From Candidatus Omnitrophota bacterium (lineage in GTDB: Bacteria > Omnitrophota > Gorgyraeia > Zapsychrales > Zapsychraceae), in the NCBI GenBank assembly GCA_035292445.1, contig DATDQB010000024.1:267-64266 (forward strand): a stretch of 64,000 bases of DNA. The letters run 5' to 3'. This document shows positions 1-64,000 of the stretch, piece after piece. The translations under genes and the position numbers were made by a program. The notes under the pieces are model-generated. The model worked only from the letters and a program-made list of their open reading frames with translations. It did not search any database and had not been told where the DNA came from. Every line of letters starts with the position of its first letter. Positions within the stretch are counted from its first letter, which is position 1.

Positions 1-3000
1 TCATCCGCCGGCATCAACTGGGATGAGATCAATACCATGACAGAGGCCGGCATCAACTGGAGCGATATCGGTGTCATGACCGACCAAGGTATCAATTGGT
101 CGGATATCGGCGTCATGAGCGATTCAGATATCAATTGGACGAACATTGGCGACCTCTCAACAGCCGGCATCAATTGGGATGAGATCAACGCCATGACAGA
201 AGCGGGCATCAATTGGGATAACATCGGGGACCTTTCAACAGCCGGCATTAATTGGGATGATATCGAAGCATTGACCACAGCAGGCATTAATTGGACTGAC
301 ATTAACGTTTTGACGCAAGCCGGCATCAATTGGGATGATATCAATGCCATGACGGATGCGGGCATCAACTGGAGTGATATCGGGGTGATGAGCGACGAGG
401 GCATCAATTGGAGCGATATTGGCGTGATGAGCTCTTCCGATATTAACTGGACAAATATCAGTGACCTCTCCAGTACCGGGATCAACTGGAGCGATATCGG
501 GGTCATGAGCGATTCCGATATCAATTGGACCAATATCGGTGATCTTTCAACTGCCGGCATCAACTGGGATGAGATCAATACCATGACCGAGGCCGGCATC
601 AACTGGAGCGATATCGGCGTCATGACCGAGCAGGGCATCAACTGGAGCGATATCGGGGTGATGAGCGATTCAGATATCAATTGGTCGGATATCGCCGATA
701 TGTCTAGCGTTGGCATTAACTGGGAGGACATCAATGCCTTAACGGAAGCGGGTATTAATTGGGATAACATAGAAGAGCTCTCAACGGCCGGCGTCAACTG
801 GGACGGCATCAACGACATGACGGAAGCCGGTATTAATTGGGATGATATCAGCGTATTAAGCGAGGCCGGCATTAATTGGAATGACATCGATGCGATGAGC
901 GAAGTTGGCATTAATTGGACCAATATCGGCGATCTCTCAACGGCGGGCGTTAATTGGTCGGATATCGGCGTCATGAGCACCCGGGGCATCAACTGGGATG
1001 ATATTGGTGTATTAACTGAAACGGGCATCAATTGGGATAATATCGGCGAAATGTCCGATGCCGGCATTAATTGGAATGAGATCGGCGTCATGGCGGAGGC
1101 CGATATCAACTGGGACAACATTTCTGATCTTTCAACCGCCGGCATCAACTGGGATGAGATCAATGCCATGACGGAAGCCGGCATCAACTGGAGCGATATC
1201 GGCGTCATGACCGATCAGGGTATCAACTGGAGCGATATTGGGGTCATGAGCGATTCAGATATCAACTGGTCCAATATCGGTGATCTTTCAACCGCCGGCA
1301 TCAACTGGGATGAGATCAATGCCATGACGGAAGCCGGCATCAACTGGAGCGATATCGGCGTCATGACCGATCAGGGTATCAACTGGAGCGATATCGGGGT
1401 CATGAGCGATTCAGATATCAACTGGTCCAATATCGGTGATCTTTCAACCGCCGGCATCAATTGGGATGAGATCAATGCCATGACGGAAGCCGGCATCAAC
1501 TGGGATGACTTGGCGTTCATGTCAACACAAGGCATCAATTGGTCGGATATTGGCGTTATGTCTGACCAAGGCATCAATTGGAGTGATATAGGGGATCTCT
1601 CCTCGGCAGGTATTAATTGGGATGATATCCAGGAGCTCTCAACCACCGGCATCAACTGGAATGACCTGGATGTGATGACAGAAGCCGGCATTAACTGGTC
1701 GGATATCGGTGCTATGACGGAGGCCGGCATCAACTGGAGCGATATCGGGGTGATGACCGATCAGGGTATCAACTGGAGCGATATCGGGGTGATGAGCGAT
1801 TCTGACATCAACTGGATCAATATCGGTGATCTGTCATCCGCCGGCATCAATTGGGATGAGATCAATGCCATGACGGAAGCCGGCATCAACTGGAGCGATA
1901 TCGGCGTCATGACCGATCAGGGTATCAACTGGAGCGATATTGGGGTCATGAGCGGATCAGATATTAACTGGACCAATATCAGCGACTTATCTTCTGCCGG
2001 AATTAACTGGGGTGATATTACCGATTTAAGTGAAGCCGGCATTAATTGGGATAATATCGGCGATCTCTCATCCGCCGGCATCAATTGGGATGAGATCAAT
2101 GCCATGACAGAGGCCGGCATCAACTGGAGCGATATCGGCGTCATGACCGAGCAGGGCATCAACTGGAGCGATATCGGCGTCATGACCGAGCAGGGTATCA
2201 ACTGGAGCGATATCGGGGTCATGAGCGATTCCGACATCAACTGGTCTGACATTGGTGTCATGTCAACATCGGAGATTAACTGGACCAATATCGGCGATCT
2301 TTCTTCCGCCGGCATTAACTGGGATGAGATCGCTGTCATGGCAGAAACCGGCATCAACTGGGATGATCTGGATGTGATGTCAGATGCGGGCATCAACTGG
2401 AGCGATATCGGCGTCATGACCGAGCAAGGCATCAACTGGAGCGATATCGGCGTCATGACCGAGCAAGGCATCAACTGGTCGGATATCGGAGTGATGTCAA
2501 CATCAGATATCAATTGGACAAATATCGGCGACCTTTCAACCGCCGGCATCAACTGGGATGAGATCAATGCCATGACAGAAGCCGGCATCAATTGGAGCGA
2601 TATCGGGGTGATGACGGACCAGGGCATCAACTGGAGCGATATCGGGGTGATGAGCGGATCAGATATTAACTGGATTAATATCAGCGACTTATCTTCTGCC
2701 GGAATTAACTGGGATGATATTCAAGAACTTTCAACTACCGGCATCAACTGGGATGAGATCAATGCCATGACAGAAGCCGGCATCAATTGGAGCGATATCG
2801 GGGTGATGACGGACCAGGGCATCAACTGGAGCGATATTGGGGTGATGTCCGATCAAGGCATCAACTGGTCTGACATAGGGGTGATGTCAACATCAGATAT
2901 CAATTGGATCAATATCAGCGACTTATCTTCTGCCGGAATTAACTGGGATGATATTCAAGAACTTTCAACTACCGGAATTAATTGGTCGGATATTGGGGTG

Positions 3001-6000
3001 ATGACAGATGCCGGCATCAATTGGTCCGATATCGGGGTCATGAGCGATTCCGATATTAATTGGACTGATCTCAGTGAAATGACTTCCCAAGGCATTAATT
3101 GGAGCGATATAGGCGTCATGAGCGATCAAGGGATCAATTGGAGCGACATTGAAGAAATGAGCACTCAAGGGATCAATTGGTCTGACATTGGGGCAATGTC
3201 CACAGCAGATATCAATTGGACGAACATCGGCGATCTTTCTTCAGCCGGCATCAATTGGGATGAGATCGGCGTTATGGCAGAGGCCGGCGTCAATTGGAAT
3301 GACCTAACGGCTTTGACCGAAGCCGGCATCAACTGGTCGGATATCGGCGTGATGAGCGATCAAGGCATCAACTGGTCTGACATCGGCGTCATGAGCGATC
3401 AAGGCATCAATTGGTCTGACATTGGGGCAATGTCCACAGCAGATATCAATTGGACGAACATCGGCGATCTTTCTTCAGCCGGCATCAACTGGGATGAGAT
3501 CGGCGTTATGGCAGAGGCCGGCGTCAATTGGAATGACCTAACGGCTTTGACCGAAGCCGGCATCAACTGGTCGGATATCGGTGTTATGAGTGAGTCCGAC
3601 ATCAATTGGTCTAATATCGGCGATCTCTCATCAGCCGGTATTAACTGGAATGATATTACGGCCATGACAGAGGCAGGTATCAACTGGTCGGATATCGGCG
3701 TCATGTCCGATCAAGGCATTAATTGGTCTGACATCGGCGTCATGAGCGATCAAGGCATCAATTGGTCTGACATTAACGTCATGTCCGATCAAGGCATCAA
3801 CTGGTCGGACATTGGGGTCATGAGCGATTCGGATATCAATTGGAGCAGTATTGGTGATCTTTCTACAGCAGGCATTAATTGGGATGAAATTACTGCCATG
3901 ACAGAGGCAGGTATCAACTGGTCGGATATCGGTGTCATGTCAGAGCAAGGCATCAACTGGTCGGATATCGGCGTCATGTCCGATCAAGGCATTAATTGGT
4001 CTGACATCGGCGTCATGAGTGATTCCGACATCAACTGGTCTGACATTGGGGCAATGTCCACAGCAGATATCAATTGGACGAACATCGGCGATCTTTCTTC
4101 AGCCGACATCAACTGGGATGAGATCAATGCCATGACCGAAGCCGGCATCAATTGGAGCGACATAGGCGTCATGACCGAGCAAGGCATCAACTGGAGCGAT
4201 ATAGGCGTCATGAGCGATTCCGACATCAACTGGTCGGATATCGGCGTCATGAGCGATTCCGACATCAACTGGTCTGACATTGGGGCAATGTCCACAGCAG
4301 ATATCAATTGGTCTAATATCGGCGACCTCTCATCAGCCGGCATCAACTGGGATGAGATCAACACCATGACCGAAGCCGGCATCAATTGGAGCGACATAGG
4401 CGTCATGACCGAGCAAGGCATCAACTGGAGCGATATAGGCGTCATGAGCGATTCCGACATCAACTGGTCGGATATCGGTGTCATGTCCGAGCAAGGCATC
4501 AACTGGAGCGATATAGGCGTCATGAGCGATTCCGACATCAACTGGTCGGATATCGGTGTCATGTCCGATCAAGGCATCAACTGGTCTGACATTGACATTA
4601 TGTCTGACCAAGGGATCAACTGGTCTGACATTGACATTATGTCCGACCAAGGGATTAATTGGTCGGATATCGGTGTCATGTCCGATCAAGGCATCAACTG
4701 GTCAGACATTGACATCATGTCCGATCAAGGCATCAACTGGTCGGATATCGGGGTGATGAGTTCTCAAGGCGTCAATTGGACTAGTATCGGTGATCTCTCA
4801 ACGGCCGGTATCAATTGGAACGATATTGACATCATGTCCGATCAAGGCATCAACTGGTCGGATATCGGGGTGATGAGCGGCCAGGGCATCAACTGGTCGG
4901 ATATTGGGGTGATGAGCTCGCAAGGCATCAATTGGAGCGATATCGATATTATGAGCGATGCCGGCATCAACTGGTCAGACATTGACATCATGTCCGATCA
5001 AGGCATCAACTGGTCGGATATCGGGGTGATGAGTTCTCAAGGCGTCAATTGGACTAGTATCGGGGACCTTTCAACGGCCGGTATCAATTGGAACGATATT
5101 GACATCATGTCCGAGCAAGGCATCAACTGGTCGGATATCGGGGTGATGAGCGGCCAGGGCATCAACTGGTCGGATATTGGGGTCATGAGCGATTCCGACA
5201 TTAACTGGACCGATCTAAGTGAAATGACTTCCCAAGGCATCAACTGGTCGGATATGGCGGAGATGACCACCGCTGACATCAACTGGTCGGATATCGGGGT
5301 GATGAGCGATCAAGGCATCAACTGGAGCGACATAGGCGTGATGAGTGAAACCGGCATCAACTGGAGCGATATCGGGGAAATGACCACCTCCGGCATTAAT
5401 TGGGATAATATTCAAGACATGACGACGACCGGCATCAACTGGGATGATATCGGCGCGATGGCTTCATCCGGCATCAACTGGACTGATATGGCGGAGATGA
5501 CCACCGCTGACATCAACTGGAGCGATATCGGTGTCATGTCCGATCAAGGCATCAATTGGAGTGATATCGGCATAATGAGTGAAGCAGGCATCAACTGGAG
5601 TGATATTGGGGAAATGAGCGCCTCCGGCATCAACTGGGACAATATCGGAGATATGTCAACGGCGGGCATCAACTGGGAAGATATAACTGTAATGACAACC
5701 CGTGGAATAAATTGGGATGAGATCGGCGTCCTGTCTGATGCGGGTGTTAATTGGGATAATATTTCGGATCTTTCAACAGCGGGGGTGAACTGGGACGGCA
5801 TCAACGACATGACAGAAGCGAACATTAATTGGGACAATGTTGCGGAAATGTCAACAACAGGCATCAATTGGAGCGATATCGGCGTGATGAGCGAATCCGG
5901 CATCAACTGGGGCGATATCAATATCATGAGCGATGCCGGCATTAATTGGGCTGATATAGGCGAGCTCAGTGCCTCAGGCATCAACTGGTCGGATATCGGG

Positions 6001-9000
6001 GTCATGAGTGAAACGAACATTAATTGGGATGATATTGGAGCGCTAACCACTTCTGGCATCAACTGGGGCGATATCAATATCATGAGCGATGCCGGCATTA
6101 ATTGGGCCGATATAGGCGAGCTCAGTGCCTCAGGCATCAACTGGTCGGATATCGAGGTCATAACCGAACAGGGCATCAACTGGTCTGATATCGGGGTCAT
6201 GAGCGATCAGGGCATCAACTGGAGCGATATCGGCGAGCTTTCAGCGGCCGGCATCAATTGGTCGGAGATCGGGGTTATGGCAGAGACTGGTATCAATTGG
6301 GATGACCTTCAGGCATTAAGTACATCAGGCATCAACTGGGATAACATCGGGGATCTCTCTACGGCTGGTATCAATTGGAGTGATATCAATATCATGAGCG
6401 ATGCTGGCATTAACTGGTCGGATATCGGCGTTATGTCCGATCAAGGCATTAACTGGTCAGATATCGGGGTCATGAGCGATCAGGGCATTAATTGGAGTGA
6501 TATCAATGTCATGAGTGAAGCCGGCATTAATTGGGCTGATATCGGAGAACTCAGTTCCTCGGGCATCAACTGGTCTGAAATCGGTGTTATGACCGAAGCC
6601 GGGGTCAATTGGGATGATATCAGCGCCTTAACCACCTCAGGCATCAATTGGGATGATCTGACGTTCATGACCGAAGCCGGTGTCAACTGGGATAACATCG
6701 GGGATCTCTCAACGGCTGGCGTTAACTGGGATAATATCACGGTGATGACGGAGGCCGGCATCAACTGGTCGGACATTGGCGTCATGACCGAGCAAGGCAT
6801 CAACTGGAGCGATATCGGCGAGCTTTCTTCCGCTGGCATCAATTGGAGCGATATCGGGGTCATGAGCGAAACGAATATCAATTGGGATGACCTTCAGGCA
6901 TTGAGTACGACCGGCATCAACTGGGATAATATCGGGGATCTCTCAACGGCCGGCGTTAACTGGGATAATATCACCGTGATGACGGAGGCCGGCATTAACT
7001 GGTCGGATATCGGGGTCATGTCTGACCAAGGCATCAACTGGAGCGATATCGGCGAGCTTTCAGCGGCCGGCATCAATTGGAGCGATATCGGGGTCATGAG
7101 CGAGACCAACATCAATTGGGATGATCTGACTTCCTTGACGGAAGCCGGCATCAATTGGTCGGATATCGGGGTCATGTCTGACCAAGGCATCAACTGGAGC
7201 GATATCGGCGAGCTTTCAGCGGCGGGTATTAACTGGTCTGATCTAAGGGTCATGGGTGATGCGAATATTAATTGGGACAATATCGGAGACCTATCAGCGG
7301 CCGGCATCAATTGGTCGGATATCGGGGTGATGAGCGAGACCAACATCAATTGGGATGACCTCCAGGCATTGAGTACGACCGGCATCAATTGGGATAATAT
7401 CGGGGACTTATCAAGTGCCGGCATCAATTGGGATAATATTGGGGATCTCTCAACGGCCGGTATTAACTGGGGCGATATTACAGTCATGAGTGAACAGGGC
7501 ATTAATTGGGCCGATATAGGAGAACTTAGTTCTTCAGGCATCAACTGGAGCGATATCGGGGTGATGACCGAGCAAGGCATCAACTGGAGCGATTTGACGG
7601 CCTTGACCGAGGCCGGCGTCAATTGGGATAATATCGGGGATCTTTCATCGGTCGGCATTAATTGGGATAATATTAGTGCTATGGCGACGGCCGGTATCAA
7701 TTGGGAAGACATTAGCGCCATGAGCGCCTCGGGTGTCAATTGGGACAGCATTGGCGAACTCTCGGTTGCTGATGTCAACTGGGATAACTTGAGCGAGCTT
7801 TCGGCAGCCGGCGTTAATTGGGATAATCTTAATGTCATGACCGAAGCGGGCATCAACTGGAGCGATATCGGCGCATTAAGTGCTGCGGGCGTGAATTGGG
7901 ATAGTATCGGCAATCTTTCGGCAGCAGGCATCAACTGGGATGATATCGGCGCCATGTCCGATCAAGGTATCAATTGGGCAGACATAGGTGTCCTGACCGA
8001 AGCCGGTATCAATTGGGATGATGTGGGAAGGATGAGCACGGTCGGCATCAATTGGGATGATATCCGGTCTTTAACGCAAGCCGGGATTGATTGGAGCAAT
8101 ATTCAGGAAATGACGGTAGCCGGTATCAATTGGGATGATATCAGCGATATGACGGCTGCGGGCATCAACTGGTCGGATATCGGGGTCATGGCGGCTCAGA
8201 ATATCAATTGGGAGGGCATCGATGTTTTAAGCGATGCCGGCATCAATTGGGAGGATATCGGGAACCTTTCCGAAGCCGGCATCAATTGGGAAGATATCGG
8301 CACCATGGCCGCCTCCGGCATCAACTGGGATGACCTTGAGGCCATGACCACCACCGGCATCAACTGGGATGATGTGGCCTTCATGACGGGTGCCGGCATC
8401 AATTGGAGCGATATGGGTGTTTCCACGACACAAGGCGTCAATTGGAGCGATCTTGCCTTTATGTCCAATGCCGGCGTCAATTGGGACGGCATTGCGTACC
8501 TGGCCGATAACGCCTCGACGCTCATTAGTAACGTCAACACGATCCTTACGACGATACAAAGCCTTGAGAGCATTATCGGAACATCCGCTGACTCGCTGGT
8601 GGATGGGACGCTATTCGGGACGATCAATGAGATCTTGTCTGTTGTCAACGGGCTGAGCCCGGCAGATATCACGGCGATCTTAGCGGCCGTGACGAATATC
8701 GAGGACTTGTTAGGAGTCCCGGGTGATGCGGCCAGCGAAGACACGGTATTCGGCGATCTTTTGCAGACCCAGGAATTCGTCGATACGCTGGAAACGCTTT
8801 TAGGCACGGCTACCGATGCTCCGGAGCTGGAGTCTGTTTTTGGCAAGTTGAACTTTATCTCGGATGCCGCCAACGATGCGGATAACAGTGCCGGAGCCGT
8901 CCTATCCATCGTCACTGAGCTCAGGGATGACGTAGGCGTCAATGGCCAGACACCCAAGCTGTATGACCTTATCCAAAATTTAGCTGTCGAATTGGAAGAT

Positions 9001-9267
9001 CTATCGGGGATCGTCGACAGCATTTCCGACAGTTCGCTCGATTCCAATGCCATTACAGAGGAGATCGTGTCTTTATTGACGGAATTGGTCAACAAGAGCG
9101 CCGAGGCGGCAGGCCTAGAGATGGAAGTCGAAGAATTGGGTCCGGGCGCGGACATGGAAGCAGTTAACGAACGGCTTTCAAAGATCGAGGCCATCCTGCA
9201 GGCCATCCAAGAATCCATTGTCGATGATAAGATATCGGTCAAGACTTACTTTGAAAGCGCTGGTTAG
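1..9267 (+). CDS. Giant acidic tandem-repeat protein, 5'-partial (open from nt 1, continues upstream). It has more than 215 copies of a 13-residue (39-nt) repeat with consensus x-G-I-N-W-x-D-I-G-V-M-x-x, then a ~270-aa non-repetitive acidic C-terminal domain
   Basis: Frame-1 ORF is open from nt 1 and in frame with the track ORF at 37. Strict 39-nt periodicity runs to about nt 8470. The non-repeat tail ends at TAG 9265-9267. All internal antisense and off-frame ORFs are repeat artefacts. Confidence 0.85.
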   Translation, partial: SSAGINWDEINTMTEAGINWSDIGVMTDQGINWSDIGVMSDSDINWTNIGDLSTAGINWDEINAMTEAGINWDNIGDLSTAGINWDDIEALTTAGINWTDINVLTQAGINWDDINAMTDAGINWSDIGVMSDEGINWSDIGVMSSSDINWTNISDLSSTGINWSDIGVMSDSDINWTNIGDLSTAGINWDEINTMTEAGINWSDIGVMTEQGINWSDIGVMSDSDINWSDIADMSSVGINWEDINALTEAGINWDNIEELSTAGVNWDGINDMTEAGINWDDISVLSEAGINWNDIDAMSEVGINWTNIGDLSTAGVNWSDIGVMSTRGINWDDIGVLTETGINWDNIGEMSDAGINWNEIGVMAEADINWDNISDLSTAGINWDEINAMTEAGINWSDIGVMTDQGINWSDIGVMSDSDINWSNIGDLSTAGINWDEINAMTEAGINWSDIGVMTDQGINWSDIGVMSDSDINWSNIGDLSTAGINWDEINAMTEAGINWDDLAFMSTQGINWSDIGVMSDQGINWSDIGDLSSAGINWDDIQELSTTGINWNDLDVMTEAGINWSDIGAMTEAGINWSDIGVMTDQGINWSDIGVMSDSDINWINIGDLSSAGINWDEINAMTEAGINWSDIGVMTDQGINWSDIGVMSGSDINWTNISDLSSAGINWGDITDLSEAGINWDNIGDLSSAGINWDEINAMTEAGINWSDIGVMTEQGINWSDIGVMTEQGINWSDIGVMSDSDINWSDIGVMSTSEINWTNIGDLSSAGINWDEIAVMAETGINWDDLDVMSDAGINWSDIGVMTEQGINWSDIGVMTEQGINWSDIGVMSTSDINWTNIGDLSTAGINWDEINAMTEAGINWSDIGVMTDQGINWSDIGVMSGSDINWINISDLSSAGINWDDIQELSTTGINWDEINAMTEAGINWSDIGVMTDQGINWSDIGVMSDQGINWSDIGVMSTSDINWINISDLSSAGINWDDIQELSTTGINWSDIGVMTDAGINWSDIGVMSDSDINWTDLSEMTSQGINWSDIGVMSDQGINWSDIEEMSTQGINWSDIGAMSTADINWTNIGDLSSAGINWDEIGVMAEAGVNWNDLTALTEAGINWSDIGVMSDQGINWSDIGVMSDQGINWSDIGAMSTADINWTNIGDLSSAGINWDEIGVMAEAGVNWNDLTALTEAGINWSDIGVMSESDINWSNIGDLSSAGINWNDITAMTEAGINWSDIGVMSDQGINWSDIGVMSDQGINWSDINVMSDQGINWSDIGVMSDSDINWSSIGDLSTAGINWDEITAMTEAGINWSDIGVMSEQGINWSDIGVMSDQGINWSDIGVMSDSDINWSDIGAMSTADINWTNIGDLSSADINWDEINAMTEAGINWSDIGVMTEQGINWSDIGVMSDSDINWSDIGVMSDSDINWSDIGAMSTADINWSNIGDLSSAGINWDEINTMTEAGINWSDIGVMTEQGINWSDIGVMSDSDINWSDIGVMSEQGINWSDIGVMSDSDINWSDIGVMSDQGINWSDIDIMSDQGINWSDIDIMSDQGINWSDIGVMSDQGINWSDIDIMSDQGINWSDIGVMSSQGVNWTSIGDLSTAGINWNDIDIMSDQGINWSDIGVMSGQGINWSDIGVMSSQGINWSDIDIMSDAGINWSDIDIMSDQGINWSDIGVMSSQGVNWTSIGDLSTAGINWNDIDIMSEQGINWSDIGVMSGQGINWSDIGVMSDSDINWTDLSEMTSQGINWSDMAEMTTADINWSDIGVMSDQGINWSDIGVMSETGINWSDIGEMTTSGINWDNIQDMTTTGINWDDIGAMASSGINWTDMAEMTTADINWSDIGVMSDQGINWSDIGIMSEAGINWSDIGEMSASGINWDNIGDMSTAGINWEDITVMTTRGINWDEIGVLSDAGVNWDNISDLSTAGVNWDGINDMTEANINWDNVAEMSTTGINWSDIGVMSESGINWGDINIMSDAGINWADIGELSASGINWSDIGVMSETNINWDDIGALTTSGINWGDINIMSDAGINWADIGELSASGINWSDIEVITEQGINWSDIGVMSDQGINWSDIGELSAAGINWSEIGVMAETGINWDDLQALSTSGINWDNIGDLSTAGINWSDINIMSDAGINWSDIGVMSDQGINWSDIGVMSDQGINWSDINVMSEAGINWADIGELSSSGINWSEIGVMTEAGVNWDDISALTTSGINWDDLTFMTEAGVNWDNIGDLSTAGVNWDNITVMTEAGINWSDIGVMTEQGINWSDIGELSSAGINWSDIGVMSETNINWDDLQALSTTGINWDNIGDLSTAGVNWDNITVMTEAGINWSDIGVMSDQGINWSDIGELSAAGINWSDIGVMSETNINWDDLTSLTEAGINWSDIGVMSDQGINWSDIGELSAAGINWSDLRVMGDANINWDNIGDLSAAGINWSDIGVMSETNINWDDLQALSTTGINWDNIGDLSSAGINWDNIGDLSTAGINWGDITVMSEQGINWADIGELSSSGINWSDIGVMTEQGINWSDLTALTEAGVNWDNIGDLSSVGINWDNISAMATAGINWEDISAMSASGVNWDSIGELSVADVNWDNLSELSAAGVNWDNLNVMTEAGINWSDIGALSAAGVNWDSIGNLSAAGINWDDIGAMSDQGINWADIGVLTEAGINWDDVGRMSTVGINWDDIRSLTQAGIDWSNIQEMTVAGINWDDISDMTAAGINWSDIGVMAAQNINWEGIDVLSDAGINWEDIGNLSEAGINWEDIGTMAASGINWDDLEAMTTTGINWDDVAFMTGAGINWSDMGVSTTQGVNWSDLAFMSNAGVNWDGIAYLADNASTLISNVNTILTTIQSLESIIGTSADSLVDGTLFGTINEILSVVNGLSPADITAILAAVTNIEDLLGVPGDAASEDTVFGDLLQTQEFVDTLETLLGTATDAPELESVFGKLNFISDAANDADNSAGAVLSIVTELRDDVGVNGQTPKLYDLIQNLAVELEDLSGIVDSISDSSLDSNAITEEIVSLLTELVNKSAEAAGLEMEVEELGPGADMEAVNERLSKIEAILQAIQESIVDDKISVKTYFESAG

Positions 9268-9269
9268 GG

Positions 9270-10577
9270 ATGAGACGAAACGATCGTATTTTTAAATATG
9301 TGCCATGGGTTGTTGTTTTGCTTCTCATCGGCGTCTTGACGCCTTACGCGTGGGCCGATCTGTATCTGAACATATTGGCCGTTAACGGCTCCGATGTGGC
9401 CAGAGAGAAAGAGATCAGCCAAGTTCTGCCAAAGGAATTAACGGCCGAAGATATTTTGGATACGGATGGATTAAGGCTTGAATATGATGTGGAAACCGGG
9501 GCTTATATGGTCAGCGGCACGGTGGCCTTGGCCCCCAAAGAATCAAAGACGTATAAGATCTTGATCCGCGATCTTTGGAAATTTGACGAAGAGCAAGTTG
9601 GCAAAGTCCGTGAGCAGGTTGAGGTCAGTCTTAAACAGCTTGAGGGCACGGAATATTATGATGTAGGGAAGATCAAGAAGCAGGTGTTATTGCAGAGGCT
9701 TGATTTTCTTCTGCAGGAGCAGGCCAGGTTTGCAGATAACATTGAAAAGCGTATGGATACATTTCGCGTCTATGAGCAGGAAATGGCTACCCTTCGGGAA
9801 CACGCCGGGTCGATCAAATACTGGCGGACAAAGCTCCCGGATACGGAGGATGCGGATGTTTTTTACTTTATTATTGAGCTGGAGAATCCGACGGACGAGC
9901 CGGTCATGAATAACCAGAAATATTATCTTCCTAAAGAGGTAACACCAGAGCATTTCGTTGATTTGCAGGACTTTGATATCCGTTATGATTCGATCAAGCA
10001 GAAATCCTATCTGATAAAAGAAGAGGAATTAAAGCCCAAGGAGGTCAAGCGCTATAATATCGCTCTCATTGATGTATGGAATATTAAGCAGAAAAATTTA
10101 GATAACTTGAAGGAGCGGGCCAAGTATGCGTATCAGTACATTGAGCCGACGAAATATGTAGAGAACGCAAAATATCTGATGGGGAATATCAAGAAGAATT
10201 TTGAGACGATCGAGGGGATTCAGGCCCGGGAAAAGAGCATCAATGAGCATATCAGCGTTTATCGCAGGAATGTCGAACGATTCGCCTCCACCCGCAAAGA
10301 CGTGGAGGCCTTGGAAGAGCTGTTGGAGGTCATCCGCGAAGAACTGAAACGAAGCAAGGTCGAGAATGTCTTGAAGAAGATCCGCGGATTAAGGACGCTT
10401 GTCGACATTGCCAAAAGCATCATGAAGAAACCGGTCGATCAAGTGGCGTGGAATATCATCATGGCCATTCTTATTTTCGTGGGTGTCGTGACCATCATTA
10501 ATTTTGCCATTTGGGGGAGCCGTTCCAAGAATATTGATGAAAAAGAAGAAACGAAAGAAGAGAAAAAAGGATCCTAA
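9270..10577 (+). CDS. Hypothetical bitopic protein: N-terminal signal peptide or anchor (cleavage-like AWA), long charged coiled-coil-like middle, C-terminal TM helix and a KE-rich tail
   Basis: ATG 3 nt after the giant gene stop. Hydrophobic N-terminus VVVLLLIGVLTPYAWA and C-terminal TM IIMAILIFVGVVTIINFAIWG. No recognisable enzymatic motif. Confidence 0.6.
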   Translation: MRRNDRIFKYVPWVVVLLLIGVLTPYAWADLYLNILAVNGSDVAREKEISQVLPKELTAEDILDTDGLRLEYDVETGAYMVSGTVALAPKESKTYKILIRDLWKFDEEQVGKVREQVEVSLKQLEGTEYYDVGKIKKQVLLQRLDFLLQEQARFADNIEKRMDTFRVYEQEMATLREHAGSIKYWRTKLPDTEDADVFYFIIELENPTDEPVMNNQKYYLPKEVTPEHFVDLQDFDIRYDSIKQKSYLIKEEELKPKEVKRYNIALIDVWNIKQKNLDNLKERAKYAYQYIEPTKYVENAKYLMGNIKKNFETIEGIQAREKSINEHISVYRRNVERFASTRKDVEALEELLEVIREELKRSKVENVLKKIRGLRTLVDIAKSIMKKPVDQVAWNIIMAILIFVGVVTIINFAIWGSRSKNIDEKEETKEEKKGS

Positions 10578-10580
10578 CAT

Positions 10581-12143
10581 ATGGAAAATTTGCGTGAGTT
10601 GAAATACACCGAGATCGGCCAGGTCAAAAGCATCCGCGGTTGTATTATTGTCGTGACGGGTTTTAAATCCTGCATCAATGGCCAGTTGGTGCATTTTGGC
10701 TTCGGGACCATGGGCATGATCGTGGGTTTCACTCAAGAAGAAGCCCAGGTGCTTATTTTGAAGGAATCGACGCCAATCAAGACCGGTGATGAGGTGCGCG
10801 CCTCGATGGAGCCGTTTCTGGTCCCTGTGGGGAAAAATTTTATCGGCCGTGTGGTCAACGCCTTGTGTGAGCCGTTTGACAGCTTGGGGCCCATCCAACC
10901 GGAGGCGTTTAATCCGATCTGGCCGAAAGCCCCGGGCATTCTGGACCGCCAGGTCTTAAAGGAGCCGCTGGAAACGGGGACCAAGGTCCTTGATGCCATG
11001 ATCCCTATCGGGTTGGGCCAGCGCCAATTGATATTGGGAAACAAATCGACCGGAAAAACAACGTTTATTACGGATACCATCTTAAACCAAAAACATACAG
11101 GTGTGGTTTGTATCTATTGCGCCATCGGGAAGGCCCGTTCGCAGCTCTTGCGGGCTGTCCATCTTTTTAACAAATACAACGCCTTTGACTACACGATCGT
11201 GGTGGCTGCCCCTTCATCTTCGCCGCCGGGGCAGCAGTACCTGGCGCCGTATGTGGCCTGTTCATTGGGAGAATATTTCCGCGATCGCGGCGGAAGCGTC
11301 TTTATCGGATTTGACGATTACACCAAGCATGCCTGGTGTTACCGTGAGATATCACTTTTGTTGGGGCGGGCCCCGGGGCGCGATTCTTATCCGGGCGATA
11401 TTTTTTACCTGCATTCAAAGATGATCGAGCGGGCGTGCCGCTTAAGCGATAAAAACGGCGGCGGTTCCATGACGTTTCTGCCGATCGTTGAGATATTGGA
11501 AGGCGATCTGACAGGCTACATCCCGACCAATTTGATCTCCATGACCGACGGCCAGGTTTATTTGGATGCGTCGTTATTCGGCGAAGGGCAAAAACCGGCT
11601 TTGGACCTAGGTTTGTCGGTTTCCCGCACGGGGACCAAGGTCCAGTGGTCGATCGTCAAGGATTTAAGCGCGCCCCTTCGTTTGGAATACCTGCAGTATC
11701 GGGAATTGGTCCGTATCTCCCGTTTGCGCGCGGGCAAACAGCCGGAGGAAGTGGCGGCTAAATTGAAAAGCGGGGAGATTTTAACATATTTACTTCGACA
11801 AGATAAAAATTCACCGGTCCGCATGGAGCATTTAATTCTCATCCTTTGGGGATTTCACAAGAAACATTTGCATAAATTGACCATTGAGGAGGTCAAGACA
11901 TTCGAGAAGGACATTTTCCCCTTTGCCCAGGAAAGAAATCCCGAGTTGATCAAGATTATCCGGCAACGCAAGAAGCTCGATGATGAGATCGAGAAGGGGC
12001 TGGAAGAAGTGCTACAGGCCTATATCAAGAAAGTAAAGCCCAAGGCCAAATTTAAGAAGGAAGATGGGGAGGAAGACGCGATTGTTGGTAAGATAGGCAA
12101 GAAAGTCCTGGAAGAAACATCCGGAAGGATGGGGAAAGCGTAA
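10581..12143 (+). CDS. atpA: F-type ATPase alpha subunit, divergent (P-loop GNKSTGKT instead of GDRQTGKT)
   Basis: Collinear with the E. coli AtpA core: CIYCAIGKA vs CIYVAIGQK, QYLAPYVACSLGEYFRDRG vs QYLAPYAGCAMGEYFRDRG, LLLGRAPGRDSYPGDIFYLHS, TDGQVYLD. Confidence 0.85.
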   Translation: MENLRELKYTEIGQVKSIRGCIIVVTGFKSCINGQLVHFGFGTMGMIVGFTQEEAQVLILKESTPIKTGDEVRASMEPFLVPVGKNFIGRVVNALCEPFDSLGPIQPEAFNPIWPKAPGILDRQVLKEPLETGTKVLDAMIPIGLGQRQLILGNKSTGKTTFITDTILNQKHTGVVCIYCAIGKARSQLLRAVHLFNKYNAFDYTIVVAAPSSSPPGQQYLAPYVACSLGEYFRDRGGSVFIGFDDYTKHAWCYREISLLLGRAPGRDSYPGDIFYLHSKMIERACRLSDKNGGGSMTFLPIVEILEGDLTGYIPTNLISMTDGQVYLDASLFGEGQKPALDLGLSVSRTGTKVQWSIVKDLSAPLRLEYLQYRELVRISRLRAGKQPEEVAAKLKSGEILTYLLRQDKNSPVRMEHLILILWGFHKKHLHKLTIEEVKTFEKDIFPFAQERNPELIKIIRQRKKLDDEIEKGLEEVLQAYIKKVKPKAKFKKEDGEEDAIVGKIGKKVLEETSGRMGKA

Positions 12144-12146
12144 GCC

Positions 12147-12428
12147 ATGATCAATTTTAAGGGGACATTTAAGTGCGTGATCTTAAGCCCGCATACCTTG
12201 ATCTATCAAAACGATGTTCAAAGCGTGTTTTTAAGGGGCAATGCGGGAGAGTATGAAATATTGGCGTACCATTACCCTTTACTGGGGGTATTAAGGAAAG
12301 GCGATATCATTATCAATTGGAACGAGCGGGTTAAGATTAATGGCGGGGTCGTCAAATTTTTTGCGAACGAATGTATCATTATGGTGGAGGAGGAAATTCG
12401 CCCGTATAACGAGGCTGAATTCAAATAA
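12147..12428 (+). CDS. atpC: F-type ATPase epsilon subunit, short form (beta-sandwich only, no C-terminal helical hairpin)
   Basis: VILSPHTLIYQNDVQSVFLRGNAGEYEILAYHYPLLGVL matches the epsilon N-domain pattern (SPE...G.GE.GIL..H.PLL). Only 93 aa. Confidence 0.6.
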   Translation: MINFKGTFKCVILSPHTLIYQNDVQSVFLRGNAGEYEILAYHYPLLGVLRKGDIIINWNERVKINGGVVKFFANECIIMVEEEIRPYNEAEFK

Positions 12429-12431
12429 CGA

Positions 12432-12650
12432 ATGGTAGCTGAAACTTTCATTATTATTGCGATCATGTTCGTAGCCGTTATGGGGCCGTCGCTGGTGATC
12501 GCCCTTGTCGGCCAGTCGGTCATTAAGGCCCTGGCCAGAAATCCGTCTGCGGCCTCCAAGATATTTATGGGAATGATTGTTCTATTGCTTTTTGTCGAGG
12601 CGATTGCCATTGTTGCGTTGTTGGTGATTTTTCAGCTGTTCTCGAATTAA
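12432..12650 (+). CDS. atpE: F-type ATPase c subunit (proteolipid)
   Basis: 72 aa, two TM helices, loop ARNPSAAS (compare ARQPE), conserved carboxylate in helix 2 (FVEAIAI). Confidence 0.7.
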   Translation: MVAETFIIIAIMFVAVMGPSLVIALVGQSVIKALARNPSAASKIFMGMIVLLLFVEAIAIVALLVIFQLFSN

Positions 12651-12659
12651 AGGGACAAA

Positions 12660-12893
12660 ATGGAACCGTTTAATTTAGTAAGCGAGGCCGTCATCTTTAT
12701 CGCCGTGTTTTCGATCGTTGTCATGCTACCGTGCTATTTCGTGGTCATGATCGGGCGAGATATGATCGATCAGATCGGGCAGTTCCCGACGATGGCGGCA
12801 AGGATCCAATTGAAGGCGCTGTTTAAACTGGTGGCGGTCGAACTGGTGTCGTTTTTTCTTTTGATCGCCTTTTACCGCGTATTTGCCCATTAA
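12660..12893 (+). CDS. Small two-helix membrane protein, possibly a second divergent c-like proteolipid (Glu in helix 2, AVELVSFF)
   Basis: 77 aa, RBS aaaggga, two hydrophobic helices, located between atpE and atpF. Assignment is by position and topology only. Confidence 0.4.
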   Translation: MEPFNLVSEAVIFIAVFSIVVMLPCYFVVMIGRDMIDQIGQFPTMAARIQLKALFKLVAVELVSFFLLIAFYRVFAH

Positions 12894-12914
12894 AAATAAA
12901 AAGGAGTTGATCCT

Positions 12915-13667
12915 ATGCAATATGAAAGCTTAATCATCGGATTCGTCGTTGTTCAGATATTTATCGTGGGGGTGATCGTTGTCTGGCTGCGGATGGCCTT
13001 GATTTCCAGCACGGAGGGGGCGGTCAACCGGCTCAATGAGGAGATCGCCAAGGCAAATGCCCGGCAGTCGGATTTAAGCAAGAAACTGCGGGAAGCTGAT
13101 GAGGAGCTGAACCGAAGGCGCGCCGAGGCCAAATCACTGACCGACAAGATGCGTGCGGACGCCCAGGAACAATCCAAAGAAGAGCGGGAGAAGATAATTT
13201 CCGAAGCGAGGAAAGAAAGCGAAGACATCCTCAACAAGGCCCAGAACGCGAAGGTCAAGATCCGCCAAGATTTGGAAAAAGAGGTCGATGTCAAGGTCAT
13301 CCAGGTCGGGATGAAGATCGTTAACGGCGTTTTGAGCGACAAGGCCAAAGGGATCTTGCATAACATTTTGGTCGATGAATTTATCGATAAATTAAAAGAA
13401 ACCCGGATGGACCGCATTAATCAGGATATCGGTGCCATTGATGTCGTCACGGTCGAGCCGTTGGATGACACCCGCAAGAACCGGATCAACGAGATCGTAA
13501 AGGAAAAGATGGGGCGGGAAGTCAAATTCAATTATTCAACGGACACCGCCATCGGCGGGGGGGTTGTCATGAAATTCGGCAGCATGGCCTTGGATGGGAG
13601 CGTTAAGAACTTGATTCGCCAAAGCGCCACCAATTTGCAGGAAGAGATCGAATCCAGGTATACGTAA
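12915..13667 (+). CDS. F-type ATPase b subunit fused to delta (OSCP)
   Basis: N-terminal TM and a long charged coiled coil (b-like). The C-terminus has the delta signature TAIGGGVVMKFGSMALDGSVKNLI. Confidence 0.7.
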   Translation: MQYESLIIGFVVVQIFIVGVIVVWLRMALISSTEGAVNRLNEEIAKANARQSDLSKKLREADEELNRRRAEAKSLTDKMRADAQEQSKEEREKIISEARKESEDILNKAQNAKVKIRQDLEKEVDVKVIQVGMKIVNGVLSDKAKGILHNILVDEFIDKLKETRMDRINQDIGAIDVVTVEPLDDTRKNRINEIVKEKMGREVKFNYSTDTAIGGGVVMKFGSMALDGSVKNLIRQSATNLQEEIESRYT

Positions 13668-13671
13668 ACTT

Positions 13672-16055
<2,384 letters not shown>

Positions 16056-16057
16056 CG

Positions 16058-18280
16058 ATGAAACAGCTTAATAAAATAATAGAAGAAGCCCTCATCAAGA
16101 ACAATGTCCTCGCCAAAGGCAGTTTAAAAACCTACCAAGAGCAGGCCCAAAAAAAAGGCGAATCCTTAAGGGATTTTCTCATCGACCAGAACATCGTGAC
16201 GGAGCAGCAGATCCTGGTGAGCCTTTGCCAGCAGCTTAATTTGGAGCGCGTGAGCTTTCAAACCCTTGCCATTGATTCAGCCGCCATCGAAAAAGTCCCG
16301 GTTAAGTTCGTTTGGTATTATAAGATCATGCCGATCCGCCTGGAAGGCGACACGTTGACCGTTGCCAGCGCAATTCCCTTAGACGTTAAAACGCAGGATG
16401 AACTGCGGGTGCATTTGGGATCGGGAATAAAGGTCGTGCTCGCCTCCGAACGGGAATTGACAGAGGCCTTAAAAAAATATTACGGGTTTGCATCCGATAC
16501 CATCGACCGGATCATGACGAAAGAAGGCACGTCTACGGCTGGAATGATGTCATCAATGGAGGCGATCGAAGATATCGAGCAAAAATCCGAAGACCCGACG
16601 GTCTCAAACCTGGTCAATGAGATCATCATGGAAGCGTACCGAAAGAGGGCGACCGACATCCATATTGAGCCGTACCGCGATAAGGTGCGCTTTCGTTATC
16701 GTATTGACGGCGTTCTGGTGGACGCGTATTTGCCGGATAAAGTCAAACATTTCTTGCCAGCGATCCTTTCCCGTATCAAGATCATGGCGAATTTAAGCAT
16801 CACCGAAAGGCGTCTGCCGCAGGACGGCAGCGCGGTCGTCAAGACCAGGGAACAGCCGCTTGACTTGCGCATTTCAACGATGCCCACGCCCCGCGGGGAG
16901 AGTTTGGTCGTGCGCATCCTGCCTTCCAAGGTCATGCTCTTTAGCCTGGAAAAACTCGGGTTTAACGAAGAAGGCGTCAAAAGTTTCAGGGAGCTTATTA
17001 AGAGACCGCACGGCATTATTTTCCTGACCGGACCGACGGGAAGCGGGAAAACGACGACTCTTTACGCCTGCCTGAATGAGATCAGCACGCCGGGTAAGAA
17101 GATCATCACCATCGAAGACCCGGTGGAGTATGAGATGGAAGGCATTACCCAGGTCCAGGTGAACCCGAAAGTACAATTCAGCTTTGCGACCGGGCTGCGC
17201 AGCATTCTTAGGCATGATCCGGATATCATCATGGTCGGGGAGGTCCGTGACCCGGAAACCGCGGAGATCGCGATCAAGACGGCCTTGACCGGGCATCTTG
17301 TTTTCTCGACGCTACACACCAATGACGCCTCTAGCGGCGTCACCCGCCTGATCGATATGGGCATTGAACCGTATCTGGTCGCCTCAAGCGTTGAGGCCTT
17401 TGTCGCCCAGCGGCTGGTGCGGGTGATCTGCCCGCGCTGTAAAGAAGAAGACGCTCATCCTTTGGCGGGCATTGTCGATGAGATCAGGCATTCGCTTAAA
17501 TTCGATGCCAACAGGCCGGTAAGGATATATAAGGGGAAAGGCTGCGAATATTGCAATGGCACCGGCTATTACGGCCGTGTGGCCATTTATGAAAATTTGA
17601 TGCTCAATGACCGCATCCGCGCGGCGATTCTGGAAAAACCGCGTTCCGATTATATAAAAAAGATCGCTATCGAAGAAGGCATGCAGACCTTGCGTCAAAA
17701 CGGCTGGCAAGCGGTCCTGCAGGGCATCACCACTTATGAAGAAGTGATGAATGTCACGACGAAAGATGACGCTTTGGGTGCGGGCAATCTGACGGATAAG
17801 TTAAAAAAGGATGATGCGGAACAAACGCAGGCGTCGCTGCGGCAGGTTAAAATAAAGAAACAGGGAAACTGGTCGGAAAAAAATGATTATGACGGGCGGA
17901 TGTACGAGCGCAGCTATGACCCCATTTCCGTCCGTTACCGGCTGGTGAAAAAAGATGAGCAAAACCACGACACGCTGGTGACCGACGGCATCGAACACTC
18001 GACCGTGACCGAAGATATCAGCGCCGGAGGCTTGCGCTTCACCTGCAAGCAGCTGATCGGCGTGGGCTCGATTTTGGAATTGAACATTCAGGCCGGGGAG
18101 GCAGGGAAAAGCATCGATTGTTTTTCCAAAGTTTGCCGCGTGGAGCAGGATAATTTCGATAATGCCTACACGATCGTGGCGTATTACCTTGATATTTCAA
18201 GCGCGGACCGTGTATTGATCGACCGGCTCGTCAAGAAAAAAGCCAATAAGGGCATCGAAGTCAAAGAAAACGTGTCTTAG
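16058..18280 (+). CDS. Type II/IV secretion ATPase (GspE/PilB family) with an N-terminal GspE_N domain and a C-terminal PilZ (c-di-GMP-binding) domain
   Basis: Walker A GPTGSGKTTT, tetracysteine CPRC...CEYC, and a C-terminal ~190-aa extension carrying RMYER (RxxxR, nt 17897-17911) and DISAGG (DxSxGG, nt 18014-18031). Confidence 0.85.
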   Translation: MKQLNKIIEEALIKNNVLAKGSLKTYQEQAQKKGESLRDFLIDQNIVTEQQILVSLCQQLNLERVSFQTLAIDSAAIEKVPVKFVWYYKIMPIRLEGDTLTVASAIPLDVKTQDELRVHLGSGIKVVLASERELTEALKKYYGFASDTIDRIMTKEGTSTAGMMSSMEAIEDIEQKSEDPTVSNLVNEIIMEAYRKRATDIHIEPYRDKVRFRYRIDGVLVDAYLPDKVKHFLPAILSRIKIMANLSITERRLPQDGSAVVKTREQPLDLRISTMPTPRGESLVVRILPSKVMLFSLEKLGFNEEGVKSFRELIKRPHGIIFLTGPTGSGKTTTLYACLNEISTPGKKIITIEDPVEYEMEGITQVQVNPKVQFSFATGLRSILRHDPDIIMVGEVRDPETAEIAIKTALTGHLVFSTLHTNDASSGVTRLIDMGIEPYLVASSVEAFVAQRLVRVICPRCKEEDAHPLAGIVDEIRHSLKFDANRPVRIYKGKGCEYCNGTGYYGRVAIYENLMLNDRIRAAILEKPRSDYIKKIAIEEGMQTLRQNGWQAVLQGITTYEEVMNVTTKDDALGAGNLTDKLKKDDAEQTQASLRQVKIKKQGNWSEKNDYDGRMYERSYDPISVRYRLVKKDEQNHDTLVTDGIEHSTVTEDISAGGLRFTCKQLIGVGSILELNIQAGEAGKSIDCFSKVCRVEQDNFDNAYTIVAYYLDISSADRVLIDRLVKKKANKGIEVKENVS

Positions 18281-18327
18281 GGTAAGCTCGGTTTCCCCTC
18301 ATTTTTCTTTCCTTACCAATCATTGAC

Positions 18328-19539
18328 ATGGCCACCTATATTTACAGAGCCAAAAAAAGTACCGCCGAAACTGTCACGGGCACGGTCAAGGCCCAAAGCC
18401 AGGATGAGGCCATCGACCTCATTAACCAGCTGGGGCTGTTGCCGATTTCTGTGAAGCCGCAGGAGGAGAGGGAGGAGAGCGGCGCCATTTCCCGGACGAG
18501 GACCGTCTCTTCCAAAGAACGCTACATATTCACCAAACAATTGGCCAATCTGTTAAAATCCGGCGTGACGATCCTGCGGGCCTTGGCGATCATCGGTGAA
18601 CAGACCCATAATCGTTTTCTAAGAAGGGTCATCGAGCATATCGGTCATCAGATCAAAAACGGCAAGTCGCTTTCGCAGGCGCTTTCGGTGTATCCCAATT
18701 TATTTTCCTCTTTGTATGTGACTATGGTCGCGGCCGGCGAGGAAAGCGGCAATTTGCAGTCGATGCTGGTATCGGTCGCCGAGTACCAGTTCCGCGAAGA
18801 GGAGATCCGCTCCAAGGTGCGCATGGCCGTCGCTTATCCTATTTTGATGCTCATTGTCGGGGGCGCGACGATCTATTTTATGCTGTCTTTTGTGCTGCCA
18901 AAGATGTCGGGGTTATTTGCCAACATGGGAGAGCAGCTTCCTTTGCCGACACAGATCTTATTGGGCGTCAGCAAGGCGATCAACCAATGGGGCTTATTCG
19001 GCATCCTGGCGGCGGTGGTCGGCGTATTTGTCGTTTTGCAATGGGCCAAATCGGCGTATGGGAAACGCGTCTTAAGCCAATTTATTTTAGGGATACCTCT
19101 CATCGGCGACATCTTGCTCAAGACGGAGCTGGCGCGGTTTTGCCGGACGCTGGTCCTTTTGAACCAGGGGGGGATCTCATTGGTGCATTCCCTTCATATC
19201 GCGATCCCTATTTTAGAGAATGAAGTGGTCAAGAACCATTTGATCCGATGCAAAGAGGCATTGCTGGCCGGCGGCTCTTTCGGGGAAACCCTTAAAAAAT
19301 CCAGCCAGATCCCCACGATGATGGGTTATATGATCTCGGTGGGGGAAGAGTCCGGGAGCCTTGATGAGGTCCTTATTGAGCTGGCCGTTTCTTTTGAGGG
19401 GGAAACGAACGAACGCATCAAGGTCATGACGACCCTATTGGAGCCGGTCTTGATATTGGCCATCGGCGTTATCGTCGGTTTCATTGTTTTTGCCATGTTG
19501 CTGCCTATCTTTCAGTTGGATATCATGTCTCAAGGATGA
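18328..19539 (+). CDS. Type II/IV secretion platform protein (GspF/PilC family)
   Basis: 403 aa with two T2SF-type repeats and three TM segments. Typical position after the ATPase. Confidence 0.85.
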   Translation: MATYIYRAKKSTAETVTGTVKAQSQDEAIDLINQLGLLPISVKPQEEREESGAISRTRTVSSKERYIFTKQLANLLKSGVTILRALAIIGEQTHNRFLRRVIEHIGHQIKNGKSLSQALSVYPNLFSSLYVTMVAAGEESGNLQSMLVSVAEYQFREEEIRSKVRMAVAYPILMLIVGGATIYFMLSFVLPKMSGLFANMGEQLPLPTQILLGVSKAINQWGLFGILAAVVGVFVVLQWAKSAYGKRVLSQFILGIPLIGDILLKTELARFCRTLVLLNQGGISLVHSLHIAIPILENEVVKNHLIRCKEALLAGGSFGETLKKSSQIPTMMGYMISVGEESGSLDEVLIELAVSFEGETNERIKVMTTLLEPVLILAIGVIVGFIVFAMLLPIFQLDIMSQG

Positions 19540-20351
19540 TGTTGATCAATTCCCTCATGGTCGCACGGCTCTTTCTCATCGGCGCGTTGGTATTTTTCCC
19601 GGATGTTTCCTGGGCCGTTTCCTGGCAGGAAGAAAAGGGAAAGCACTTTATCATTCGTACGGCCGGGGAAGATGCCGAGGTCTGGGCCAAAGAAGTTTTG
19701 CGTCACGCGGAGGATTATTACAGGACCATTGCCCAAGAGATCGATTATCCGCGTTACGATGATTTCTGGACATGGGACGAGCGCGTTTCTATCACGGTGT
19801 ACCCGGATAAGCAAACGTTCCTTGAGGCAACAGGCCAACCCGAGTGGTCGATGGGAGGGGCGATCCACCGCCCGCGGCATGAACATAAGCGCACCATTGT
19901 TACTTATAAGCAGGAAGAAAATTTTTTAGACGGTTTGTTGCCGCATGAGATCAGTCATTTGATGCTCATTGATTATATTGGCGAGAAATACCCTATTCCG
20001 ATTTGGTTGAACGAGGGGGTTGCCCAGCTGCAGGAGAAAGACAGGCGCCCTAAGGCGGATATATTGATGCGCCAGTTGGTAACGGCCAATCAGGCGATTC
20101 CCTTTGATGAACTTTTTGAGACGGATATCCGCCAGGAAACGGAAACACTGCGCGTGGCCGTTTTTTATTCGCAAAGCGTTTCGATCGTTGATTTTCTGAT
20201 CACAGATTATGGCAGCAAGAAATTCGGCCTGCTGTTGCGGCAGCTGCGCGATGGGAAGGATTTTGAGGAGGCTTTGGGCACAACGTATGCGACCACGGTT
20301 CCTTCTATAGAGGAGCTTGAAAAAAAATGGGTAAGTTATATGAAAAAATAA
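19536..20351 (+). CDS. Secreted HExxH zinc-metallopeptidase-like protein (peptidase MA-like / DUF1570-like)
   Basis: N-terminal signal peptide, HEISH at nt 19944-19958 followed by NEG (a possible third ligand Glu). 4-nt overlap with the upstream gene. Confidence 0.5.
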   Translation: MMLINSLMVARLFLIGALVFFPDVSWAVSWQEEKGKHFIIRTAGEDAEVWAKEVLRHAEDYYRTIAQEIDYPRYDDFWTWDERVSITVYPDKQTFLEATGQPEWSMGGAIHRPRHEHKRTIVTYKQEENFLDGLLPHEISHLMLIDYIGEKYPIPIWLNEGVAQLQEKDRRPKADILMRQLVTANQAIPFDELFETDIRQETETLRVAVFYSQSVSIVDFLITDYGSKKFGLLLRQLRDGKDFEEALGTTYATTVPSIEELEKKWVSYMKK

Positions 20352-20396
20352 AATTTCGTTGTATGATGGATTTATCTTCAGGCAAGGAGGATTAGT

Positions 20397-20822
20397 ATGT
20401 TTCTTGGGTCGATCATAAAGAAAAAAGGCTTTACGTTGGTTGAAATCATGCTTGTTGTCATCATCATCGCGGCACTTTCAGCCATGGTGGTTCCGCGGCT
20501 GGTGGGGCGTTCCGAACAGGCCAAGGTATCCGTGGCCCGTTCCGACATTGAAGCCCATTTGTCAACGGCCCTTAAGCTGTATGAATTGGATAACGGCAGT
20601 TTCCCGACGACCGCTCAAGGCTTGCAGGCCTTGAAGGTCCAGCCTACGACCGCCCCCGCGCCCAAGAACTGGAACGGCCCGTATGTCGAAAAAGACCCCC
20701 TCGACCCCTGGGGCAATTCTTATGTTTACGCATCTCCCGGGAAGAACCGGCCCGATTACGACCTTTATTCCACGGGCAAGAATCCCGATTCCCCCGATGA
20801 TGACATAAAAAACTGGGAATAA
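20397..20822 (+). CDS. gspG: Major pseudopilin, GspG family (prepilin N-terminus GFTLVEIM)
   Basis: KKGFTLVEIMLVVIIIAALSAMVVPRL and the GspG signature NWNGPYV...DPWGN.Y.Y. Confidence 0.85.
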   Translation: MFLGSIIKKKGFTLVEIMLVVIIIAALSAMVVPRLVGRSEQAKVSVARSDIEAHLSTALKLYELDNGSFPTTAQGLQALKVQPTTAPAPKNWNGPYVEKDPLDPWGNSYVYASPGKNRPDYDLYSTGKNPDSPDDDIKNWE

Positions 20823-20831
20823 CCTCTTCCC

Positions 20832-21281
20832 ATGATCCGCCCAAACCAACACGATCGAAACGCACCCGCGAAGGGTTTCTTGGCTGCCAACGCGGGATTC
20901 ACTTTTATTGAGATCATGGTGACGCTGGCCGTTTTATCCGGCAGTATCGTCATGATCTACCGGGCCCTTTTTTCTTCGCTGGATCATATGAGCCGCTTGA
21001 ACAGCCGGTTATATGCGGACATTTTGTTGGAAGACCGTATCGCCACGATCGAACGCACCCTGCGGGCCTACAAAGCCCTTCCCTTTGAACTGAATCCGCC
21101 GCAGGCTGTTGACGTGGGTGCCAAAGAGATCCAGTTTACGCCGCAGATGAAAATCAGCGAAGTCAGCGGTTTTATGGATGTTTTTCAAATTGACCTGGCC
21201 TTGCAGTGGCAGGAAGGCCAGCGCCAAATCCAGTTGTCCCGCTCGGCGTATATCTCAGATTTTATTTATGAAAGCCCTTAA
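20832..21281 (+). CDS. Minor pseudopilin (GspH/I-like), prepilin N-terminus NAGFTFIEIMVTLAV
   Basis: Class III signal-peptide motif G-F-T-x-I-E and a hydrophobic helix. Confidence 0.6.
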   Translation: MIRPNQHDRNAPAKGFLAANAGFTFIEIMVTLAVLSGSIVMIYRALFSSLDHMSRLNSRLYADILLEDRIATIERTLRAYKALPFELNPPQAVDVGAKEIQFTPQMKISEVSGFMDVFQIDLALQWQEGQRQIQLSRSAYISDFIYESP

Positions 21282-21879
21282 GAGAGCCTTGATATCTCAA
21301 TCGGCCGGCATGACGTTCATGGAAATCATGCTGGTCGTTTCCCTGATCGGGATGGTGAGCATCGCTTTGTACCAAGCCTTTGCCAACGGCATGAAGGTCT
21401 GGGAAAAAAGCCGTGAGATGGTCGTTGAGGAGGACATCATCATCTTTTTTGATAAATTTGCGCAGGATTTAAGGAATACGTTTGTTTTCTCCACTTTGCC
21501 TTTTGAAGGGGATAGCCAGCGTTTTTCGTTCCCGTCGCTTGTTCGGGCGGCGGATATGAAAAAGTTTTCTGCCGTTAAACAATTTAAAGAACAAATGGGG
21601 CGCGTGGAATATTATTACGACCCTCAAGCGGATAGTTTGAACAGAAAAGTGGCCAACTACAGCCAGGCGCTGAACCGGAGTTTTGAGGAGCCGCAAATGC
21701 TCGTAGCGCCCATCGAGCGGATCCAGTTTCGTTATTATTATCTTACCGATGACGGTGAGCTCTTTAGCGAGCAGGTGCTGGAAGTGATACCCTCGGGCGT
21801 TGAGGTGGTGGTGATTTTCTCCGATCAAAAAGGGACAAGGCAGGTACAACGGTATTTTGCCATTCCGCTTAAGATCTAA
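21268..21879 (+). CDS. Minor pseudopilin (GspJ-like), prepilin N-terminus AGMTFMEIMLVV
   Basis: The track ORF starts at 21178 but overlaps the previous gene. ATG 21268 gives MKALKRALISQSAGMTFMEIM, a typical prepilin leader. Confidence 0.55.
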   Translation: MKALKRALISQSAGMTFMEIMLVVSLIGMVSIALYQAFANGMKVWEKSREMVVEEDIIIFFDKFAQDLRNTFVFSTLPFEGDSQRFSFPSLVRAADMKKFSAVKQFKEQMGRVEYYYDPQADSLNRKVANYSQALNRSFEEPQMLVAPIERIQFRYYYLTDDGELFSEQVLEVIPSGVEVVVIFSDQKGTRQVQRYFAIPLKI

Positions 21880-21881
21880 AA

Positions 21882-22919
21882 ATGTGCATGAGCATCGTTC
21901 ATAGAAAATGCAGGGGTTCGGTTTTGATCTTCGCGCTTTGGATCGTTATGCTGCTGACGGTTTTTGCGACCGCCATAGGCTTACGGGTGCGCCAGCGGAT
22001 GACGGTCCTATCGAGGATCGAAGACCGAAGCCGCCTGCACTATATTACCGAGGCGGGTGCCAAAAAAACCATCGCCGCCATACGTTTTGACAAGGAGCGC
22101 CATCCGCAACAGATGGACGCTGAGTCCAAGGCCTACCGGCACCATAACCAGGATGTGTTTGAAAAAATAACTCTGCCGGAAGGGAGCGCACGGGTCAGTT
22201 ACGAGCTCCATCCTTTGGAAAAAAAGGAAAAAGACCTGCGCTTTGGGGTTGTGGATGAGGAAAGCAAGATCAATGTGAATACATCGGACCGCGCCAGCCT
22301 TACGCGCCTATTCGATCTGGTCACGCCGTTAGATGAGGAAGAAGCCAAGGGGCTGGTCGAAGCCATCATCAGTTGGCGTGAGATCGGCGAAACCCAACTG
22401 GTCGGGTTCGGCAGTGATGAGTATTATACGAACCTTCCTTATCCTTACCTGAATAAACATGCGCCTTTTGAAATCCTTGACGAACTTTTGCTGGTGAGGG
22501 GGATGAATGAGGAAATTTACGAGCGTATCAAGCCATTTATCACCATCTACGGTGATGGGTTGGTCAACATCAACACGGCCTCTGAAGAGGTCCTCTTCGC
22601 GTTAGGGCTGGAGGATCCGGTCATAGAGAAATTCCTTGCCGCCAGGGGCGGCTTAGACGGGGAGGAAGCGACGATGGATGACCATGTTTTCTTGGCCGCT
22701 TATGATGTCGCCAGCGAAGTGCAGAGCTTGGTTTCTTTGGATAAGGAAGAGGTCATTCAGCTCAGTTTTCTTAACGGTGCCGGAAAGATCAAGACAACCA
22801 GCGATTATTACCTGATCCAAAGCTTCGGCCAGCTGGATGAGGGGAAAGAGAAGCTTCGTATTGACTGTATCTACAACGCCAGGGACAATATTATTGAGTA
22901 TTGGAATGAAAATAATTAA
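21882..22919 (+). CDS. GspK-like minor pseudopilin
   Basis: N-terminal RGSVLIFALWIVMLLTVFA and a GspK-type helix-hairpin-helix region LVNINTASEEVLFALGL. Confidence 0.55.
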   Translation: MCMSIVHRKCRGSVLIFALWIVMLLTVFATAIGLRVRQRMTVLSRIEDRSRLHYITEAGAKKTIAAIRFDKERHPQQMDAESKAYRHHNQDVFEKITLPEGSARVSYELHPLEKKEKDLRFGVVDEESKINVNTSDRASLTRLFDLVTPLDEEEAKGLVEAIISWREIGETQLVGFGSDEYYTNLPYPYLNKHAPFEILDELLLVRGMNEEIYERIKPFITIYGDGLVNINTASEEVLFALGLEDPVIEKFLAARGGLDGEEATMDDHVFLAAYDVASEVQSLVSLDKEEVIQLSFLNGAGKIKTTSDYYLIQSFGQLDEGKEKLRIDCIYNARDNIIEYWNENN

Positions 22920-22988
22920 TATTTCTATTAATAACCTCTAGAATTCATATATAATAAAATAAAAATAATAGTATAAGTAAATACCATT

Positions 22989-24464
22989 ATGAATATCAAA
23001 GGCAGTCATTTTATCATCGCTTCTTTCAATGAGGAGACGCTGAAAGTCGCCGAGATCAAAGGCTTAGGCACCTCCACCCGCATCACCAACGTGACTGAAC
23101 AGAACGTCAAAGGGGTCACGGCAGAGGAATTGCCGGGGCTTATCCAAAAGGCGTTTTTGCATTTTAAGGCCAAGCAGGCCAGCCTGCTCTACTCTATCGC
23201 GCCCACTATGCTCACGACGAAAAATATCGAGATCCCCTCGGTGAATCCCGAAGAGATCAAGTCGATCGTCAATCTCCAGGCTAGCCGCCACACGCCCTTT
23301 ACCAGGGAAGAGATCCAGATCGGTTATATCAATATCGGCGTTTATAAGAAAAATTATTCCAAGGTCCTTTTGATCATCGCCAATAAGAATGTCCTGAAGG
23401 ACCAACTCTTGACTTTCCAAAAGGCCGGGTTGAATTTTAAGAATGTTTTGTTCCCCGCGGAGGCCATCGCCGCCTTCTATGCCAGGATCCTCAAGCAAAA
23501 AGCGAAGGCAGCACCGGAGGCCGTCATTGACATTGGCAGAAACTCGACGGAATTTATCGTGATCCATAAGGGCCAGGCGATCACCACCCGCAGCATTCCC
23601 GTGGGCAAATCCCAGCTCAACAAAGAAGGCATGGGCGCCCAGACACGGCTCATCGGGGAGCTGAACCAAACCATCGAATCCTATCAGACCGAAGACATTG
23701 AGGTGCTGCCCGCCCGCTATGTTTTGACCAGCGATGATACGCAAACACAGAGTTTAAAATCCATGCTTAAGGAAAAACTGAACTGGAATGTCGACATCGT
23801 CCCCTACATCGATCACGTGAAAGTCGCTAAGCCGCTTCTTAAGCGCATGGCGACCGAATTCAGCGAAACATCCTTTCTTGATCTGGCCGCCTCCGCCGCC
23901 ATGATCAAAGAGACCAAGGTCAGCTTGGTCCCGGAAGAACTCCAGTTTCAAAAATCGATCGAAGAACAAGGGAAGGAAGTCTTTAAAGCCGCGTTATTGA
24001 GCATCCTGCTTTTGATCCTGGTGGGAGCGGCCTTGGGGCTTAAAATTTATTACAAGAGCAGCTTCCTGCAAAAATTGAAAGATGACAATGCCGTCAACCG
24101 TCAGGCGGTCGAGAAACTGGAGACATTGTCCGAGAAGACAAAGATCGTCAAAAACTTTTTAGAAACACGGATGGACAGCTTGGACACCATCTATGAGCTT
24201 TACAGCCGTATTCCCGATGAGGTTTATTTGACCAGTATCGACATGGATGAATCCGGCAATGTGAGTATTCAGGGCGTCTCCGATGTGGCTTCCATCGTTT
24301 TTAATTTAGGGACATCGCTCAAGGAGTCGGCGTTCTTTAAAAGCGTCGATATTAAATCAACGACATCAAAGAAAGACCGCGGCAAGGATGTTTCGGCTTT
24401 TGAGATCACGTTGACGATCCACTCGAGTCCGTCGGCCAATGAGCCGGCAGAACCAAAGGAGTAA
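22989..24464 (+). CDS. Pilus assembly protein, PilM-like actin-fold domain fused to a TM segment and a PilN-like periplasmic domain (GspL-like architecture)
   Basis: An AT-rich putative promoter precedes it. A TM helix AALLSILLLILVGAALGL lies at about aa 335. Similarity is pattern-level only. Confidence 0.5.
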   Translation: MNIKGSHFIIASFNEETLKVAEIKGLGTSTRITNVTEQNVKGVTAEELPGLIQKAFLHFKAKQASLLYSIAPTMLTTKNIEIPSVNPEEIKSIVNLQASRHTPFTREEIQIGYINIGVYKKNYSKVLLIIANKNVLKDQLLTFQKAGLNFKNVLFPAEAIAAFYARILKQKAKAAPEAVIDIGRNSTEFIVIHKGQAITTRSIPVGKSQLNKEGMGAQTRLIGELNQTIESYQTEDIEVLPARYVLTSDDTQTQSLKSMLKEKLNWNVDIVPYIDHVKVAKPLLKRMATEFSETSFLDLAASAAMIKETKVSLVPEELQFQKSIEEQGKEVFKAALLSILLLILVGAALGLKIYYKSSFLQKLKDDNAVNRQAVEKLETLSEKTKIVKNFLETRMDSLDTIYELYSRIPDEVYLTSIDMDESGNVSIQGVSDVASIVFNLGTSLKESAFFKSVDIKSTTSKKDRGKDVSAFEITLTIHSSPSANEPAEPKE

Positions 24465-25017
24465 TGCGTTGATCCAAAAGTTTGTATCAGGTTTATCGGA
24501 AAAAGAACGGAAAGTCTTCTACATCACCGTCTTGTTTGTTTCCTTGGCTTTGTTCGATCGGTTGTTTATCGGGCCTGTTCTCTCGCACCTGGAGCGGCTG
24601 GATCTGGAGATCGAGAAGCAGAAAGTGGATATTCTTCGGGACCGCCGGTTCCTTGCCTATCAGGACCGTATAAAAAAAGAAAGCGAGATTTTCAGCAAAT
24701 ATTTTTCCGCAGCCGTTCCGGATGACGACGTCGTTAACGCGCAGTTCTTGAGTTTGATCGAAAAATTGGCCACCCTCGGCAAGGTCAGCCTTATCAAAAG
24801 CAACCCTTCCCACACCAACAAACAGGAATTGTTCAACGAATATTTCGCCAGCGTTGACTGCAACGGAAATCTGGAAGACGTCATCTCCTTCATGCATACG
24901 ATCAACACGACCGAAGAACTTCTGAAAGTCACCAAGTTTAACATGTCGCCCCGGCGCGGTGGAAGTGAGAACGAAGTGAAGGTGTCCATGTCCGTCGTCA
25001 AATTGATCTCTCATTAG
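24439..25017 (+). CDS. PilO/GspM-like bitopic protein
   Basis: Short cytoplasmic N-terminus, one TM, a coiled coil and a C-terminal domain. Overlaps the previous gene by 26 nt. Confidence 0.4.
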   Translation: MSRQNQRSNALIQKFVSGLSEKERKVFYITVLFVSLALFDRLFIGPVLSHLERLDLEIEKQKVDILRDRRFLAYQDRIKKESEIFSKYFSAAVPDDDVVNAQFLSLIEKLATLGKVSLIKSNPSHTNKQELFNEYFASVDCNGNLEDVISFMHTINTTEELLKVTKFNMSPRRGGSENEVKVSMSVVKLISH

Positions 25018-25046
25018 TCTCGTTCTTATCAGGGCCTCGAATACAA

Positions 25047-25907
25047 ATGATCAAGCGTTTATTTATTACGAGCACGCTTTTTTGTCTTATTTCCCTCGAT
25101 GCAGCTTTGGCCAATCCTATCCAGGATAAATACGGCGAGGCCATGGCCGCCTTAAGGAACCAGGAATACCAAAAAGCGGTTGAGCTTTTCGAGGAAACGC
25201 TAAAGCTGAATTCCCGATTCGCCCAGCCTTATAATTTTATAGCCATGGCCAAAAAAGAGCTTAGGGCCGACCCGAAAGAGGTCATCGAGCTTTTGAAAAA
25301 ATCCATCGACATTGACCCCAATTTTGCGCTGGCCCATGACAATCTGGGAAAGATGTATTACGGCGAAGGCGAGTTTCAGTTGGCCAAAGAACACGCCCAA
25401 AAGGCCGTTGACTTGGACCCCGCCTTGGTAACGGCGCGTTTGTCCCTGGCGTGGATATGTTTGTTGGGTATGGGGGAAACGGGGGAAGCGATCGAGCAAT
25501 TTGAGGAAGCCATCGCCATTCAAAAGACCGATTACGGGCAGTTCGGGCTGGGCATGGCTTATTTTATGGACCACCAGCGCGGCAAAGTGTTGGAGATGAT
25601 CACCGGTCTTCGCCTGGAGGGGAACGAAAAGTTGGCGACGGATCTGGAAAAGATGATCAGGGAAGGCCACTATTTGCCTCCCAAAGGCCTTCAATCGGTA
25701 TTGGCCCCGCGAACGGCCGCAAAAGAAGAAGAGGCGCCTGCCGAGGAACCCGCTATAGAGAATATCAAGTATCCTGTCCGTTTAAGCGGCCGGCTGGATG
25801 AGAGCCAGTCATCGATGGCGGCAGAACCGGCCCCGAATGCGATGACGGCCGCCGAGCGCATCCGCCAGCTTCAGCGAAATTATATAGATCAAGGCCCTGG
25901 TTATTGA
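25047..25907 (+). CDS. Secreted tetratricopeptide-repeat protein
   Basis: Signal peptide ending ALA-NP and several TPR-like 34-mers (AxxxxxLGxxYxxxGxxxxAxxxxxxA). Confidence 0.6.
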   Translation: MIKRLFITSTLFCLISLDAALANPIQDKYGEAMAALRNQEYQKAVELFEETLKLNSRFAQPYNFIAMAKKELRADPKEVIELLKKSIDIDPNFALAHDNLGKMYYGEGEFQLAKEHAQKAVDLDPALVTARLSLAWICLLGMGETGEAIEQFEEAIAIQKTDYGQFGLGMAYFMDHQRGKVLEMITGLRLEGNEKLATDLEKMIREGHYLPPKGLQSVLAPRTAAKEEEAPAEEPAIENIKYPVRLSGRLDESQSSMAAEPAPNAMTAAERIRQLQRNYIDQGPGY

Positions 25908-28393
25908 AGCCCCTGCCAATCCACTTCGAACACGTAAATGTCGGTCCGGCCCGTCAGGTCGCGCTCATGCACGAAAGGTTTGATGGATTTGAGCCCCTTT
26001 CCTTCAAAGAAATATAATTTGACCAGAAGCGATTGGGCAAGGGGCCTGTCCATGAGGACAACGCCTTTGGTGCCGTTCTTCTCAAACAAAACGGCACTGT
26101 AGGGCAAGCTCGCCATGGGAAGCTTTTGTTCAATGACCTCATCATTTTTAAGGTAGAAAATGCTTTGCGGGATGCCGGTCCCGAATTGGGGGGAACCGAC
26201 GCGGCAGAGCATGGATGCCTCATCCACCGTCACATTTTCCTCGAAGAGAAACTGGTTGCCCACTTTGCCCAGCGAGGCGAGCACCCCGCTGTATTTATAC
26301 GGCCCGCCCGCCAATTTCCACAAAAACTGAATAAACTCCGGTGAACGCGCCGGAGGGACGGCCTTCAGCCGCGCAGGGTCCTGGTTAATGGCTTCGATCC
26401 CCTTGAAGTTCCACCCGGCGATAAATTTTAACTGCAGGTTATTTTCCACGAACTCATTATAGACTAGGATATAGCTCGGCGGCGGCGTGGCGTGGGTCAT
26501 GGCCAATAATCGGTTCGTTAGTTGGTAATTTTTGAACGTTTCAAGAAGGATGCCATGGGCCTCATCCCGCGGGCGAAGGGTGATATCTTTGACAGCCAGC
26601 ACCGCGGTTGCCAAATCCAAGCCTATCGCCTGGAACTGCTCGACAGCCTCGTTGCCGCTGGTATTTAACATTCGTAATATCCCGAAGGCTTCTTTCTCGC
26701 TCGGGCTTAAAAAGAAGGTGGTTATCCAGTACCCCTGGGGAACGCCGATGGACGCACCGTCAAAAGTCACCCGGCGTTTGGCGATGGCCTTGATGAAATG
26801 CCCTGGCGGCCACCAGGTGTTGACGATCGCCTCCGCCGGCGTTTTATCGCGGATCGCCACCAGCGCCTTTTCCCACGTCTGGTTAAAAATAGGGTTTAAC
26901 AGCGTTTGGACCGAACGGTTGAGCCAGCGCACGGGGATAAAAACCGTTGAAAGAAGGGCCAGTACCATGATTCCTTTGGCGATATTCAAAGGAAAATTTT
27001 TGTGAGGCATTCTGGTTAAAAGCCATGAGGCTCCTTGCCAGAGGGCCAGGACACCCAGCGCAAAGCCGAGAGAGAAGGGGATGTGGGATAACGTCACAAA
27101 ACGCTGGGCCCGCAGGGAAACGATGAGCGAAATGAGGGCATAGAGCATCAACGATATCCCTATTTCCTTTTCTCGTCGATAGGCGGGGGAGATGGAAAAT
27201 AGGAACCCAAGCAGGCAGACGCCCATGAAGAAAGGGCCGCCTAATTGCTCGGTAAGAAACGGCCAGCCGGATTCTTTTAACTCGCTCACACCGATATAAA
27301 GGTTCGGCCAGGCGGACAGCTGCGGATGGAGAAATAGGTTCAAAGCGTTCCAGCCCTCCCGGAATAAGACAAAGAATTCTTTTGTTCCAAAGAGCATAGC
27401 GATACCGACGATCGTTCCAAAGACCGGTATGAGAAAATAGGCCTGTTCTTTTGACCAGAAAGGTTTTTTAAGGGCAATATGTCGATAGGCCAAGATGAAT
27501 CCCATACTGGCGGCCACCACGCAAAAGATAAAGATCCATCCTTGCCAAAAATAGGAATAAAGGAGGATGCTTAACAGGGTTAAAAGGGAGAATGTTGCGG
27601 CCTTGTTCTTGGCGATCAACGGTCCGACGCTGTTTAAGAAAAAATACATGATGAGCAAGGGGAACAGGAATGTGTAGGGGTCATTATCGTACCAGGCGAA
27701 CATGCTGCGCTTGACGAAAATGGGGGATAAAAGAAAGAAAGTTGAGGCAACGAAGGTGCAAAGAGGGTTTAACCCCAGAAAAAAACAAAAAAGGATAAAG
27801 ACGATAAGGGTCATGGCGACCAGGACCAGCGGGGTGTAGCTGATGGCGTGCATGAGATCGATGGAGGGGCTCACGATCTTTAAAATGCGGTAGACAAAGG
27901 CGCCGACATAGGGATGAAGCGTCAAGGGTTCCCATTGCCCCTGCGGCGCCTGCATCAGAGGATGGAAATATTTACTCCCCCTTATTTGATCGCTGATCTT
28001 TCCGGTGGATAGAATATGTTCGGTCAATCCGTAATAGTAGTAACCATCCGATGCCAGAAGGTAAGGGGTGGCCCGGCCTTCCTTAATATGAGAGCCGAGT
28101 TCATGGCTAAAGCGGTCGATTGCTTCGCGCACGCTAGATCCCCTCTCGTGAAGATGTTCATCAAAAAGTTTCCTCGCCAAGATCTTTTTCTGCAGTGCAT
28201 CCAATTGCGGGAATTTCTGCTCAACCTGCTGGGTGATGTTTTGCTTGATCTGGGCGATGACGTAAACGCTGGCCAGGTCTTGGGCGCCGGAGCTTGTGTA
28301 AGTCAAAAGAGGATATAATCGAAAATACAACCCGAGCGCGAGGCTTATTAAATAAACAAGGACGTAGGGCAAAAGGCGGGAAATCTTATTCAC
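25901..28393 (-). CDS. Large polytopic membrane protein, STT3/PglB/AglB-like oligosaccharyltransferase fold, with variant motif WWPPGH in place of WWDYG (GTG start)
   Basis: 830 aa, ~13 TM helices then a soluble C-terminal domain. The first-loop motif SDGYYYYG is at 28028-28051. WWPPGH (26798-26815) is followed by R...TFDGAS, which parallels PglB WWDYGY...DGGK. Confidence 0.5.
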   Translation of the reverse strand: MNKISRLLPYVLVYLISLALGLYFRLYPLLTYTSSGAQDLASVYVIAQIKQNITQQVEQKFPQLDALQKKILARKLFDEHLHERGSSVREAIDRFSHELGSHIKEGRATPYLLASDGYYYYGLTEHILSTGKISDQIRGSKYFHPLMQAPQGQWEPLTLHPYVGAFVYRILKIVSPSIDLMHAISYTPLVLVAMTLIVFILFCFFLGLNPLCTFVASTFFLLSPIFVKRSMFAWYDNDPYTFLFPLLIMYFFLNSVGPLIAKNKAATFSLLTLLSILLYSYFWQGWIFIFCVVAASMGFILAYRHIALKKPFWSKEQAYFLIPVFGTIVGIAMLFGTKEFFVLFREGWNALNLFLHPQLSAWPNLYIGVSELKESGWPFLTEQLGGPFFMGVCLLGFLFSISPAYRREKEIGISLMLYALISLIVSLRAQRFVTLSHIPFSLGFALGVLALWQGASWLLTRMPHKNFPLNIAKGIMVLALLSTVFIPVRWLNRSVQTLLNPIFNQTWEKALVAIRDKTPAEAIVNTWWPPGHFIKAIAKRRVTFDGASIGVPQGYWITTFFLSPSEKEAFGILRMLNTSGNEAVEQFQAIGLDLATAVLAVKDITLRPRDEAHGILLETFKNYQLTNRLLAMTHATPPPSYILVYNEFVENNLQLKFIAGWNFKGIEAINQDPARLKAVPPARSPEFIQFLWKLAGGPYKYSGVLASLGKVGNQFLFEENVTVDEASMLCRVGSPQFGTGIPQSIFYLKNDEVIEQKLPMASLPYSAVLFEKNGTKGVVLMDRPLAQSLLVKLYFFEGKGLKSIKPFVHERDLTGRTDIYVFEVDWQGLQ

Positions 28394-28526
28394 GATGAAG
28401 ATTATACTCTATTTCAAAAAATCCAAATAAAGTTTTTTGATTTTGTTGGGTGCAAAGACGTTGGCAGGGCATCAGCTCCTTGATTTATCTTGTCGCTGCG
28501 TTGGCTTTCAAGTAGAATAGGGGCAT

Positions 28527-29084
28527 ATGAGCAAATTGAAAAGGCTAAGAAGGCTAAGAGTACTTATCAGGTACGGCCCCAATTTAGGCATTTTTCTTCT
28601 GTTAATTCTTCTTTTGATCGGGTTTGTCATTAAGAAAGACCCCCTTCATTACGTGAACCGAAAATATCATTACGCTGTCCAATTCCCGCAGGGATGGGTC
28701 AAAGGTTATGAAAATAAACAGGCCGTCTCCTACCACAGTGAAGAGATCATGCCGATCGCGCAAGAGCCGCATGCCGCGACGGTATTCGTCGTCAATGACA
28801 GGATGGACGGCAAGGATTTGACGGGCCATTTTGACGTGATCGTTGCGGACTTATTGGGCCAGGGCGTGCAAATATTGAATGAAGGGACGGCCGCCGTTGA
28901 TCTGGAAGAAGCGCGGTGGGTGGAATTTCGCGACGCCAACGGCTTGAATAACCACATTTGGTATATTTTCTTTATTGATGAGGAGCGGTTCATGATCATC
29001 CAGAACCGCATCTCTGTCTTGCATGTGGACAAATATAATGACGATATCGGCTATATCATCGATAACTTTTATTTCAGGCGCTAA
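28527..29084 (+). CDS. Membrane-anchored hypothetical protein, PsbP/DUF1795-like. Paralog of the 46914 gene
   Basis: N-terminal TM, then YAVQFPQGWV (compare FSIQYPREWA in the 46914 protein). Confidence 0.45.
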   Translation: MSKLKRLRRLRVLIRYGPNLGIFLLLILLLIGFVIKKDPLHYVNRKYHYAVQFPQGWVKGYENKQAVSYHSEEIMPIAQEPHAATVFVVNDRMDGKDLTGHFDVIVADLLGQGVQILNEGTAAVDLEEARWVEFRDANGLNNHIWYIFFIDEERFMIIQNRISVLHVDKYNDDIGYIIDNFYFRR

Positions 29085-29097
29085 AGGCAGACAATAG

Positions 29098-29502
29098 ATG
29101 ATAGGCGATAAACATCCGATCATTTTTTTTGACGGCATATGCGGGCTGTGTAACCGTTTTGTCGATTGGGTCATCAAAAGGGACCGTCAAAACATTTATT
29201 TTTTTGCGCCTATCCAAGGAGAGACCGCCAAAAGGTTTCTGACGCTCCTTCCGGAAGACATCAGCCAGTGGTCGATTATTTTTATTGACCATGAAGGCGT
29301 CCACCAGCGCTCAACGGCGGTGCTACGGATCTTGATCGGCCTGGGCGGATGTTGGAAAGCCATGAAAATTTTTATGCCGATGCCTATGGGTTGGCGGGAT
29401 GCTGCGTATAATTTCATTGCGCGCCGGCGCTACCGTTGGTTCGGAAAACGGGATTCCTGCCGCCTTCCTTCCGTTGAGGAGAAAGAACGGTTCCTCCCCT
29501 GA
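29098..29502 (+). CDS. DCC-family thiol-disulfide oxidoreductase (DUF393)
   Basis: IIFFDGICGLCNRFVDWV carries the DUF393 FDGxCxLC motif. Confidence 0.7.
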   Translation: MIGDKHPIIFFDGICGLCNRFVDWVIKRDRQNIYFFAPIQGETAKRFLTLLPEDISQWSIIFIDHEGVHQRSTAVLRILIGLGGCWKAMKIFMPMPMGWRDAAYNFIARRRYRWFGKRDSCRLPSVEEKERFLP

Positions 29503-29505
29503 TAT

Positions 29506-29536
29506 TTGTCCTAGTTTGTCCTATATTGTCCTAGTA
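29506..29536. repeat. Three direct copies of TTGTCCTA(G/T)
   Basis: tttgtcctag tttgtcctat attgtcctag directly after the DUF393 stop. Confidence 0.7.
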
Positions 29537-29755
29537 GCTATAAAATGAGGCTTTTTTTTAACATGTTGAGAGAATTAAACACGTTTTTTAACGTATCAAA
29601 ACACATTATTAAAAGAAAGTTCTCTCCGCACCAGTATGCTCAACACAACTTATTTCAAATGAATAGGTTATGTAGTTTTGTAATATAAGGGAATTTTTAA
29701 GGTGTTTTGGCATGGTTTTTGCTTATTATTGGCTTAGAAATAGGTACATTTAAGT

Positions 29756-29820
29756 TGTCATATTGTGTCCTATTATGTCCTATTATGTCATATTGACAGA
29801 AAATAAGTGTTGTCCTAATA
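29756..29820. repeat. Four more TGTC(C/A)TA copies overlapping the promoter of the PEP-CTERM gene
   Basis: tgtcatattgtgtcctattatgtcctattatgtcatattgacag...tgttgtcctaat. Confidence 0.7.
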
Positions 29821-29821
29821 T
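29793..29821 (+). promoter_or_regulatory. Consensus sigma-70 promoter (TTGACA-17nt-TAATAT) about 40 nt upstream of the PEP-CTERM gene
   Basis: TTGACA at 29793-29798, a 17-nt spacer, and TAATAT at 29816-29821. An RBS agggagaag precedes the ATG at 29862. Confidence 0.6.
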
Positions 29822-29861
29822 TTGATTCAATTCGTTCTATTAAAACAGGGAGAAGAAAAAA

Positions 29862-30578
29862 ATGAAAAAATTTATTTTATCAGTAATTGCTTTAACCGCT
29901 TGCCTTATTAGTTGGTCAACAAACGCACAAGCTGTGCAATATGATCTATCGCTTGTAACCGATTCGGACACTGATGGAACGGCTATTTTTACGCGTTTCG
30001 CTGAAGGCGGTCAAGGAACGGGCAATTTTGATTCATTTTTACGCGTCCAAGATACCCCACAGGAAGAAGGCTATAATACAGATGGAACGGTAGAATTCGA
30101 TACTAAAGATGATCCGCATACACATTCGATTGAGATCAGCGACATTCCGATCATTGATATTCTCGGCACTGATTATTATGAATTTGTGTTGGACGCTGCT
30201 GAGCCAGCTGGCAATACATTAGAGGTAACGGTTCTTGAAATCTATCTTCTGGGAGCTCCGAATATTACTGATTATGCAACTTGGAGCTCATTAAATACTC
30301 CAAAATATGAGCTAGCTAGCGGCGATTCAATCTTAATTGATAACATCACAGGAAATGGCGTTGCCGATTTATTCGTGTACGTCCCGACCAGCTTATTTAC
30401 TGGTACTAATACTTGGGTATATCTTTATACCGAAATGATTGTCACAGCAGGCTCGTTCGAAGAATGGGGCAGAAGGACTGGTATCGGTGATGTTCCGCCA
30501 GTCATTCCTGAACCGATGAGCATGATCCTTTTTGGAACCGGTTTAGTCGGGATTATAGTCAGAAAAAAGCTTTCATAA
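29862..30578 (+). CDS. Secreted PEP-CTERM-anchored protein (exosortase substrate), AT-rich gene
   Basis: Signal peptide. C-terminus VIPEPMSMILFGTGLVGIIVRKKLS has the PEP motif, a TM helix and a basic tail. Codon usage is visibly AT-richer than in neighbouring genes. Confidence 0.7.
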   Translation: MKKFILSVIALTACLISWSTNAQAVQYDLSLVTDSDTDGTAIFTRFAEGGQGTGNFDSFLRVQDTPQEEGYNTDGTVEFDTKDDPHTHSIEISDIPIIDILGTDYYEFVLDAAEPAGNTLEVTVLEIYLLGAPNITDYATWSSLNTPKYELASGDSILIDNITGNGVADLFVYVPTSLFTGTNTWVYLYTEMIVTAGSFEEWGRRTGIGDVPPVIPEPMSMILFGTGLVGIIVRKKLS

Positions 30579-30606
30579 CGATCGTTTAACCTACCGATCA
30601 GTTGAA

Positions 30607-30639
30607 CCCCGCTGGGTATCGCGCCTAGCGGGGTTTTTT
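30607..30639 (+). terminator. Rho-independent terminator
   Basis: ccccgct-gggtatcgcgcct-agcgggg followed by tttttt. Confidence 0.65.
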
Positions 30640-30640
30640 G

Positions 30641-30793
30641 GTTCGACGCGCTCTTCGCTTCGCTCAGAGCTTGTCCCTCGACTCTGCTCGGGATCCTTCG
30701 AGGGATCCTGAGCTAGCCGAAGGACTCACCATAAATTATAGCGGCGAACCACCCTGAGCGAGGCTGCCATTGGCGGCCGAGTCGAAGGGTTAC
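30641..30793. repeat. Intergenic repeat element, copy 1 (long form with a ~65-nt internal insertion)
   Basis: Shares ggttcgacgcgcTttcgctt.gctca...tcaccat...cgaaccaccctgagcgag...gagtcgaagggt with copy 54579-54667. Confidence 0.55.
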
Positions 30794-30866
30794 TACCACT
30801 TTTTCTACATATCTTTTCAATAAAATCCTTTCAATGGTATACTAATGACAATTGAAAGGATTTTTT

Positions 30867-31595
30867 ATGTCCCTTAAGTTGTCTGATCAAAGAGGGCGGA
30901 TGGCCATCATGGCCCTGGTTGTGATCGCGCTGGTGGTGGTATTCATCAGTTTTATATCCAATAAGCTCCAGCAGGAAGTCACTCAAATAGAGTCGGATAG
31001 GAAGCAAGTCCCCATCAAGGCAGCCATTGTGCCCCAACCTTCCACCCAGCCGCCGAAAACAAACCTTACCGGTCAAGTGACCCGGAAAACCATGGTGGTG
31101 CGCGGCAATGATATGATGGAGCATTGGTTCTATCAGGACGGCCAGATCATTGCCAAACAACATGTATCCAATGCGGGCGTTATCGATACGGAAGGGACCA
31201 TGCCGGAAGGCAAAGTCAAATTCGAGGATTCTTACAAACAAACCTTTGGCGAGGAATTCTATAAAGACGGCGTGCGTAACGGTTATTCAACGACCTATTA
31301 TAAGACAGGGGAGCTTAAAGAGCGCGCGTTCTATTCCAAGGGGATGCTTGTAACCAAAACGGAATTTTATACCGATGGCCGTCCGCGTTTTGAGGTCGAT
31401 TATTCCGATTCCAGGAATCTTGAAGATAAAACGGAAGTTGGCGTTGGCAAACTGTATTGGTCCAATGGTTTTTTAAAGTATGAGTGGAACCTGACGAACC
31501 GGGACCCGATCGGGTTCAAGAAGTCCTATAATCAGGACGGGGCCCTGCGGCATGCCGTATATTTTGATGAATATAATAATATTGTTGAGCGGTAA
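30867..31595 (+). CDS. Membrane-anchored MORN-repeat-like protein (YwqK-like)
   Basis: The track start at 30852 is TTG, so I used ATG 30867. N-terminal TM, then repeated Y-x-x-G motifs (YKDGVRNGYSTTYYKTGELKERAFYSKGMLVTKTEFYTDG). Confidence 0.55.
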   Translation: MSLKLSDQRGRMAIMALVVIALVVVFISFISNKLQQEVTQIESDRKQVPIKAAIVPQPSTQPPKTNLTGQVTRKTMVVRGNDMMEHWFYQDGQIIAKQHVSNAGVIDTEGTMPEGKVKFEDSYKQTFGEEFYKDGVRNGYSTTYYKTGELKERAFYSKGMLVTKTEFYTDGRPRFEVDYSDSRNLEDKTEVGVGKLYWSNGFLKYEWNLTNRDPIGFKKSYNQDGALRHAVYFDEYNNIVER

Positions 31596-31839
31596 AATGG
31601 GCTTAAGGAAACGAAATTGGCTTTTTGGCACACGATATTCTATACTTAAAATGAGACGTAAAAAGCAATTTGACGATAAGGGCAAACCAGGAGTAATCCT
31701 GGGACGCAAAACTATCCCGACGTTTTCTCAGAACGAATTAAGAGGAAGTCGGGACCCCGACCGAAGCGTCGGGGCAGGGTCCTTAAACAAGGATAGCCAG
31801 GTGCCGAATCAAATGTTAAGAAAGATCACATATGAGATG

Positions 31840-31869
31840 GCCTATTCTGTTTAAGAATAGGCTTTTTTT
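31840..31869 (+). terminator. Perfect 9-bp hairpin plus a T7 tract ending 1 nt before the pilin start codon (terminator or attenuator)
   Basis: gcctattct-gttta-agaataggc-ttttttt-A-ATG(31870). Confidence 0.5.
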
Positions 31870-32289
31870 ATGGGTAATGATATGAAAAGGATCATGAAGA
31901 GAATCAGGCAAAGAAGTGGCGCTTCGATGGTCGAGGTCATGGTCGCGGTAGGCGTCATGGTCATCGTTTTTGCGGGGCTTCTGCAGGTATTCTTATACAG
32001 CTCGGTCCTTGGGGAGATGTCGGGCAATATTACAACCGCGGTCAGCGCGGCCCAAAGCCAGTTAGAGGAGATCCGCGGGCATGAATTTGATGACATCACG
32101 ACCGATTATGGCGTAAGCGGCACGCCCGGAGATACCTTTAGTGTGGGAATGAACGGCGGCGCGGGTGCGATCACTATTACATCTGTTGAGACAAATTTGT
32201 TGCAGGTTCAAGTGACGGTCAGCTGGACCGAGAAAAACGGCCGCGCGATGTCGACCAGCATGACCAGCTTGTTGGCTAAACGAAATTAA
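31870..32289 (+). CDS. Prepilin-type N-terminal cleavage/methylation domain protein (pilin-like)
   Basis: RSGASMVEVMVAVGVMVIVFAGL leader/helix motif. Confidence 0.6.
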   Translation: MGNDMKRIMKRIRQRSGASMVEVMVAVGVMVIVFAGLLQVFLYSSVLGEMSGNITTAVSAAQSQLEEIRGHEFDDITTDYGVSGTPGDTFSVGMNGGAGAITITSVETNLLQVQVTVSWTEKNGRAMSTSMTSLLAKRN

Positions 32290-32313
32290 CGTATTGGACC
32301 AAAAGAGCCTATC

Positions 32314-32841
32314 ATGAAAATGATGGTGAAAAATTCGAGAAGCGGTTTTACGCTGGTGGAAGCCATGGTGGCCGTGATCCTGTTTTCGTTGCTATTCGGG
32401 GCCAGTATGCTGATCTACTTATCCGGCAACGAATCTTGGCATACCAATAGCGTCCGGCTCGAGCTGCAGCAGGAAATACGCAAAGGCATGAGCAAGGTCA
32501 TGGATGATCTGCGGCAAGCCGGAACATCAGTTGTCAGCATTAATGCGGATGGCACGTGGAATCCAACGATCTCGTTCCGCACGGTCACTGGGGTCTCCGG
32601 AGGCAGCGCGAGCTGGTCAACGAACCTCATCACGTATTCTGTGAGCAGCGATCAATTGGTCCGTCAGGTCGGTCTTTCTACGCCTGGTGTGGTTGCCATT
32701 GATATCGACTCTGTTCAATTCAGGCGGCAGGCATCAACGCCGGATATTGTTGAAGTGAATTTAGTGGCCCAAGGCACGACCTATAGAGGGCGCACGCTGA
32801 GCATATCGGCTGATTTTTCAATTCAATTAAGGAATGGGTGA
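32314..32841 (+). CDS. Prepilin-type minor pilin (PilW/FimT-like)
   Basis: RSGFTLVEAMVAVILFSLLFGA. Confidence 0.6.
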   Translation: MKMMVKNSRSGFTLVEAMVAVILFSLLFGASMLIYLSGNESWHTNSVRLELQQEIRKGMSKVMDDLRQAGTSVVSINADGTWNPTISFRTVTGVSGGSASWSTNLITYSVSSDQLVRQVGLSTPGVVAIDIDSVQFRRQASTPDIVEVNLVAQGTTYRGRTLSISADFSIQLRNG

Positions 32842-34358
32842 TACCTATGAACTGGGACATGATAATGAGCAAGAGATTAAGCAATGAAAAGGGCAGTTTA
32901 CTGATGATAACGTATATGATCATCGTCGTGTTCGTCGTTTTTGGTGCTATTTTTGTGGTCTCAACAGGCAATGACCGGCTGTTTGCCGAACGCCAGCGGC
33001 TGTCCACACAGGCGTTGTACATCGCGGAAGCCGGTATTGAGCGGGCCATTTATGATCTGCGCGAGGATTTTATTAATGATCCGACACCCGAATGGGATGA
33101 CGGCAATATTAACGGGATGATGATCGGCCCCAATACCGCCAGCTTTTTTACGGTTTCTTACACGGGAACAACGCTGAATAACGGCAGTTATACGGTGGAA
33201 TTGAAAAATGTGGCCGGACAAGATGATATCTGGATCCGCTCAACAGGCACATTAAACGATATCACGGAAACACTCCTTGTTTATGCCTCTATGAGTAACG
33301 TGGCGCCCTGGAATAACGCGATCTTTGGAGGTGCCGGGGCTGCCGGCGGTATGGTCAATGGCAATGTGAATATCCGCGGGTCGGTCCATATTCTAGGAGA
33401 AAATTTGGCGCCCACTGATCTAGCGGTGGACCTAGGCGGAACGGCGGATCTGATCGGAAATAATTATGATGGTCTGTCGGCCTCTTTATTGGCAAAAGTT
33501 CCTGCGTTGCCGACAGTCGATTTTAACGGAGAGACCGTCTCAACACTCAATGCCGAGTTGCGCGTTAAACACGGGCTTGTCGGGTTAAGCGGTTCCGCGA
33601 CCGCCGGTAATCCTGATGTCTTTGGAGACAGTGAAAAGGAAACCATCGATGGGAGCTTTGTTACCGATGGTTTTGGAGGGTCGATGGGCACCGCCAATGT
33701 CTATTCGGATAATGGCTGGTCGAATAATTATGATCTGGGTGATTCGGTCACTTTCCCAAGCTTATCCGATCCGTACGGAGCTTATTCAACATATCAAGCT
33801 TATTTAAAAGCCAATGCTTTGGTCATTAATAATGCGGCCGATTTGGCCCAGTTGTCCAGTATTACGCCGACGTCAAGTTTTAGTTACAGCAATGCCAATG
33901 GGAGCATATCAATGGATGGCAGCGGGAATATGGCCATCAGCGGCATTGTTTATGTCGAAGGCGGTAATTTTAATATGTCTAAGCAAGGCGCTGCTACAAC
34001 TATTAATTATACGGGTGTGGGGTCTATTTTAGTTGAAGGGACCTCCCAAATTGATCTGAATCTCGTTACTCCAGGGAACAGTTCTTATCCCACCAATATC
34101 ATGGCTGTCATGACGCCTAATTCGATCGGGTTCAACGAAGCCAATATCGACGTGATGGGGCTTTTTTATGCTGAAGATACGGTCGTTATACAAAAACAGA
34201 CCGATATCATGGGGACGATCGTCACTAACTATTTTGACATGGGTACGAACGTTCCTTCCATCTTCCAAGTTCCGGAAACAGCCAATAATTTGCCTGCCGG
34301 GCTAATCGGCAACGCTCCGGTTTATTCGTTTCGTATCGTTTCCTGGCAAAAGCAGTAA
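32838..34358 (+). CDS. PilX-N-domain minor pilin or tip protein, 506 aa
   Basis: GSLLMITYMIIVVFVVFGAIFVV...ALYIAEAGIERAIYDL matches the PilX_N pattern. The track start is GTG 32838; in-frame ATGs lie at 32847, 32862 and 32868. Confidence 0.55.
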   Translation: MIPMNWDMIMSKRLSNEKGSLLMITYMIIVVFVVFGAIFVVSTGNDRLFAERQRLSTQALYIAEAGIERAIYDLREDFINDPTPEWDDGNINGMMIGPNTASFFTVSYTGTTLNNGSYTVELKNVAGQDDIWIRSTGTLNDITETLLVYASMSNVAPWNNAIFGGAGAAGGMVNGNVNIRGSVHILGENLAPTDLAVDLGGTADLIGNNYDGLSASLLAKVPALPTVDFNGETVSTLNAELRVKHGLVGLSGSATAGNPDVFGDSEKETIDGSFVTDGFGGSMGTANVYSDNGWSNNYDLGDSVTFPSLSDPYGAYSTYQAYLKANALVINNAADLAQLSSITPTSSFSYSNANGSISMDGSGNMAISGIVYVEGGNFNMSKQGAATTINYTGVGSILVEGTSQIDLNLVTPGNSSYPTNIMAVMTPNSIGFNEANIDVMGLFYAEDTVVIQKQTDIMGTIVTNYFDMGTNVPSIFQVPETANNLPAGLIGNAPVYSFRIVSWQKQ

Positions 34359-34420
34359 TTTGAATATGTGCTTGTAAGGAAATTTCCCGCCCACTATAAT
34401 AAGTAAAAATCGCAATTGTT

Positions 34421-34669
34421 ATGAGCTTATCAACTGAAGAAAAGCAGCTTTTGCTGTCGCGCAGCCGAAGATTTCTTAATTATCTGGTCTTGAAGATCGG
34501 ATTATTTGCCATCGCCTCTGTTTGGGCTGTCGCCGATTTTGTCAACAGAGGGATTGCTATGCGCGTTGTCTACGTTGTGGTCGTTCTGGGGCTAATTTTT
34601 TACATTTACTTTTATTTGGACAGCAGGAAATATTTTCAGCACATCGACAAGATCGTTAAGTCTCAATAA
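34421..34669 (+). CDS. Small two-TM membrane protein
   Basis: 82 aa, two hydrophobic helices. Confidence 0.4.
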   Translation: MSLSTEEKQLLLSRSRRFLNYLVLKIGLFAIASVWAVADFVNRGIAMRVVYVVVVLGLIFYIYFYLDSRKYFQHIDKIVKSQ

Positions 34670-35358
34670 TGAATATTAAAATCATCTCTTCTATGGCGGT
34701 TTTGGCGGGATTGTTGTTAAGCTCCCACGCTCATGCCGCGCCGGCCTACGGGCCCAAATTGCCTGAGCGTAACCAGTTCCATCTGGGATTTCAATCGCAT
34801 ACTGTTTTTGAGCGCGAGCTATACCATGGGCATGGAGAAATGCGCAGCCAGCAGCAGTTCTTGCTCATCACCTACGGCATCACGGATTGGCTGTCGTTGG
34901 ACCTTAAAGCCGGCGGGGGAGATATCGAGCAAGAAAATGATTCAGGAAGCGAGTTCAAATACCCGACATATTTGGCGGGTGGCTATGGATTTCGTATCAA
35001 GCTGCTGGATAAAGAAAATACACGAGGTGTTTTTGGCTTCCAGCATATCAGCGCGCACCCTCGCCATATTGTTGTCAATGGCGTCAAGCACAAAGCGGTC
35101 CTGGATGATTGGCAGTTTTCGTTCTTAATATCGCACCAATTAGGTAAGTTCGAACCCTACGCCGGTGTCCGTTGGTCGCGGATGGATCACATCCATTGGG
35201 CGGATAATGTCCGCAAAAGGGTCAGATCAGACCTTGATAAAAGTACCGGCGCCATCCTAGGATTCAATCTTTATTTAAAGGATAACGTCTGGCTGAACGT
35301 CGAAGGCAACGCTTTCGACACCGAGGCCCTGGCCGCCGGCATCAATTTTCATTTTTAG
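34669..35358 (+). CDS. Outer-membrane beta-barrel protein (OmpW/OmpA-like small barrel)
   Basis: Signal peptide AVLAGLLLSSHAHA, alternating amphipathic strands, C-terminal ...GINFHF ending in Phe. Confidence 0.5.
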   Translation: MNIKIISSMAVLAGLLLSSHAHAAPAYGPKLPERNQFHLGFQSHTVFERELYHGHGEMRSQQQFLLITYGITDWLSLDLKAGGGDIEQENDSGSEFKYPTYLAGGYGFRIKLLDKENTRGVFGFQHISAHPRHIVVNGVKHKAVLDDWQFSFLISHQLGKFEPYAGVRWSRMDHIHWADNVRKRVRSDLDKSTGAILGFNLYLKDNVWLNVEGNAFDTEALAAGINFHF

Positions 35359-35366
35359 AGGTCACC

Positions 35367-36218
35367 ATGAATAACGCCATCCTATTGATCTCCTGCCCGG
35401 ACCAAAGAGGCATCACTGCCGGGATCACGGATTTTATCTACAAGAATAACGGCAATATCCTCCACGCCGACCAGCACATCGATGACCAGCATAACATTTT
35501 CTTCATGCGCGTGGAGTGGTCCTTGGATAATTTTAAGCTGAAAGTCGAGGATATTTCCGCCACTTTCAAGCCATTGGCTCAGAAATTCAAGATGTCTTGG
35601 GAGCTTTATTTTACCGGCGAGAAACTGCGCGCCGGAATTTTCGTTTCAAAACCGCTTCATTGCCTGTATGACCTTCTATCGCGTCAAATGACGGGCCAGC
35701 TGGGCTGTTTGTTCCCCCTTATTATCAGCAACCACCGTGAGGCGGGGGAACTGGCCACGAAATTCGGCATCAAGTTCCACTATCTTCCCATAGACGCCCA
35801 AAACAAAAAAGAACAGGAAAAGAAGGAATTGGAGATCCTGAAGAAAGAAAGGATCGATCTCATCATTTTGGCCCGCTACCACCAGATCCTATCGAGATCA
35901 TTCATTGAGCATTACCCGCACCAGATCATCAACATCCACCATTCGTTCTTACCCGCTTTTGCCGGTAAAGACCCTTACGCCCAAGCGTATGCCAAAGGCG
36001 TCAAGCTCATCGGTGCCACCAGCCATTATGTCAACGAAGAGCTGGACCAGGGGCCCATCATTGAGCAGGGCACGGTCCGGGTGAGCCATCGCGACAGCCT
36101 TGAGGACCTCAAGGATAAGGGGCAGGACCTGGAAAAAATTGTCCTTTATCGGGCGGTGCGCCTTCATATCGAACGCAAGATCCTTTGTTACCATAACAAA
36201 ACGGTCGTCTTCGGTTAA
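35367..36218 (+). CDS. purU: Formyltetrahydrofolate deformylase
   Basis: N-terminal ACT domain plus a formyltransferase core: HQIINIHHSFLPAFAGKDPYAQAY, ATSHYVNEELDQGPII. Confidence 0.85.
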   Translation: MNNAILLISCPDQRGITAGITDFIYKNNGNILHADQHIDDQHNIFFMRVEWSLDNFKLKVEDISATFKPLAQKFKMSWELYFTGEKLRAGIFVSKPLHCLYDLLSRQMTGQLGCLFPLIISNHREAGELATKFGIKFHYLPIDAQNKKEQEKKELEILKKERIDLIILARYHQILSRSFIEHYPHQIINIHHSFLPAFAGKDPYAQAYAKGVKLIGATSHYVNEELDQGPIIEQGTVRVSHRDSLEDLKDKGQDLEKIVLYRAVRLHIERKILCYHNKTVVFG

Positions 36219-36290
36219 TTTTCTTTAATTTTCCCCTTCGCGTCAATTTTTACTTCTCTTCAAGTTTTTTATTTATTCCCTTGATTAGTG

Positions 36291-36328
36291 TTAACCAACA
36301 AATTTATAATTATATAAAAGTTGGTTAA
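36291..36328. promoter_or_regulatory. Perfect 9-bp inverted repeat TTAACCAAC-N20-GTTGGTTAA just upstream of the RBS of the 36345 gene
   Basis: ttaaccaac at 36291-36299, gttggttaa at 36320-36328, RBS aaggagg at 36330-36336. Confidence 0.5.
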
Positions 36329-36344
36329 TAAGGAGGCTTTATCC

Positions 36345-36719
36345 ATGAAAGAGCGTTTGGAGCGTGAGTTGAAAAGGCTGCGGGCCGCTTACACAAGCAG
36401 CCGGCGCTCTTACCAGAGGTTCAAAAAGGGGTGTTTGGTCAAGAAAACCATCAAAGGCCGGCCGTATTATTACTTGGCCCAACGGCAGGGGAAAAAGGTT
36501 TTTTATACCTATCGGGGGAAGCTGGGCAAGAGAGAGATCGAAAGGTATGAGGCGGACAGGTGCCGGAGGAAAGATTGTTCTTGCGCGCTTAAAAACTTAA
36601 GAGAACAGATCGTTTGGCGGGAGCGGTTGATGAAAATTTTGCAGAGGGTGGAAGCTCATCCGCTGGATCTCGGTATTTTTGGGCCCGGCATCATACGCCT
36701 GGAGTTCCCAAAATTATAA
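36345..36719 (+). CDS. Basic hypothetical protein
   Basis: The track start at 36321 is TTG. ATG 36345 has a perfect aaggagg RBS 8 nt upstream. No recognisable domain. Confidence 0.45.
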   Translation: MKERLERELKRLRAAYTSSRRSYQRFKKGCLVKKTIKGRPYYYLAQRQGKKVFYTYRGKLGKREIERYEADRCRRKDCSCALKNLREQIVWRERLMKILQRVEAHPLDLGIFGPGIIRLEFPKL

Positions 36720-36817
36720 GTATTAATATTATAATTAAACTTTACACCTCTTTTCCTCTTTGATATAAATTAAGTTGAATTTAAGATGAAAAGTTGCTCC
36801 TCCACCCCTTAGAACAT

Positions 36818-36844
36818 CCGGAAAATCCATATTGCAATTTCCGG
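36818..36844. promoter_or_regulatory. Inverted repeat CCGGAAA-N13-TTTCCGG, about 40 nt upstream of the cupin gene
   Basis: ccggaaa at 36818-36824, tttccgg at 36838-36844. Confidence 0.4.
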
Positions 36845-36883
36845 ATAAATCTTATAGTATAAAAAGCCGTATTTTTATTAGGT

Positions 36884-37246
36884 ATGCCGACATTCATTCA
36901 AAAACCGACAGAGATCAAAGCGCACGGCAGTATCCCGAAAATCATCAGGGAATATATCGGCCGCGTTAACTCGAAGACCGAAGCCCTTAGCCTTGCCCAT
37001 ATGGTGAGCCCGGGCGGCTGGCAAGAACCGGGGCAAACTCCTGATTTTGACGAGTATACGCTGGTCCTTAAGGGATTGTTACACGTTAAGACCAGGCAGA
37101 AGACATTTGAGGTGAAGGCGGGAGAGGCTTTTGTGGCCCATCAAGGGGAATGGGTGCAATACAGCACCCCCAACAAGGAAGGCGCCGAATATATTGCCGT
37201 TTGCCATCCAGCTTTTTCGCCCGATACGGTGCATCGGGATAAATAA
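36884..37246 (+). CDS. Cupin-domain protein
   Basis: 120 aa, conserved beta-strand motif with two His/Gln positions (GEAFVAHQGEWVQYST...YIAVCHP). Confidence 0.5.
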   Translation: MPTFIQKPTEIKAHGSIPKIIREYIGRVNSKTEALSLAHMVSPGGWQEPGQTPDFDEYTLVLKGLLHVKTRQKTFEVKAGEAFVAHQGEWVQYSTPNKEGAEYIAVCHPAFSPDTVHRDK

Positions 37247-37249
37247 AGA

Positions 37250-37322
37250 TGGGCCATGCAGGACTCGAACCTGCCACCCAGTGATTAAGAGTCACTTGCT
37301 CTACCAGATGAGCTAATGGCCC
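37250..37322 (-). tRNA. tRNA-Lys (anticodon CTT)
   Basis: The reverse complement folds as a cloverleaf: acceptor GGGCCAT/ATGGCCC, D stem GCTC/GAGC, anticodon stem AGTGA/TCACT with loop CTCTTAA, T loop TTCGAGT. No encoded CCA. Confidence 0.85.
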
Positions 37323-37370
37323 GGAGGGTGATATTTATAACAAACTTTAAGGACGCTGTAAAGACATTTA

Positions 37371-37400
37371 AGCAGTAAGTCGTAAGCGGTAAGCGGTAAG
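37371..37400. repeat. Left arm (GTAAGC-unit tandem) of the inverted repeat flanking the four-helix-bundle gene
   Basis: agcagtaagtcgtaagcggtaagcggtaag. Complementary to 37826-37857 (cgcttactacttactgcttacagcttattgct). Confidence 0.7.
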
Positions 37401-37458
37401 TTTTTTAAAAAAAGGTTCATCCCCCTCATAAACAAGAATAAATAAACAGGAGGGGAAA

Positions 37459-37824
37459 ATGAAAGTAAAAACGTTTCAAGATTTGGTTGTTTGGCAAAAA
37501 GCACATGCATTTGTTTTAGAAGTGTATAAATTGACGAGACAATTTCCAGAGGAAGAACGGTTTGGGGTAACTACTCAGGTGCGCAGATCATCTGTTTCAA
37601 TTTGCGCAAATATAGTTGAAGGCTATAAAAAGAGCGATAGAGAGTTTTTAAGGTTTTTAGATATATCCCAAGCCTCGTTAGAAGAAACAAAATATCATTT
37701 AATTTTAAGTAAGGACTTAGGGTACTGTTTGCACAATACGTTCAATGAATTAACGGAAATATGTGATGAGTTGGGTAGAATGATAAATGGATTAATGAGA
37801 GCAATTAGAGCAAGCAAAACTTAA
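37459..37824 (+). CDS. Four-helix-bundle protein (TIGR02436 family, formerly called 23S rRNA intervening-sequence protein)
   Basis: LVVWQKAHAFVLEVYKLTRQFPEEERFGVTTQVRRSSVSICANIVEGYKK is the family signature. The gene is AT-rich and sits inside an inverted-repeat hairpin. Confidence 0.8.
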   Translation: MKVKTFQDLVVWQKAHAFVLEVYKLTRQFPEEERFGVTTQVRRSSVSICANIVEGYKKSDREFLRFLDISQASLEETKYHLILSKDLGYCLHNTFNELTEICDELGRMINGLMRAIRASKT

Positions 37825-37825
37825 C

Positions 37826-37857
37826 GCTTACTACTTACTGCTTACAGCTTATTGCTC
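37826..37857. repeat. Right arm of the inverted repeat flanking the four-helix-bundle gene
   Basis: See the left arm at 37371-37400. Confidence 0.7.
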
Positions 37858-37877
37858 AAATGGCTTGAAGGAGGAAT

Positions 37878-38693
37878 ATGGCTTCTATTAATATTGAGGA
37901 GTTTAAAAGTTTAGCCAAAGATTTCCGTAAACAAATCCTCGAAGTGACGCATGCCGCCGGAAGCGGCCATCCCGGAGGTTCCCTCTCGGCCGTTGAAATT
38001 CTTATAAGCTTATATGGCTATAAAATGAAACATAATCCCAAAGATCCAACCTGGGATGATCGGGACCGGCTGATCATCTCCAAAGGCCATTGCACACCGG
38101 TGGCGTATGTAACCTTAGCCAACTATGGGTATTTCCCCAAAGAGGAACTGAAAAGTTTCAGGAAATTAGGCAGCCGTTTGCAGGGCCATGTTCATATTTA
38201 TGCACCGGGGATTGAATTTAATACGGGTTCGTTGGGGCATGGTTTATCGGTTGCCAATGGCTGTGCGCTGGGCGCACGCCTGCGTCAAAAGAATTTCAAA
38301 GTCTATTGTCTGTTGGGCGACGGGGAATTGCAGGAAGGCTCCGTTTGGGAGGCGGCGATGAACGCGTCTCACCAGAAATTGGATAATATTTGCGCTATTG
38401 TCGATTACAACAAAGTCCAGCAGAACGGGCCCGTCAATGAGATCAAAAATTTGGAACCATTGGCGAAGCGTTGGGAAAGTTTCGGTTGGGAAGTGGAAGA
38501 GATCGATGGCCACGATTTCAATCAGCTTATGAAAGCGTTGGATAAATTCGATTCGGTTAAAGGCAAGCCTTATATGATCATCGCCAATACCTTAAAAGGC
38601 AAGGGCGTTTCGTTTATGGAATTGAATCCGGCGTGGCATGGCAAGGCGCCGAATGATGAAGAATTAAAGAAAGCGTTGGCGGAATTGAAATAA
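37878..38693 (+). CDS. Transketolase, N-terminal (thiamine-diphosphate-binding) subunit of a split enzyme
   Basis: HAAGSGHPGGSLS, GHCTP, GSLGHGLS, LLGDGELQEGSVWEA. Confidence 0.9.
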   Translation: MASINIEEFKSLAKDFRKQILEVTHAAGSGHPGGSLSAVEILISLYGYKMKHNPKDPTWDDRDRLIISKGHCTPVAYVTLANYGYFPKEELKSFRKLGSRLQGHVHIYAPGIEFNTGSLGHGLSVANGCALGARLRQKNFKVYCLLGDGELQEGSVWEAAMNASHQKLDNICAIVDYNKVQQNGPVNEIKNLEPLAKRWESFGWEVEEIDGHDFNQLMKALDKFDSVKGKPYMIIANTLKGKGVSFMELNPAWHGKAPNDEELKKALAELK

Positions 38694-38696
38694 CAA

Positions 38697-38759
38697 TGTA
38701 GGGGCGGGCCTTGCGTCCGCCCAGAAGATATTGGGCAACCGCAAGGGGTTGCCCCTACA
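38697..38759 (+). ncRNA. Structured intergenic element: 9-bp outer stem enclosing two GC-rich hairpins (three-way junction) between the transketolase halves
   Basis: tgtaggggc[gggcgg-gccttgcgt-ccgccc]agaagatatt[gggcaacc-gcaagg-ggttgccc]ctaca. Outer stem tgtaggggc/gcccctaca. Confidence 0.45.
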
Positions 38760-38781
38760 ATATTTCATCTAGGAGAATATT

Positions 38782-39738
38782 ATGTCAGAAATGCTACCAA
38801 CCCGTGACGGCTACGGAAAAGCGTTAGTCGAATGCGGCAAAAAAGATAAAAGGATTGTCGTTGTATCCGCCGACCTGGAAGATTCCACCCGCAGCAAATG
38901 GTTTGCCGAACAATTCCCCGAACGTGCCTTCACCGTCGGCATTGCCGAGCAGGACATGGTCGGCACCGCTGCCGGGTTGACCTTGAACGGCTTTACGGTG
39001 TTCATCAACTCATTCGCCGTATTTATGACGAACCGCGCGTATGACATGCTGCGCCTGGACGTTTGCTATAATAACCGAAATGTTAAGGTCATTTGCTCCC
39101 ATGCGGGGCTTACGGTCGGTGAAGACGGCGCCTCGGCCCAGTGTTTGGAAGACCTGGCGTTGATGCGGGTCCTGCCGAACATGAAAGTCGTCGTTCCCGT
39201 TGATGCCATTGAAGCGGCCAAGGCGACGCGCGCGTTTGCGGAAGAAGAAGGCCCCATGTACATGCGCACCAGCCGCGGGCCGTTTCCGGTTCTGACAAAA
39301 GAAACCGATCCCTTTGAGATCGGTCAAGCTAACGTTTTACGTGAAGGGAAAGACGTTACGATCATCGCCTGCGGGATCATGGTTTCCGAAAGCTTAAAGG
39401 CGGCGGAGCTGCTTAAAAAAGAAAAGATCGATGCCAAAGTCGTTAATATGCACACGATCAAACCTATTGACGAAACAATGATCGTTCAATCGGCCGTTTC
39501 TACTGGTGCGATTGTCACCGCCGAAGAGCACCAGGTCCACGGTGGGCTGGGAAGCGCGGTCGCGGAAGTCGTCACCAGGAAAGCCCCCGTTCCCATGGAA
39601 ATGGTCGCCGTCATGGATACATTCGGCGAATCAGGCAAGCCCGATGAATTATTGAAGGTGTATCACCTGAAAGACGTGGATATTGTGGCAGCGGTCAAAA
39701 AGGTTCTCAAACGGAAATTCGATACGGCCAAGGTCTAG
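38782..39738 (+). CDS. Transketolase, C-terminal (pyrimidine-binding plus C-terminal domain) subunit
   Basis: GIAEQDMVGTAAGL, typical of TktB-type split transketolases. Confidence 0.9.
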   Translation: MSEMLPTRDGYGKALVECGKKDKRIVVVSADLEDSTRSKWFAEQFPERAFTVGIAEQDMVGTAAGLTLNGFTVFINSFAVFMTNRAYDMLRLDVCYNNRNVKVICSHAGLTVGEDGASAQCLEDLALMRVLPNMKVVVPVDAIEAAKATRAFAEEEGPMYMRTSRGPFPVLTKETDPFEIGQANVLREGKDVTIIACGIMVSESLKAAELLKKEKIDAKVVNMHTIKPIDETMIVQSAVSTGAIVTAEEHQVHGGLGSAVAEVVTRKAPVPMEMVAVMDTFGESGKPDELLKVYHLKDVDIVAAVKKVLKRKFDTAKV

Positions 39739-39746
39739 GAGGGCAT

Positions 39747-40880
39747 ATGTCCCAATCAACGATGCAGCAGTTAGCACAGCACGGGCAAAGCGCGTGGCTT
39801 GATTTTATCAGCCGCTCGATGCTGGACTCGGGAAAACTCGAGGAGCTTATCCAAAATGGTTTGCGCGGCATGACCTCGAACCCGTCCATTTTTAACAACG
39901 CCATCGGCCAGACGAACGAGTATGACGAACAGATCATCAAATACAAACATCAGGGCAAGTCAACTTTTGAAATTTACGATGAATTGACGATCAAAGATAT
40001 TCAGGAGGCCTGCGACCTCTTTGCCGAGGTGTACAAAAAGACCAACCGTTTGGACGGTTACGTCAGCCTCGAGATTAACCCCAAACTGGCCAATAAGGTC
40101 GGTGAACAGATCGATGAGGGCCTGCGGCTTTTCAAGAAAGTCAAGCGGCCCAACTGCATGATCAAAGTCCCGTCAACCCAGGAAGGCTTTCCCGTTATCG
40201 AGGAGCTGATCGCCAACAAAGTGAACGTGAACGTCACATTGATCTTTTCGCTGGAACAGTACATGGAGACCGTTCAAGCGTATTTTCGCGGGCTGGATAG
40301 GCTTTCAAAGAAAGTGAACGATCTGAGCGTGGTCCGCTCGGTGGCGAGTGTTTTTGTCAGCCGGATCGATACGCTCGTTGACAAACAATTAAGCGAGCTT
40401 TTATCTAAAGAAAAAGATGAGACAAAAAAAGCCAAACTTCAACAGCTTAAAGGCAAAGCCGCGGTTGCCAACTGCCGCATCATTTTTGAGAAATTTAAAC
40501 AGCTTTTTTTCAGCGATGAGTTCAAGAGGCTATTCGATAAAGGCGCTAACGAACAGCGCGTCTTGTGGGGCTCGACCAGCACCAAGAACCCCGAGTACAA
40601 AGATATCAAATATGTCACGGAATTGATCACCAAACCGACGATCAACACGATTCCCGAAAAGACATTATACGCGTTTTTGGACCACGGCGAGGTCAAAGAG
40701 GCATTTGCCTATCCTGTTGAGGCAGCGGAAGAGACCATCGAAGAACTGCGCCAATGCGGCATCGATATCGATAAGGTGTGCCTGAAGCTGTTGGATGACG
40801 GAGTCGTGGCCTTTGAAGACGCCTTTGAAGCGTTGATGCACTCCATTGAGAAAAAAGCGGCCCAGCTTTCCTTAAGATAG
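39747..40880 (+). CDS. tal: Transaldolase
   Basis: QSAWLDFISR...MTSNPSIF plus a conserved active-site region. Adjacent to tkt and pgl. Confidence 0.8.
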   Translation: MSQSTMQQLAQHGQSAWLDFISRSMLDSGKLEELIQNGLRGMTSNPSIFNNAIGQTNEYDEQIIKYKHQGKSTFEIYDELTIKDIQEACDLFAEVYKKTNRLDGYVSLEINPKLANKVGEQIDEGLRLFKKVKRPNCMIKVPSTQEGFPVIEELIANKVNVNVTLIFSLEQYMETVQAYFRGLDRLSKKVNDLSVVRSVASVFVSRIDTLVDKQLSELLSKEKDETKKAKLQQLKGKAAVANCRIIFEKFKQLFFSDEFKRLFDKGANEQRVLWGSTSTKNPEYKDIKYVTELITKPTINTIPEKTLYAFLDHGEVKEAFAYPVEAAEETIEELRQCGIDIDKVCLKLLDDGVVAFEDAFEALMHSIEKKAAQLSLR

Positions 40881-40887
40881 TTGCGGT

Positions 40888-41658
40888 ATGGACAATCGTA
40901 AAATCCTTATCTTCGAGAATTCATTCACCCTAACCAATTTTTTATTGAAAGAATGGGTAAGGACCGTTAATGAGGCCGTTGAAGACCATAACCGCTTTGT
41001 GGTCGCCTTATCCGGCGGGAAGACCCCGGCCGAGTTTTATACGCGCCTGTCGCACCTCGAAGAGTTCGATCTATGGCATAAAACCCATATTTTCCTGGCC
41101 GATGAGCATTTTGTCCCTTACGACGACCCGGAAAGCAACTTCCGGATGATCAACGATAACCTGCTTCATTACGTCCCTATCCCGCCTCAGAACGTCCATC
41201 CGATCAAGACAAAATATGAAAATGTCCTTATCGCGACCGAAGAGTATAAACATGAATTGATCTATTTCTTCGAATTAAAGGAGCGTAAGTTGCCGCGTTT
41301 CGATCTCATCATGCTGGGCATGGGCGAAGACGGCCAAGTCGCCTCTTTATTCCCCGGCGAGAAGGGCATTGATGACCCCAACCGTTTGACTATCCCTGTT
41401 TCTGCTTATCAAAGCCGGACCGAGCGCGTTAGCCTTTCTTTGCCGGTCATCAATAACGCCCGCACCGTAGTGTTTATCATTCAGGGCTTAAGAAAGGCGG
41501 ATATGGTAAAGAAAGTCCTTGAAGAGAACATTGATGTCCCGGCCCAACATGTCCATCCTGCCGATGGTCGACTGATGTTCCTGTTGGATAGAGAAGCCGC
41601 ATCCCGGTTATCCTCTCCCAGAAAGTTCACCGATCACGGTGAAGCCATTTCCATTTAG
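40888..41658 (+). CDS. pgl: 6-phosphogluconolactonase
   Basis: FVVALSGGKTP...DLIMLGMGEDGQVASLFPG. Confidence 0.8.
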   Translation: MDNRKILIFENSFTLTNFLLKEWVRTVNEAVEDHNRFVVALSGGKTPAEFYTRLSHLEEFDLWHKTHIFLADEHFVPYDDPESNFRMINDNLLHYVPIPPQNVHPIKTKYENVLIATEEYKHELIYFFELKERKLPRFDLIMLGMGEDGQVASLFPGEKGIDDPNRLTIPVSAYQSRTERVSLSLPVINNARTVVFIIQGLRKADMVKKVLEENIDVPAQHVHPADGRLMFLLDREAASRLSSPRKFTDHGEAISI

Positions 41659-41850
41659 TCCTTCGACTCATTAATTTTTTTTATAGCCACTTACCGCTCA
41701 GGACTAATGGTGAGCAATAAAACTGGTGAAAAAATTTAGTTGTCGAACCATTAGCAAAGGCGTTTTTTGTTGAAAAATAAAAATCATGAAATACTTGTAT
41801 CGAGGGGCTTGCTCCATAAGTATAATTGTATTAATAATATTATTATAACT

Positions 41851-43326
41851 ATGGACCCTTGGCGTCATTTAAAAAACCTTAATAAAAGCCAAATCACCGA
41901 GCTTCAGAATAAGAAGCTGCGCGATTTTATCCGCCACTACGTTTATCCCTTCAGCCCTCATTACAGAAAAATTTTTGATGACAATAAGATCGATCCGGAA
42001 TCTATCAAGACAGCCGATGATCTAAGGCGCGTCCCGTTCATTTCAAAGAAGGATTTCCTGGAGAATGAAACAAAATTCCGCGATTGCGTTTTGCAACCCG
42101 ATGCCCAGAAGATCAAAAAATTTTGGAACGCCTCGCGCCTGACCAAGTTCATTTTTGAAAGAACTTTTAAAGGGAAAGAGTACGTTGAGCATAAACTCGG
42201 CTTTGAATTCCGCCCTGTTTTCATGACCTTCACCGGCGGCACGACCAACCAGCCCGTTGTGTTCCTTTATACCAATTACGACATCCAGAACCTGCATACC
42301 TCCGGCGCCCGGATGGTGAATTTATTCGACATCAAACCGGATGAAAGGATCGTCAATATATTCCCTTACGCGCCGCATCTGGCCTTTTGGCAGGTCGTCT
42401 TCGGCGCCTTCGCTTCCAACGTCATGGCGCTCAGTACCGGCGGCGGAAAGACCATCGGCACCGAGGGCAACATCAAAGCGCTTTTGAGGATGAAGCCCAG
42501 CGTCGTCATGGGCGTCCCCAGTTATGTTTATCACGTCTTTCGCACGGCGCGCGAGCAGGGATGCAAAATGGATTTTGTCAAAAAGGTCGTTTTGGGGGCC
42601 GCGCGGGTGACGGTCGCTTTCAAGCAAAAGTTGGCCGAGATCATAGAAGGGATGGGGGCCAGGGACGTTGCCATTTTCGGGACGTACGGCTTTACGGAAG
42701 CGCGTTGCGCTTGGGCGGAAAGCCCATCGCCGTTGGATGTCTCAAGCGGGTATCATCTTTACCCGGACAAAGAGATCTTCGAGGTGATCGACCCTGAGAC
42801 AGGAGAGGTCAAGAAAGAAGGCGAAGACGGAGAATTGGTATATACGGGGCTCGATGCCCGCGGCAGCGTGATGTTGCGTTATCGCACGGGGGACTTTGTC
42901 AAAGGCGGGATCACCTACGCCCCGTCAAAATATTCCCGTTTAAGCGTTCCGCGCATTTCAAGCGACATCACCCGGTTATCCGATGTCAAGGACCTGCAGT
43001 TCTCCAAAGTCAAAGGGGCTCTTATGAATTTCAGCGTTTTTCCCGCTTTGTTCTCGGAGATCAAAGCGATCGATGAATGGCAGATCGAGCTTAAGAAAAG
43101 GAACAATGACCCCTTTGATATGGATGAAATGGTCATTTACGCCACCATCAAGAACCATAACAACCCGGACAAGTTGAAAGAGGAAATTAAAAGCAGGATG
43201 GTGGCGGTGACGGAAGTATCGCCCAATGAGATCCATTTCATCGGCATGGATGAGATGGTGAAGCGCCTGGAGCTTGAGACCGCGAATAAGGAAAGAAGGA
43301 TTTTGGATAACAGGCCGAAGTCGTGA
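41851..43326 (+). CDS. Adenylate-forming enzyme, phenylacetate-CoA ligase (PaaK) / coenzyme F390 synthetase-like family
   Basis: FTGGTTNQPVVF (variant of the AMP-binding TSGTTGxP motif), YGFTEA, PaaK-like length. The track ORF starts at 41767, but its first 28 codons lie in the AT-rich repeat region, so I used ATG 41851. Confidence 0.65.
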   Translation: MDPWRHLKNLNKSQITELQNKKLRDFIRHYVYPFSPHYRKIFDDNKIDPESIKTADDLRRVPFISKKDFLENETKFRDCVLQPDAQKIKKFWNASRLTKFIFERTFKGKEYVEHKLGFEFRPVFMTFTGGTTNQPVVFLYTNYDIQNLHTSGARMVNLFDIKPDERIVNIFPYAPHLAFWQVVFGAFASNVMALSTGGGKTIGTEGNIKALLRMKPSVVMGVPSYVYHVFRTAREQGCKMDFVKKVVLGAARVTVAFKQKLAEIIEGMGARDVAIFGTYGFTEARCAWAESPSPLDVSSGYHLYPDKEIFEVIDPETGEVKKEGEDGELVYTGLDARGSVMLRYRTGDFVKGGITYAPSKYSRLSVPRISSDITRLSDVKDLQFSKVKGALMNFSVFPALFSEIKAIDEWQIELKKRNNDPFDMDEMVIYATIKNHNNPDKLKEEIKSRMVAVTEVSPNEIHFIGMDEMVKRLELETANKERRILDNRPKS

Positions 43327-43392
43327 ATCGTGGATCGTAGATCGCGAATCGTGGATCTTTGACGAACCACGATCCACAATGCACGATCCACG
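43327..43392. repeat. Intergenic inverted repeat built from CGTGGATC units, no cargo
   Basis: atcgtggatcgtagatcgcgaatcgtggatc ... gaaccacgatccacaatgcacgatccacga. Confidence 0.7.
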
Positions 43393-43405
43393 AGAAGGAT
43401 AAATT

Positions 43406-44692
43406 ATGAGCCGTATAGCTGTTGTCGATGGTATTCGAACTCCTTTTTGCAAAATGGGGACGGATTTTAACGACCTCTCCGCCCAAGAGCTGGGGCGTTT
43501 GGCGGCGCGGGAACTCCTGGAGCGTACCGGCTTTGATCCGCATGATCTGAGCGAAGTGATCTTCGGTTGCGTTGGCCAGCCGGCAGATGCGGCCAATATT
43601 TCCCGCGTGGTTGCTTTAATGGCCGGCGTGCCCAAAGAAGTGCCGGCCTATACGGTGCACCGTAACTGCGCTTCAGGGGTTGAATCGGCTGTCCAGGCCT
43701 TTATGAAGATCCAGGTCGGGGAAGGGGATTGTTATCTGGTCGGCGGCACCGAGTCCATGAGCAATATCCCGGTCTATTTGGCCAAATCGCTTCAGGACCA
43801 ATACATGGGGCTGCCCAGGGCAAAAACGTTTGGCCAAAAGGTTGGCAGCATTCTAAAGTTCTATTCCAAGTATTTAAATTTCCAGAAGAATTTAAGGGTC
43901 GGCCTGCAATTAGGCTTGACCGATCCGGTCTGCGGGCTTTTGATGGGGGGCACCGCGGAGGTTTTGGTCAAGGAATTCGGGATCACGCGCAGACAGCAGG
44001 ATGAGTTCGCGCTTCTTAGCCATCAGCGCGCTATCGCCGCAAAAAAAATTTTACGCGAGGAGATCATGCCGATCATTCCCGGTCCCAAATATAAGGCGGC
44101 CGTGCAGGATGATAACGGACCGCGCGAAGGCCAGACGATGGAAGCGCTGGCCAAATTAAAGCCTTATTTTGAGCGTGGCACGGGCTCGGTAACGGTGGGC
44201 AATTCCAGCCAAGTTACCGACGGAGCCGCCGCGTTATTGATCATGTCAGATGAAAAGGCCAGGAGCTTGGGGTATAAGCCGTTGGGTTTTATCAAATCCT
44301 ACGCTTTTGCCGGCGTTGAACCGGACCGGATGGGGATCGGCCCGGCGCACGCGATCCCGAAAGCGTTAAAGAAAGCGCAATTGAAGCTAAGGGACATGAA
44401 AGCCGTTGAGATCAACGAGGCTTTTGCGGCGCAGGTCTTGGCGTGCCTGAAAGCGCTGGCCAGCGACGATTTCGCGAAAAAATTCGGTTATGAGGGATTT
44501 ACGGGAGAGATCAACCGGGAGATCCTAAACGTGAACGGCGGCGCCATTGCCTTGGGGCATCCGGTCGGCACGAGCGGGACAAGGTTGATCCTCACCATGC
44601 TTAAACATATGAACCGCCAGAACCTGGATTTCGGGCTGGTTTCGCTTTGTGTGGGCGGAGGCCAGGGGGCCGCGGTGGTTTTGGAAAGATAA
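43406..44692 (+). CDS. Acetyl-CoA C-acyltransferase (thiolase)
   Basis: NCASGVESAV (active-site Cys), C-terminal GHPVGTSG and CVGGGQG. Confidence 0.9.
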   Translation: MSRIAVVDGIRTPFCKMGTDFNDLSAQELGRLAARELLERTGFDPHDLSEVIFGCVGQPADAANISRVVALMAGVPKEVPAYTVHRNCASGVESAVQAFMKIQVGEGDCYLVGGTESMSNIPVYLAKSLQDQYMGLPRAKTFGQKVGSILKFYSKYLNFQKNLRVGLQLGLTDPVCGLLMGGTAEVLVKEFGITRRQQDEFALLSHQRAIAAKKILREEIMPIIPGPKYKAAVQDDNGPREGQTMEALAKLKPYFERGTGSVTVGNSSQVTDGAAALLIMSDEKARSLGYKPLGFIKSYAFAGVEPDRMGIGPAHAIPKALKKAQLKLRDMKAVEINEAFAAQVLACLKALASDDFAKKFGYEGFTGEINREILNVNGGAIALGHPVGTSGTRLILTMLKHMNRQNLDFGLVSLCVGGGQGAAVVLER

Positions 44693-44708
44693 AAAAGGAG
44701 TATCGAGT

Positions 44709-44775
44709 CGTAAGCCATAAGCTGTAAGCCTTAAAAAAAATTTAAAGCTTACGGCTTAAAGCTTACGGCTTAAGG
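44709..44775. repeat. Intergenic inverted repeat built from GTAAGC/GCTTAC units, no cargo
   Basis: cgtaagccataagctgtaagcc-ttaaaaaaaatttaaa-gcttacggcttaaagcttacggcttaagg. Confidence 0.7.
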
Positions 44776-44781
44776 CTAAAT

Positions 44782-46911
44782 ATGGGCGTTTTTTTAAAAC
44801 AAGATAAAGACATCGCGTACATCGAATTCGACCTTCCTGATTCCAAAGTGAATCTTTTGACCGGTGAGGTCTTAAAGAAATTGGACGGGATCTTGGGCAT
44901 CATAAACTCCGATCAAAAGATCAAAGCGGTCGTCATTTCAAGTAAAAAGCAAAATGTGTTCATCGCTGGCGCCGATATTAAAGAAATAGAGCAGATCACG
45001 GACCCCTCTGAAGGCGCCGAAAAAGCCAGGCTGGGCCAGGATATTTTCAATAAGCTCGAGGACTTAAGCGCCCCCACGATCGCCGTCATCGATGGCGTTG
45101 TTTTAGGCGGCGGCTGTGAGCTCATTCTCGCCTGCACGTACCGCATCGCCACGTTTAACGAGAAGGTAAGGATCGGCCTTCCTGAAGTCAATTTAGGCAT
45201 CCTCCCGGGTTTCGGCGGGACGTACCGCATGCCGCGCACCGTCGGCCTTTCGGACGGGCTTACGTTAATTTTAACGGGAAAGCCCATCGACAGCCGTAAG
45301 GCGTTCAAGATGGGCTTGGTGGACCGGCTCGTTCCCCAGGCCGGGTTAAAGGAAAGCGCGGAGGGTTTTGTCCAGGAGATCCTCCAGTATCAATCGCACC
45401 GGAAATACCGGCCTAAAAAGAAAAAGGGGATCCTTGGATTTATGGAAGGGAACCCGTTGGGGCACAAGATCATTTTTCATCAATCCCGGCAGAACGTGCT
45501 GAAAGCCTCGAAAGGGTTTTATCCGGCCCCTTTAAGGGCCATCGATACGGTTAAAAAAAGTTTCACCATGAGCCGGGAAGCCGGCCTTAAGCTCGAAAGG
45601 AACGCTTTCGCGGAACTTGTTGGCACGAACGTATGCAAGAATTTGATCAAAGTTTTTTATCTTTCCGAAAAATATAAAAAGTTAAGCCTTGAGGGGGCGG
45701 AGAATATCAAGCCGCAACCGGTTCACAAATGCGGCATCCTGGGCGCCGGCGTGATGGGAGGCGGGATCGCGCAGCTTTTAAGCTCCAGAGATATTTCCGC
45801 GCGGTTAAAGGACATCAATTTTGAGGCGCTGGCGAGCGGCCTAAAGGCGGCCAAGAAGATCTATGACCAGGCTGTTAAGAAGAGAGTTTTCACCCAAGCC
45901 CAGGCGCAGCGAAAGATGGCGCAGATCACGACGACCTTGGATTATACGGGTTTTCAAAATGTCGACTGCGTGATCGAGGCGGTCGTTGAGAATTTGGAGG
46001 TTAAGAAAAAGGTCTTTCAGGAAGTGAGCGAGGCGGTTTCTCCCAGGACGATTCTTGCGACCAATACCTCGGCGTTATCCGTGACCAAGATGGCTGCCCA
46101 GGCCAAAGACCCCTCCAAGACAATCGGTTTCCATTTTTTTAATCCGGTGCACCGCATGCCGCTCATCGAGATCATCGTGGCCCCCCAAACTTCATCGGAT
46201 ACGGTCGTGAGCGCTTTGGAGTTGGCGAAGCGTTTGGGCAAGATCCCCATTTTGGTCAAGGACTCCTGCGGATTTTTGGTGAACCGCATCCTTCTGCATT
46301 ATATCAATGAGGCCGGATATCTCTTGGAGGAAACCGGAAATGTTGAGGCTATTGATGAGGCGATCACTAAATTCGGCATGCCGATGGGCCCGTTCTTGCT
46401 TTCCGATGAAGTCGGGCTTGACGTCGGAATAAAAGTTTTGCACATTTTGGAACAAAATTTCGGCGAACGTTTCAAAGTGGCCGCTATTTTTGAGAAGATC
46501 ACCCAGGCCGGGATGCTGGGTAAAAAAGGCGGCAAAGGCTATTACCTCCATGAGAGTGAGAAACGCCACGTTAACCCGGAAATCTCAAAGATGCTGCCTA
46601 ACGTCCATTTCAAGGCATTCGATTTAGCTCAATGCCAGCAACGGTTGGTTTTTGCCATGGTTAACGAGGCGGCGCGATGCCTGGAAGACGGCATCATCAA
46701 AGAGGCGGATACGGTCGATGCCGGCATGATCTTCGGGACAGGATTTCCGCCGTTTCACGGAGGGCTGTTGCGTTATGCCGATCAGGCGGGCATCGGGTCT
46801 ATCGTGGAAAGGCTGGATGAATTTTGCAACAAGTTCCAGACGAATCGGCTTCGCCCTTGCGAATATTTGCGGGATATGGCAAAAAAAGGAAAAAGGTTTT
46901 ATAGCCGCTGA
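44782..46911 (+). CDS. Fatty-acid oxidation complex alpha subunit (enoyl-CoA hydratase / 3-hydroxyacyl-CoA dehydrogenase), FadJ/FadB type
   Basis: Crotonase fold (FIAGADI, GGGCELILAC) followed by an NAD-binding GILGAGVMGGGIA and a 3HCDH C-domain. Confidence 0.9.
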   Translation: MGVFLKQDKDIAYIEFDLPDSKVNLLTGEVLKKLDGILGIINSDQKIKAVVISSKKQNVFIAGADIKEIEQITDPSEGAEKARLGQDIFNKLEDLSAPTIAVIDGVVLGGGCELILACTYRIATFNEKVRIGLPEVNLGILPGFGGTYRMPRTVGLSDGLTLILTGKPIDSRKAFKMGLVDRLVPQAGLKESAEGFVQEILQYQSHRKYRPKKKKGILGFMEGNPLGHKIIFHQSRQNVLKASKGFYPAPLRAIDTVKKSFTMSREAGLKLERNAFAELVGTNVCKNLIKVFYLSEKYKKLSLEGAENIKPQPVHKCGILGAGVMGGGIAQLLSSRDISARLKDINFEALASGLKAAKKIYDQAVKKRVFTQAQAQRKMAQITTTLDYTGFQNVDCVIEAVVENLEVKKKVFQEVSEAVSPRTILATNTSALSVTKMAAQAKDPSKTIGFHFFNPVHRMPLIEIIVAPQTSSDTVVSALELAKRLGKIPILVKDSCGFLVNRILLHYINEAGYLLEETGNVEAIDEAITKFGMPMGPFLLSDEVGLDVGIKVLHILEQNFGERFKVAAIFEKITQAGMLGKKGGKGYYLHESEKRHVNPEISKMLPNVHFKAFDLAQCQQRLVFAMVNEAARCLEDGIIKEADTVDAGMIFGTGFPPFHGGLLRYADQAGIGSIVERLDEFCNKFQTNRLRPCEYLRDMAKKGKRFYSR

Positions 46912-46913
46912 CC

Positions 46914-47474
46914 ATGGACCGGCGCACTAAACAAAAAATCATCTTCGCTCTTATAGGGATCTTGGGCGTTCTTTTGATCAGTTACGCCGGGGTTGTTTAT
47001 TATCAGGGGTACGGTTTTAGAAAATACACGGACCGGCAGGCTGGTTTCAGCATCCAGTACCCGCGCGAGTGGGCGTACGCGCCCAATAAGGACGGGGCAA
47101 ACGTCATTTTTTATACGCCGCTGGAAAGCGATTATGATGCGTTTCAAGAAAATATCAATGTGGCGGTCAAGGATATTTCAGCCAATCCGGTGGGTCTTGA
47201 CGAATTTACAAGGATCGCCATCAGGCAAATGGAAATCGTTTTTAAGGACCGGATAGAAGTCCTGGAGTCGACGCCCTATAATCTCGGGAACCGGTTCGGG
47301 CATAAATTTGTTTTTCAGATCAAAGGCATTGCTTTGTCAGCGAGAATGATGATGGTATGGACGGTCAAGGGTGACAAGGCATTTCAAGTCACCTATACCG
47401 CCCAGACAGATACTTATGGTCATTATATGGATATAGTCGAAAAAATGCTCAAGTCTTTTAAACTTCTAGGTTAG
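46914..47474 (+). CDS. Membrane-anchored PsbP/DUF1795-like hypothetical protein. Paralog of the 28527 gene
   Basis: N-terminal TM, FSIQYPREWAY motif. Confidence 0.45.
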   Translation: MDRRTKQKIIFALIGILGVLLISYAGVVYYQGYGFRKYTDRQAGFSIQYPREWAYAPNKDGANVIFYTPLESDYDAFQENINVAVKDISANPVGLDEFTRIAIRQMEIVFKDRIEVLESTPYNLGNRFGHKFVFQIKGIALSARMMMVWTVKGDKAFQVTYTAQTDTYGHYMDIVEKMLKSFKLLG

Positions 47475-47476
47475 AA

Positions 47477-48544
47477 ATGGTCATGCTTATTTCTCCAAAT
47501 GAGCTCCGGGACGTGAAAGGAACGCAACCCCTTTGCCCGCTTTTCGGTGAATGCGGCGGCTGCGCTTTCCAGGACATCCCTTATGAAGAAGAGCTTCTTA
47601 TTAAGGAGAGGACCGTTAAAGAAGAGCTTTGCCGGTGGATAGATGTGGAGGAAAAGGCCTTTGAGCCTATGATCGGCTCTCCCCAACCGTATCGCTACCG
47701 CCATCGCATCGACCTTAAGCTCCAGAAGACCAGAAACGGCATTTTGATCGGTTTCACGCCAAAGGAGGGATTTGGTATCCTTCCGGTCGATAATTGCCCG
47801 ATCGCCGAGGATAGCATTAACCGGCTCATCCCGGCGATCAAACAGGAGGCGCTGGGTAAGATCACGGCCAAGCACCGGCAGGCCAATTTGGTCATCCGCA
47901 CATCGCAAGACGGCCGCGTCTTTTGGGGCGGGATCGGGCGGAAGTCCTTGAGGATGAAAGAAGAGGATTATTTTTGGGCCGAAATTAATGGCCGAAGGAT
48001 CTTTTACTCATTGGATACTTTTTTTCAGGCGAATTTATCCATTCTTCCCAAGCTGATCCAAACGATGCGCGAGTTAAAGATCTGGTCAAAAGAGCGCATC
48101 TTGTTCGATCTCTACGGCGGGGTCGGCTTGTTCGGGATTTCGCTCGCCGATCTGGTGAAGAAAGTCATTCTTATCGAAGAAGTCGGCGCGTCCATTGAAT
48201 TGGCGCGCCACAATGCCGCCTATCATCGCTACTCCAATATGGATGTTATCGAAGGCCGGGTGGAAGACCGATGGCCCACGCTTATCGAAGGGCAAAACGG
48301 CCAAGGCCATATCATTATCATTGACCCGCCCCGTTCGGGCTTAAGCCCGCAAGCCAAAAATGTTTTGTGCTCGAGCGATAACGTGAAGTTTATTTTATAC
48401 CTCTCATGCAACCCGACATCGCTGGCGAGGGACCTGGCCGATTTCTTAAAAGAAGGGTGGCAGCTGAAAAAAGTCATCCCGTTTGATTTTTTCCCTAAAA
48501 CAAAACATATCGAAACATTGGCCTTATTAGAGAGGCAAACATGA
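47477..48544 (+). CDS. 23S rRNA (uracil-C5)-methyltransferase, RlmD/RumA family (Fe-S plus class I SAM methyltransferase)
   Basis: Four-Cys cluster CPLFGECGGCAFQ...C, SAM motif DLYGGVGLFG, IIIIDPPRSGL. Confidence 0.8.
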   Translation: MVMLISPNELRDVKGTQPLCPLFGECGGCAFQDIPYEEELLIKERTVKEELCRWIDVEEKAFEPMIGSPQPYRYRHRIDLKLQKTRNGILIGFTPKEGFGILPVDNCPIAEDSINRLIPAIKQEALGKITAKHRQANLVIRTSQDGRVFWGGIGRKSLRMKEEDYFWAEINGRRIFYSLDTFFQANLSILPKLIQTMRELKIWSKERILFDLYGGVGLFGISLADLVKKVILIEEVGASIELARHNAAYHRYSNMDVIEGRVEDRWPTLIEGQNGQGHIIIIDPPRSGLSPQAKNVLCSSDNVKFILYLSCNPTSLARDLADFLKEGWQLKKVIPFDFFPKTKHIETLALLERQT

Positions 48545-48840
48545 AACAAAATCCAATGCCCTACCAAAAACAAATTTTTGTTTGCACTAATGATCGAAAG
48601 GGTGAAAAGCCCAGTTGCGGCGACCATCAGGGTGATATCATTTTCCAACAATTACGCCAGATCGCCAAGGACCGGGGGCTGCATCCCAAGATCCGCGTGG
48701 CGCAGGCCAAATGCTTGGGCCAATGCGCGCAAGGGACAACGATCATGATCTATCCGGATAATATCTGGTATTCCAGCGTCCGGTTGGAAGATGTGTCAAC
48801 GATTGCCGAACAATACTTAAAACCATCAAGAACGGAGTAA
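48541..48840 (+). CDS. Thioredoxin-like [2Fe-2S] ferredoxin
   Basis: Four Cys in CTNDRKG...SCGDH...CLGQCAQG. Confidence 0.6.
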   Translation: MKQNPMPYQKQIFVCTNDRKGEKPSCGDHQGDIIFQQLRQIAKDRGLHPKIRVAQAKCLGQCAQGTTIMIYPDNIWYSSVRLEDVSTIAEQYLKPSRTE

Positions 48841-48844
48841 TGCC

Positions 48845-50671
48845 ATGAGCCTATTTGATAAAAATATGAGCGCCGAGAAAAAAGCCTCGCTGGAATTTGC
48901 CGAGGACCAGCGGGAAACGGAGTGGAAGCACCCCTCCTTCGCCTTGCAGCTGTTTCACGGCAACCCCGACTGGCGGCTGATCCATCCTTTTCCGGCGCAG
49001 TCGCAAGAGGATAAACGCACCGGCGATGAATACGTGGCCGCCCTCCAGGATTTCCTTGTCAAGAACCTTGACCCTAATGAAGTGGACCAAACCGGCATCA
49101 TCCCGGAGAAAGTTTATAAAGGGCTTAGCCAGTTAAAGGCCTTTGCCATGAAGATCCCCAAAGAATACGGTGGCCTGGGCCTAAGCCAGGTCAATTATAA
49201 CCGCGCTATCCATCTGGTATCCAGTTACTGCGGGTCAACGGCCGTTTTGCTCTCCGCGCATCAAAGTATCGGCGTGCCCCAGCCGTTAAAATTGTTCGGG
49301 ACCGAGGAGCAGAAAAAAAAATATTTTCCGATGTTCGCCAAAGGCGCGATTTCGGCGTTCGCTTTGACCGAGCCCGGCGCGGGCTCCGACCCGCGGAAAA
49401 TGACGACGACGGCGAACCCCATCGAAGACGGGAAATATTTCCTGATCAACGGGGAGAAGCTCTGGTGCACCAATGGCCCGATCGCCCAAGTGATCGTGGT
49501 CATGGCGGTAACGCCGCCCGTCATGGTCGATGGAAAAGAGAAAAAACAGATCACGGCCTTTATTGTCGAAACCAGCACACCGGGGGTTGAAACGGTCCAT
49601 CGTTGCAAATTCATGGGGCTCAATGGCATTCAAAATGGGCTTCTTCGGTTTACGAACGTTAAAGTGCCGCGGGAGAATATCATCCTTAAAGAAGGAGAAG
49701 GGCTTAAGCTGGCACTGACGACCTTGAACACGGGGCGCCTGACGCTGCCGGCCGCATCCGTCGGTATCGCCAAATGGTGCCTGAACGTTTCGCGCAAATG
49801 GGCCGGCCAGCGCAAGCAATGGGGCGCGGCGATCGGCGAGCATGAAAGCATCGCCCTTAAATTAAGTTATATCACCGGCCACACCTTTGCGATGGACGCG
49901 ATGGCCTGGCTGACCTCGGCCATGGCGGATGATAAAAAGAACGATATCCGCATCGAAGCGGCCATCGCCAAATATTTTTGCACGCATCACAGCTGGGTCA
50001 TTACCGACGAAACGCTTCAGATCCGCGGCGGGCAGGGCTATGAGCAGTACGCATCGCTCAAAGCCCGCGGCACGGACAGCTGGCCGGTGGAGCGGGTGTT
50101 GAGGGACGTGCGCATCAATCTGATCATTGAGGGCACCTCGGAGATCATGCATCTATTCATCGCCCGCGAGGCCTTGGACCCGCACTTGCGCCAACTCAAG
50201 GCGATGTTAAAGGGGAAAATTTTACCTGTGCTCGGGCATTATCTATGGTGGTATCCGGCGCTTTGGTGCCCTTCCATCACTACGTTCCAAACGGTCGATG
50301 GGGGTTTGAAGCGGCATATGCGTTATGTGCAAAATACCAGCAAACGCCTCGCTTTGGAAACATTTCACCAGATGATGAAATATCAAAAGAAGCTTGAGGC
50401 CCGCCAGGCGATCCTTAACCGCATCGTCGATATCGGGACCGAGCTTTTTGCGATGGCCGCCACCTGTTCGTACGCGGACCATTTGGCCAGGACACAGCCC
50501 GAGCAAGCCAACGCCGTGGAACTGGCGGATCTCTTCTGCCGCGCTTCCCGGGCGCGGATCGCGGATCTATTTAAGGAGAACGCCAGTAATTTTGACAAGC
50601 AGAGCATCTCGGTATCCAAAAAACTCTTGGCCGGCCGCTATGAATGGCTGGAGAATGAGATAATTAAATAA
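48845..50671 (+). CDS. Long-chain acyl-CoA dehydrogenase family protein (FadE-like, ~600 aa)
   Basis: ACAD N, middle and C domains (FALTEPGAGSD, LINGEKLWCTNG, IRGGQGY) with a C-terminal extension. Confidence 0.8.
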   Translation: MSLFDKNMSAEKKASLEFAEDQRETEWKHPSFALQLFHGNPDWRLIHPFPAQSQEDKRTGDEYVAALQDFLVKNLDPNEVDQTGIIPEKVYKGLSQLKAFAMKIPKEYGGLGLSQVNYNRAIHLVSSYCGSTAVLLSAHQSIGVPQPLKLFGTEEQKKKYFPMFAKGAISAFALTEPGAGSDPRKMTTTANPIEDGKYFLINGEKLWCTNGPIAQVIVVMAVTPPVMVDGKEKKQITAFIVETSTPGVETVHRCKFMGLNGIQNGLLRFTNVKVPRENIILKEGEGLKLALTTLNTGRLTLPAASVGIAKWCLNVSRKWAGQRKQWGAAIGEHESIALKLSYITGHTFAMDAMAWLTSAMADDKKNDIRIEAAIAKYFCTHHSWVITDETLQIRGGQGYEQYASLKARGTDSWPVERVLRDVRINLIIEGTSEIMHLFIAREALDPHLRQLKAMLKGKILPVLGHYLWWYPALWCPSITTFQTVDGGLKRHMRYVQNTSKRLALETFHQMMKYQKKLEARQAILNRIVDIGTELFAMAATCSYADHLARTQPEQANAVELADLFCRASRARIADLFKENASNFDKQSISVSKKLLAGRYEWLENEIIK

Positions 50672-50680
50672 AGATAATCA

Positions 50681-50761
50681 AGTCATCAGTCATCAGCCGT
50701 CAGTCTTCAGAAGTTATCGGGCTGACAGTTTCTGACGACTGAAGACTGAAGACGGACGACT
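50681..50761. repeat. Intergenic inverted repeat built from GTCATCAG/GTCTTCAG units, no cargo
   Basis: agtcatcagtcatcagccgtcagtcttcag ... ctgacgactgaagactgaagacggacgac. Confidence 0.65.
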
Positions 50762-50767
50762 TTAACA

Positions 50768-52846
50768 ATGGCTAATCTTTCGACCTTCGTCAATAAATTC
50801 AACCTCGTCAAGCAGATCCCCATTTTCAGCAAGCTGAGCTGGTTCGAGACCCAGAAGATCGCCCGCAAATCAGTTGTTGTCGAACACAAAAAAGGAGAGC
50901 TCATCGCCAAGGAAGGCGCTCCGCCGGATTTCCTTTATTGTCTGGTCTCGGGCCGCGTCCAGGCTTATACGATGACCGCTGGCGGTATTAAAGAGAACGT
51001 CGAGTTTATCCATCGCGGGATGCATTTCGGCATTATTTCCCTCTTGACCGGGGAGAACCATTCGCTGAATTTCGAGGCGATCAATGACTCGGTCATCCTT
51101 AAGATACCCCGCGATGATTTCCAAAAATTCTTTAAATCCATCCCACAGCTCGGCCTTGAGCTCAGCCAGTCGCTTTCCCAGCGTGTGCGAAAGCAGGTAA
51201 CGGGCAGCAAATCCATTTTCGAAAGCCACATCATCTCGGTGTACAGCCCCGTGGTGGGCACCGGCAGTTCGACCTACGCCATTAACCTGGCGCTTAGTTT
51301 GCAGCGGGAGACCCGCAAAAAGGTCATCTTTGTCAATATCGCTTCCAGCCGGCAGGAAAGGGAAGAAAAAGAAGGCGTAAAGATCAATTATCCGGTATGG
51401 AAAAAGCCCGCGGCCCGTTTAAATGAGATCGTGGAAGACCAGGACAAGATCTTCACCAGCATCGTGAAAAATGACCTGGCCATTGACCTGTTGAACGTGA
51501 GCTTTGATCCCTCGGATGAAGCAGCCAAGAAGCAGATCGCGATATTCGTGAGCGCTTTGGTGGGCGATTATCATTATGTGATCGTTGATCTGCCCAATCA
51601 TATGGACGATGTGGTGGTGGAAACGCTGACCCAGTCGGATTTGGTGCATTTATTGACCTTCGACCGGCGCAAAGACCTGGATTTGATCAAACATGTGCTA
51701 TCGCGGCTTAAGACGATCCTTAAGGAGAATTTCCGCGCCCAACGCATCCGGGTCGTCATCCGCGGCATTCACGATAAGATCTATCTTTCCTTCGAAGAGA
51801 TCAACAAGTACATCGAGTATGATGTCTACGCGAGCTTGCCGCGCATCTACAAGGCGGAAGAACAGGTACAAACTTGCCCCAGCATTATTTTCCTGACCAG
51901 CAACGAGCAAAGCGATTACGCGAAGCTGATGCGTCGGGTCTCCCGGGAGATCGGGGGCGTGTTGGTCGGTTTGGTCCTGGGCGGCGGGGCCGCGCTGGGG
52001 GTCGCTCACATCGGCGTACTCCGGGTATTGGAGCGGGAAAATATCCTCGTGGATGTTGTCGTGGGAAGCAGCATGGGGGCATTGGTGGCGGCTATTTGGG
52101 CGGTGGGAAGAAGCGCCCAAGAGGTCGAGCAAGTGGCCCGTGAGTTTGAAGACAAGAAAGCGTTGCTTAAGTTGTTTGATCCGGTTATCCCTGTATCGGG
52201 TTTGATCGGGGGGCGGTTGATCAAGCATTGGTTGAGGAAGCATTTGGGGACCAAGACATTTTATAGCACCAAGATCCCTTTAAAGATCATCGCCTATGAC
52301 CTTATCCAGCGTGAAGAAATTATTATCAATAGCGGGTCATTGGTCGATGCGGTGCGCAAAAGTATTGCCATTCCGGGTGTCATGGAGCCGGTGATCGATG
52401 GGGAGCGCGTCATTATTGACGGCGGGGTCTTAAACCCATTGCCGGTCAATGTATTGACGGGCTTAGGCATCAAGAAGATCATCGCGATCAACGTTTTGCA
52501 ATCGCCCGAGGATGTTTCCGCCGGCCATGAGATGGAAAAACAGCAGCAAAAAGAATTAACAGGGGTTTCTTTCTTAAAGAGCCCTTTACAATACCTGGGT
52601 TTCTTGATGTCCAAAGGACTCAAGAAACTGTTGACCCCCAATATATCGGACATTATCGTGCGTACCCTTCAGGCATCCGAGTTTGTCATTGCCGAGCAAA
52701 GCAGCCATCAGGCGGACGTGGTGATCCATCCGGACCTGGTGGGCATCAACTGGTTTGAATTGAATAAAGTGGACCAATTGGTCGCCGCCGGGGAAAAAGC
52801 GGCGGTCGAGGCGCTTGCTGATATCAAAAAACTGATCGAGGAGTAA
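50768..52846 (+). CDS. Cyclic-nucleotide-binding-domain protein fused to a patatin-like phospholipase (bacterial NTE-like architecture)
   Basis: N-terminal cNMP-binding fold (GELIAKEGAPPDFLYCLVSGRV), C-terminal patatin motifs GGGAALGVAHIGVL and GSSMGA plus a DGG motif. Confidence 0.8.
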   Translation: MANLSTFVNKFNLVKQIPIFSKLSWFETQKIARKSVVVEHKKGELIAKEGAPPDFLYCLVSGRVQAYTMTAGGIKENVEFIHRGMHFGIISLLTGENHSLNFEAINDSVILKIPRDDFQKFFKSIPQLGLELSQSLSQRVRKQVTGSKSIFESHIISVYSPVVGTGSSTYAINLALSLQRETRKKVIFVNIASSRQEREEKEGVKINYPVWKKPAARLNEIVEDQDKIFTSIVKNDLAIDLLNVSFDPSDEAAKKQIAIFVSALVGDYHYVIVDLPNHMDDVVVETLTQSDLVHLLTFDRRKDLDLIKHVLSRLKTILKENFRAQRIRVVIRGIHDKIYLSFEEINKYIEYDVYASLPRIYKAEEQVQTCPSIIFLTSNEQSDYAKLMRRVSREIGGVLVGLVLGGGAALGVAHIGVLRVLERENILVDVVVGSSMGALVAAIWAVGRSAQEVEQVAREFEDKKALLKLFDPVIPVSGLIGGRLIKHWLRKHLGTKTFYSTKIPLKIIAYDLIQREEIIINSGSLVDAVRKSIAIPGVMEPVIDGERVIIDGGVLNPLPVNVLTGLGIKKIIAINVLQSPEDVSAGHEMEKQQQKELTGVSFLKSPLQYLGFLMSKGLKKLLTPNISDIIVRTLQASEFVIAEQSSHQADVVIHPDLVGINWFELNKVDQLVAAGEKAAVEALADIKKLIEE

Positions 52847-52850
52847 AAAA

Positions 52851-54401
52851 ATGGAAAGAAGAGAGCATTGGTCATCGCGCATCGGCATCATCATGGCTGT
52901 CGCCGGTTCGGCCATCGGCTTGGGGAATTTCTTGAGGTTTCCCGCCAAGGTCGTCGACAACGGCGGCGGCGCTTTCATGATCCCGTATTTTATTTCTCTT
53001 CTTTTGCTGGGCATTCCTTTAATGTGGATCGAATGGACCCTGGGCCGTTATGGCGGAGCGGAGGGCTCCGGGACAGCGCCATCCATCTTTCACAGGATAG
53101 CTCCCAAGATGCGTTTCATCAAATATTTCGGGATCCTCGGGATCTTGGCGCCCTTGTTGATCTTTTCTTATTATACCTATATCGAATCATGGACCTTGGC
53201 CTATAGCTTTTTCTCGATCACGGGCCAGATCACTTCTATTACGGATCAGCTGGAAATGAAAAATTTCCTTAAAGGTTTCCAGGGGTTGGAACAGAACCAA
53301 TATTTCAACGGCATGGGTACGTCGTATGTATTTTTTTTGGTCACTTTCGCAGCGAATGTTTATATCCTCAACGGCGGGATCAAGGCCGGCATTGAAAAGT
53401 TTTGTAAATGGGCCATGCCGATTCTGTTCATCTTTGCTTTTGCTCTTTTTTTCAGGGTCGTCACGTTGGGCGGTTTTCATTCACCGGAATATACGTGGAC
53501 CGTGCAGGAAGGTTTCGGGTTTTTCTGGAATCCCCAGTATTCTTCTTTAAGATCAGCCAAGGTCTGGCTGGAGGCGGCGGGCCAGGTTTTCTTTACCTTG
53601 AGTGTCGGTACCGGCGTCATCTTGTGCTATGCCAGCTATCTATCCAAAAAGCATGATATCGCGCTTTCCGGTATATCAGCCGCGAGCGCCAATGAATTTG
53701 CCGAGGTCATTTTAGGCGGAAGCATCCTCATCCCGGCCGCGTTTGTTTTCTTCGGGCCCACGGAAATGGCAACGATCGTCAAAGAAGGCATTTTTAACTT
53801 AGGTTTTGTCACGATGCCGCTCGTATTAAATCATTTGCCGTTTCCGGCGTTCTTGGGTTTCTTGTGGTTTTTCCTGCTTTTTCTGGCTGCTGTCACCTCC
53901 TCGGTGTCGTTGGCGCAACCGTTCATCACATTCTTGGAAGATGAGTTCCATCTGGCAAGAAAAGAAGCGGTGTGGATCTTTGCCATCGTGACGTTCATTA
54001 TTTGCCAGCCGGCGGTCCTTTTCTTAAAGAACGGCGTCATCGATGAGCTGGATTTTTGGGGAGGCTCATTCTTCCTCGTTGTGTTCGCGACCGTCGAAAC
54101 CATCATGTTCGGCTGGGTCCTGGGGATCGATAACGCCTGGAAAGAACTGCACGCGGGGGCGGATATCAAGATCCCGAATTTTTATAAATACATCATGAAA
54201 TACGTGACGCCTTTGTTTTTACTGGCCATTTTGGTGATGTGGCTGTGGCAGGAATGGCTGCCTATCCTTTTGTTCCAGAACATCGAAGAAGCCAACCGGC
54301 CGTATATCATCACCACACGCGTTGGGATCCTGCTGTCGATCGCGCTGCTTGTTATTCTGGTGCGTATCGCCTGGCAACGCAAAACCGAAGGGAAGAAATA
54401 A
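52851..54401 (+). CDS. Sodium-dependent transporter, NSS/SNF family
   Basis: WSSRIGIIMAVAGSAIGLGNFLRFP...GGGAFMIPYFI is the canonical NSS TM1 region; 12 TM segments. Confidence 0.9.
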   Translation: MERREHWSSRIGIIMAVAGSAIGLGNFLRFPAKVVDNGGGAFMIPYFISLLLLGIPLMWIEWTLGRYGGAEGSGTAPSIFHRIAPKMRFIKYFGILGILAPLLIFSYYTYIESWTLAYSFFSITGQITSITDQLEMKNFLKGFQGLEQNQYFNGMGTSYVFFLVTFAANVYILNGGIKAGIEKFCKWAMPILFIFAFALFFRVVTLGGFHSPEYTWTVQEGFGFFWNPQYSSLRSAKVWLEAAGQVFFTLSVGTGVILCYASYLSKKHDIALSGISAASANEFAEVILGGSILIPAAFVFFGPTEMATIVKEGIFNLGFVTMPLVLNHLPFPAFLGFLWFFLLFLAAVTSSVSLAQPFITFLEDEFHLARKEAVWIFAIVTFIICQPAVLFLKNGVIDELDFWGGSFFLVVFATVETIMFGWVLGIDNAWKELHAGADIKIPNFYKYIMKYVTPLFLLAILVMWLWQEWLPILLFQNIEEANRPYIITTRVGILLSIALLVILVRIAWQRKTEGKK

Positions 54402-54517
54402 TGCGCTTAGAAGGCTGGATATTCATGATTTTGTCATGGGGGGTCATTTTGATCGCGATGGCCTATTGCATGATCAAGGTCTTAAGGTCAGAAGCGTCCC
54501 GCCATCATAACGAATAA
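54401..54517 (+). CDS. Small single-TM protein (38 aa) immediately after the NSS transporter
   Basis: ATG overlaps the transporter stop, RBS gaaggga. MRLEGWIFMILSWGVILIAMAYCMIKVL. Confidence 0.4.
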   Translation: MRLEGWIFMILSWGVILIAMAYCMIKVLRSEASRHHNE

Positions 54518-54578
54518 GCACCTGCCGCCAATTCATTGGCAACTTAACCTCGCTGTGCTATAATGCCCTCACTTTAAT

Positions 54579-54667
54579 GGTTCGACGCGCTTCGCTTGCT
54601 CACCATTGGATTATATGTCGAACCACCCTGAGCGAGTCTCGCTTTCAGCGAGACGAGTCGAAGGGTC
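54579..54667. repeat. Intergenic repeat element, copy 2 (short form)
   Basis: ggttcgacgcgcttcgcttgctcaccattggattatatgtcgaaccaccctgagcgagtctcgctttcagcgagacgagtcgaagggtc, with internal stems ggttcgac/gtcgaacc and tctcgct/agcgaga. Confidence 0.55.
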
Positions 54668-54701
54668 TTGCGCTGTTTCCAATAGTATTAATATTTATAT
54701 T

Positions 54702-56747
54702 ATGAAATTCAATAAACCAATCCGTGCCGGTACCCGCGGTAGCCTCCTCGCCCTTAAGCAGGTTGAAGAAATCATACGTCTGGTGTCTGTCCCCCCGTCT
54801 GTCCCCTTTAAAGTGGTTATTTTCGATACCAACGGTGATAAAGACAAAAAGACGCCCTTGACCGCACAGCTGCCCGATGATTTCTTCACCGATACGCTTG
54901 ATCAAGCCCTTTTAAAAAGAAAAATTGATGTCGCTGTCCATAGCGCCAAAGACCTGCCCCAAACGCTCGCCGAAGGCTTGTCCATTTTTGCGTTGACTGA
55001 ATCGGTGGATGACAGGGACGCTTTTGTGGGAGTCGTTCCCTTTAAAAAGCTTAAGGCGGGTTCCCGCGTCGGTACCAGCAGCCCCTTGCGCCAAAAAAGC
55101 GTGGAAGAATTGAACCCAAAGATAAACGCGGTCAGTATCCGCGGCACAATTGATGAGCGGCTGGCTCAATTTGATAAAGGTAAACTTGACGGTATCATCG
55201 TCGCGGCGTGCGCGCTTAAGCGTTTAGGCCTTAGCAAACGGATAACAGAAATTATGCCCTGGGAAGCGACACCCTTGCAGGGCCAATTGGCTGTTGTCGG
55301 AAGAAGCGATGACGCACATCTTCAAGAGATGTTTTCCTCGATCGATGCGCGGGCGCATTACGGGAAAGTGTATTTGGTCGGCGCCGGCCCGGGCGACAGC
55401 GAGCTCATCACGCTCAAGGGCATCAACGCTCTTAAGCAGGCGGATGTTGTTTTTTACGACTATCTGATCAATAAAGAACTTTTGCGGCATGCCCAAAAGG
55501 CCCAGAAAATTTATGTCGGCAAACGAAAGGGAGCGCATACCCTACCTCAAAGCGAGCTTAATAAGCTCATCAAGGATAAGGCAGTGGCCGGCAAGAGCGT
55601 TGTCCGCCTCAAAGGAGGCGATCCGCTTGTTTTCGGCCGCGGCGGCGATGAGATCGGTTATTTAAGAAGCTATCATATCGAAGTTGAGGTCGTCCCGGGC
55701 GTGAGCTCCGCGACCGGCATCCCTTCGGGACTGGGTATTCCTTTGACCGCGCGCGGGGTGAGCGATTCGGTCGCCTTCGTAAGCGGCCACAGCGAAGGGG
55801 AGTCCCAAGGAAAAAAAAAGAGGATACAGATCCCCAAGGCGCAAACGCTTATTTTTTTGATGGGGCTTACGAAACTTAAAGAAATCGTTGCACAATTGAC
55901 GCGCCAGGGGTGGAAGAAGCAAACGCCTGTCATCGTTGTTTCCAAGGGGACATTCCCCGATGAAAGGATCGTTGCCGGCTCACTGGAGGACATCATTAAG
56001 AAAACAAAGAGCGAAAAATTACTGCCGCCGGCTTTGATCATGGTGGGGGAAACCATCCATTCTTACCGTCCCCGCCAAAAGAGGTCCAAAACGGTCCTTT
56101 ATACCGGCACCAACCCGCAAAAATACAAACGCCTGGGCAAGCTTGTCCATCTTCCCATGATCGAGATCACCCCGGTTGAATTCACAAGAAACAAGAGGAT
56201 CTCTTTTCTCAAAGCGTTTCAGGCCTCCGATATGGTCCTTTTAACGAGCCGCTTCGCGGTGCGCTTTCTTTTTGATATATTGAAAAAAGAAAGGATTGGT
56301 GCGCGATCGCTGCAGGATAAGCCATTTATCACGATCGGCCGGGAAACGGCCCGCGAGCTCATCGGCCACGGCATTACACCAGAGTTGACAGCTCAGGAGG
56401 AATCGAGTGTCGGCTTGTGGAAGGAGATGAGAAAGAAATATCAGCTTAACGGTAAACGTATCCTTTTTCCGCGCTCGGCGCTTCCCAATCCTTATTTGAA
56501 GCAAGCGTTACGCAAAGCTGGTGCTATCGTTAAAGAAATAACGGTTTACCAGAATCGAATGCCAAAAAAACGTAAATTGCCCCGCGTTTCAATTGATGAG
56601 GTCATCTTCACAAGCCCATCGACGGTCAATAATTTCCTTAAAAGTTACGGGACGATCCCACGTATATGGAGGATCAAAAGCCGGGGGGAGCTCACGAGGC
56701 GAAGTTTAGAAAAGGCGGGGTTTGAGAGTGAAATTATCAAGTATTAA
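54702..56747 (+). CDS. Tetrapyrrole biosynthesis fusion: HemC-like N-domains (porphobilinogen deaminase domains 1-2, no domain 3), uroporphyrinogen-III C-methyltransferase (CobA/SUMT), then uroporphyrinogen-III synthase (HemD)
   Basis: The track ORF starts at 54606 inside the repeat element, so I used ATG 54702 (MKFNKPIRAGTRGSLLALKQ, the HemC N-terminus). Then AVHSAKDLP, SIRGTIDERL, VYLVGAGPGD...GGDPLVFGRGGDE (SUMT), and a HemD-like C-terminal 240 aa. Confidence 0.75.
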   Translation: MKFNKPIRAGTRGSLLALKQVEEIIRLVSVPPSVPFKVVIFDTNGDKDKKTPLTAQLPDDFFTDTLDQALLKRKIDVAVHSAKDLPQTLAEGLSIFALTESVDDRDAFVGVVPFKKLKAGSRVGTSSPLRQKSVEELNPKINAVSIRGTIDERLAQFDKGKLDGIIVAACALKRLGLSKRITEIMPWEATPLQGQLAVVGRSDDAHLQEMFSSIDARAHYGKVYLVGAGPGDSELITLKGINALKQADVVFYDYLINKELLRHAQKAQKIYVGKRKGAHTLPQSELNKLIKDKAVAGKSVVRLKGGDPLVFGRGGDEIGYLRSYHIEVEVVPGVSSATGIPSGLGIPLTARGVSDSVAFVSGHSEGESQGKKKRIQIPKAQTLIFLMGLTKLKEIVAQLTRQGWKKQTPVIVVSKGTFPDERIVAGSLEDIIKKTKSEKLLPPALIMVGETIHSYRPRQKRSKTVLYTGTNPQKYKRLGKLVHLPMIEITPVEFTRNKRISFLKAFQASDMVLLTSRFAVRFLFDILKKERIGARSLQDKPFITIGRETARELIGHGITPELTAQEESSVGLWKEMRKKYQLNGKRILFPRSALPNPYLKQALRKAGAIVKEITVYQNRMPKKRKLPRVSIDEVIFTSPSTVNNFLKSYGTIPRIWRIKSRGELTRRSLEKAGFESEIIKY

Positions 56748-56803
56748 GATACAAGACACAAGAAACAAGGCCCAAGGAAGAAACAAAAACCAAATAACAA
56801 TTA
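56748..56803. repeat. Left arm of a ~55-bp inverted repeat (ACAAGAAACAAG units) flanking the second four-helix-bundle gene
   Basis: gatacaagacacaagaaacaagg...acaaaaaccaaataacaatt. Complementary to 57181-57243. Confidence 0.7.
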
Positions 56804-56819
56804 ACAATTAACGAAAGGG

Positions 56820-57179
56820 ATGGTTGCGATGGAACGGAAATTTGATTTGGAAGAAAGGACAACGAATTTTGCGAAAGGCGTGATTCAATTATGCAGGGAA
56901 TTACCAAGGGACCCGATTAATGATCGTTTGATGGGGCAGGTTGTTGGTTCAGCTGGTTCAGTAGGAGCTAATTATAGAGAGGCTAATGATGCATTGGGAA
57001 AGAAAGATTTTTTACAGAAAATCAAGATTGCGCGTAGGGAAGCCAAAGAAACGCAGCATTGGTTAACTTTGATCGCTGAGGCGAATGCAGCAAAAAGAAC
57101 TACAATAGTTCCTTTAATAGACGAAGTTGTGGAACTTAAGAAAATTCTATCATCAATAGCTATTAAATTAGAAAAATAA
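56820..57179 (+). CDS. Four-helix-bundle protein (TIGR02436 family), second copy
   Basis: NFAKGVIQLCRELPRD...GSAGSVGANYREANDALGKKDFLQKIKIARREAKETQHWL. AT-rich and inside an inverted-repeat hairpin. Confidence 0.8.
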   Translation: MVAMERKFDLEERTTNFAKGVIQLCRELPRDPINDRLMGQVVGSAGSVGANYREANDALGKKDFLQKIKIARREAKETQHWLTLIAEANAAKRTTIVPLIDEVVELKKILSSIAIKLEK

Positions 57180-57180
57180 G

Positions 57181-57243
57181 ATTATATTTGGTTATTGGTT
57201 TTTGTAATTTTCTTGTATCTTGTTTCTTGTATCTTGTTTCTTA
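57181..57243. repeat. Right arm of the inverted repeat flanking the second four-helix-bundle gene
   Basis: attatatttggttattggtttttgtaattttcttgtatcttgtttcttgtatcttgtttctt. Confidence 0.7.
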
Positions 57244-57247
57244 GAAT

Positions 57248-58525
57248 ATGAAAACTATAAAATCCGAACAACTATTTAATGAGGCCACGAAGTATTTGGT
57301 GGGTGGCGTGAACTCTCCCGTGCGTTCTTTTAAGGGCGTGGGCGGGCATCCTTTGATCATGAGAGCAGGCGAGAAGGCAACCCTTTTTGACGCCGATAAC
57401 AATAGCTACACGGATTATTGCCTTTCGTGGGGCGCTTTGATCCTCGGCCATGCCCACCGGAACATTGTTTTGAACGCGAAAAAAACGATTGAGCGCGGCT
57501 CAAGTTTCGGCACAACCACCCGTTACGAGATCGACCTGGCCAGAGCGATCATCGAGCGCATCCCGTCCATTGACCTTATCCGTTTTGTCAACTCAGGCAC
57601 CGAAGCGACAATGAGCGCCATCCGCTTGGCGCGCGGGTTCACCAAACGCGATATGTTGGTCAAGTTCGACGGCTGCTACCACGGCCACTTTGACGATCTA
57701 TTGGCCAAGGCCGGAAGCGGGGTGGCGCAGCTGAAAGAGTCATCCAGTTTAGGGATCCCTAAAACGCATATCGAAAACACGCTCAGTTTACCGTATAATG
57801 ACACCAACGCTTTGGCGCAAACGCTTGAGAAATACAAAGAAAAGATCGCCTGCGTCATTATCGAGCCTGTGGCCGGCAACATGGGCGTCATTAAAGCCGA
57901 AAAGGATTTTCTAAAAACGTTAAGGGACCTGACCAAAAAATTCGGCATCGTTCTTATTTTTGATGAGGTCATGACGGGTTTTCGCGCATCAGCCAATTGT
58001 GTCCAGGGAGAATACAACATTATTCCTGACATGACGTGCCTGGGCAAGATCATCGGCGGCGGGTTTCCCGTTGGCGCGTACGGCGGCAGGAAGGACATCA
58101 TGGAACACCTCGCCCCTTTAGGCGGGGTCTACCAGGCCGGGACGTTCTCGGGAAATCCCATGGTCATGAAAGCCGGGCTTGAAACGTTAAAATTGTTGAC
58201 CAAGGAATTTTACAGATCGCTCAATCAACGCTGCGAAAGCATGGCGCAGGAAGTGAACGAGGCGTTCAAGAAAGGCGGCGTTGACGCCCATCTGGCGCAT
58301 TTTCATTCGATGATGAGCGTGCGTTTCCGTAAAGAAGCGGTTCATAATTATCAGGACGCGCAGGATGCCTCCGGCGGGGAAAAGTACCAGAAACTGTTCC
58401 ATCACATGCTTAACGCCGGCATTTACCTGCCGCCGGCGGACCTGGAAGCGTTTTTTATAAGCGGGATGCACACGCCAGCAGATCTTAAGAAACTCGCGCA
58501 GGAGCTCAAGAAGTTCTTTGCTTAA
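57248..58525 (+). CDS. hemL: Glutamate-1-semialdehyde 2,1-aminomutase
   Basis: YLVGGVNSPVRSF, class III aminotransferase fold, PLP lysine region. Confidence 0.9.
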   Translation: MKTIKSEQLFNEATKYLVGGVNSPVRSFKGVGGHPLIMRAGEKATLFDADNNSYTDYCLSWGALILGHAHRNIVLNAKKTIERGSSFGTTTRYEIDLARAIIERIPSIDLIRFVNSGTEATMSAIRLARGFTKRDMLVKFDGCYHGHFDDLLAKAGSGVAQLKESSSLGIPKTHIENTLSLPYNDTNALAQTLEKYKEKIACVIIEPVAGNMGVIKAEKDFLKTLRDLTKKFGIVLIFDEVMTGFRASANCVQGEYNIIPDMTCLGKIIGGGFPVGAYGGRKDIMEHLAPLGGVYQAGTFSGNPMVMKAGLETLKLLTKEFYRSLNQRCESMAQEVNEAFKKGGVDAHLAHFHSMMSVRFRKEAVHNYQDAQDASGGEKYQKLFHHMLNAGIYLPPADLEAFFISGMHTPADLKKLAQELKKFFA

Positions 58526-58526
58526 T

Positions 58527-60356
58527 ATGATGAAAGACGTCTACATTTTAGGAATATCCGCTTTTTACCATGATAGCGCGGCCGCGCTTATCAAGAACGG
58601 GACGATCGTTGCCGCCGCCCAAGAGGAGCGTTTTACGCGCAAGAAGCACGACCATAACTTCCCGGTGAATGCGATCCGCTATTGCCTGAAAGAAGCAGGC
58701 ATCACGCCCAAAGACTTGACGCACGTTGCCTTTTACGAAAAACCTTTTATCAAATTTGAACGCCTTTTGCAAACATACCTGGCCTACGCCCCCATAGGCC
58801 TTCGTTCTTTCCTGAAGGCCATGCCTCTATGGTTAAAAGAAAAATTATTCATGAAGAATTTGATCTATGAAAAGCTCGAAGGTTATGAAGGCGACATCAT
58901 CTTTCCGGAACACCATGAATCGCATGCCGCCTCGGCCTTTTACCCGTCTCCTTACCAAAAAGCGGCCATTCTTACGATGGACGGGGTGGGTGAGTGGACG
59001 ACCGCCAGTTACGGCATTGGCGAGGGCAATAAGATCGGCCTTTTAGCGGAAATAAAATTTCCCCATTCGCTGGGGCTTTTGTATTCGGCTTTCACCTATT
59101 ATACGGGTTTTCGCGTCAATTCCGGCGAGTATAAACTGATGGGCCTCGCTCCATACGGGGAACCGAAATACGCTGATCTCATCAGAAAAGAATTGATCGA
59201 TATCAAGGAAGACGGTTCTTTTAAACTGAATTTGAAATATTTTAATTTTTGCGCGGGGCTTACCATGACCAATGACAAATTCCATAAGCTTTTCGGCGGG
59301 CCGCCGAGGAGATCTGAAACAAAGATCACCCAGAAAGATATGGACATTGCCCGCTCGATCCAGGACGTTACGGAAGAGGCCATGCTCAAGATGGCGGACC
59401 ATCTGCATGAGGAAACAAAGGCGGATTATTTATGCTTGGCCGGTGGGGTGGCCCTCAACTGTGTGGGCAACGGCCGCATTTTACGCGAAAGCAAATTCAA
59501 GGATATCTGGATCCAGCCTGCGGCCGGTGATGCCGGAGGCGCCTTGGGTGCCGCGTTATTTGTATGGTACAGGTATCTTGATAATCCAAGAGTGGTGGAT
59601 AATGTCCGCGACCTTCAGCAAGGATCTTATCTGGGGCCGCGTTTTAATGAAAATGAACTGCAAGAGTTCTTGAAGACGACAGAAACGCATTTTGAAAAGA
59701 TCAGCTATGAACAGTTGCCTGCGCGCATCGCCCGGCTTATCCGCGAAGAGAACGTTGTCGGGTTGTTCCTCGGAAGGGCGGAATTCGGCCCCCGCGCGTT
59801 AGGCAGCCGCAGCATTATCGGGGATGCCCGTTCCGAGAAGATGCAGTCGGTCCTGAATCTGAAGATCAAGTTCCGCGAGTCTTTCAGGCCGTTCGCCCCA
59901 AGCGTCCTGGAAGAGAAAACAAAGGATTACTTTGAATTGTCGCACAAAAGCCCTTACATGCTTTTGGTGGCGCCGGTCGATAAAAAACGGATCATCGGCA
60001 ACGGGCAGTTGCATCAGGCCCAGGGCCTTGAAAAGTTGCGGGTCAAAAAATCCGAGATACCGGCAGTGACCCATGTGGATTATTCAGCGCGGGTGCAAAC
60101 GGTCTCCAAAGAGACCAACCCGATCTATTACCGGATCATTGAAGAGTTTGACAAATTGACGGGCTGCCCGGTCATCATCAACACCTCGTTCAATATCCGT
60201 GGGGAGCCTATCGTCGGGTCACCGCAGGACGCGTACCGATGTTTCATGTGCACGGACATGGATTATCTGGTCATCGAGAACTATTTGTTCGATAAGAAAA
60301 AGCAGCCAAACCAAGGAAAGTATAAGAAGGAAGATATAGCGCAAGAGTTGGATTGA
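58527..60356 (+). CDS. Carbamoyltransferase, NodU/CmcH family
   Basis: The track start at 58518 is TTG, so I used ATG 58527. YILGISAFYHDSAAALIKNG...EERFTRKKHD (Kae1/YgjD-like N-domain) and a C-terminal carbamoyltransferase domain. Confidence 0.85.
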   Translation: MMKDVYILGISAFYHDSAAALIKNGTIVAAAQEERFTRKKHDHNFPVNAIRYCLKEAGITPKDLTHVAFYEKPFIKFERLLQTYLAYAPIGLRSFLKAMPLWLKEKLFMKNLIYEKLEGYEGDIIFPEHHESHAASAFYPSPYQKAAILTMDGVGEWTTASYGIGEGNKIGLLAEIKFPHSLGLLYSAFTYYTGFRVNSGEYKLMGLAPYGEPKYADLIRKELIDIKEDGSFKLNLKYFNFCAGLTMTNDKFHKLFGGPPRRSETKITQKDMDIARSIQDVTEEAMLKMADHLHEETKADYLCLAGGVALNCVGNGRILRESKFKDIWIQPAAGDAGGALGAALFVWYRYLDNPRVVDNVRDLQQGSYLGPRFNENELQEFLKTTETHFEKISYEQLPARIARLIREENVVGLFLGRAEFGPRALGSRSIIGDARSEKMQSVLNLKIKFRESFRPFAPSVLEEKTKDYFELSHKSPYMLLVAPVDKKRIIGNGQLHQAQGLEKLRVKKSEIPAVTHVDYSARVQTVSKETNPIYYRIIEEFDKLTGCPVIINTSFNIRGEPIVGSPQDAYRCFMCTDMDYLVIENYLFDKKKQPNQGKYKKEDIAQELD

Positions 60357-60754
60357 TGGATAAAGAAAAGAAAAATCTTTTAGTTTTTGGTTACGGCCTT
60401 GCCGTGATCATCGCGTTTTTCGTCTGGCGCCATGGGGCCAAGCTTGGGTTTGATCTATTTTCATGGATATGGCTTGGCGTGGCGGCATTTTTGGCCTGTT
60501 TGACGGCTATCGATCATCAGCGGTTAAGGCCGTTTTACGCAAAATGGATGATCGGCGCGCATTTTATTGGAATGATCATCACAACGGTCATTTTAAGCTT
60601 GTTGTTTTATATCGTTTTCGGGATCGCCGGCATTGTCCTTAGGATCATAAGGAAAGACCTGCTGGATAGGGCATTGGACCCGCACAAGGGCTCTTATTGG
60701 ATCAAAAGGGAACAGGTCCCGTTTGATAAGGCCCAGTACACCAAACAATTTTAG
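60356..60754 (+). CDS. SxtJ-family membrane protein
   Basis: Three TM helices. Conserved position directly downstream of a NodU/CmcH carbamoyltransferase, as in sxtI-sxtJ-sxtK. The track TTG start at 60353 was replaced by ATG 60356. Confidence 0.55.
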   Translation: MDKEKKNLLVFGYGLAVIIAFFVWRHGAKLGFDLFSWIWLGVAAFLACLTAIDHQRLRPFYAKWMIGAHFIGMIITTVILSLLFYIVFGIAGIVLRIIRKDLLDRALDPHKGSYWIKREQVPFDKAQYTKQF

Positions 60755-60763
60755 GAAGGGCAT

Positions 60764-60922
60764 ATGTCAAAAACATCTATCGTTAAGGAATTCTGGGAAT
60801 TCATCAGGACAAGGAAAAAATTCTGGCTGGCGCCGATCATATTCATCCTGTTGGCCCTTAGCGCGCTCATTATTTTCGCGCAAGGCTCGGCGGTCGCGCC
60901 ATTCATTTACACGCTATTCTAA
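60764..60922 (+). CDS. 52-aa hydrophobic protein, SxtK/DUF5989-like, absent from the ORF track because it is under 60 aa
   Basis: RBS aggaaggg, ATG 60764. MSKTSIVKEFWEFIRTRKKFWLAPIIFILLALSALIIFAQGSAVAPFIYTLF. Conserved third position of the carbamoyltransferase trio. Confidence 0.5.
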   Translation: MSKTSIVKEFWEFIRTRKKFWLAPIIFILLALSALIIFAQGSAVAPFIYTLF

Positions 60923-60937
60923 TGAAAGGAGATCGAC

Positions 60938-61333
60938 ATGGTTAATTCTTTTAGAAATACCCTTACGGTTTTACTTTTAACGCTCACGGTGATGACGACC
61001 TCCGGTTGTTTCGCGCTATTACTCGGCGCGGCGGCAGGGGCGGTCGGGACCGTGTACGTGCAGGGAGACCTGCAGAAAAGTTTTGAGCGCAATATCAAGG
61101 ATGTCCATAAGGTGGTTCTGGCCGTAATGAAATCAATGGATATTTTGGTCAAAAGCGATGAACTTAATTATGCCGATGCGAGCGTCAAAGGCGAGTATGA
61201 GGACGGAGAGGCCGTTACGGTCAGCATCAAAGCGCTGACGGAGAAAACGACCAAGGTCACGGTCCGTGTCGGCGTTTTCGGCGATGAGGTGAAGTCGAGC
61301 GAACTTATGAACAAGCTTGACCGGAAGATATAA
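60938..61333 (+). CDS. Lipoprotein (DUF3568-like)
   Basis: Lipobox MTTSGC, then a small alpha/beta domain. Confidence 0.5.
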   Translation: MVNSFRNTLTVLLLTLTVMTTSGCFALLLGAAAGAVGTVYVQGDLQKSFERNIKDVHKVVLAVMKSMDILVKSDELNYADASVKGEYEDGEAVTVSIKALTEKTTKVTVRVGVFGDEVKSSELMNKLDRKI

Positions 61334-61345
61334 GAGATAATACGT

Positions 61346-62443
61346 TTGAAAGCAGATAACTTAAAAATCCTTCAAGTCGTCCACTCCCATGGTGCCGGCA
61401 CGCTGGAGCGGCTGGTCATCCAGCTTTCCCGCAAGCTGGTTGAGCGCGGGCAGGAGTTGGCGATCGTGTTTGTTAAAGAAGAGGGGGCGGATTTCCCCAG
61501 GGAACGGACGGAGGGCCTAAAGACCTATATATTAGAGAAGAAAAAGGGCTTTGACGGGCAGCTGATCGGGCGGTTACGGCAGCTCATCCTCAAAGAAGGG
61601 ATACATCTTGTCCATACGCATGATGCGGAGTCCGCTGTTTTCGGTACGCTGGCGGCGAAACTTTCTTTCAAGCCCTGCCTTCATACCAAACACGTCCGCG
61701 GGTACAGGCACATACCGGATTGGATCTATGGCTTGAATAACTTCGTCATCTGTGTTTCCGAGGACATCAAGAAAGACCTTTTAAGTGCGAACCACGTTGC
61801 CGAGAAGAAGATCCAGGTGGTCTATAACGGGATCGATATCGAGGCGATCGACCGTTCCTTGGATCCCGCCCAAAGGAAAGCGCTGCGTCAAAAACTTGGC
61901 TTCAGCGATGACGCTTTTGTCATCGGCAATATCGCCCGCTGCGTCAAGGAAGAGGACCAGGCTACCCTCATCAAGGCGCTCAAAAAAATGGCCAGCCGTG
62001 AGCTCAACGCCCAGCTTCTCATTGCCGGCGAAGGGCCGCTCAAGGATGAGCTGATGCGCATAGCCGATGAATACCAGGTCGCCTCGCGCGTCAAGATCGT
62101 CAATTATAACGGCCATTCCTCTGACATCCTTAATGCCATTGATTGTTTGATCCTAACGACTTTTAGCGAAGGCCGCCCGTTCACCCTGTTAGAGGCCATG
62201 GCGGCGCGCAAACCCGTGATCGCGACCTCCATAGGCGCCAACACGGAAGTCATTGAAGAGCGAAAGAACGGTTATCTGGTGCCGTGCGGCTTTCCCGAGC
62301 GGATCCATTCGGCCGTGATGCGGCTTAAGGCGATCGATAGTTTGGCATCTGAGATCGGTGAGGCTGGGCGAAAGAAGGTGGAGGAGGGCTTTACGTTAGA
62401 GCAGATGGCTCGTGGCTATTCAGAGCTATACACGCAGGTGTAG
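61346..62443 (+). CDS. Glycosyltransferase family 4 (GT-B, EX7E-type)
   Basis: TTG start (no in-frame ATG after the upstream stop). C-terminal EGRPFTLLEAMAARKPVIATSIGANTEVIEERKNGYLV. Confidence 0.8.
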   Translation: MKADNLKILQVVHSHGAGTLERLVIQLSRKLVERGQELAIVFVKEEGADFPRERTEGLKTYILEKKKGFDGQLIGRLRQLILKEGIHLVHTHDAESAVFGTLAAKLSFKPCLHTKHVRGYRHIPDWIYGLNNFVICVSEDIKKDLLSANHVAEKKIQVVYNGIDIEAIDRSLDPAQRKALRQKLGFSDDAFVIGNIARCVKEEDQATLIKALKKMASRELNAQLLIAGEGPLKDELMRIADEYQVASRVKIVNYNGHSSDILNAIDCLILTTFSEGRPFTLLEAMAARKPVIATSIGANTEVIEERKNGYLVPCGFPERIHSAVMRLKAIDSLASEIGEAGRKKVEEGFTLEQMARGYSELYTQV

Positions 62444-62447
62444 TGAT

Positions 62448-62807
62448 CTATTTCTTTTCCCGCGAATAATCATCTTCGATCCGTTCAATATCATCTTCTG
62501 TCAAAGTCTTTCCGCAAGCAACTTCAATAAATACTAATGGTGTTTTGCCTGTATTGGCCATGCGGTGCACGGAACCGACCGGCACATCAATAATGGAGCC
62601 TGGGCCGATTGACACTTCTTGGCCGTCGATCGTTACAAGCCCGCGCCCGGTGACGACATTCCATTTTTCGGATCGAAATTTATGTTTTTGCAGGCTTAAA
62701 CGTTGCCCGGGATTGACCTCAACGCGTTTCACCCATACGCCTTCTTCCTGAAAGAATTTAATATAATTTCCCCAAGGCCGTTGAGTGATATTTATTTGGA
62801 TATCCAT
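62448..62807 (-). CDS. Cupin-2 domain protein (mannose-6-phosphate isomerase type II C-terminal-like)
   Basis: QKHKFRSEKWNVVTGRGLVTIDGQEVSIGPGSIIDVPVGSVHRMANTG. Confidence 0.6.
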   Translation of the reverse strand: MDIQINITQRPWGNYIKFFQEEGVWVKRVEVNPGQRLSLQKHKFRSEKWNVVTGRGLVTIDGQEVSIGPGSIIDVPVGSVHRMANTGKTPLVFIEVACGKTLTEDDIERIEDDYSREKK

Positions 62808-62827
62808 ATTTATCCTTTATAAGATGA

Positions 62828-64000
62828 TTAATTTTTCCTTAAGTGTGATGGAAGGATATGAAGGTTCTGCCGGTACTTGCTCACCGTGCGCCGGGCCAGG
62901 TTGACGCCCTGGGAGGCGAAGTAGTTCTGGATGTCCTGGTCCGAGAGAGGCTTGGTCTTATCTTCGTCTTCGATAAGGAATTTGATCTCCTCTTTAAGGC
63001 TGCGGTTCGAAACAGGGGACGCCTGGGTCGTTTCCTTGATGCCGTGGGAGAAGAAGTATTTCAAGGGGAGAAGCCCCTGGGGGGTTTGCATGTATTTGTT
63101 GTTGATGGCGCGCGAAACGGTTGATTCGTTGCGGCCGATCGTGTCAGCGATTTCCTTAAGCGTCAGGGGTTTCAGGTCCATATGGTCGCCTTCGAAATAG
63201 GGCTTTTGGTGGCTGACTATGTATTCGGCGATGCGCCTGACGGTCTGGTTGCGCTGGTCAATGCTTTTCATGAATAATAGGGCGTTTTTGATCTTTTCTT
63301 GGATATATTCTTTTTCTGCGGAAGAGCGCATGGGATCATTGAGCATCTTGCGGTAAAACGGGCTGATGCGTAAATGCGGGATGTATTCGTTGTTGATCTG
63401 GATCTTATATTGTTCATCGTCCGTTTTAACGACCGTGATGTCCGGGCGGATGTACGTGTTTGCCTGGAGCGGGCGGTATTTGCGCGCGGGAATAGGTTCC
63501 AGCTGGGCAATGACTTGGGCGTATTCTTTGACCTTTTCAGAGGTCAGTTTCAGTTGCCGCGCGATCTCAATGTATTTTTTTTTGCTTATGTCTTCCAGGT
63601 GGTTATTGATAACCCTAAGGATGGTTTCGGCGCTGCCGTTGAAACGGTGGTTGGCCTGAATGAGAAGGCACTCCTTCAGGTCCCTGGCCGCGATCCCCAA
63701 TGGCTCAAAGTTCTGGATCATATGCAGCACCATCTCGACCGCTTGGGCGCTTTCTAACCCCAGCTTGTAAGCGATATCCTCACAGCTTGATTTAAAGTAA
63801 CCGTTCTCATCCAGGTTGCCGATGATCAATTCCCCGATCTCCAACTCCATCGTATCGCTCAATTCCAAATGCAGTTGCTCCAAAAGATAATCTTCCAAAG
63901 GAACGGCTTGGGCTATCGGCCTTTCTTCCTGCGCATCATCATCCGGTGAGGCCGGGTCATAAATAGGGGTAGGCGTGGATTCTTTCATTCTTTTGAAATT
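62828..64000 (-). CDS. rpoN: RNA polymerase sigma-54 factor, C-terminal two-thirds. The N-terminus lies beyond the window end
   Basis: RpoN box ARRTVSKYRQNL at the C-terminus, HTH TIGRNESTVSRAINNKYMQTPQG, core-binding region. The ORF is open to nt 64000. Confidence 0.85.
   Translation of the reverse strand, partial: NFKRMKESTPTPIYDPASPDDDAQEERPIAQAVPLEDYLLEQLHLELSDTMELEIGELIIGNLDENGYFKSSCEDIAYKLGLESAQAVEMVLHMIQNFEPLGIAARDLKECLLIQANHRFNGSAETILRVINNHLEDISKKKYIEIARQLKLTSEKVKEYAQVIAQLEPIPARKYRPLQANTYIRPDITVVKTDDEQYKIQINNEYIPHLRISPFYRKMLNDPMRSSAEKEYIQEKIKNALLFMKSIDQRNQTVRRIAEYIVSHQKPYFEGDHMDLKPLTLKEIADTIGRNESTVSRAINNKYMQTPQGLLPLKYFFSHGIKETTQASPVSNRSLKEEIKFLIEDEDKTKPLSDQDIQNYFASQGVNLARRTVSKYRQNLHILPSHLRKN

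Follow-up and report, generated by a model that had tools for sequence, protein, structure and literature searches.

Giant INW-repeat proteins encoded at the non-respiratory F-type ATPase/T4aP-like locus of Omnitrophota

In Omnitrophota, a non-respiratory 'symbiotic' type-2/3-like F-type ATPase/T4aP locus has been described as a putative attachment/motility system, thought to serve the attachment of these tiny bacteria to host cells (Seymour et al. 2023, PMC10066038). In the passages of that paper that were searched, genes for the ATPase and the pilus are described and 'giant ORFs' are treated apart from them, and a repeat protein is not given as a fixed member of the locus; an analogy of the ATPase to Mycoplasma mobile is also proposed there. 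Gliding of M. mobile on host surfaces involves very large surface proteins (Gli349/Gli521) driven by an internal F1-like ATPase, a diverged F1 alpha/beta motor (PMC7052211, PMC8406192, PMC11864180). Very long genes are further known from Omnitrophota as those of the Archaeovorins and the Dockerin-type giants, which adjoin T2SS/T4-like secretion genes and for which host or prey contact has been proposed (West-Roberts et al. 2023, bioRxiv 10.1101/2023.11.21.568195; 10.64898/2026.06.07.730766).

Here, a window of 64,000 nucleotides from a Candidatus Omnitrophota bacterium (GCA_035292445.1, DATDQB010000024.1:267-64266) was analysed, which starts inside a gene for a giant protein of 13-residue units. 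The family to which this protein belongs is unnamed and unannotated in databases, and we refer to its members as INW-repeat proteins. No sequence similarity was found between the INW protein and the Gli349/Gli521 gliding machinery. The Gli proteins are not 13-residue arrays. M. mobile is not known to possess an outer membrane or genes for a secretin or pilus, nor is its motor known to include a c-ring or b-delta subunits, whereas the Omnitrophota cluster retains the c, b-delta, gamma and epsilon subunits. Giant fibrillar adhesins carry extenders such as the Ig-repeat stalks of MpIBP, SiiE and LapA-type proteins or the helical-bundle rod of S. aureus Ebh; they are signal-bearing surface proteins, their length from anchor to binding end depends on how many tandem repeats they hold, and copy number differs strongly between lineages, as it does in INW proteins. 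Their extender repeats are folded domains of 80-130 residues from known Pfam families, in contrast to the INW unit with 13 residues, one predicted helix and no Pfam or PDB match.

Like the INW gene, the genes of the Archaeovorins and Dockerin-type giants lie beside secretion genes, but that secretion locus is Tad-like (rcpC, Rotamase_2) and the one of the INW gene bears an ATPase. The many TM segments, SecA-DEAD, HEAT, dockerin or TSP3 regions and the lengths above 30,000 aa of those giants are absent from the visible part of the INW protein. Searches with Pfam gave no many-TM, SecA DEAD-like or HEAT match in the C-terminal part present in the window or in full-length relatives, and no transmembrane-length hydrophobic segment was apparent by eye in the 3088 residues; an Archaeovorin-type identity was thus rejected. 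A Dockerin-type identity was rejected likewise, no RTX, EF-hand, dockerin or thrombospondin type 3 (TSP3) match being obtained with Pfam for the window protein or its relatives.

On the plus strand, frame 1 contains an ORF that is already open at base 1 and is closed by a TAG stop codon at 9265-9267 (gene part, 1..9267), giving 3088 C-terminal codons; the 5' part of the gene lies upstream of the window, so that the full length is at least 3088 residues. Positions 7..8508 are occupied by 218 uninterrupted units of 39 nt, as revealed by TRF and by counting the spacing of the NW dipeptide (once DW), which was exactly 13 residues in all 217 intervals, with no indel. The single ORF of more than 3000 aa and the more than 215 tandem units claimed in an earlier note on this DNA were thereby recovered without a frame break. 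The consensus unit in the window is A-G-I-N-W-S-D-I-G-V-M-S-[DE]. That note had also taken I-N-W and D-I as invariant; among the 218 units this holds for W (218) and N (217), while position 2 is I or V (199/19) and D-I is dominant only, with D at position 6 in 150 units and I at position 7 in 194. Gly is present in 180 units and position 10 is M or L (147/69). The invariant Asn is encoded by AAC in 118 and by AAT in 99 units, and this codon mix implies that conservation acts at the protein level. The most homogeneous units lie in the middle of the array and the most diverged are the last ~40. Over the whole ORF, the composition (D 378, E 143, K 6, R 7, W 218, C 0, H 0; net charge -508) agrees with the earlier description as very acidic, Trp-rich and Cys-free.

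The array is followed by a non-repeat tail (8509..9264), which had been put at ~270 aa and helical; it is non-repeat and, by prediction, helical, but has 253 residues. It contains three G-x-x-D-x5-T-[LV]-F-G motifs and the C-terminal family motif V-K-T-[WY]-F-E-S, the protein ending with ISVKTYFESAG, which fits the family ending V-[VI]-K-[TS]-[WY]-[FY]-E. The window tail could be aligned with those of 11 relatives, and it agrees with the tails recorded at 75 loci. In the AF2 model of the orthologue P0006, the tail is helical at a pLDDT of ~70-80 and is predicted to be a helical bundle. As had been noted earlier, it carries no LPXTG, PEP-CTERM or T9SS CTD sorting signal detectable with Pfam or NCBIfam, but a family-specific helical domain.

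Neither the array nor the tail matched Pfam, NCBIfam, PHROGs or PDB sequences at threshold, in line with the claim that the repeat fits no described family, and in a literature search the INW motif was found printed in no paper. The sole Pfam echo was Lysostaphin_N (PF25533); two pieces of the window protein scored 45.2 and 25.7 bits and the relative P0001 scored 27 bits, against a gathering threshold of 60 bits. Membership was rejected at this score, the match tracking periodicity and acidic composition only; the lysostaphin N-terminal repeats share the 13-residue period but not the invariant Asn-Trp. RTX/beta-roll repeats (GGxGxDxUx nonapeptides, HemolysinCabind; period 9), pentapeptide repeats (A(D/N)LXX) and ice-nucleation repeats (16 residues, 8/48) were rejected by the period of 13 and the lack of a Pfam match, as the earlier note had held.

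The family proved to be phylum-wide, which goes beyond the single-window view of the earlier note. The same architecture was found at no fewer than 78 Omnitrophota genome loci and 43 metagenome loci; a homologue search returned 40 homologues, nearly all labelled Candidatus Omnitrophota, and an exhaustive profile search gave 175 representatives at E<=1e-10. Arrays range from ~24 to at least 712 units, the latter in a scaffolded gene spanning 29.7 kb, and the longest array in one open piece among the 78 genome loci has 341 units. The family consensus is [AST]-G-[IV]-N-W-x-D-h-x-x-[LM]-[ST]-x. In the profile of 8391 units from 83 loci, G1, [IV]2, N3 (99%), W4, D6, h7, [LM]10 and [ST]11 are conserved and positions 5, 8, 9 and 12 are variable; all 218 units of the window fit this definition in register. 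Full-length relatives begin with a Sec signal peptide, after which come a pair of Ig-like domains (in some cases with LamG or other modules in front of them), a helical lead-in, the array and the conserved helical tail. The model of the Ig-like pair reached a pLDDT of 80-94, and its fold is matched by tandem Ig structures. By analogy with these relatives, the window protein would carry a putative signal peptide as well.

Downstream, all on the plus strand, the start codon of a gene for a 435-aa protein (9270..10577) lies 2 nt past the INW stop codon. Its product has an N-terminal signal peptide (…AWA|DL), one C-terminal transmembrane helix and no family match at threshold. Then follow genes for an F1 alpha-like subunit of a non-respiratory F-type ATPase (10581..12143; PF00006, PF00306; P-loop GNKSTGKT), an F1 epsilon-like subunit (12147..12428; PF02823), two small two-helix membrane proteins (12432..12893), namely a c subunit of 72 aa, whose PF00137 assignment is on record for the identical gene in contig L001, and a c-like protein of 77 aa with no family, a b-delta (OSCP) fusion stator subunit (12915..13667), an F1 gamma-like subunit (13672..14541) and an F1 beta-like subunit (14553..16055; P-loop GGAGCGKT); no a subunit was found in the cluster. 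The adjoining secretion genes encode a GspE/PilB-type assembly ATPase that begins with an MshEN domain and ends with a PilZ domain (16058..18280), a GspF/PilC platform protein (18328..19539), a secreted MA-superfamily metallopeptidase (19536..20351), the GspG-like, 149-aa pilin-like, GspJ-like and GspK pseudopilins/minor pilins (20397..22919) and, at the end of the cluster, a PilM-PilN fusion, a PilO-like and a TPR protein (22989..25907). With ATPase genes at 10581-16055 and GspE from 16058, the locus agrees with the description of Seymour et al. (both within 10 kb; PMC10066038), the ATPase set adjoining GspE/GspF/pilin/PilMNO genes; the assignment is by gene set and neighbours.

The gene run INW, 435-aa bitopic protein, alpha, epsilon, c, c-like, b-delta, gamma, beta, GspE, GspF and pseudopilins is conserved. 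Starting from INW genes, a homologue of the 435-aa protein together with ATPase genes was found downstream in 74 of 75 genome loci and GspE in 66 of 66, a bitopic protein of about 390-470 aa ahead of the F-type ATPase-like genes being part of the family definition. In the reverse direction, seeded with the ATPase gene in a different, metagenomic collection, the 435-aa gene was present in 53/53 loci and INW units lay upstream in 43/43, the array filling all seven full 10-kb upstream flanks. A strict INW-435-aa-ATPase linkage in both directions is thus shown here. Upstream of the INW gene, relatives carry ExeA-like, GspC-like, secretin and TPR genes.

From this synteny and the domain architecture, we give about an even chance to the INW protein being secreted and serving, as a fibre or tether whose length varies, as a part of this attachment machine. 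After Sec export it may pass through the secretin of the adjoining T2SS/T4aP-like system, as gene order suggests; a point against this route is that the known T2SS substrates are, as a rule, folded and compact rather than fibres several thousand residues long. The fibre could then act as a length-adjustable surface tether or 'leg' of an attachment/motility machine that the non-respiratory F-type ATPase would power, the mechanical link again being suggested by gene order, as is docking of the conserved tail on this machine, where the 435-aa protein may be the partner. The Ig/lectin-like N-terminus would then face outward, and repeat number, shifting by block duplication, would fix the reach.

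A passive extracellular coat or matrix, in which the protein, once exported through the neighbouring secretion system, makes up a hydrated polyanionic layer or a capsule-like 'velamen' with no mechanical coupling to the ATPase, appears unlikely. Size and charge of the protein, the signal peptide of relatives and the adjacent T2SS-like genes would suit such a role, and giant Omnitrophota proteins have been proposed as coat formers (PMC10066038). However, the linkage to the 435-aa protein and the ATPase genes extends beyond secretion genes alone, and conserved ends on both sides of a spacer of variable length are more typical of a two-point tether.

It is improbable that the protein is a heavily N-glycosylated, mucin-like carrier, with the invariant Asn of I-N-W-[ST] as acceptor for an STT3-like oligosaccharyltransferase, whose gene occupies 25901-28393 of the minus strand. 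The STT3 match (57.5 bits) lies in the same neighbourhood, N-W-S/T occurs in 126 of the 218 units, Asp stands at -2 in 30 units, 24 of which thereby contain the bacterial sequon D-x-N-x-S/T, and GT2-DUF2304-GT2 genes are found upstream of the cluster in relatives. Family-wide, however, S/T occupies +2 in a median of 32% of units and this position is among the most variable, while Asn is 99% conserved, so that Asn conservation is structural. Glycosylation is compatible with the tether reading as an added modification.

Concerning the shape of the fibre, two independent AlphaFold models placed a helix at positions 4/5-12 and a loop at 0-3 (DSSP) in 16/16 and ~23/24 units, with low confidence over the repeats (pLDDT 40-55), and the periodicity of conservation entropy peaks at 100-110 degrees. 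These data are a consistent hint, not a structure, that the unit corresponds to a single capped alpha-helix of 9 residues and a G-I turn. Each unit would be a short alpha-helix from W4 to x12, capped at its N-terminus by a capping box, in which N3 is the N-cap and D6 takes position N3, together with a hydrophobic staple of I2 and I7, and at its C-terminus by a Schellman-type Gly cap (M10, G1, I2), by which helix-turn-helix stacking would account for the whole consensus. Position 8, mostly Gly in the window lineage and unfavourable in mid-helix, counts against a helical unit. Hundreds of units could build a regular rod or spring, thin and with a length in the range of tens to hundreds of nanometres, and an elongated fibre, as expected earlier, would still be the most sensible shape.

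The beta-solenoid implied by the earlier note, with 13 residues per coil forming a long acidic, Ca2+-binding filament or sheet, is very improbable. The strict period, two turn-prone positions per unit in the window lineage (G1, G8), the -2.16 charges per unit of the window array and the room that low pLDDT leaves for a non-helical fold speak for it, but both AF2 runs gave one helix per unit in the same register, the conserved hydrophobics are spaced 4-7-10 and do not alternate, the periodicity of conservation peaks at 100-110 degrees, and G8 is found in just 20% of units family-wide. Within the family, the net charge of a unit lies anywhere between -2.7 and -0.09, which means that acidity is no family requirement, and this, with the lack of RTX, EF-hand, dockerin and TSP3 matches reported above, leaves Ca2+ binding unsupported. 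That the protein is an acidic spacer which is intrinsically disordered and lacks a fixed fold (entropic brush) is hard to credit: low pLDDT, low sequence complexity and high net charge would suit it, but W, N, I/V, L/M and G are near-invariant at fixed positions over the 8391 units despite synonymous change, hundreds of units are free of indels, and disordered repeats do not keep such a register and hydrophobic pattern.

At the nucleotide level, 199 of the 218 units are distinct; identity between units averages 63% and exact internal repeats reach ~115 nt at most, which is why the array is not a looped assembly of few units. Other samples yielded six independent short-read contigs that match window positions 5236-17125 at 98-100%; all six break inside the array, so that independent support begins at base 5236 and 1-5235 is uncovered. 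That an assembler inflated a much shorter repeat, as might be suspected from these contig ends, from contig L002, the distal 2 kb of which differ by 1.6% and contain 3 gaps, and from an exact search in which an 88-mer of the window 5' end had no match in metagenome contigs, is nevertheless extremely improbable and was dismissed in favour of a real giant ORF, given the unit diversity, a longest repeat shorter than common assembly k-mers and reads, a reading frame unbroken over 8.5 kb, and relatives in megabase contigs and the complete chromosome OY759724.1 that hold at least 245-288 units (10-kb view).

Weak Pfam matches were obtained to RecG_dom3_C and SAM_EPH, and NCBIfam recomb_DMC1 matched below threshold over its first 23-45 positions (25 bits against a cut-off of 447.7). 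The helix-hairpin-helix/Rad51-DMC1 N-terminal motif shares with the INW unit the local pattern h-x-x-A-G-[IV]-N-x-x-D-[IV]-x-x-[LM], but such motifs occur once or twice per domain and not as a continuous 13-residue array; the resemblance is a lead on local turn geometry only.

Translation of the plus strand in frame 1 revealed a single open frame running from base 1 of the window to a TAG stop at 9265-9267 and comprising 3088 residues. The spacing from one Asn-Trp (in one case Asp-Trp) to the next is exactly 13 residues in 217 of 217 instances, giving 218 complete units at nt 7-8508 with zero insertions or deletions, and Tandem Repeats Finder found the corresponding 39-nt period throughout the array together with local higher-order periods. 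With positions counted from 0, the unit consensus is A-G-I-N-W-S-D-I-G-V-M-S-[DE]. Trp4 is invariant and Asn3 is present in 217/218 units; position 2 is Ile (199) or Val (19), position 10 mostly Met (147) or Leu (69), and Gly1 occurs in 180/218 units. The earlier note had reported a giant ORF of 13-residue repeats, which was confirmed as one open frame with its 218 units in register. The "D-I" pair it considered invariant is dominant but not invariant (Asp6 in 150/218 units), and the non-repeat tail following the array, put by it at ~270 aa, is present but measures 253 residues. Of the residues of the ORF, 521 are acidic, 13 are basic and 218 are Trp; Cys and His are absent.

We refer to proteins of this type, consisting of an array of 13-residue units and a conserved helical tail, as INW-repeat proteins. 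Neither the repeat and tail nor full-length relatives and the 435-aa membrane protein encoded by the next gene had a match at threshold in Pfam, NCBIfam or PHROGs, and PDB sequences gave nothing at threshold for the repeat, the tail or the family profile, in agreement with the initial impression that no described repeat family is involved. The sole echo came from Pfam Lysostaphin_N, whose repeat likewise has 13 residues; it scored 45 bits, below the cut-off of 60. When the AlphaFold model of the orthologue P0006 was submitted to Foldseek, only tandem-Ig matches to its N-terminal domains were obtained, and with the low-confidence model of a 16-repeat block nothing was found below E = 0.01. In public records, the relatives appear as "hypothetical protein" or under the name of an accessory domain. 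The INW motif is not printed in any paper of the literature searched, nor is the repeat described in the searched passages of the work on giant proteins and loci of Omnitrophota.

Using the last 605 residues as the query, 40 homologous proteins were retrieved, almost all of them Omnitrophota (Candidatus) sequences. When 1.84 billion representatives were searched exhaustively with a profile, 782 matched at E ≤ 1e-3; many of the weak ones are unrelated repeats, e.g. BspA-type leucine-rich repeats, and 782 therefore overstates the family, for which the 175 proteins at E ≤ 1e-10 (35 at E ≤ 1e-30) are a better guide. A scan of one genome per species gave 176 matching stretches; 78 distinct loci were retained from these, nearly all of them in Omnitrophota MAGs. 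At eight loci, including the complete chromosome OY759724.1 and a 1.34-Mb contig, the array extends past the 10-kb view with 276-288 units visible, and on a 1.63-Mb contig 245 visible units reach the contig's own end. There are also N-terminal halves, 4378-4791 residues long and containing 309-341 units, and the scaffolded INW gene of JBFWOS010000001.1 spans 29.7 kb, with at least 712 units in five gap-separated pieces, none of which contains a stop. The window's at least 218 units are therefore ordinary for the family.

Full-length members start with a Sec signal peptide ending in …ALA|Q[FY][ST]GG, followed by two Ig-like domains, a short helical lead-in with I-K-A-K-T-D-T-I-N-W, the array, and a conserved tail ending in V-V-K-[TS]-W-[FY]-E; some carry additional N-terminal modules (LamG, Ig_Rha78A_N). 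Between these conserved ends the copy number is variable, with ~30 units in P0002 (868 aa), ~24 in P0006 (900 aa), ~42 in P0043 (1292 aa) and ~74 in P0042 (2809 aa). A homologue search with an N-terminal domain, aimed at full-length sizes, recovered 3 fragments only. In the P0006 model, the Ig pair (pLDDT 80-94) matches structures of tandem Ig domains, and the tail is modelled as a bundle of helices (pLDDT ~70-80). The lead-in 'IKAKTDTINW', which we took to resemble phage fibre motifs, was dropped as a clue after a tblastn search of phage genomes gave one insignificant match only. An irregular unit with a 6-residue insertion, …[YF]M[ST]GAGVNW[DT]ETINWDNL…, is conserved in P0041, P0042, P0043 and P0006; it recurs in distant relatives at a similar place near the N-terminal array end, outside the window's reach, and looks like a positional landmark. 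The representative search also returned P0139 (871 aa), with at least 15 in-register copies of another 13-residue Trp repeat, D-G-T-L-W-G-K-V-K-Y-L-E-A. This repeat has the Trp/hydrophobic spacing of the INW unit, but is basic rather than acidic and lacks the Asn; it may represent a sister repeat class.

A profile of 8391 units from 83 loci reads [A50 T16 S16]-G87-[I63 V33]-N99-W-x-D73/N12-[I L V M F]-x-x-[L57 M35]-[S67 T23]-x. Family-wide, positions 5, 8, 9 and 12 are highly variable; conserved residues recurring at 4, 7 and 10/11 are interleaved with variable ones at 5, 8/9 and 12, and the per-position entropy has its maximum of Fourier power at 100-110 degrees, as expected of an alpha-helix. 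AlphaFold, run on the 16-unit window block with 25 other, overlapping blocks of the same array and separately on P0006 with 22 relatives, placed a helix at positions 4/5-12 and a loop at 0-3 in essentially every unit; confidence in the repeat regions was low in both runs (pLDDT 40-55; 49 for the 16-unit block). The capping box, the hydrophobic staple and the Schellman C-cap are textbook helix-end motifs. Judged from the consensus, Asn3 (N-cap) and Asp6 (N3) would form a capping box, Ile2 (N') and Ile7 (N4) a hydrophobic staple, and Met/Leu10 (C3), Gly1 (C') and Ile2 (C'') a Schellman C-cap; thus, all conserved positions but Trp4 and Ser/Thr11 would be explained by the starting and stopping of a helix of nine residues. 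G-[IV]-N, at the junction, may be a sequence of the type that occurs at tight helix-helix corners, and Trp4 together with positions 7 and 10 would make up the ridge that is buried where helices stack. With ~13.5 Å taken for the helix length and ~10 Å for helix packing, 218 units would span ~0.05-0.3 µm and 700 units up to ~1 µm, depending on the packing. The 13-residue unit may turn out to be the smallest helical repeat in nature from which a regular rod can be built, a possibility of interest to structural biologists and protein designers.

The INW stop is separated by 2 nt from the gene of the 435-aa protein, which has a signal peptide and one C-terminal membrane helix. It is followed by an ATPase-like set (10581-16055) in the order alpha-like, epsilon, c, second c-like, b-delta fusion, gamma and beta-like, then by GspE with MshEN and PilZ domains, GspF, an MA-type peptidase, GspG-, GspJ- and GspK-like pseudopilins, PilM-PilN, a PilO-like protein and a TPR protein. 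No a subunit was found in this cluster or in five relatives with called genes. In a scan of 8400-26500, no promoter-like or terminator-like site was placed at the INW/435-aa junction; over the whole stretch, both were in slight excess over shuffled sequence (27 vs 18.8 ± 3.9 and 29 vs 23.1 ± 4.2, respectively). Upstream of the INW gene, relatives carry ExeA-like, GspC-like, secretin and TPR genes and, in some, also genes of two FGE-sulfatase-domain proteins.

With the INW tail as the starting point, 74/75 genome loci carry, directly downstream, the alpha-like ATPase gene as well as the 435-aa homologue; GspE is present in 66/66 and the remaining ATPase genes in nearly all eligible loci, with the second c-like gene detected by BLAST in 49/74. 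The reverse test, seeded with the ATPase alpha-like gene in a separate collection (JGI metagenomes), recovered the 435-aa gene in 53/53 loci with at least 1.5 kb upstream and INW units in 43/43 with at least 2.6 kb; all seven full 10-kb upstream flanks were filled by 197-204 units, and in most other contigs the array occupies the upstream sequence to the contig end. Operon linkage is strict and holds in both directions, and the INW gene, always giant in these relatives, therefore looks like a fixed component of the F-type ATPase locus.

Several further features of the locus were recorded. The second c-like protein has 77 aa, and the c subunit retains its membrane-embedded Glu (…LLFVEAIAI…). 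The GspE/PilB-type ATPase (16058-18280) has its MshEN domain at the N-terminus and PilZ at the C-terminus; in a related contig (L009) PilZ is a separate gene. As MshEN and PilZ are known c-di-GMP-binding modules, their presence suggests that the machine may be under c-di-GMP control. A secreted MA-superfamily metallopeptidase (19536-20351) lies between GspF and the GspG-like gene, possibly the expected place of the prepilin peptidase, and no A24 prepilin peptidase was detected among the window ORFs scanned against Pfam. One or two FGE-sulfatase-domain (PF03781) genes lie directly upstream of the INW gene at 6796-9991 of L007 (GCA_016201795.1) and in the P0006 contig, while other relatives have three small ORFs in their place; the domain is also present in the gliding/T9SS proteins GldJ/GldK and PorK.

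Omnitrophota are abundant, ultra-small and uncultured bacteria thought to be attached to, or to prey on, other cells. We propose that the INW protein would be exported by Sec and then pass the secretin of the adjoining T2SS/T4aP-like system. The array would form a thin helical-repeat rod or spring. Docking on the machine would be through the conserved tail, for which the obvious candidate partner is the 435-aa protein co-translated with it; the Ig/lectin-like N-terminal end would face outward for host contact, and the unit copy number would tune the reach. This secreted, tail-docked, host-facing rod of tunable length has, in our estimate, about an even chance of being correct. The window locus is of the type treated by Seymour et al. 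(2023), who, drawing an analogy to Mycoplasma mobile, propose that it lets the cells attach to their hosts and move on them (PMC10066038). In M. mobile, giant "leg" proteins act together with an F1-like motor (PMC7052211, PMC8406192, PMC11864180); the INW protein would be their unrelated counterpart.

Giant, poorly annotated surface proteins and an odd F-type ATPase beside pilus genes were known before from Omnitrophota. New within the searches made are the 13-residue INW repeat, absent from Pfam, NCBIfam and PDB, the reading of its unit as a minimal capped helix, and the strict membership of its gene in the ATPase locus. Without exception among the loci sampled, the ATPase/pilus locus carries a giant fibre protein of variable length, which makes the INW protein a concrete candidate for the host-touching part. 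The family also explains the frequent breaks of Omnitrophota assemblies at this locus, and some "giant ORFs without annotated domains" of earlier surveys may be INW genes. These results bear on Omnitrophota, secretion machines and repeat-protein structure alike.

That the INW protein is instead a passive coat is rather unlikely. Quite unlikely, too, is a more far-reaching version of the host-facing rod, in which the fibre is the moving element of a new rotary-motor-driven surface machine and its unit a previously unseen one-helix-per-repeat solenoid fold. Here, the F-type ATPase (c-ring, gamma/epsilon and b-delta, with no a subunit in the cluster) would turn and, via the 435-aa bitopic protein, pull, reel or swing a fibre of up to ~10,000 residues passing the T2SS-type secretin. 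If true, this would be a bacterial 'winch' or grappling line, with which the ultra-small Omnitrophota seize host cells and move on them.

A glycosylated carrier, which would be compatible with the host-facing rod, is improbable. It is favoured by N-W-S/T sequons in 126/218 window units, by D-x-N-x-S/T, which is formed in 24 of the 30 units that have Asp at -2, and by a neighbouring gene of an 830-aa STT3-like oligosaccharyltransferase (25901-28393, minus strand; PF02516, 57.5 bits), convergent at the end of the pilus/T2SS cluster; against it, the sequon is not conserved family-wide, the median being 32% of units. N-glycosylation as the reason for the Asn conservation was accordingly rejected in a family-wide test and is kept as a possible modification only.

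The beta-solenoid and Ca2+-binding filament envisaged in the earlier note found no support and is decidedly improbable, since the hydrophobic spacing is not alternating, Gly8 is specific to the window lineage (20% family-wide), and no RTX, EF-hand, dockerin or TSP3 signal was detected. Net charge per unit among relatives ranges from -2.7 to -0.09 (median -1.6), and acidity is common among INW proteins, not family-defining. More improbable still is that the array serves as a disordered spacer.

Least probable of all is an assembly artefact, which we consider very unlikely. Relatives in megabase-scale contigs and in a complete chromosome have arrays equally long or longer. At the DNA level, 199/218 window units are distinct, mean unit-unit identity is 63%, and the longest exact repeat within the array is ~115 nt. 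The invariant Asn is encoded by AAC (118) or AAT (99) and Ile by ATC or ATT; conservation therefore acts at the protein level. Mid-array units are most alike, with a weak 6-unit (234-nt) super-repeat, and divergence is greatest in the last ~40 units, a pattern typical of arrays growing by internal block duplication. Contigs of six other samples (Logan SRR3989293/95/96, ENA ERZ27254795/865 and JGI 3300002124) carry an identical copy of the neighbouring gene and align to window 5236-17125 at 98-100%. All six stop within the array, and the distal 5.2 kb is therefore without independent confirmation from them; an exact 88-mer from the window's 5' end had no match in metagenome contigs. Alignment of L002 1-2080 (ENA ERZ27254795) with window 5236-7176 revealed 1.6% difference and three gaps within the array, the first 354 nt of L002 matching at only 89%, which points to strain-level array variation or to local misassembly in that contig.

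Elsewhere in the window, a 238-aa protein (29862-30578) gave a marginal PEP-CTERM match (21.0 bits against a cut-off of 20.7), and a second small N-methyl pilin/PilX-like gene set lies at 32314-34358, downstream of the main cluster. The region from 35 to 64 kb is otherwise ordinary chromosomal housekeeping, with pentose-phosphate and beta-oxidation genes and sigma-54. It includes a 692-aa protein with cyclic-nucleotide-binding and patatin-like phospholipase domains (50768-52846) and one 713-aa ORF (54606-56747) joining porphobilinogen deaminase, a TP_methylase domain of the uroporphyrinogen-III methyltransferase type and uroporphyrinogen-III synthase (HemC-CobA-HemD), an unusual three-enzyme fusion for tetrapyrrole synthesis.

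Follow-up and report, generated by a model that had tools for sequence, protein, structure and literature searches.

A conserved Omnitrophota gene block joins a giant repeat fibre, an F-type ATPase set and a type II secretion-like pilus machine

Bacteria of the phylum Omnitrophota are uncultured and ultra-small, and appear to be host-dependent or predatory. 'Symbiotic' F-type ATPase/type-4a-pilus loci have been described in every class of the phylum, with the ATPase and the pilus co-located within 10 kb on 57 of 66 contigs, and were proposed to serve attachment and motility on host cells; that work grouped the alpha subunit with Mycoplasma type 2/3 and called the filament a T4aP (Seymour et al. 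2023, PMC10066038). The MIB-MIP surface system of Mycoplasma requires the Type 3 F1-like X0 ATPase (Berlureau et al. 2026, PMC12994834), and the two are systematically paired in these host-dependent bacteria with reduced genomes (Beven et al. 2012, PMC3369863; PMC12994834). The gliding motor of M. mobile, the Type 2 G1-ATPase (PDB 9io5), is F1-derived and thought to drive giant surface proteins of a machine for motility and attachment (PMC11864180). Giant genes of at least 25 kb, of the Archaeovorin type, are also known from Omnitrophota and resemble the locus described here in encoding giant secreted proteins beside T2SS-like/Tad-like and PilZ genes; they differ in their domains and in a secretion system that includes rcpC upstream, and ATP synthase genes are unmentioned there (West-Roberts et al. 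2023 preprint, 10.1101/2023.11.21.568195).

We analysed a window of 64 kb, the whole stretch of DNA considered here, from an Omnitrophota contig. It holds a gene block that we assign to the 'symbiotic F-type ATPase/pilus' loci of Omnitrophota, sharing with the published loci the phylum, a probably non-respiratory F-type ATPase within 10 kb of a type-4-filament cluster, and the proposed role. The earlier description covers co-location and alpha/beta phylogeny only. The present locus encodes a GspG-type pseudopilin, where the published label was T4aP, and, unlike in the published placement, its alpha and beta subunits score higher with the canonical atpA/atpD models than with those of Mycoplasma. 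A giant fibre of GINW repeats, a membrane protein that we call ORF2, a missing a subunit, two c paralogues, a truncated epsilon subunit and an upstream secretin go unmentioned in the text and supplements searched of Seymour et al. (PMC10066038). An initial reading of the DNA from its letters and open reading frames (the sequence-only reading) had called the combination an undescribed module; the ATPase/pilus pairing proves to have been published (Seymour et al. 2023, PMC10066038), whereas the fibre and ORF2 were unmentioned in the literature searched. The giant Sec-targeted repeat fibre, its ORF2 partner, the lack of an a subunit, the two c paralogues and the truncated epsilon appear undescribed in the literature searched, and a published co-location statistic becomes a concrete parts list: fibre, ORF2 and ATPase, bracketed by secretin and pseudopilus genes.

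Open-reading-frame listing and gap measurement placed 19 consecutive genes on the + strand from nt 1 to 25907. The co-directional block had been taken to end at nt 25017; its co-directionality was confirmed, and its true end is at 25907, with a gene for a TPR protein carrying an N-terminal signal sequence (25047..25907, +; TPR families) as the final member, a position kept in all nine loci that reach that far. Gaps range from -26 to 69 nt (in gene order 2, 3, 3, 3, 9, 21, 4, 11, 2, 47, -4, 45, 9, about -14, 2, 69, -26 and 29 nt), and the junctions between modules (giant gene/ORF2, ORF2/alpha and beta/gspE) measure only 2–3 nt each, with 2 nt between the beta stop codon and the gspE start codon. 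The two gaps claimed as the largest were exact on measurement, at 47 nt ahead of gspF/pilC and 69 nt ahead of pilM. A scan for terminator-like sites returned 31 (26.1 +/- 5.6 in shuffles), none of them on the + strand within any intergenic gap of the block, in agreement with the claimed absence of a terminator hairpin. Promoter-like sites numbered 29 (21.1 +/- 4.7 in shuffles); the top intergenic one, TTAATA-16-TATAAT at 22928–22955, falls inside the 69-nt gap ahead of pilMN. In some relatives ORF2 and alpha are separated by 38–212 nt, which leaves room for internal promoters. The array is conserved and tightly packed, and is probably co-transcribed for the most part.

Because its reading frame is already open at nt 1, the giant gene that comes first is cut by the window edge; its 3′ part of 3088 codons is present (1..9267, +) and the 5′ end lies outside. 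It encodes at least 218 tandem units of 13 aa with the consensus G-I-N-W-S-D-I-G-V-M-S-[ED]-[AQ]; the NW-to-NW spacing is 13 in 215 of 216 cases, N3 and W4 are invariant, and the composition is 16.7% D+E with 0.2% K+R. A non-repeat, predicted helical C-terminal tail of about 250 aa follows and ends in KTYFESAG, within which the terminal KT[WY]FE motif is conserved. The same repeat with a homologous tail stands upstream of ORF2 in loci L001, L002, L003 and L013, and tblastn detected the tail in all related loci. A full-length homologue, P0123, begins with a signal peptide of the Sec type and has a head that spans about 1480 aa, and across loci the protein ranges from about 2800 to more than 6900 aa. 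The giant protein is thus predicted to be a Sec-exported fibre made of a head, a stalk of 13-residue repeats that varies in length and a helical tail that is conserved; the signal peptide of P0123 bears out the initial proposal of a huge surface or filament protein. A word-indexed search with the tail found two fragments and an exhaustive HMMER search 124 representatives; most of these are fragmentary, since the repeats interrupt the assemblies. AF2 applied to 18 repeats plus the tail, run without an alignment, gave an unusable model (pLDDT 44). A match of the repeats to PF25533 Lysostaphin_N (91.6 bits), a domain likewise made of 13-residue repeats, was rejected as an artefact.

The second half of the block encodes a machine that resembles a type II secretion system (T2SS). 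Its GspE/PilB-type assembly ATPase (16058..18280, +; Pfam T2SSE) has MshEN at its N-terminus and, at its C-terminus, a PilZ domain with RMYER and DISAGG motifs, and scores slightly under the cutoffs of both GspE (577 bits, cutoff 630) and PilB (566 bits). The GspF/PilC platform protein (18328..19539, +; PF00482 twice) is best matched by TIGR02120 GspF (352 bits, cutoff 424). Next comes a Peptidase_MA_2 metalloprotease-like protein with a HEISH motif (19536..20351, +; PF13485), encoded at the same position in most lineages and missing in L003 and L004. The major pseudopilin is a GspG well above its cutoff (20397..20822, +; TIGR01710, 148.4 bits, cutoff 88.85; Pfam T2SSG, N_methyl), and is followed by three minor pseudopilins: GspI-like (20832..21281, +; N_methyl; gspI 25 bits, under cutoff), GspJ-like (21268..21879, +; weak T2SSJ match) and GspK-like (21882..22919, +; PF21687 T2SSK_1st; NF037980, 87 bits, cutoff 130). 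The GspJ-like gene likely starts at the internal ATG at 21268, not at 21178, to judge by the prepilin-like MTFMEIMLVV that follows the internal Met. A PilM-PilN fusion (22989..24464, +; PilM_2 and PilN), by its domain architecture the predicted counterpart of GspL, and a PilO/GspM-like protein (24439..25017, +; weak PilO and T2SSM_b matches; GspM 33 bits, cutoff 60) complete the set. Within the window there is no PilT-like second ATPase, and the major pilin is solely GspG-type, with none of PilA type; a prepilin peptidase was not seen at the locus, nor a secretin within the 64 kb.

In two loci in which the 5′ end of the giant gene is visible, L014 and L015, it is directly adjoined upstream by genes for an AAA ATPase, a GspC-like protein, a secretin and a TPR protein, which means that fibre, ORF2 and ATPase sit between the halves of the T2SS-like cluster. 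The secretin of relatives scores similarly against GspD (246 bits, cutoff 351) and PilQ (248 bits, cutoff 284), and the GspC-like protein of L014 reaches 29 bits (cutoff 150); overall, the GspE, F, K, M, C and D models give the best or co-best match, each under its equivalog cutoff. The likeness to a T2SS lies in a GspG above cutoff, in GspE-, F-, I/J/K-, M- and C-like proteins and the secretin, and in a Sec-dependent protein encoded within the cluster. The differences are that PilM-PilN replaces GspL, that GspE bears a PilZ domain, that an F-type ATPase lies inside the cluster and that the presumed cargo is a giant fibre. Ahead of a pilin operon close by lies a c-di-GMP-I riboswitch.

A synteny search in relatives had been set as a check on the sequence-only reading, which treated fibre, ATPase and pilus parts as a unit, and the answer was uniform. 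The order GINW giant gene, ORF2, alpha-epsilon-c-c'-b/delta-gamma-beta, GspE-PilZ, GspF and pseudopilins is present in every related locus examined, from about ten lineages, so that the three parts form one conserved unit. Colinearity extends over the 19 genes in L001–L007 and L009–L012 and again in L013 and L014, apart from the differences given here for L003, L004 and L014. Beta-subunit identity to the related loci compared by tblastn is 68–82%, and the sources of beta homologues at 66–90% identity are overwhelmingly named Omnitrophota or Omnitrophica. That three unrelated operons merely came to lie side by side in a compact genome is scarcely credible to us. The wider ORF2–alpha spacing in some lineages would fit such an origin, and co-orientation alone is weak evidence of a unit because genes across most of the 64 kb share the + strand. 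Against it, the identical colinear order persists in about ten lineages despite only 32–50% identity of ORF2 and the fibre tail. Both of these families have few representatives, which come almost entirely from Omnitrophota or from metagenomes without a label, and they occur in the locus context wherever inspected; and in L014 the gspE/F/pilin genes have been relocated, yet fibre, ORF2 and ATPase remain between the secretin and PilZ/PilMN. With the same order in every related locus examined, the sequence comparison places the arrangement far beyond chance and establishes the locus as a gene block conserved throughout the phylum. A scan of genome contigs with peptide patterns derived from ORF2 recovered four loci only, because the patterns were too strict. 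One of these four, L008, was dropped: its ORF2-like domain is distant, and it lies beside Rho and TatC in unrelated surroundings.

The ATPase genes between ORF2 and gspE encode a recognisable catalytic core. The alpha subunit (10581..12143, +; Pfam ATP-synt_ab, _C, _N) carries GNKSTGKT and exceeds the cutoff of TIGR00962 atpA (506 bits, cutoff 484); its N-terminus is about 16–24 residues shorter than the canonical one, and PDB alignments begin at canonical residue 22–30. The catalytic beta subunit (14553..16055, +; TIGR01039 atpD, 506 bits, cutoff 463) has its GGAGCGKT P-loop and its catalytic-Glu motif GERVREG intact and is extended at the N-terminus by about 40 aa. Both subunits are divergent: solved F1 subunits are matched at 425–478 bits by alpha and 437 bits by beta, whereas beta reaches only 321 bits against the M. 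mobile G1-ATPase beta (9io5_A), part of a cytoplasmic dimeric chain without a c ring. With intact motifs and both subunits above the atpA/atpD cutoffs, the core is predicted to be catalytically competent. The Mycoplasma models MMOB1660/1670 and MSC_0619/0618 were not reached (386<600, 402<850, 281<520 and 381<570), and the close alpha/beta homologues all come, in every locus inspected, from loci of this same kind.

The remaining subunits depart further from the canonical enzyme. Epsilon (12147..12428, +; PF02823) is 93 aa long and consists of the beta-sandwich domain only; in all nine lineages it has 90–108 aa and lacks the C-terminal inhibitory helices. The c subunit (12432..12650, +; PF00137; 72 aa) is 67–76% identical across lineages and has the TM2 Glu in 8 of 9, with Ser in L005. 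It is followed by c' (12660..12893, +; 77 aa), a second c-type hairpin subunit recognised by alignment with c, to which it is about 25% identical with identical topology; its TM2 Glu is present in 9/9 lineages, and a family search with it gave no match. That c' might be a degenerate a subunit or an AtpR/AtpQ-like protein was considered and rejected, as it is a two-helix c paralogue. In place of separate b and delta subunits there is a single b/delta-like peripheral-stalk protein of 250 aa with one N-terminal TM helix (12915..13667, +; Pfam OSCP, ATP-synt_B), whose best NCBIfam match is the N-ATPase b (60 bits, under cutoff). Gamma (13672..14541, +; PF00231, 80 bits) is divergent, with 62 bits against TIGR01146 (cutoff 194); gamma, b and c all fall far under their family cutoffs. 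The set recalls N-ATPases in having a long b in place of delta, aligned here along the whole N-ATPase b model. Nevertheless, it differs from them in operon order and in lacking AtpQ, AtpR and an a subunit, and the N-ATPase models were not reached (alpha 453<750.5, beta 438<752, c 17<131, b 60<225 and gamma 17<282).

The a subunit (PF00119) contains the ion half-channels and an essential Arg and is required for ion translocation. No match to it was found within the 64-kb window or among the called genes of 12 related loci with gene tables (within L001–L004 and L009–L015; L005–L008 excluded). The 'atp set' of the sequence-only reading accordingly stands for alpha, epsilon, c, c', b/delta, gamma and beta and fails for a, and the label 'energy-converting' is unsupported, as the subunit needed for ion translocation is missing from the set. 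Several features together are signs of a non-canonical ATPase in these sequences: the lack of a at the locus, the truncated epsilon, the divergent gamma, b and c, the shortened alpha and the loss of the c Glu in one lineage.

We favour, with moderate confidence, the reading that the locus encodes a c-di-GMP-controlled machine for a host-attachment fibre in which the ATPase acts as an ATP-driven motor. After entry into the periplasm via Sec, the fibre would pass through the secretin/pseudopilus machine or be mounted on it, and would tether the ultra-small cell to its host or prey. The MshEN and PilZ domains of GspE, with the riboswitch ahead of the pilin operon, suggest that c-di-GMP may gate assembly. 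Working in the hydrolysis direction, the ATPase would be a dedicated motor or energiser of the apparatus and not the cell's ATP synthase, much as atypical F1-like ATPases operate surface protein systems in Mycoplasma. The cell-surface or attachment role initially suggested for the unit is thus plausible, and the locus is among the few phylum-conserved ones that could explain host attachment in Omnitrophota. As with the Mycoplasma Type 3 enzymes, the F-type ATPase is atypical, no a subunit can be recognised with it, and it systematically accompanies a surface system in an apparently host-dependent bacterium of reduced genome. However, the seven-gene Type 3 clusters encode alpha-, beta-, gamma- and epsilon-like subunits with three unrelated proteins and no c or b/delta, whereas in Omnitrophota c, c' and b/delta are retained and the partner system is a different one. 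It would be a rare F-type rotary ATPase apparently recruited away from bioenergetics outside Mycoplasma, with c ring and stator stalk kept and no a subunit at the locus.

Two features run counter to a motor: alpha and beta match canonical ATP synthase models best, and the c and c' Glu residues are those expected of an ion-translocating rotor. They would suit an ordinary ion-translocating F1Fo, either a synthase or an ATP-driven H+/Na+ pump, with its a subunit encoded elsewhere, joined to secretion genes only through the need of secretion for a membrane potential or through an inherited operon fusion. Scores above the atpA/atpD equivalog cutoffs, the TM2 carboxylate in c and c', and a b-type stalk with a TM helix are all what such an enzyme would have, and split atp operons are known in other bacteria. 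We nevertheless consider this unlikely. The a subunit is missing from the window and from the related loci examined; the order alpha-epsilon-c-c'-b-gamma-beta is that of no N-type or canonical operon; besides the truncation of epsilon, there is strong divergence in gamma, b and c, and one lineage has exchanged the c Glu for Ser. The set also lies between the T2SS halves, with junctions of 2–3 nt in the window, and most relatives have V/A-type ATPases: subunits of these occur in 70–99% of Gorgyraeia genomes outside Pluralincolimonadales, and F-type gamma was missed by KO detection in most genomes (preprint 10.64898/2026.06.07.730766).

How a motor might engage the fibre brings in ORF2 (9270..10577, +), a 435-aa type I inner-membrane protein with a signal peptide, a large periplasmic domain, a C-terminal TM helix and a short cytoplasmic tail. 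An AF2 model (pLDDT 80) divides the periplasmic domain into two modules, each of a beta-sandwich and a helical bundle. Searches of Pfam and NCBIfam with ORF2 found no family, and a PDB fold search with the model gave no match. Homology search yielded 65 cluster representatives, none with a functional name; among those with a named source nearly all are Omnitrophota, one weak partial match being labelled Verrucomicrobiae, and ORF2 therefore appears nearly confined to this phylum. Its topology is that of Ac45/Voa1 in V-ATPases (signal peptide, large external domain, one C-terminal TM helix, short tail), and this suggests a bolder scheme, in which a c/c' ring without a would be a free rotor and the locus a new ATP-driven rotary apparatus coupled to the fibre through ORF2. 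The TM helix of ORF2 would dock in or on the c ring, as in Ac45/Voa1, and F1 rotation would be passed to the ORF2 periplasmic domain and the fibre tail, the fibre being threaded through the T2SS-like conduit. Such torque transmission would agree with a TM helix as conserved as the folded domains and conserved on one helical face, with the invariable place of ORF2 between the giant gene and alpha in related loci, with the missing a subunit at the locus and with the conserved fibre tail and its terminal motif. We regard it as improbable, less so than chance adjacency and more so than an ordinary F1Fo: its basis is entirely gene order and topology, the fold search with ORF2 was blank, the scheme names no anchor for the b/delta stator, and it does not require the Glu that the c ring retains. 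Were it true, a cell could twist, reel in or tension an attachment fibre on its host.

The favoured assignment of the block to a host-attachment-fibre machine leaves one neighbour to consider. Sequons of the type NWS/NWT occur in 125 of 217 repeat units of the fibre, and we considered their N-glycosylation by the adjacent STT3-like GT-C membrane glycosyltransferase (25901..28393, -; PF02516); we give the idea as no more than a possibility because this protein has WWPPG in place of the canonical, catalytic WWDYG. Its gene is convergent on the block and overlaps the TPR gene by 7 nt. An STT3-like gene is also convergent on the block in L003/L004 and L012, and the glycosyltransferase is possibly associated with it.

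The gene array at the start of the window comprises 19 consecutive plus-strand genes that run unbroken over nt 1–25907, as judged from the ORF map and the measured gaps. The sequence-only reading had placed an all-plus-strand block at nt 1–25017; the co-directional run stands, and its end moves one gene further, to 25907, where a convergent minus-strand gene encoding an STT3-like protein (25901–28393) shares 7 nt with the last gene. Pfam and NCBIfam scans assigned the genes, in order, to the giant repeat protein (1–9267); ORF2, a 435-amino-acid membrane protein without a family match in either database (9270–10577); F-type ATPase alpha, epsilon (beta-sandwich only), c, c′ (a second c-type subunit), a b/delta-like protein (250 amino acids), gamma and beta (10581–16055); a GspE/PilB carrying MshEN and PilZ domains (16058–18280); and GspF, a Peptidase_MA_2 protein, GspG, GspI-, GspJ- and GspK-like minor pseudopilins, a PilM–PilN fusion, PilO/GspM and a TPR protein (18328–25907). 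GspG scored above its NCBIfam equivalog cutoff, and the PilM–PilN fusion corresponds in architecture to GspL. No gene for an a subunit, a secretin, PilT or a prepilin peptidase was found within the 64-kb window, the rest of which encodes ordinary metabolism.

Intergenic gaps within the block range from −26 to 69 nt and are 2 nt (giant gene–ORF2), 3 nt (ORF2–alpha) and 2 nt (beta–gspE) at the junctions between the fibre, ATPase and gsp/pilus parts; GC content is uniform throughout. The earlier remark that the block shows no terminator-like hairpin was borne out by consensus scans, which placed no plus-strand terminator-like site in any intergenic gap. Neither promoter-like nor terminator-like sites were enriched relative to shuffled sequence, and the top intergenic promoter-like site (TTAATA-16-TATAAT, 22928–22955) lies within the 69-nt gap 5′ of pilMN.

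The reading frame of the giant gene is already open at nt 1, so the window edge cuts the gene short. Among its 3088 visible residues are 218 units, each exactly 13 residues long (NW-to-NW spacing is 13 in 215 of 216 cases) with the consensus G-I-N-W-S-D-I-G-V-M-S-[ED]-[AQ], in which Asn3 and Trp4 are invariant, followed by a non-repeat tail of about 250 residues. The repeat region is 16.7% acidic and 0.2% basic. Some four-unit, 156-bp super-units (window 1102–1503 and elsewhere in 1–8450) are 96% identical in DNA, against an array average of 66–80%, a sign of recent expansion or gene conversion. In every relative read, ORF2 is preceded by the GINW repeat and by a homologous tail with K-T-[WY]-F-E at its end. 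Where contigs permit, the called lengths of the giant protein are 3083, 5249, 6697 and 6919 amino acids, and the stalk differs several-fold in length among lineages. Other related contigs nearly always stop inside the repeat array, so the giant gene is systematically truncated in public assemblies; an exhaustive HMMER search with the tail returned only 124 cluster representatives, mostly fragments. A full-length homologue, P0123 (2809 amino acids), has four regions: a typical signal peptide of the Sec type, a head of some 1480 amino acids that contains Ig-like (Ig_Rha78A_N) domains, roughly 80 GINW units and the tail. From this layout, the giant protein is predicted to be an exported fibre with head, stalk and tail. 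AF2 run without an alignment gave no usable model of the repeats.

An N-x-S/T sequon (NWS or NWT) occurs in 125 of 217 fibre repeat units. Separately, the STT3-like protein is a GT-C membrane protein whose gene converges on the block and is kept there in three lineages (L003, L004 and L012). Whether it has a role in N-glycosylation is uncertain because WWPPG replaces the catalytic motif WWDYG.

ORF2 searches gave 65 cluster representatives without any functional name; the taxonomically named ones are nearly all Omnitrophota, and one weak partial match is labelled Verrucomicrobiae. An AF2 model from a 39-sequence alignment (pLDDT 80) comprises a cleavable N-terminal signal, two modules each of a beta-sandwich and a helical bundle, a C-terminal transmembrane helix and a short charged tail, and found no match in the PDB with Foldseek. 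Conservation of the transmembrane helix equals that of the folded domains (0.57; signal, 0.29), and its conserved positions form one face (W394, I397, F403, V404, G405, T408, F412 and W415), a pattern that suggests a specific partner within the membrane. An 881-amino-acid SH3_3-domain protein (L008, 8459–11104) from a MAG labelled Gammaproteobacteria also contains a region that shares 29% identity with ORF2, in an unrelated context of Rho, an M23 peptidase and TatC.

The linkage proposed from the sequence alone recurs in relatives: the colinear order from the fibre tail through the TPR gene is the same in every locus examined (L001–L007 and L009–L014, about ten distinct lineages). Identities to the window (tblastn; L001–L007 and L009–L012) are 68–82% for beta, 34–50% for ORF2 and 32–47% for the fibre tail, and Omnitrophota MAGs supply the overwhelming majority of beta homologues at 66–90% identity. 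Sequence 5′ of the giant gene is visible in two loci, L014 (2979–9898) and L015 (1671–9854), and encodes a GT2, DUF2304, a methyltransferase, a second GT2, an AAA ATPase (top NCBIfam match in L014, the XrtA/PEP-CTERM-associated ATPase family), a GspC-like protein, a secretin and a TPR protein; here, that region would fall past the 5′ edge of the window. The L014 locus lacks gspE, gspF and pilin genes; fibre, ORF2 and ATPase remain there, with the secretin on one side and a stand-alone PilZ protein, PilMN and PilO on the other. A T2SS-like cluster therefore encloses the fibre, ORF2 and ATPase genes and does not merely adjoin them. Set beside this nesting and the shared gene order, the idea that three unrelated operons have come to lie together by chance is highly improbable. 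L015 also encodes, some 8 kb 5′ of the giant gene, a stand-alone 125-amino-acid protein (1297–1674) with an OSCP (delta subunit) Pfam match, which could be a separate delta-like piece of the ATPase; its positional counterpart in L014 shows no more than faint EF-hand matches.

The alpha and beta subunits retain intact catalytic motifs and score above the canonical NCBIfam atpA and atpD cutoffs and below those of the N-ATPase and Mycoplasma type 2/3 models. When compared with solved structures, beta reaches 437 bits with ordinary F1 beta and 321 bits with the M. mobile G1-ATPase. Despite these canonical scores, the complex is atypical. Gamma, b and c fall far under their own family cutoffs, epsilon lacks the inhibitory C-terminal helices in all nine lineages, alpha lacks the N-terminal 16–24 residues that bind delta in canonical enzymes, there are two c paralogues, c and c′, about 25% identical, and the order alpha–epsilon–c–c′–b–gamma–beta is that of no known atp operon. 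The glutamate of TM2 is kept in c′ in nine of nine lineages and in c in eight; its retention is the main argument that ion binding may still matter. The exception, L005 (c gene, about 5735–5950), has Ser in place of the membrane Glu (FFVSAISI) in c and keeps Glu in c′, reflecting either a relaxation of selection on ion binding or an error in the sequencing or assembly of the MAG. The glutamate would suit an ordinary ion-translocating enzyme with its a subunit encoded elsewhere, a reading we consider unlikely; among the called genes of the related loci, as in the window, the a subunit is missing. Less likely still, torque could pass from an a-less c/c′ ring through the ORF2 transmembrane helix to the fibre, an arrangement in which that helix would have a partner in the membrane. 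Across 176 complete Omnitrophota genomes, a 2026 preprint (10.64898/2026.06.07.730766) reports the F-type alpha and beta subunits in 125 and KO-detectable gamma in just 30, with V/A-type ATPase subunits in 70–99% of Gorgyraeia genomes outside Pluralincolimonadales; these counts fit a divergent accessory ATPase set.

The sequence-only reading had called the combination an undescribed module. The ATPase–pilus pairing was already known: many Omnitrophota, including V. archaeovorus, carry a non-respiratory F-type ATPase adjoining type-4a pilus clusters, within 10 kb on 57 of 66 contigs with every class represented, and a function in attaching to and moving on host cells has been proposed (Seymour et al. 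2023, PMC10066038). That the block is this published locus type is near certain. What appears to be added is anatomical detail: the GINW fibre, ORF2, the missing a subunit, c′ and the flanking secretin are unmentioned in the text and supplements of that paper, in the West-Roberts et al. giant-gene preprint and in the 2026 complete-genome preprint. In contrast to the earlier description, family scores make the filament system here T2SS-like, with a GspG-type pseudopilin, and put alpha and beta nearer to canonical models than to Mycoplasma families. The giant genes of West-Roberts et al. are different ones, 3′ of T2SS-like or Tad-like loci and without ATPase genes. Mycoplasma supplies the best functional precedents, in two systems: the Type 3 ‘F1-like X0’ ATPase needed for the MIB–MIP surface system (PMC12994834; PMC3369863) and the Type 2 ATPase that acts as a gliding motor (PMC11864180).

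Sequence comparison establishes a conserved compact gene array with a predicted Sec-exported fibre, a predicted catalytically competent F1 core and putative c-di-GMP-binding domains on GspE; the feature is real, strongly conserved and biologically intriguing. We somewhat favour a reading in which Sec would export the fibre, which would then pass through the secretin/pseudopilus machine, or be mounted on it, and serve as an organelle of attachment, while the ATPase would hydrolyse ATP to power or energise the apparatus. The motor role of the ATPase is much less certain than the identity of the locus.

A c-di-GMP-I riboswitch (RF01051, 31671–31730, plus strand; 41.5 bits, gathering score 35) lies downstream of the block, followed by a terminator-like hairpin with a T-run (about 31841–31868) directly 5′ of an operon of three pilin-like genes (31870–34358; 139, 175 and 506 amino acids, the second with a prepilin N_methyl motif). 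Beside GspE's own MshEN and PilZ domains, this points to a second pilin set, probably c-di-GMP-controlled, 6 kb from the block. Just 3′ of the block, a 238-amino-acid protein (29862–30578) ends in a PEP-CTERM sorting motif. Elsewhere, the window carries a tRNA-Lys(CTT) gene (37250–37322, minus strand) and, amid metabolic genes, two members of the 23S rRNA intervening-sequence protein (bAvd-like) family (37459–37824 and 56820–57179).

Follow-up and report, generated by a model that had tools for sequence, protein, structure and literature searches.

Control of type-4-pilus and T2SS motors by c-di-GMP, an actively studied field, is known to take two routes, one through an N-terminal MshEN site on the ATPase (MshE, some PilB) and one through the three-protein PilB-PilZ-FimX relay. 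The gene studied here raises the question of whether such a motor can carry a PilZ sensor within its own polypeptide, and what that sensor would do there. It lies in a stretch of 64,000 nucleotides from a Candidatus Omnitrophota contig (the window; Table 1), and the original prediction, made from the letters alone, was of a GspE/PilB secretion ATPase with a C-terminal PilZ domain. Pfam bears this out. From the ATG start, the 740-aa product contains MshEN (PF05157; residues 60-145, 58.8 bits, cutoff 23.1), T2SSE (PF00437; 177-564, 433 bits) and PilZ (639-726, 35.9 bits) domains, and the last 200 aa alone score 39.1 bits against the PilZ profile (PF07238; gathering cutoff 22.5 in both cases). 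An identical NCBI protein is present in a Candidatus Omnitrophota MAG (P0001).

Table 1. Features of the ATPase-PilZ gene and its neighbours, in positions of the 64-kb window
Feature	Position	Strand	Basis
F-type ATPase gene set, co-oriented, upstream	9270-16055	+	Pfam; small ORFs read directly
Conserved orf435	9270-10577	+	upstream set
Alpha-like F-type ATPase gene	10581-12143	+	upstream set
Epsilon-like F-type ATPase gene	12147-12428	+	upstream set
Two c-like F-type ATPase genes	12432-12650, 12660-12893	+	upstream set
b/delta F-type ATPase gene	12915-13667	+	upstream set
Gamma F-type ATPase gene	13672-14541	+	upstream set
Beta-like F-type ATPase gene	14553-16055	+	upstream set
Complete gene, 740-aa MshEN-T2SSE-PilZ ATPase	16058-18280, stop codon included	+	ORF, Pfam
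MshEN-fold domain, degenerate c-di-GMP motif, residues 1-150 (ND0 four-helix part ~3-60; ND1 ~74-155)	16058-16507	+	Pfam MshEN
T2SSE ATPase core, residues 177-567 (N2 domain and C-terminal ATPase domain)	16586-17758	+	Pfam T2SSE
Walker A P-loop GPTGSGKT, residues 325-332	17030-17053	+	invariant, 117 sequences
Tetracysteine zinc motif CxxC...CxxC (C458, C461, C496, C499)	17429-17554	+	4/4 Cys invariant, 117 sequences
Flexible linker, residues 568-612	17759-17893	+	low AF2 pLDDT, weak conservation
Canonical PilZ domain, residues 613-735 (N-terminal loop, six-strand beta-barrel, C-terminal helix)	17894-18262	+	Pfam, AF2, Foldseek
RxxxR motif R614-M-Y-E-R618, at linker/barrel junction	17897-17911	+	R614, R618 each 117/117
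(D/N)xSxxG motif D653-I-S-A-G-G658, residues 653-658	18014-18031	+	D/N 117/117, S655 116/117, A656 116/117, G658 117/117
Type-4-filament genes, downstream	18328-25907	+	Pfam; synteny kept in related loci
GspF platform	18328-19539	+	downstream set
Peptidase-MA-like	19536-20351	+	downstream set
GspG major pseudopilin	20397-20822	+	downstream set
Minor pseudopilins	20832-21281, 21178-21879	+	downstream set
GspK-like	21882-22919	+	downstream set
PilM-PilN fusion	22989-24464	+	downstream set
PilO/GspM-like	24439-25017	+	downstream set
TPR protein	25047-25907	+	downstream set

The motor half of the protein has kept its machinery. Walker A (GPTGSGKT), Asp box, Walker B and His box (IITIEDPVEYEM, DPDIIMVGEVRD, TGHLVFSTLHTND) are each at least 90% conserved in the family, and, judged in silico, the ATPase is catalytically intact. 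Both NCBIfam equivalog cutoffs are missed, that for GspE (TIGR02533) with 577.4 against 630.25 bits and that for PilB (TIGR02538) with 566 against 675.65 bits, and the protein is therefore not assigned specifically to T2SS GspE or to T4aP PilB. Neither a secretin nor PilT was detected among the ORFs scanned in the window.

RMYER and DISAGG, which had been named as canonical PilZ motifs lying past the zinc-finger/C-terminal domain, are indeed so placed, RMYER starting 115 aa after C499 and ~47 aa after the end of the C-terminal domain (~567). They are nearly invariant in a family alignment of 117 sequences with overall identity down to 54%, and the arginines of RxxxR were retained in every sequence. 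Of 120 database homologues, 119 have the two motifs, a count that includes two N-terminally truncated fragments with motifs read from their C-termini; the sole exception has DINAGG. A PilZ Pfam match was precomputed for 118 of the 120. As a control for chance, the pattern RxxxR-(18-45 aa)-[DN][hydrophobic]Sx[GS]G was run against all six-frame ORFs of at least 60 aa in the window, and retrieved only this ORF.

The structural predictions point in the same direction. A PilZ family profile searched against PDB sequences matched the c-di-GMP receptor MotI/YpfA (5VX6, E 9e-7); a single-sequence phmmer search of the last 180 aa against the same sequences returned no PilZ, only noise (E 0.17-0.95). 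The AlphaFold (AF2) model of the PilZ part alone (pLDDT 90.7, pTM 0.81) has six predicted long strands, one extra 3-residue strand and a helix at 110-133. In a Foldseek search of the PDB its top 32 matches were all PilZ domains, the best again being MotI 5VX6 (E 7e-7, TM 0.69), and most were c-di-GMP complexes (MotI, Alg44, YcgR, MrkH, PP4397, BcsA). In silico, the fused domain thus displays all the hallmarks, in sequence and in fold, of PilZ domains that bind nucleotides, and we infer that it binds c-di-GMP.

A PilZ domain on a pilus motor could also be a nucleotide-independent adaptor, like XAC1133 of Xanthomonas or PA2960 of Pseudomonas, that would help to assemble or localise the motor and would not sense c-di-GMP. 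Proteins with a PilZ fold are known that attach to PilB but not to c-di-GMP (PMC8389850; bioRxiv 10.1101/814665), but in adaptors of this type RxxxR is gone, as is a portion of the barrel (bioRxiv 10.1101/814665). In the Omnitrophota family, RxxxR and DxSxxG stayed essentially invariant although the rest of the domain is at 22-54% identity in a PilZ-only alignment of 39 sequences, and the tetrameric PilZ structures from Xanthomonas, which do not bind c-di-GMP, come no higher than 28th among the fold matches. The alignments indicate in silico that the PilZ hallmarks are under strong purifying selection across this phylum-level family. What would suit an adaptor is that a signature scan of the window and ~267 kb of related loci (~331 kb in total) revealed no diguanylate cyclase near the locus, neither GG[DE]EF nor HD-GYP being found, and hence no candidate for a local source of c-di-GMP, a result that also weighs against c-di-GMP gating. 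Likewise, the sizeable ORFs of the window, including a giant one of 3076 aa, yielded no GGDEF or EAL Pfam match. Omnitrophota are reported to possess c-di-GMP components elsewhere, as GGDEF domains in giant proteins with small pilZ genes adjoining (bioRxiv 10.1101/2023.11.21.568195). Taken together, we regard a purely adaptor role as very improbable.

The ATPase-PilZ fusion is no one-off but forms a family conserved within the Omnitrophota lineage. It occurs as a single ORF in over 110 independent clusters at 90% identity (NCBI, JGI, ENA and Logan assemblies), and GTDB species-representative genomes add 17 full-length ORFs and four more cut by contig ends. This genome sample was drawn with a 9-sequence PilZ alignment (seed T[EK]DISAGGL) and is biased to close relatives. 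Among the best 150 of 17,771 matches, all named representatives with the fusion are Omnitrophota; beyond the lineage it was found only in a few doubtfully labelled MAGs with the same synteny. A 'Margulisiibacteriota' contig (L017), 64-67% identical to Omnitrophota proteins, is probably mis-binned, and MAGs labelled 'Planctomycetia' form a sister clade with identical synteny. Six proteins of ~1000 aa from the representative search were rejected as larger fusions, being four tandem double T2SSE, one T2SSF+T2SSE and one triple PilZ-Hsp70; none of them contains a T2SSE-PilZ fusion. In the openly searchable literature we found no published description of such a fusion.

Close relatives of the fused domain also occur in Omnitrophota as small PilZ proteins on their own (P0190, P0198), and a genome scan retrieved standalone relatives of ~205 aa. 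Such proteins could have lent themselves to an artefact, in which a frameshift, an assembly join or gene-calling read-through merges a GspE gene with a small pilZ. The recurrence of the same ORF in independent clusters and in GTDB genomes refutes this explanation, to which we give practically no credence, and the frame runs on across a linker of variable length. From the end of the C-terminal domain to R614 (residues 567-613 here) the family has 29-66 aa, with a median of 49. The mean majority fraction drops from 0.82 in the ATPase to 0.32 in the linker, where the AF2 pLDDT is below 50 at residues 575-578 and 583-612, pointing to disorder. The PilZ and MshEN domains are equally conserved (0.59 and 0.58).

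At the other end of the protein, the original prediction had contrasted this ATPase with the MshE type, which senses c-di-GMP through an N-terminal MshEN domain instead. As architecture this contrast fails, since an MshEN-fold domain is present; it aligns with 5HTL across residues 3-142 (E 8e-11) and is modelled with a pLDDT of 85-93. Functionally the contrast stands, because the residues with which VcMshE binds c-di-GMP are replaced throughout the family. The NCBIfam model for the c-di-GMP motif (NF053729) scores 15.4 bits, below its cutoff of 38, and the tandem 24-residue motifs RLGxx(L/V/I)(L/V/I)xxG(L/V/I)(L/V/I)xxxxLxxxLxxQ are not found. In the alignment with 5HTL the substitutions are R9 to I7, G11 to E9, G18 to N16, L29 to Q27, Q32 to A30, R38 to S36 and G40 to R38. 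Across the 117 sequences, Ile, Gln and Ala are commonest at the Arg9, Gly11 and Gln32 positions, and in none of the Arg9, Gly11, Gln32, Arg38 and Gly40 columns is the canonical residue among the six commonest types. Geobacter PilB (5ZFR/5TSG), the nearest relative with a solved structure, retains RLGxxL...Q in motif II.

In silico, then, the ancestral c-di-GMP site of the MshEN domain has been lost. With the MshEN motif degenerate family-wide and the PilZ domain intact, it looks as though the sensor has shifted from the N-terminal to the C-terminal end of the protein. One could object that the MshEN fold might still bind c-di-GMP or another nucleotide in a non-canonical manner, with PilZ as a second site of different affinity. 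The fold is kept, as are the hydrophobic residues of motif II (L37, L41, I42, I52, L56), a conserved Lys/Arg occupies residue 6, one before the Arg9-equivalent position, and MshEN and PilZ affinities for c-di-GMP typically differ ~10-fold (PMC5013675). Binding by MshEN rests mainly on hydrophobic contacts, that by PilZ on arginines and the beta-barrel (PMC5013675). However, VcMshE was reported to depend critically on Arg9 and Gln32 for binding c-di-GMP (PMC12943098; PMC5013675), and it is these and their companions that the family has replaced. A dual sensor therefore seems quite improbable.

The fusion gene is part of a conserved E-F-G-...-K-PilMN-PilO operon, and its surroundings are those of a locus already described. 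What the window contains is one example of the 'symbiotic F-type ATPase + type-4-filament' locus that Seymour et al. 2023 (PMC10066038) described in Omnitrophota, in which F-type ATPase genes are directly followed by type-4-filament genes. We therefore rejected the adjacency to the F-type ATPase as a new finding. In that publication c-di-GMP goes unmentioned and PilB does not occur, and what is new relative to it is the sensor fused to the filament motor.

This neighbourhood suggests a further possibility, namely that PilZ binds c-di-GMP and that the output is localisation or coupling, by recruitment to the F-type ATPase, to PilM/GspL or to a neighbouring giant surface protein, instead of the ATPase rate. 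In all 13 loci with enough flank (13/13) the fusion adjoins the F-type ATPase set, of which the upstream comparison covered orf435, alpha, b/delta, gamma and beta (b/delta was undetected in two), and here its start lies 2 bp past the stop of the beta-like gene. A long flexible tether would suit the capture of a partner, and in X. citri the polar localisation of PilB is governed by FimX-PilZ (PMC8389850). That the genes are neighbours does not by itself demonstrate a physical link, though, and this possibility overlaps with a c-di-GMP-gated motor without excluding it. As the main output we deem localisation unlikely.

The reading that we consider likely, from motifs, models and analogy with known systems, is a c-di-GMP-gated filament-assembly ATPase with a PilZ domain tethered by a flexible linker, an in-cis counterpart of the Xanthomonas PilB-PilZ-FimX system. 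In X. citri, PilB has an ND0 without c-di-GMP motifs and partners PilZ at 6:6, with c-di-GMP-dependent stimulation via FimX (PMC8389850). This system, and similarly PilZ/PA2960-PilB of P. aeruginosa, combines a motif-less MshEN-like N-domain of PilB with a PilZ-fold module, so that by analogy the Omnitrophota protein looks like the PilB-PilZ partnership joined by a natural gene fusion, a 'Rosetta stone'. The Xanthomonas PilZ is, however, a protein of its own in which RxxxR has been lost and which does not bind c-di-GMP, the sensing being left to the EAL domain of FimX, whereas the Omnitrophota PilZ is covalently fused, has kept all binding motifs and has no FimX-like gene in its locus. It may thus work like the PilB-PilZ(-FimX) system without being a member of it.

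Other relatives each share one part of this design. MshE-type ATPases (V. cholerae MshE, P. aeruginosa PA14_29490; 5HTL) belong to the same family, share the MshEN-fold N-terminal domain and have a motor that senses c-di-GMP itself, but they lack the C-terminal PilZ and carry the RLGxx motifs. The nearest matches of the fused domain in sequence and structure are the two-domain receptors YcgR, MotI (YpfA, 5VX6), PP4397 and VCA0042, in which RxxxR likewise sits in the linker between an upstream domain and the barrel, and c-di-GMP binding re-orients the two domains. The ~205-aa standalone relatives fall in the size class of these receptors. In the YcgR/MotI type the upstream part is a PilZN/YcgR-N domain and the proteins work on flagellar motors in trans, for the most part as brakes, whereas the upstream partner in Omnitrophota is a hexameric secretion ATPase. 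A precedent for a PilZ in cis on the machine it controls comes from BcsA and Alg44, both among the fold matches, where c-di-GMP activates export; these are glycosyltransferase/HlyD-type membrane proteins and not a cytoplasmic AAA+-like secretion ATPase.

Under the gated-motor reading, the gene product would be the assembly (extension) ATPase of a T2SS-like or type-4a-pilus-like filament machine, with PilZ held at its C-terminus by a linker of ~45 residues. c-di-GMP would bind to the RxxxR loop at the linker/barrel junction and to the DxSxxG strand, ordering the linker and docking the barrel on the ATPase, as in YcgR, MotI and PP4397. The likeliest docking site would be the motif-less ND0/ND1 (MshEN-fold) domain, the surface bound by free PilZ on Xanthomonas PilB. 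A hexamer would carry six sensors in a built-in 6:6 ratio, and docking could alter the ATPase activity, the engagement with the GspF/PilM platform, or both. By analogy with MshE, FimX-PilZ-PilB, BcsA and Alg44, we favour that high c-di-GMP, upon surface or host contact, would activate filament assembly. We are least sure of the sign of the effect. PilZ domains also serve as brakes (YcgR, MotI), which makes inhibition a live alternative, and both the cis-docking site and the direction of regulation are drawn from analogies.

A more far-reaching version, which we put forward tentatively and on balance doubt, is a 'sensor swap' that preserved an ancient interface. MshEN binding would have been lost and a competent fused PilZ gained, docking in cis and c-di-GMP-dependently on ND0/ND1, at the same interface that the Xanthomonas PilZ uses in trans. 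It would control a composite, phylum-specific apparatus for host attachment or motility, made of the type-4 filament and the 'symbiotic' F-type rotary ATPase, often adjoining giant adhesin/lysin genes, with which ultra-small predatory or parasitic cells might attach to hosts or move on them.

For the wider family of pilus and secretion motors, a PilB/GspE-PilZ fusion offers independent 'Rosetta-stone' evidence for a direct functional partnership between PilZ and the extension ATPase. It also offers a one-polypeptide system, free of adaptors and fixed at 6:6, in which to trace a dinucleotide signal to a hexameric motor, and it appears to illustrate how one c-di-GMP site was lost and another gained in a single protein lineage. 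For the uncultured, ultra-small Omnitrophota, it provides a first regulatory handle on the F-type-ATPase/type-4-filament locus, the proposed basis of host attachment. The sensor fused to the motor of this locus leads to the testable prediction that c-di-GMP would gate the whole F-type-ATPase/type-4-filament apparatus.

The ORF studied here, which we call GspE-PilZ, was predicted to encode a GspE/PilB-type ATPase with a C-terminal PilZ domain, and Pfam recovered both the T2SSE and the PilZ domain in its product. The PilZ score was 35.9 bits in the full protein and 39.1 bits in the last 200 aa, against a curated cutoff of 22.5. The predicted motifs RMYER and DISAGG are genuine. Of all the ORFs in the six frames of the window, only this one matched a strict regular expression for the RxxxR/DxSxxG pair; the prediction is therefore confirmed and does not reflect chance. 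An identical protein, from a Candidatus Omnitrophota MAG, is in the NCBI database.

Features of the GspE-PilZ protein and its surroundings (nucleotide positions in the window unless residues are stated)
Feature	Position	Strand	Remarks
Giant ORF	37-9267	+	3076 aa; upstream of F-type set; three Lysostaphin_N-like repeats and ALTTAQ repeats
F-type ATPase gene set	9270-16055	+	unusual gene order; ends 2 bp before GspE-PilZ start
orf435	9270-10577	+	435 aa; conserved; no Pfam hit
Epsilon-like ORF	12147-12428	+	93 aa
c-subunit-like hairpins (two)	12432-12650, 12660-12893	+
GspE-PilZ	16058..18280	+	740 aa; start codon 2 bp past stop of upstream gene (beta)
MshEN domain	residues 60-145	+	Pfam 58.8 bits
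T2SSE domain	residues 177-564	+	Pfam 433 bits
RMYER motif	residues 614-618	+
PilZ domain	residues 639-726	+	Pfam 35.9 bits in full protein
DISAGG motif	residues 653-658	+
Peptidase-MA-superfamily gene	19536-20351	+	4-nt overlap with GspF stop
STT3-like oligosaccharyltransferase	25901-28393	-	830 aa
Second prepilin-like gene set	31870-34358	+
Cyclic-nucleotide-binding/patatin-like protein	50768-52846	+	692 aa

The best 120 database clusters are 54-77% identical to GspE-PilZ, and nearly all have the same three Pfam domains. Both PilZ motifs were present in 119 of these 120 homologues, the lone exception reading DINAGG. The RxxxR arginines, R614 and R618, are invariant in an alignment of 117 sequences, as is G658; S655 and A656 are each kept in 116, and position 653 is Asp or Asn in all 117. 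The remainder of the PilZ domain drops to 22-54% identity (39-sequence alignment of this part only). Fixed motifs amid a divergent domain are the pattern expected of a conserved ligand site. A single-sequence search with the C-terminal part found no PilZ relatives, whereas the family profile (C-terminal 135 aa) matched the c-di-GMP receptor MotI/YpfA in the PDB (5VX6, E 9e-7). AlphaFold2 modelled the domain alone as a beta-barrel of six long strands with a C-terminal helix (pLDDT 90.7, pTM 0.81). In a Foldseek search of the PDB with this model, places 1-32 were all PilZ domains, mostly c-di-GMP-bound structures (MotI, Alg44, YcgR, MrkH, PP4397, the BcsA PilZ domain and PA0012). By sequence and model, GspE-PilZ has every defining feature of the PilZ family that could be tested; its domain looks genuine and nucleotide-competent. 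The in silico evidence shows a canonical PilZ domain, with ligand-binding residues under purifying selection and a predicted c-di-GMP site. The residue preceding R614 is small (Ser, Ala or Gly), which, according to work on VCA0042/PP4397, reportedly favours a c-di-GMP monomer over an intercalated dimer.

GspE-PilZ is a T2SSE-family ATPase, and its motor is predicted to be intact: Walker A (GPTGSGKT), Asp box, Walker B, His box and the four zinc-binding cysteines are invariant or at least 90% conserved in the family. The full-length model (mean pLDDT 84.5) was confident for the N-terminal domain, ATPase and PilZ, with pLDDT below 50 within residues 575-612. Between the end of the ATPase C-terminal domain and R614 lie 29 to 66 residues across the family (median 49), the least conserved part of the protein (majority fraction 0.32 vs 0.82 for the ATPase). 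Alignment and model thus describe this linker as a predicted flexible tether, and the RxxxR motif sits at the junction of the disordered linker and the barrel.

The original prediction also set the fusion apart from MshE-type ATPases, whose c-di-GMP sensor is an N-terminal MshEN domain. This contrast stands only in part: an MshEN domain is present here as well, but its c-di-GMP motif is replaced. Residues 3-142 align to the c-di-GMP-bound MshEN structure of Vibrio cholerae MshE (VcMshE; 5HTL), in which Arg9 and Gln32 are reported to be pivotal for binding (PMC12943098; PMC5013675). The VcMshE residues Arg9, Gly11, Gly18, Leu29, Gln32, Arg38 and Gly40 correspond to Ile7, Glu9, Asn16, Gln27, Ala30, Ser36 and Arg38 in GspE-PilZ. 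The NCBI MshEN motif model NF053729 scored 15.4 bits, where the cutoff is 38. In the 117 relatives, the six most frequent residue types at the Arg9, Gly11, Gln32, Arg38 and Gly40 columns do not include the canonical one; the most frequent are Ile, Gln, Ala, Ser and Lys. The hydrophobic scaffold is retained across the family. In the same alignment the canonical RLGxxL...Q of motif II is kept in Geobacter PilB (5ZFR and 5TSG), the nearest homologues of known structure. The in silico comparison indicates that the MshEN c-di-GMP site has been lost in this family, although a Lys/Arg conserved immediately before the Arg9 equivalent gives residual non-canonical binding a small probability. Since its MshEN motif test failed, GspE-PilZ differs from the MshE-type c-di-GMP receptors and is not a member of that class. 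Because the MshEN motif residues are replaced across the family while the PilZ motifs are kept, the sequences look like a sensor relocation, with the MshEN site lost and a PilZ site gained.

In two-domain PilZ proteins, RxxxR is located in the interdomain linker. By analogy, c-di-GMP would bind the RxxxR and DxSxxG motifs, making the linker's end ordered and docking the PilZ barrel on the ATPase. The likeliest docking surface would be the motif-less ND0/ND1, the two parts of the MshEN-fold domain; in X. citri a PilZ-fold protein binds this domain of a PilB lacking MshEN motifs, in a 6:6 complex whose ATPase activity is increased by c-di-GMP-bound FimX (PMC8389850). GspE-PilZ lies outside the Xanthomonas PilB-PilZ-FimX system, yet probably works like it, and reads as its single-chain version with sensing restored to PilZ itself. 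Activation at high c-di-GMP is the favoured sign, by analogy with MshE, FimX and BcsA/Alg44. As PilZ brakes exist (YcgR, MotI), the effect could have either sign. No c-di-GMP source was found in the window or the related loci; Omnitrophota giant proteins with GGDEF domains and adjoining small pilZ genes have been described (bioRxiv 10.1101/2023.11.21.568195). The window also encodes another second-messenger-linked effector, with a cyclic-nucleotide-binding domain and a patatin-like phospholipase.

Co-oriented, tightly spaced filament genes follow GspE-PilZ: GspF, a peptidase-MA-like protein, a GspG-type major pseudopilin, minor pseudopilins, a GspK-like protein, a PilM-PilN fusion (a GspL analogue), a PilO/GspM-like protein and a TPR protein. 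A scan of ORFs in the window turned up no secretin, PilT or prepilin peptidase, and the GspE-PilZ ATPase scores below the equivalog cutoffs for both GspE and PilB; we therefore name the machine a T2SS-like/T4aP-like type-4 filament system. Most related loci have the peptidase-MA-like gene at this same place, between GspF and GspG; it does not encode a prepilin (A24) peptidase. Directly after the operon, an STT3-like enzyme might glycosylate pilins or surface proteins. A few kb downstream, the second prepilin-like set has two genes with N_methyl signals, of which one falls below the cutoff, plus a 506-aa protein that matches PilX_N weakly, under the threshold.

Upstream, the F-type set runs orf435, alpha, epsilon-like, two c-like hairpins, b/delta fusion, gamma and beta, with no subunit-a homologue recognised in it. 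orf435 has one hydrophobic stretch at either end, separated by a long, charged region that may be a coiled coil; in 12 related loci it precedes the F1-alpha-like gene, at 26-47% identity. The order orf435, alpha, b/delta, gamma, beta, GspE-PilZ, GspF and filament genes through PilO was kept in 13/13 related loci with sufficient upstream flank (b/delta undetected in two), which in silico places GspE-PilZ in a conserved filament operon. The set matches the published 'symbiotic' type-2/3 F-ATPase/T4aP locus, a co-location that occurs in all Omnitrophota classes (Seymour et al. 2023, PMC10066038). The giant ORF, without a GGDEF domain, is consistent with the Omnitrophota pattern of giant genes beside secretion/pilus loci.

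We searched 1.84 billion representative sequences with a profile built from the last 240 aa. Among the best 150 of 17,771 matches, 57 had E <= 1e-30, and each of these bearing an organism name came from Omnitrophota; the four divergent full-length matches scanned all had the MshEN-T2SSE-PilZ architecture. GTDB species-representative genomes yielded 21 loci, mostly labelled Omnitrophota. At 16 of the 21 the ORF is complete, at 638-753 aa, with a strict Walker A motif and the PilZ match ~600 residues in; four others were cut by contig ends. The most divergent Omnitrophota-labelled fusion (L019 10001-10435; 44% identity, 742 aa, ORF 8204-10438) has the P-loop GPTGAGKT, not GPTGSGKT. On a 4.9-kb 'Candidatus Margulisiibacteriota' contig (L017), probably mis-binned, the protein is 64-67% identical to Omnitrophota orthologues. 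Four 'uncultured Planctomycetia' MAGs (L010, L012, L015, L018) also carry the fusion, their three full-length ORFs forming a sister clade (69-73% among themselves, 52-55% to Omnitrophota). The F-ATPase/filament synteny is complete in L012, L015 and L018, and downstream filament genes are present in L010 and L017. Both labels are probably unreliable, through mis-binning or label mapping. Other genome-scan hits were standalone PilZ proteins, mostly ~205 aa (YcgR/MotI size), from Gastranaerophilales, Vampirovibrio, Thermotoga and Bacillota; independent T2SSE-PilZ fusions may exist in other phyla.

The representative-sequence search also returned small standalone PilZ proteins, such as P0190 (129 aa) and P0198 (122 aa), at ~100 bits against the fused-domain profile; P0190, the one with a source name, is from Omnitrophota. 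The fused domain may have come from their lineage, or they may be its free paralogues; they are also possible counterparts of the 'small pilZ homologs' described beside giant genes. Four proteins (P0200, P0220, P0225 and P0241; ~1000 aa) have two tandem T2SSE domains per chain and P0268 (1047 aa) joins T2SSF domains to T2SSE; these may be genuine double motors or artefacts of gene calling across a stop. Another PilZ-ATPase fusion, P0239 (939 aa), carries three PilZ domains ahead of an Hsp70/DnaK-like ATPase.

We found no paper describing a T2SSE-PilZ fusion in the literature searched. It is not listed in a PilZ architecture survey (bioRxiv 10.1101/814665), a PilB-cofactor review (PMC11656802) or the MshEN paper (PMC5013675). 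Seymour et al. 2023 (PMC10066038) mention neither c-di-GMP nor PilB, and the term PilZ does not occur in a 2026 complete-genome Omnitrophota preprint. The architecture is already visible in the automatic Pfam annotation of database entries and is unsurprising in principle. Its value would be that of a clean one-chain system in which to study how c-di-GMP controls secretion ATPases, and it gives the first hint of regulation for a host-interaction locus that spans a phylum of uncultured nanobacteria.
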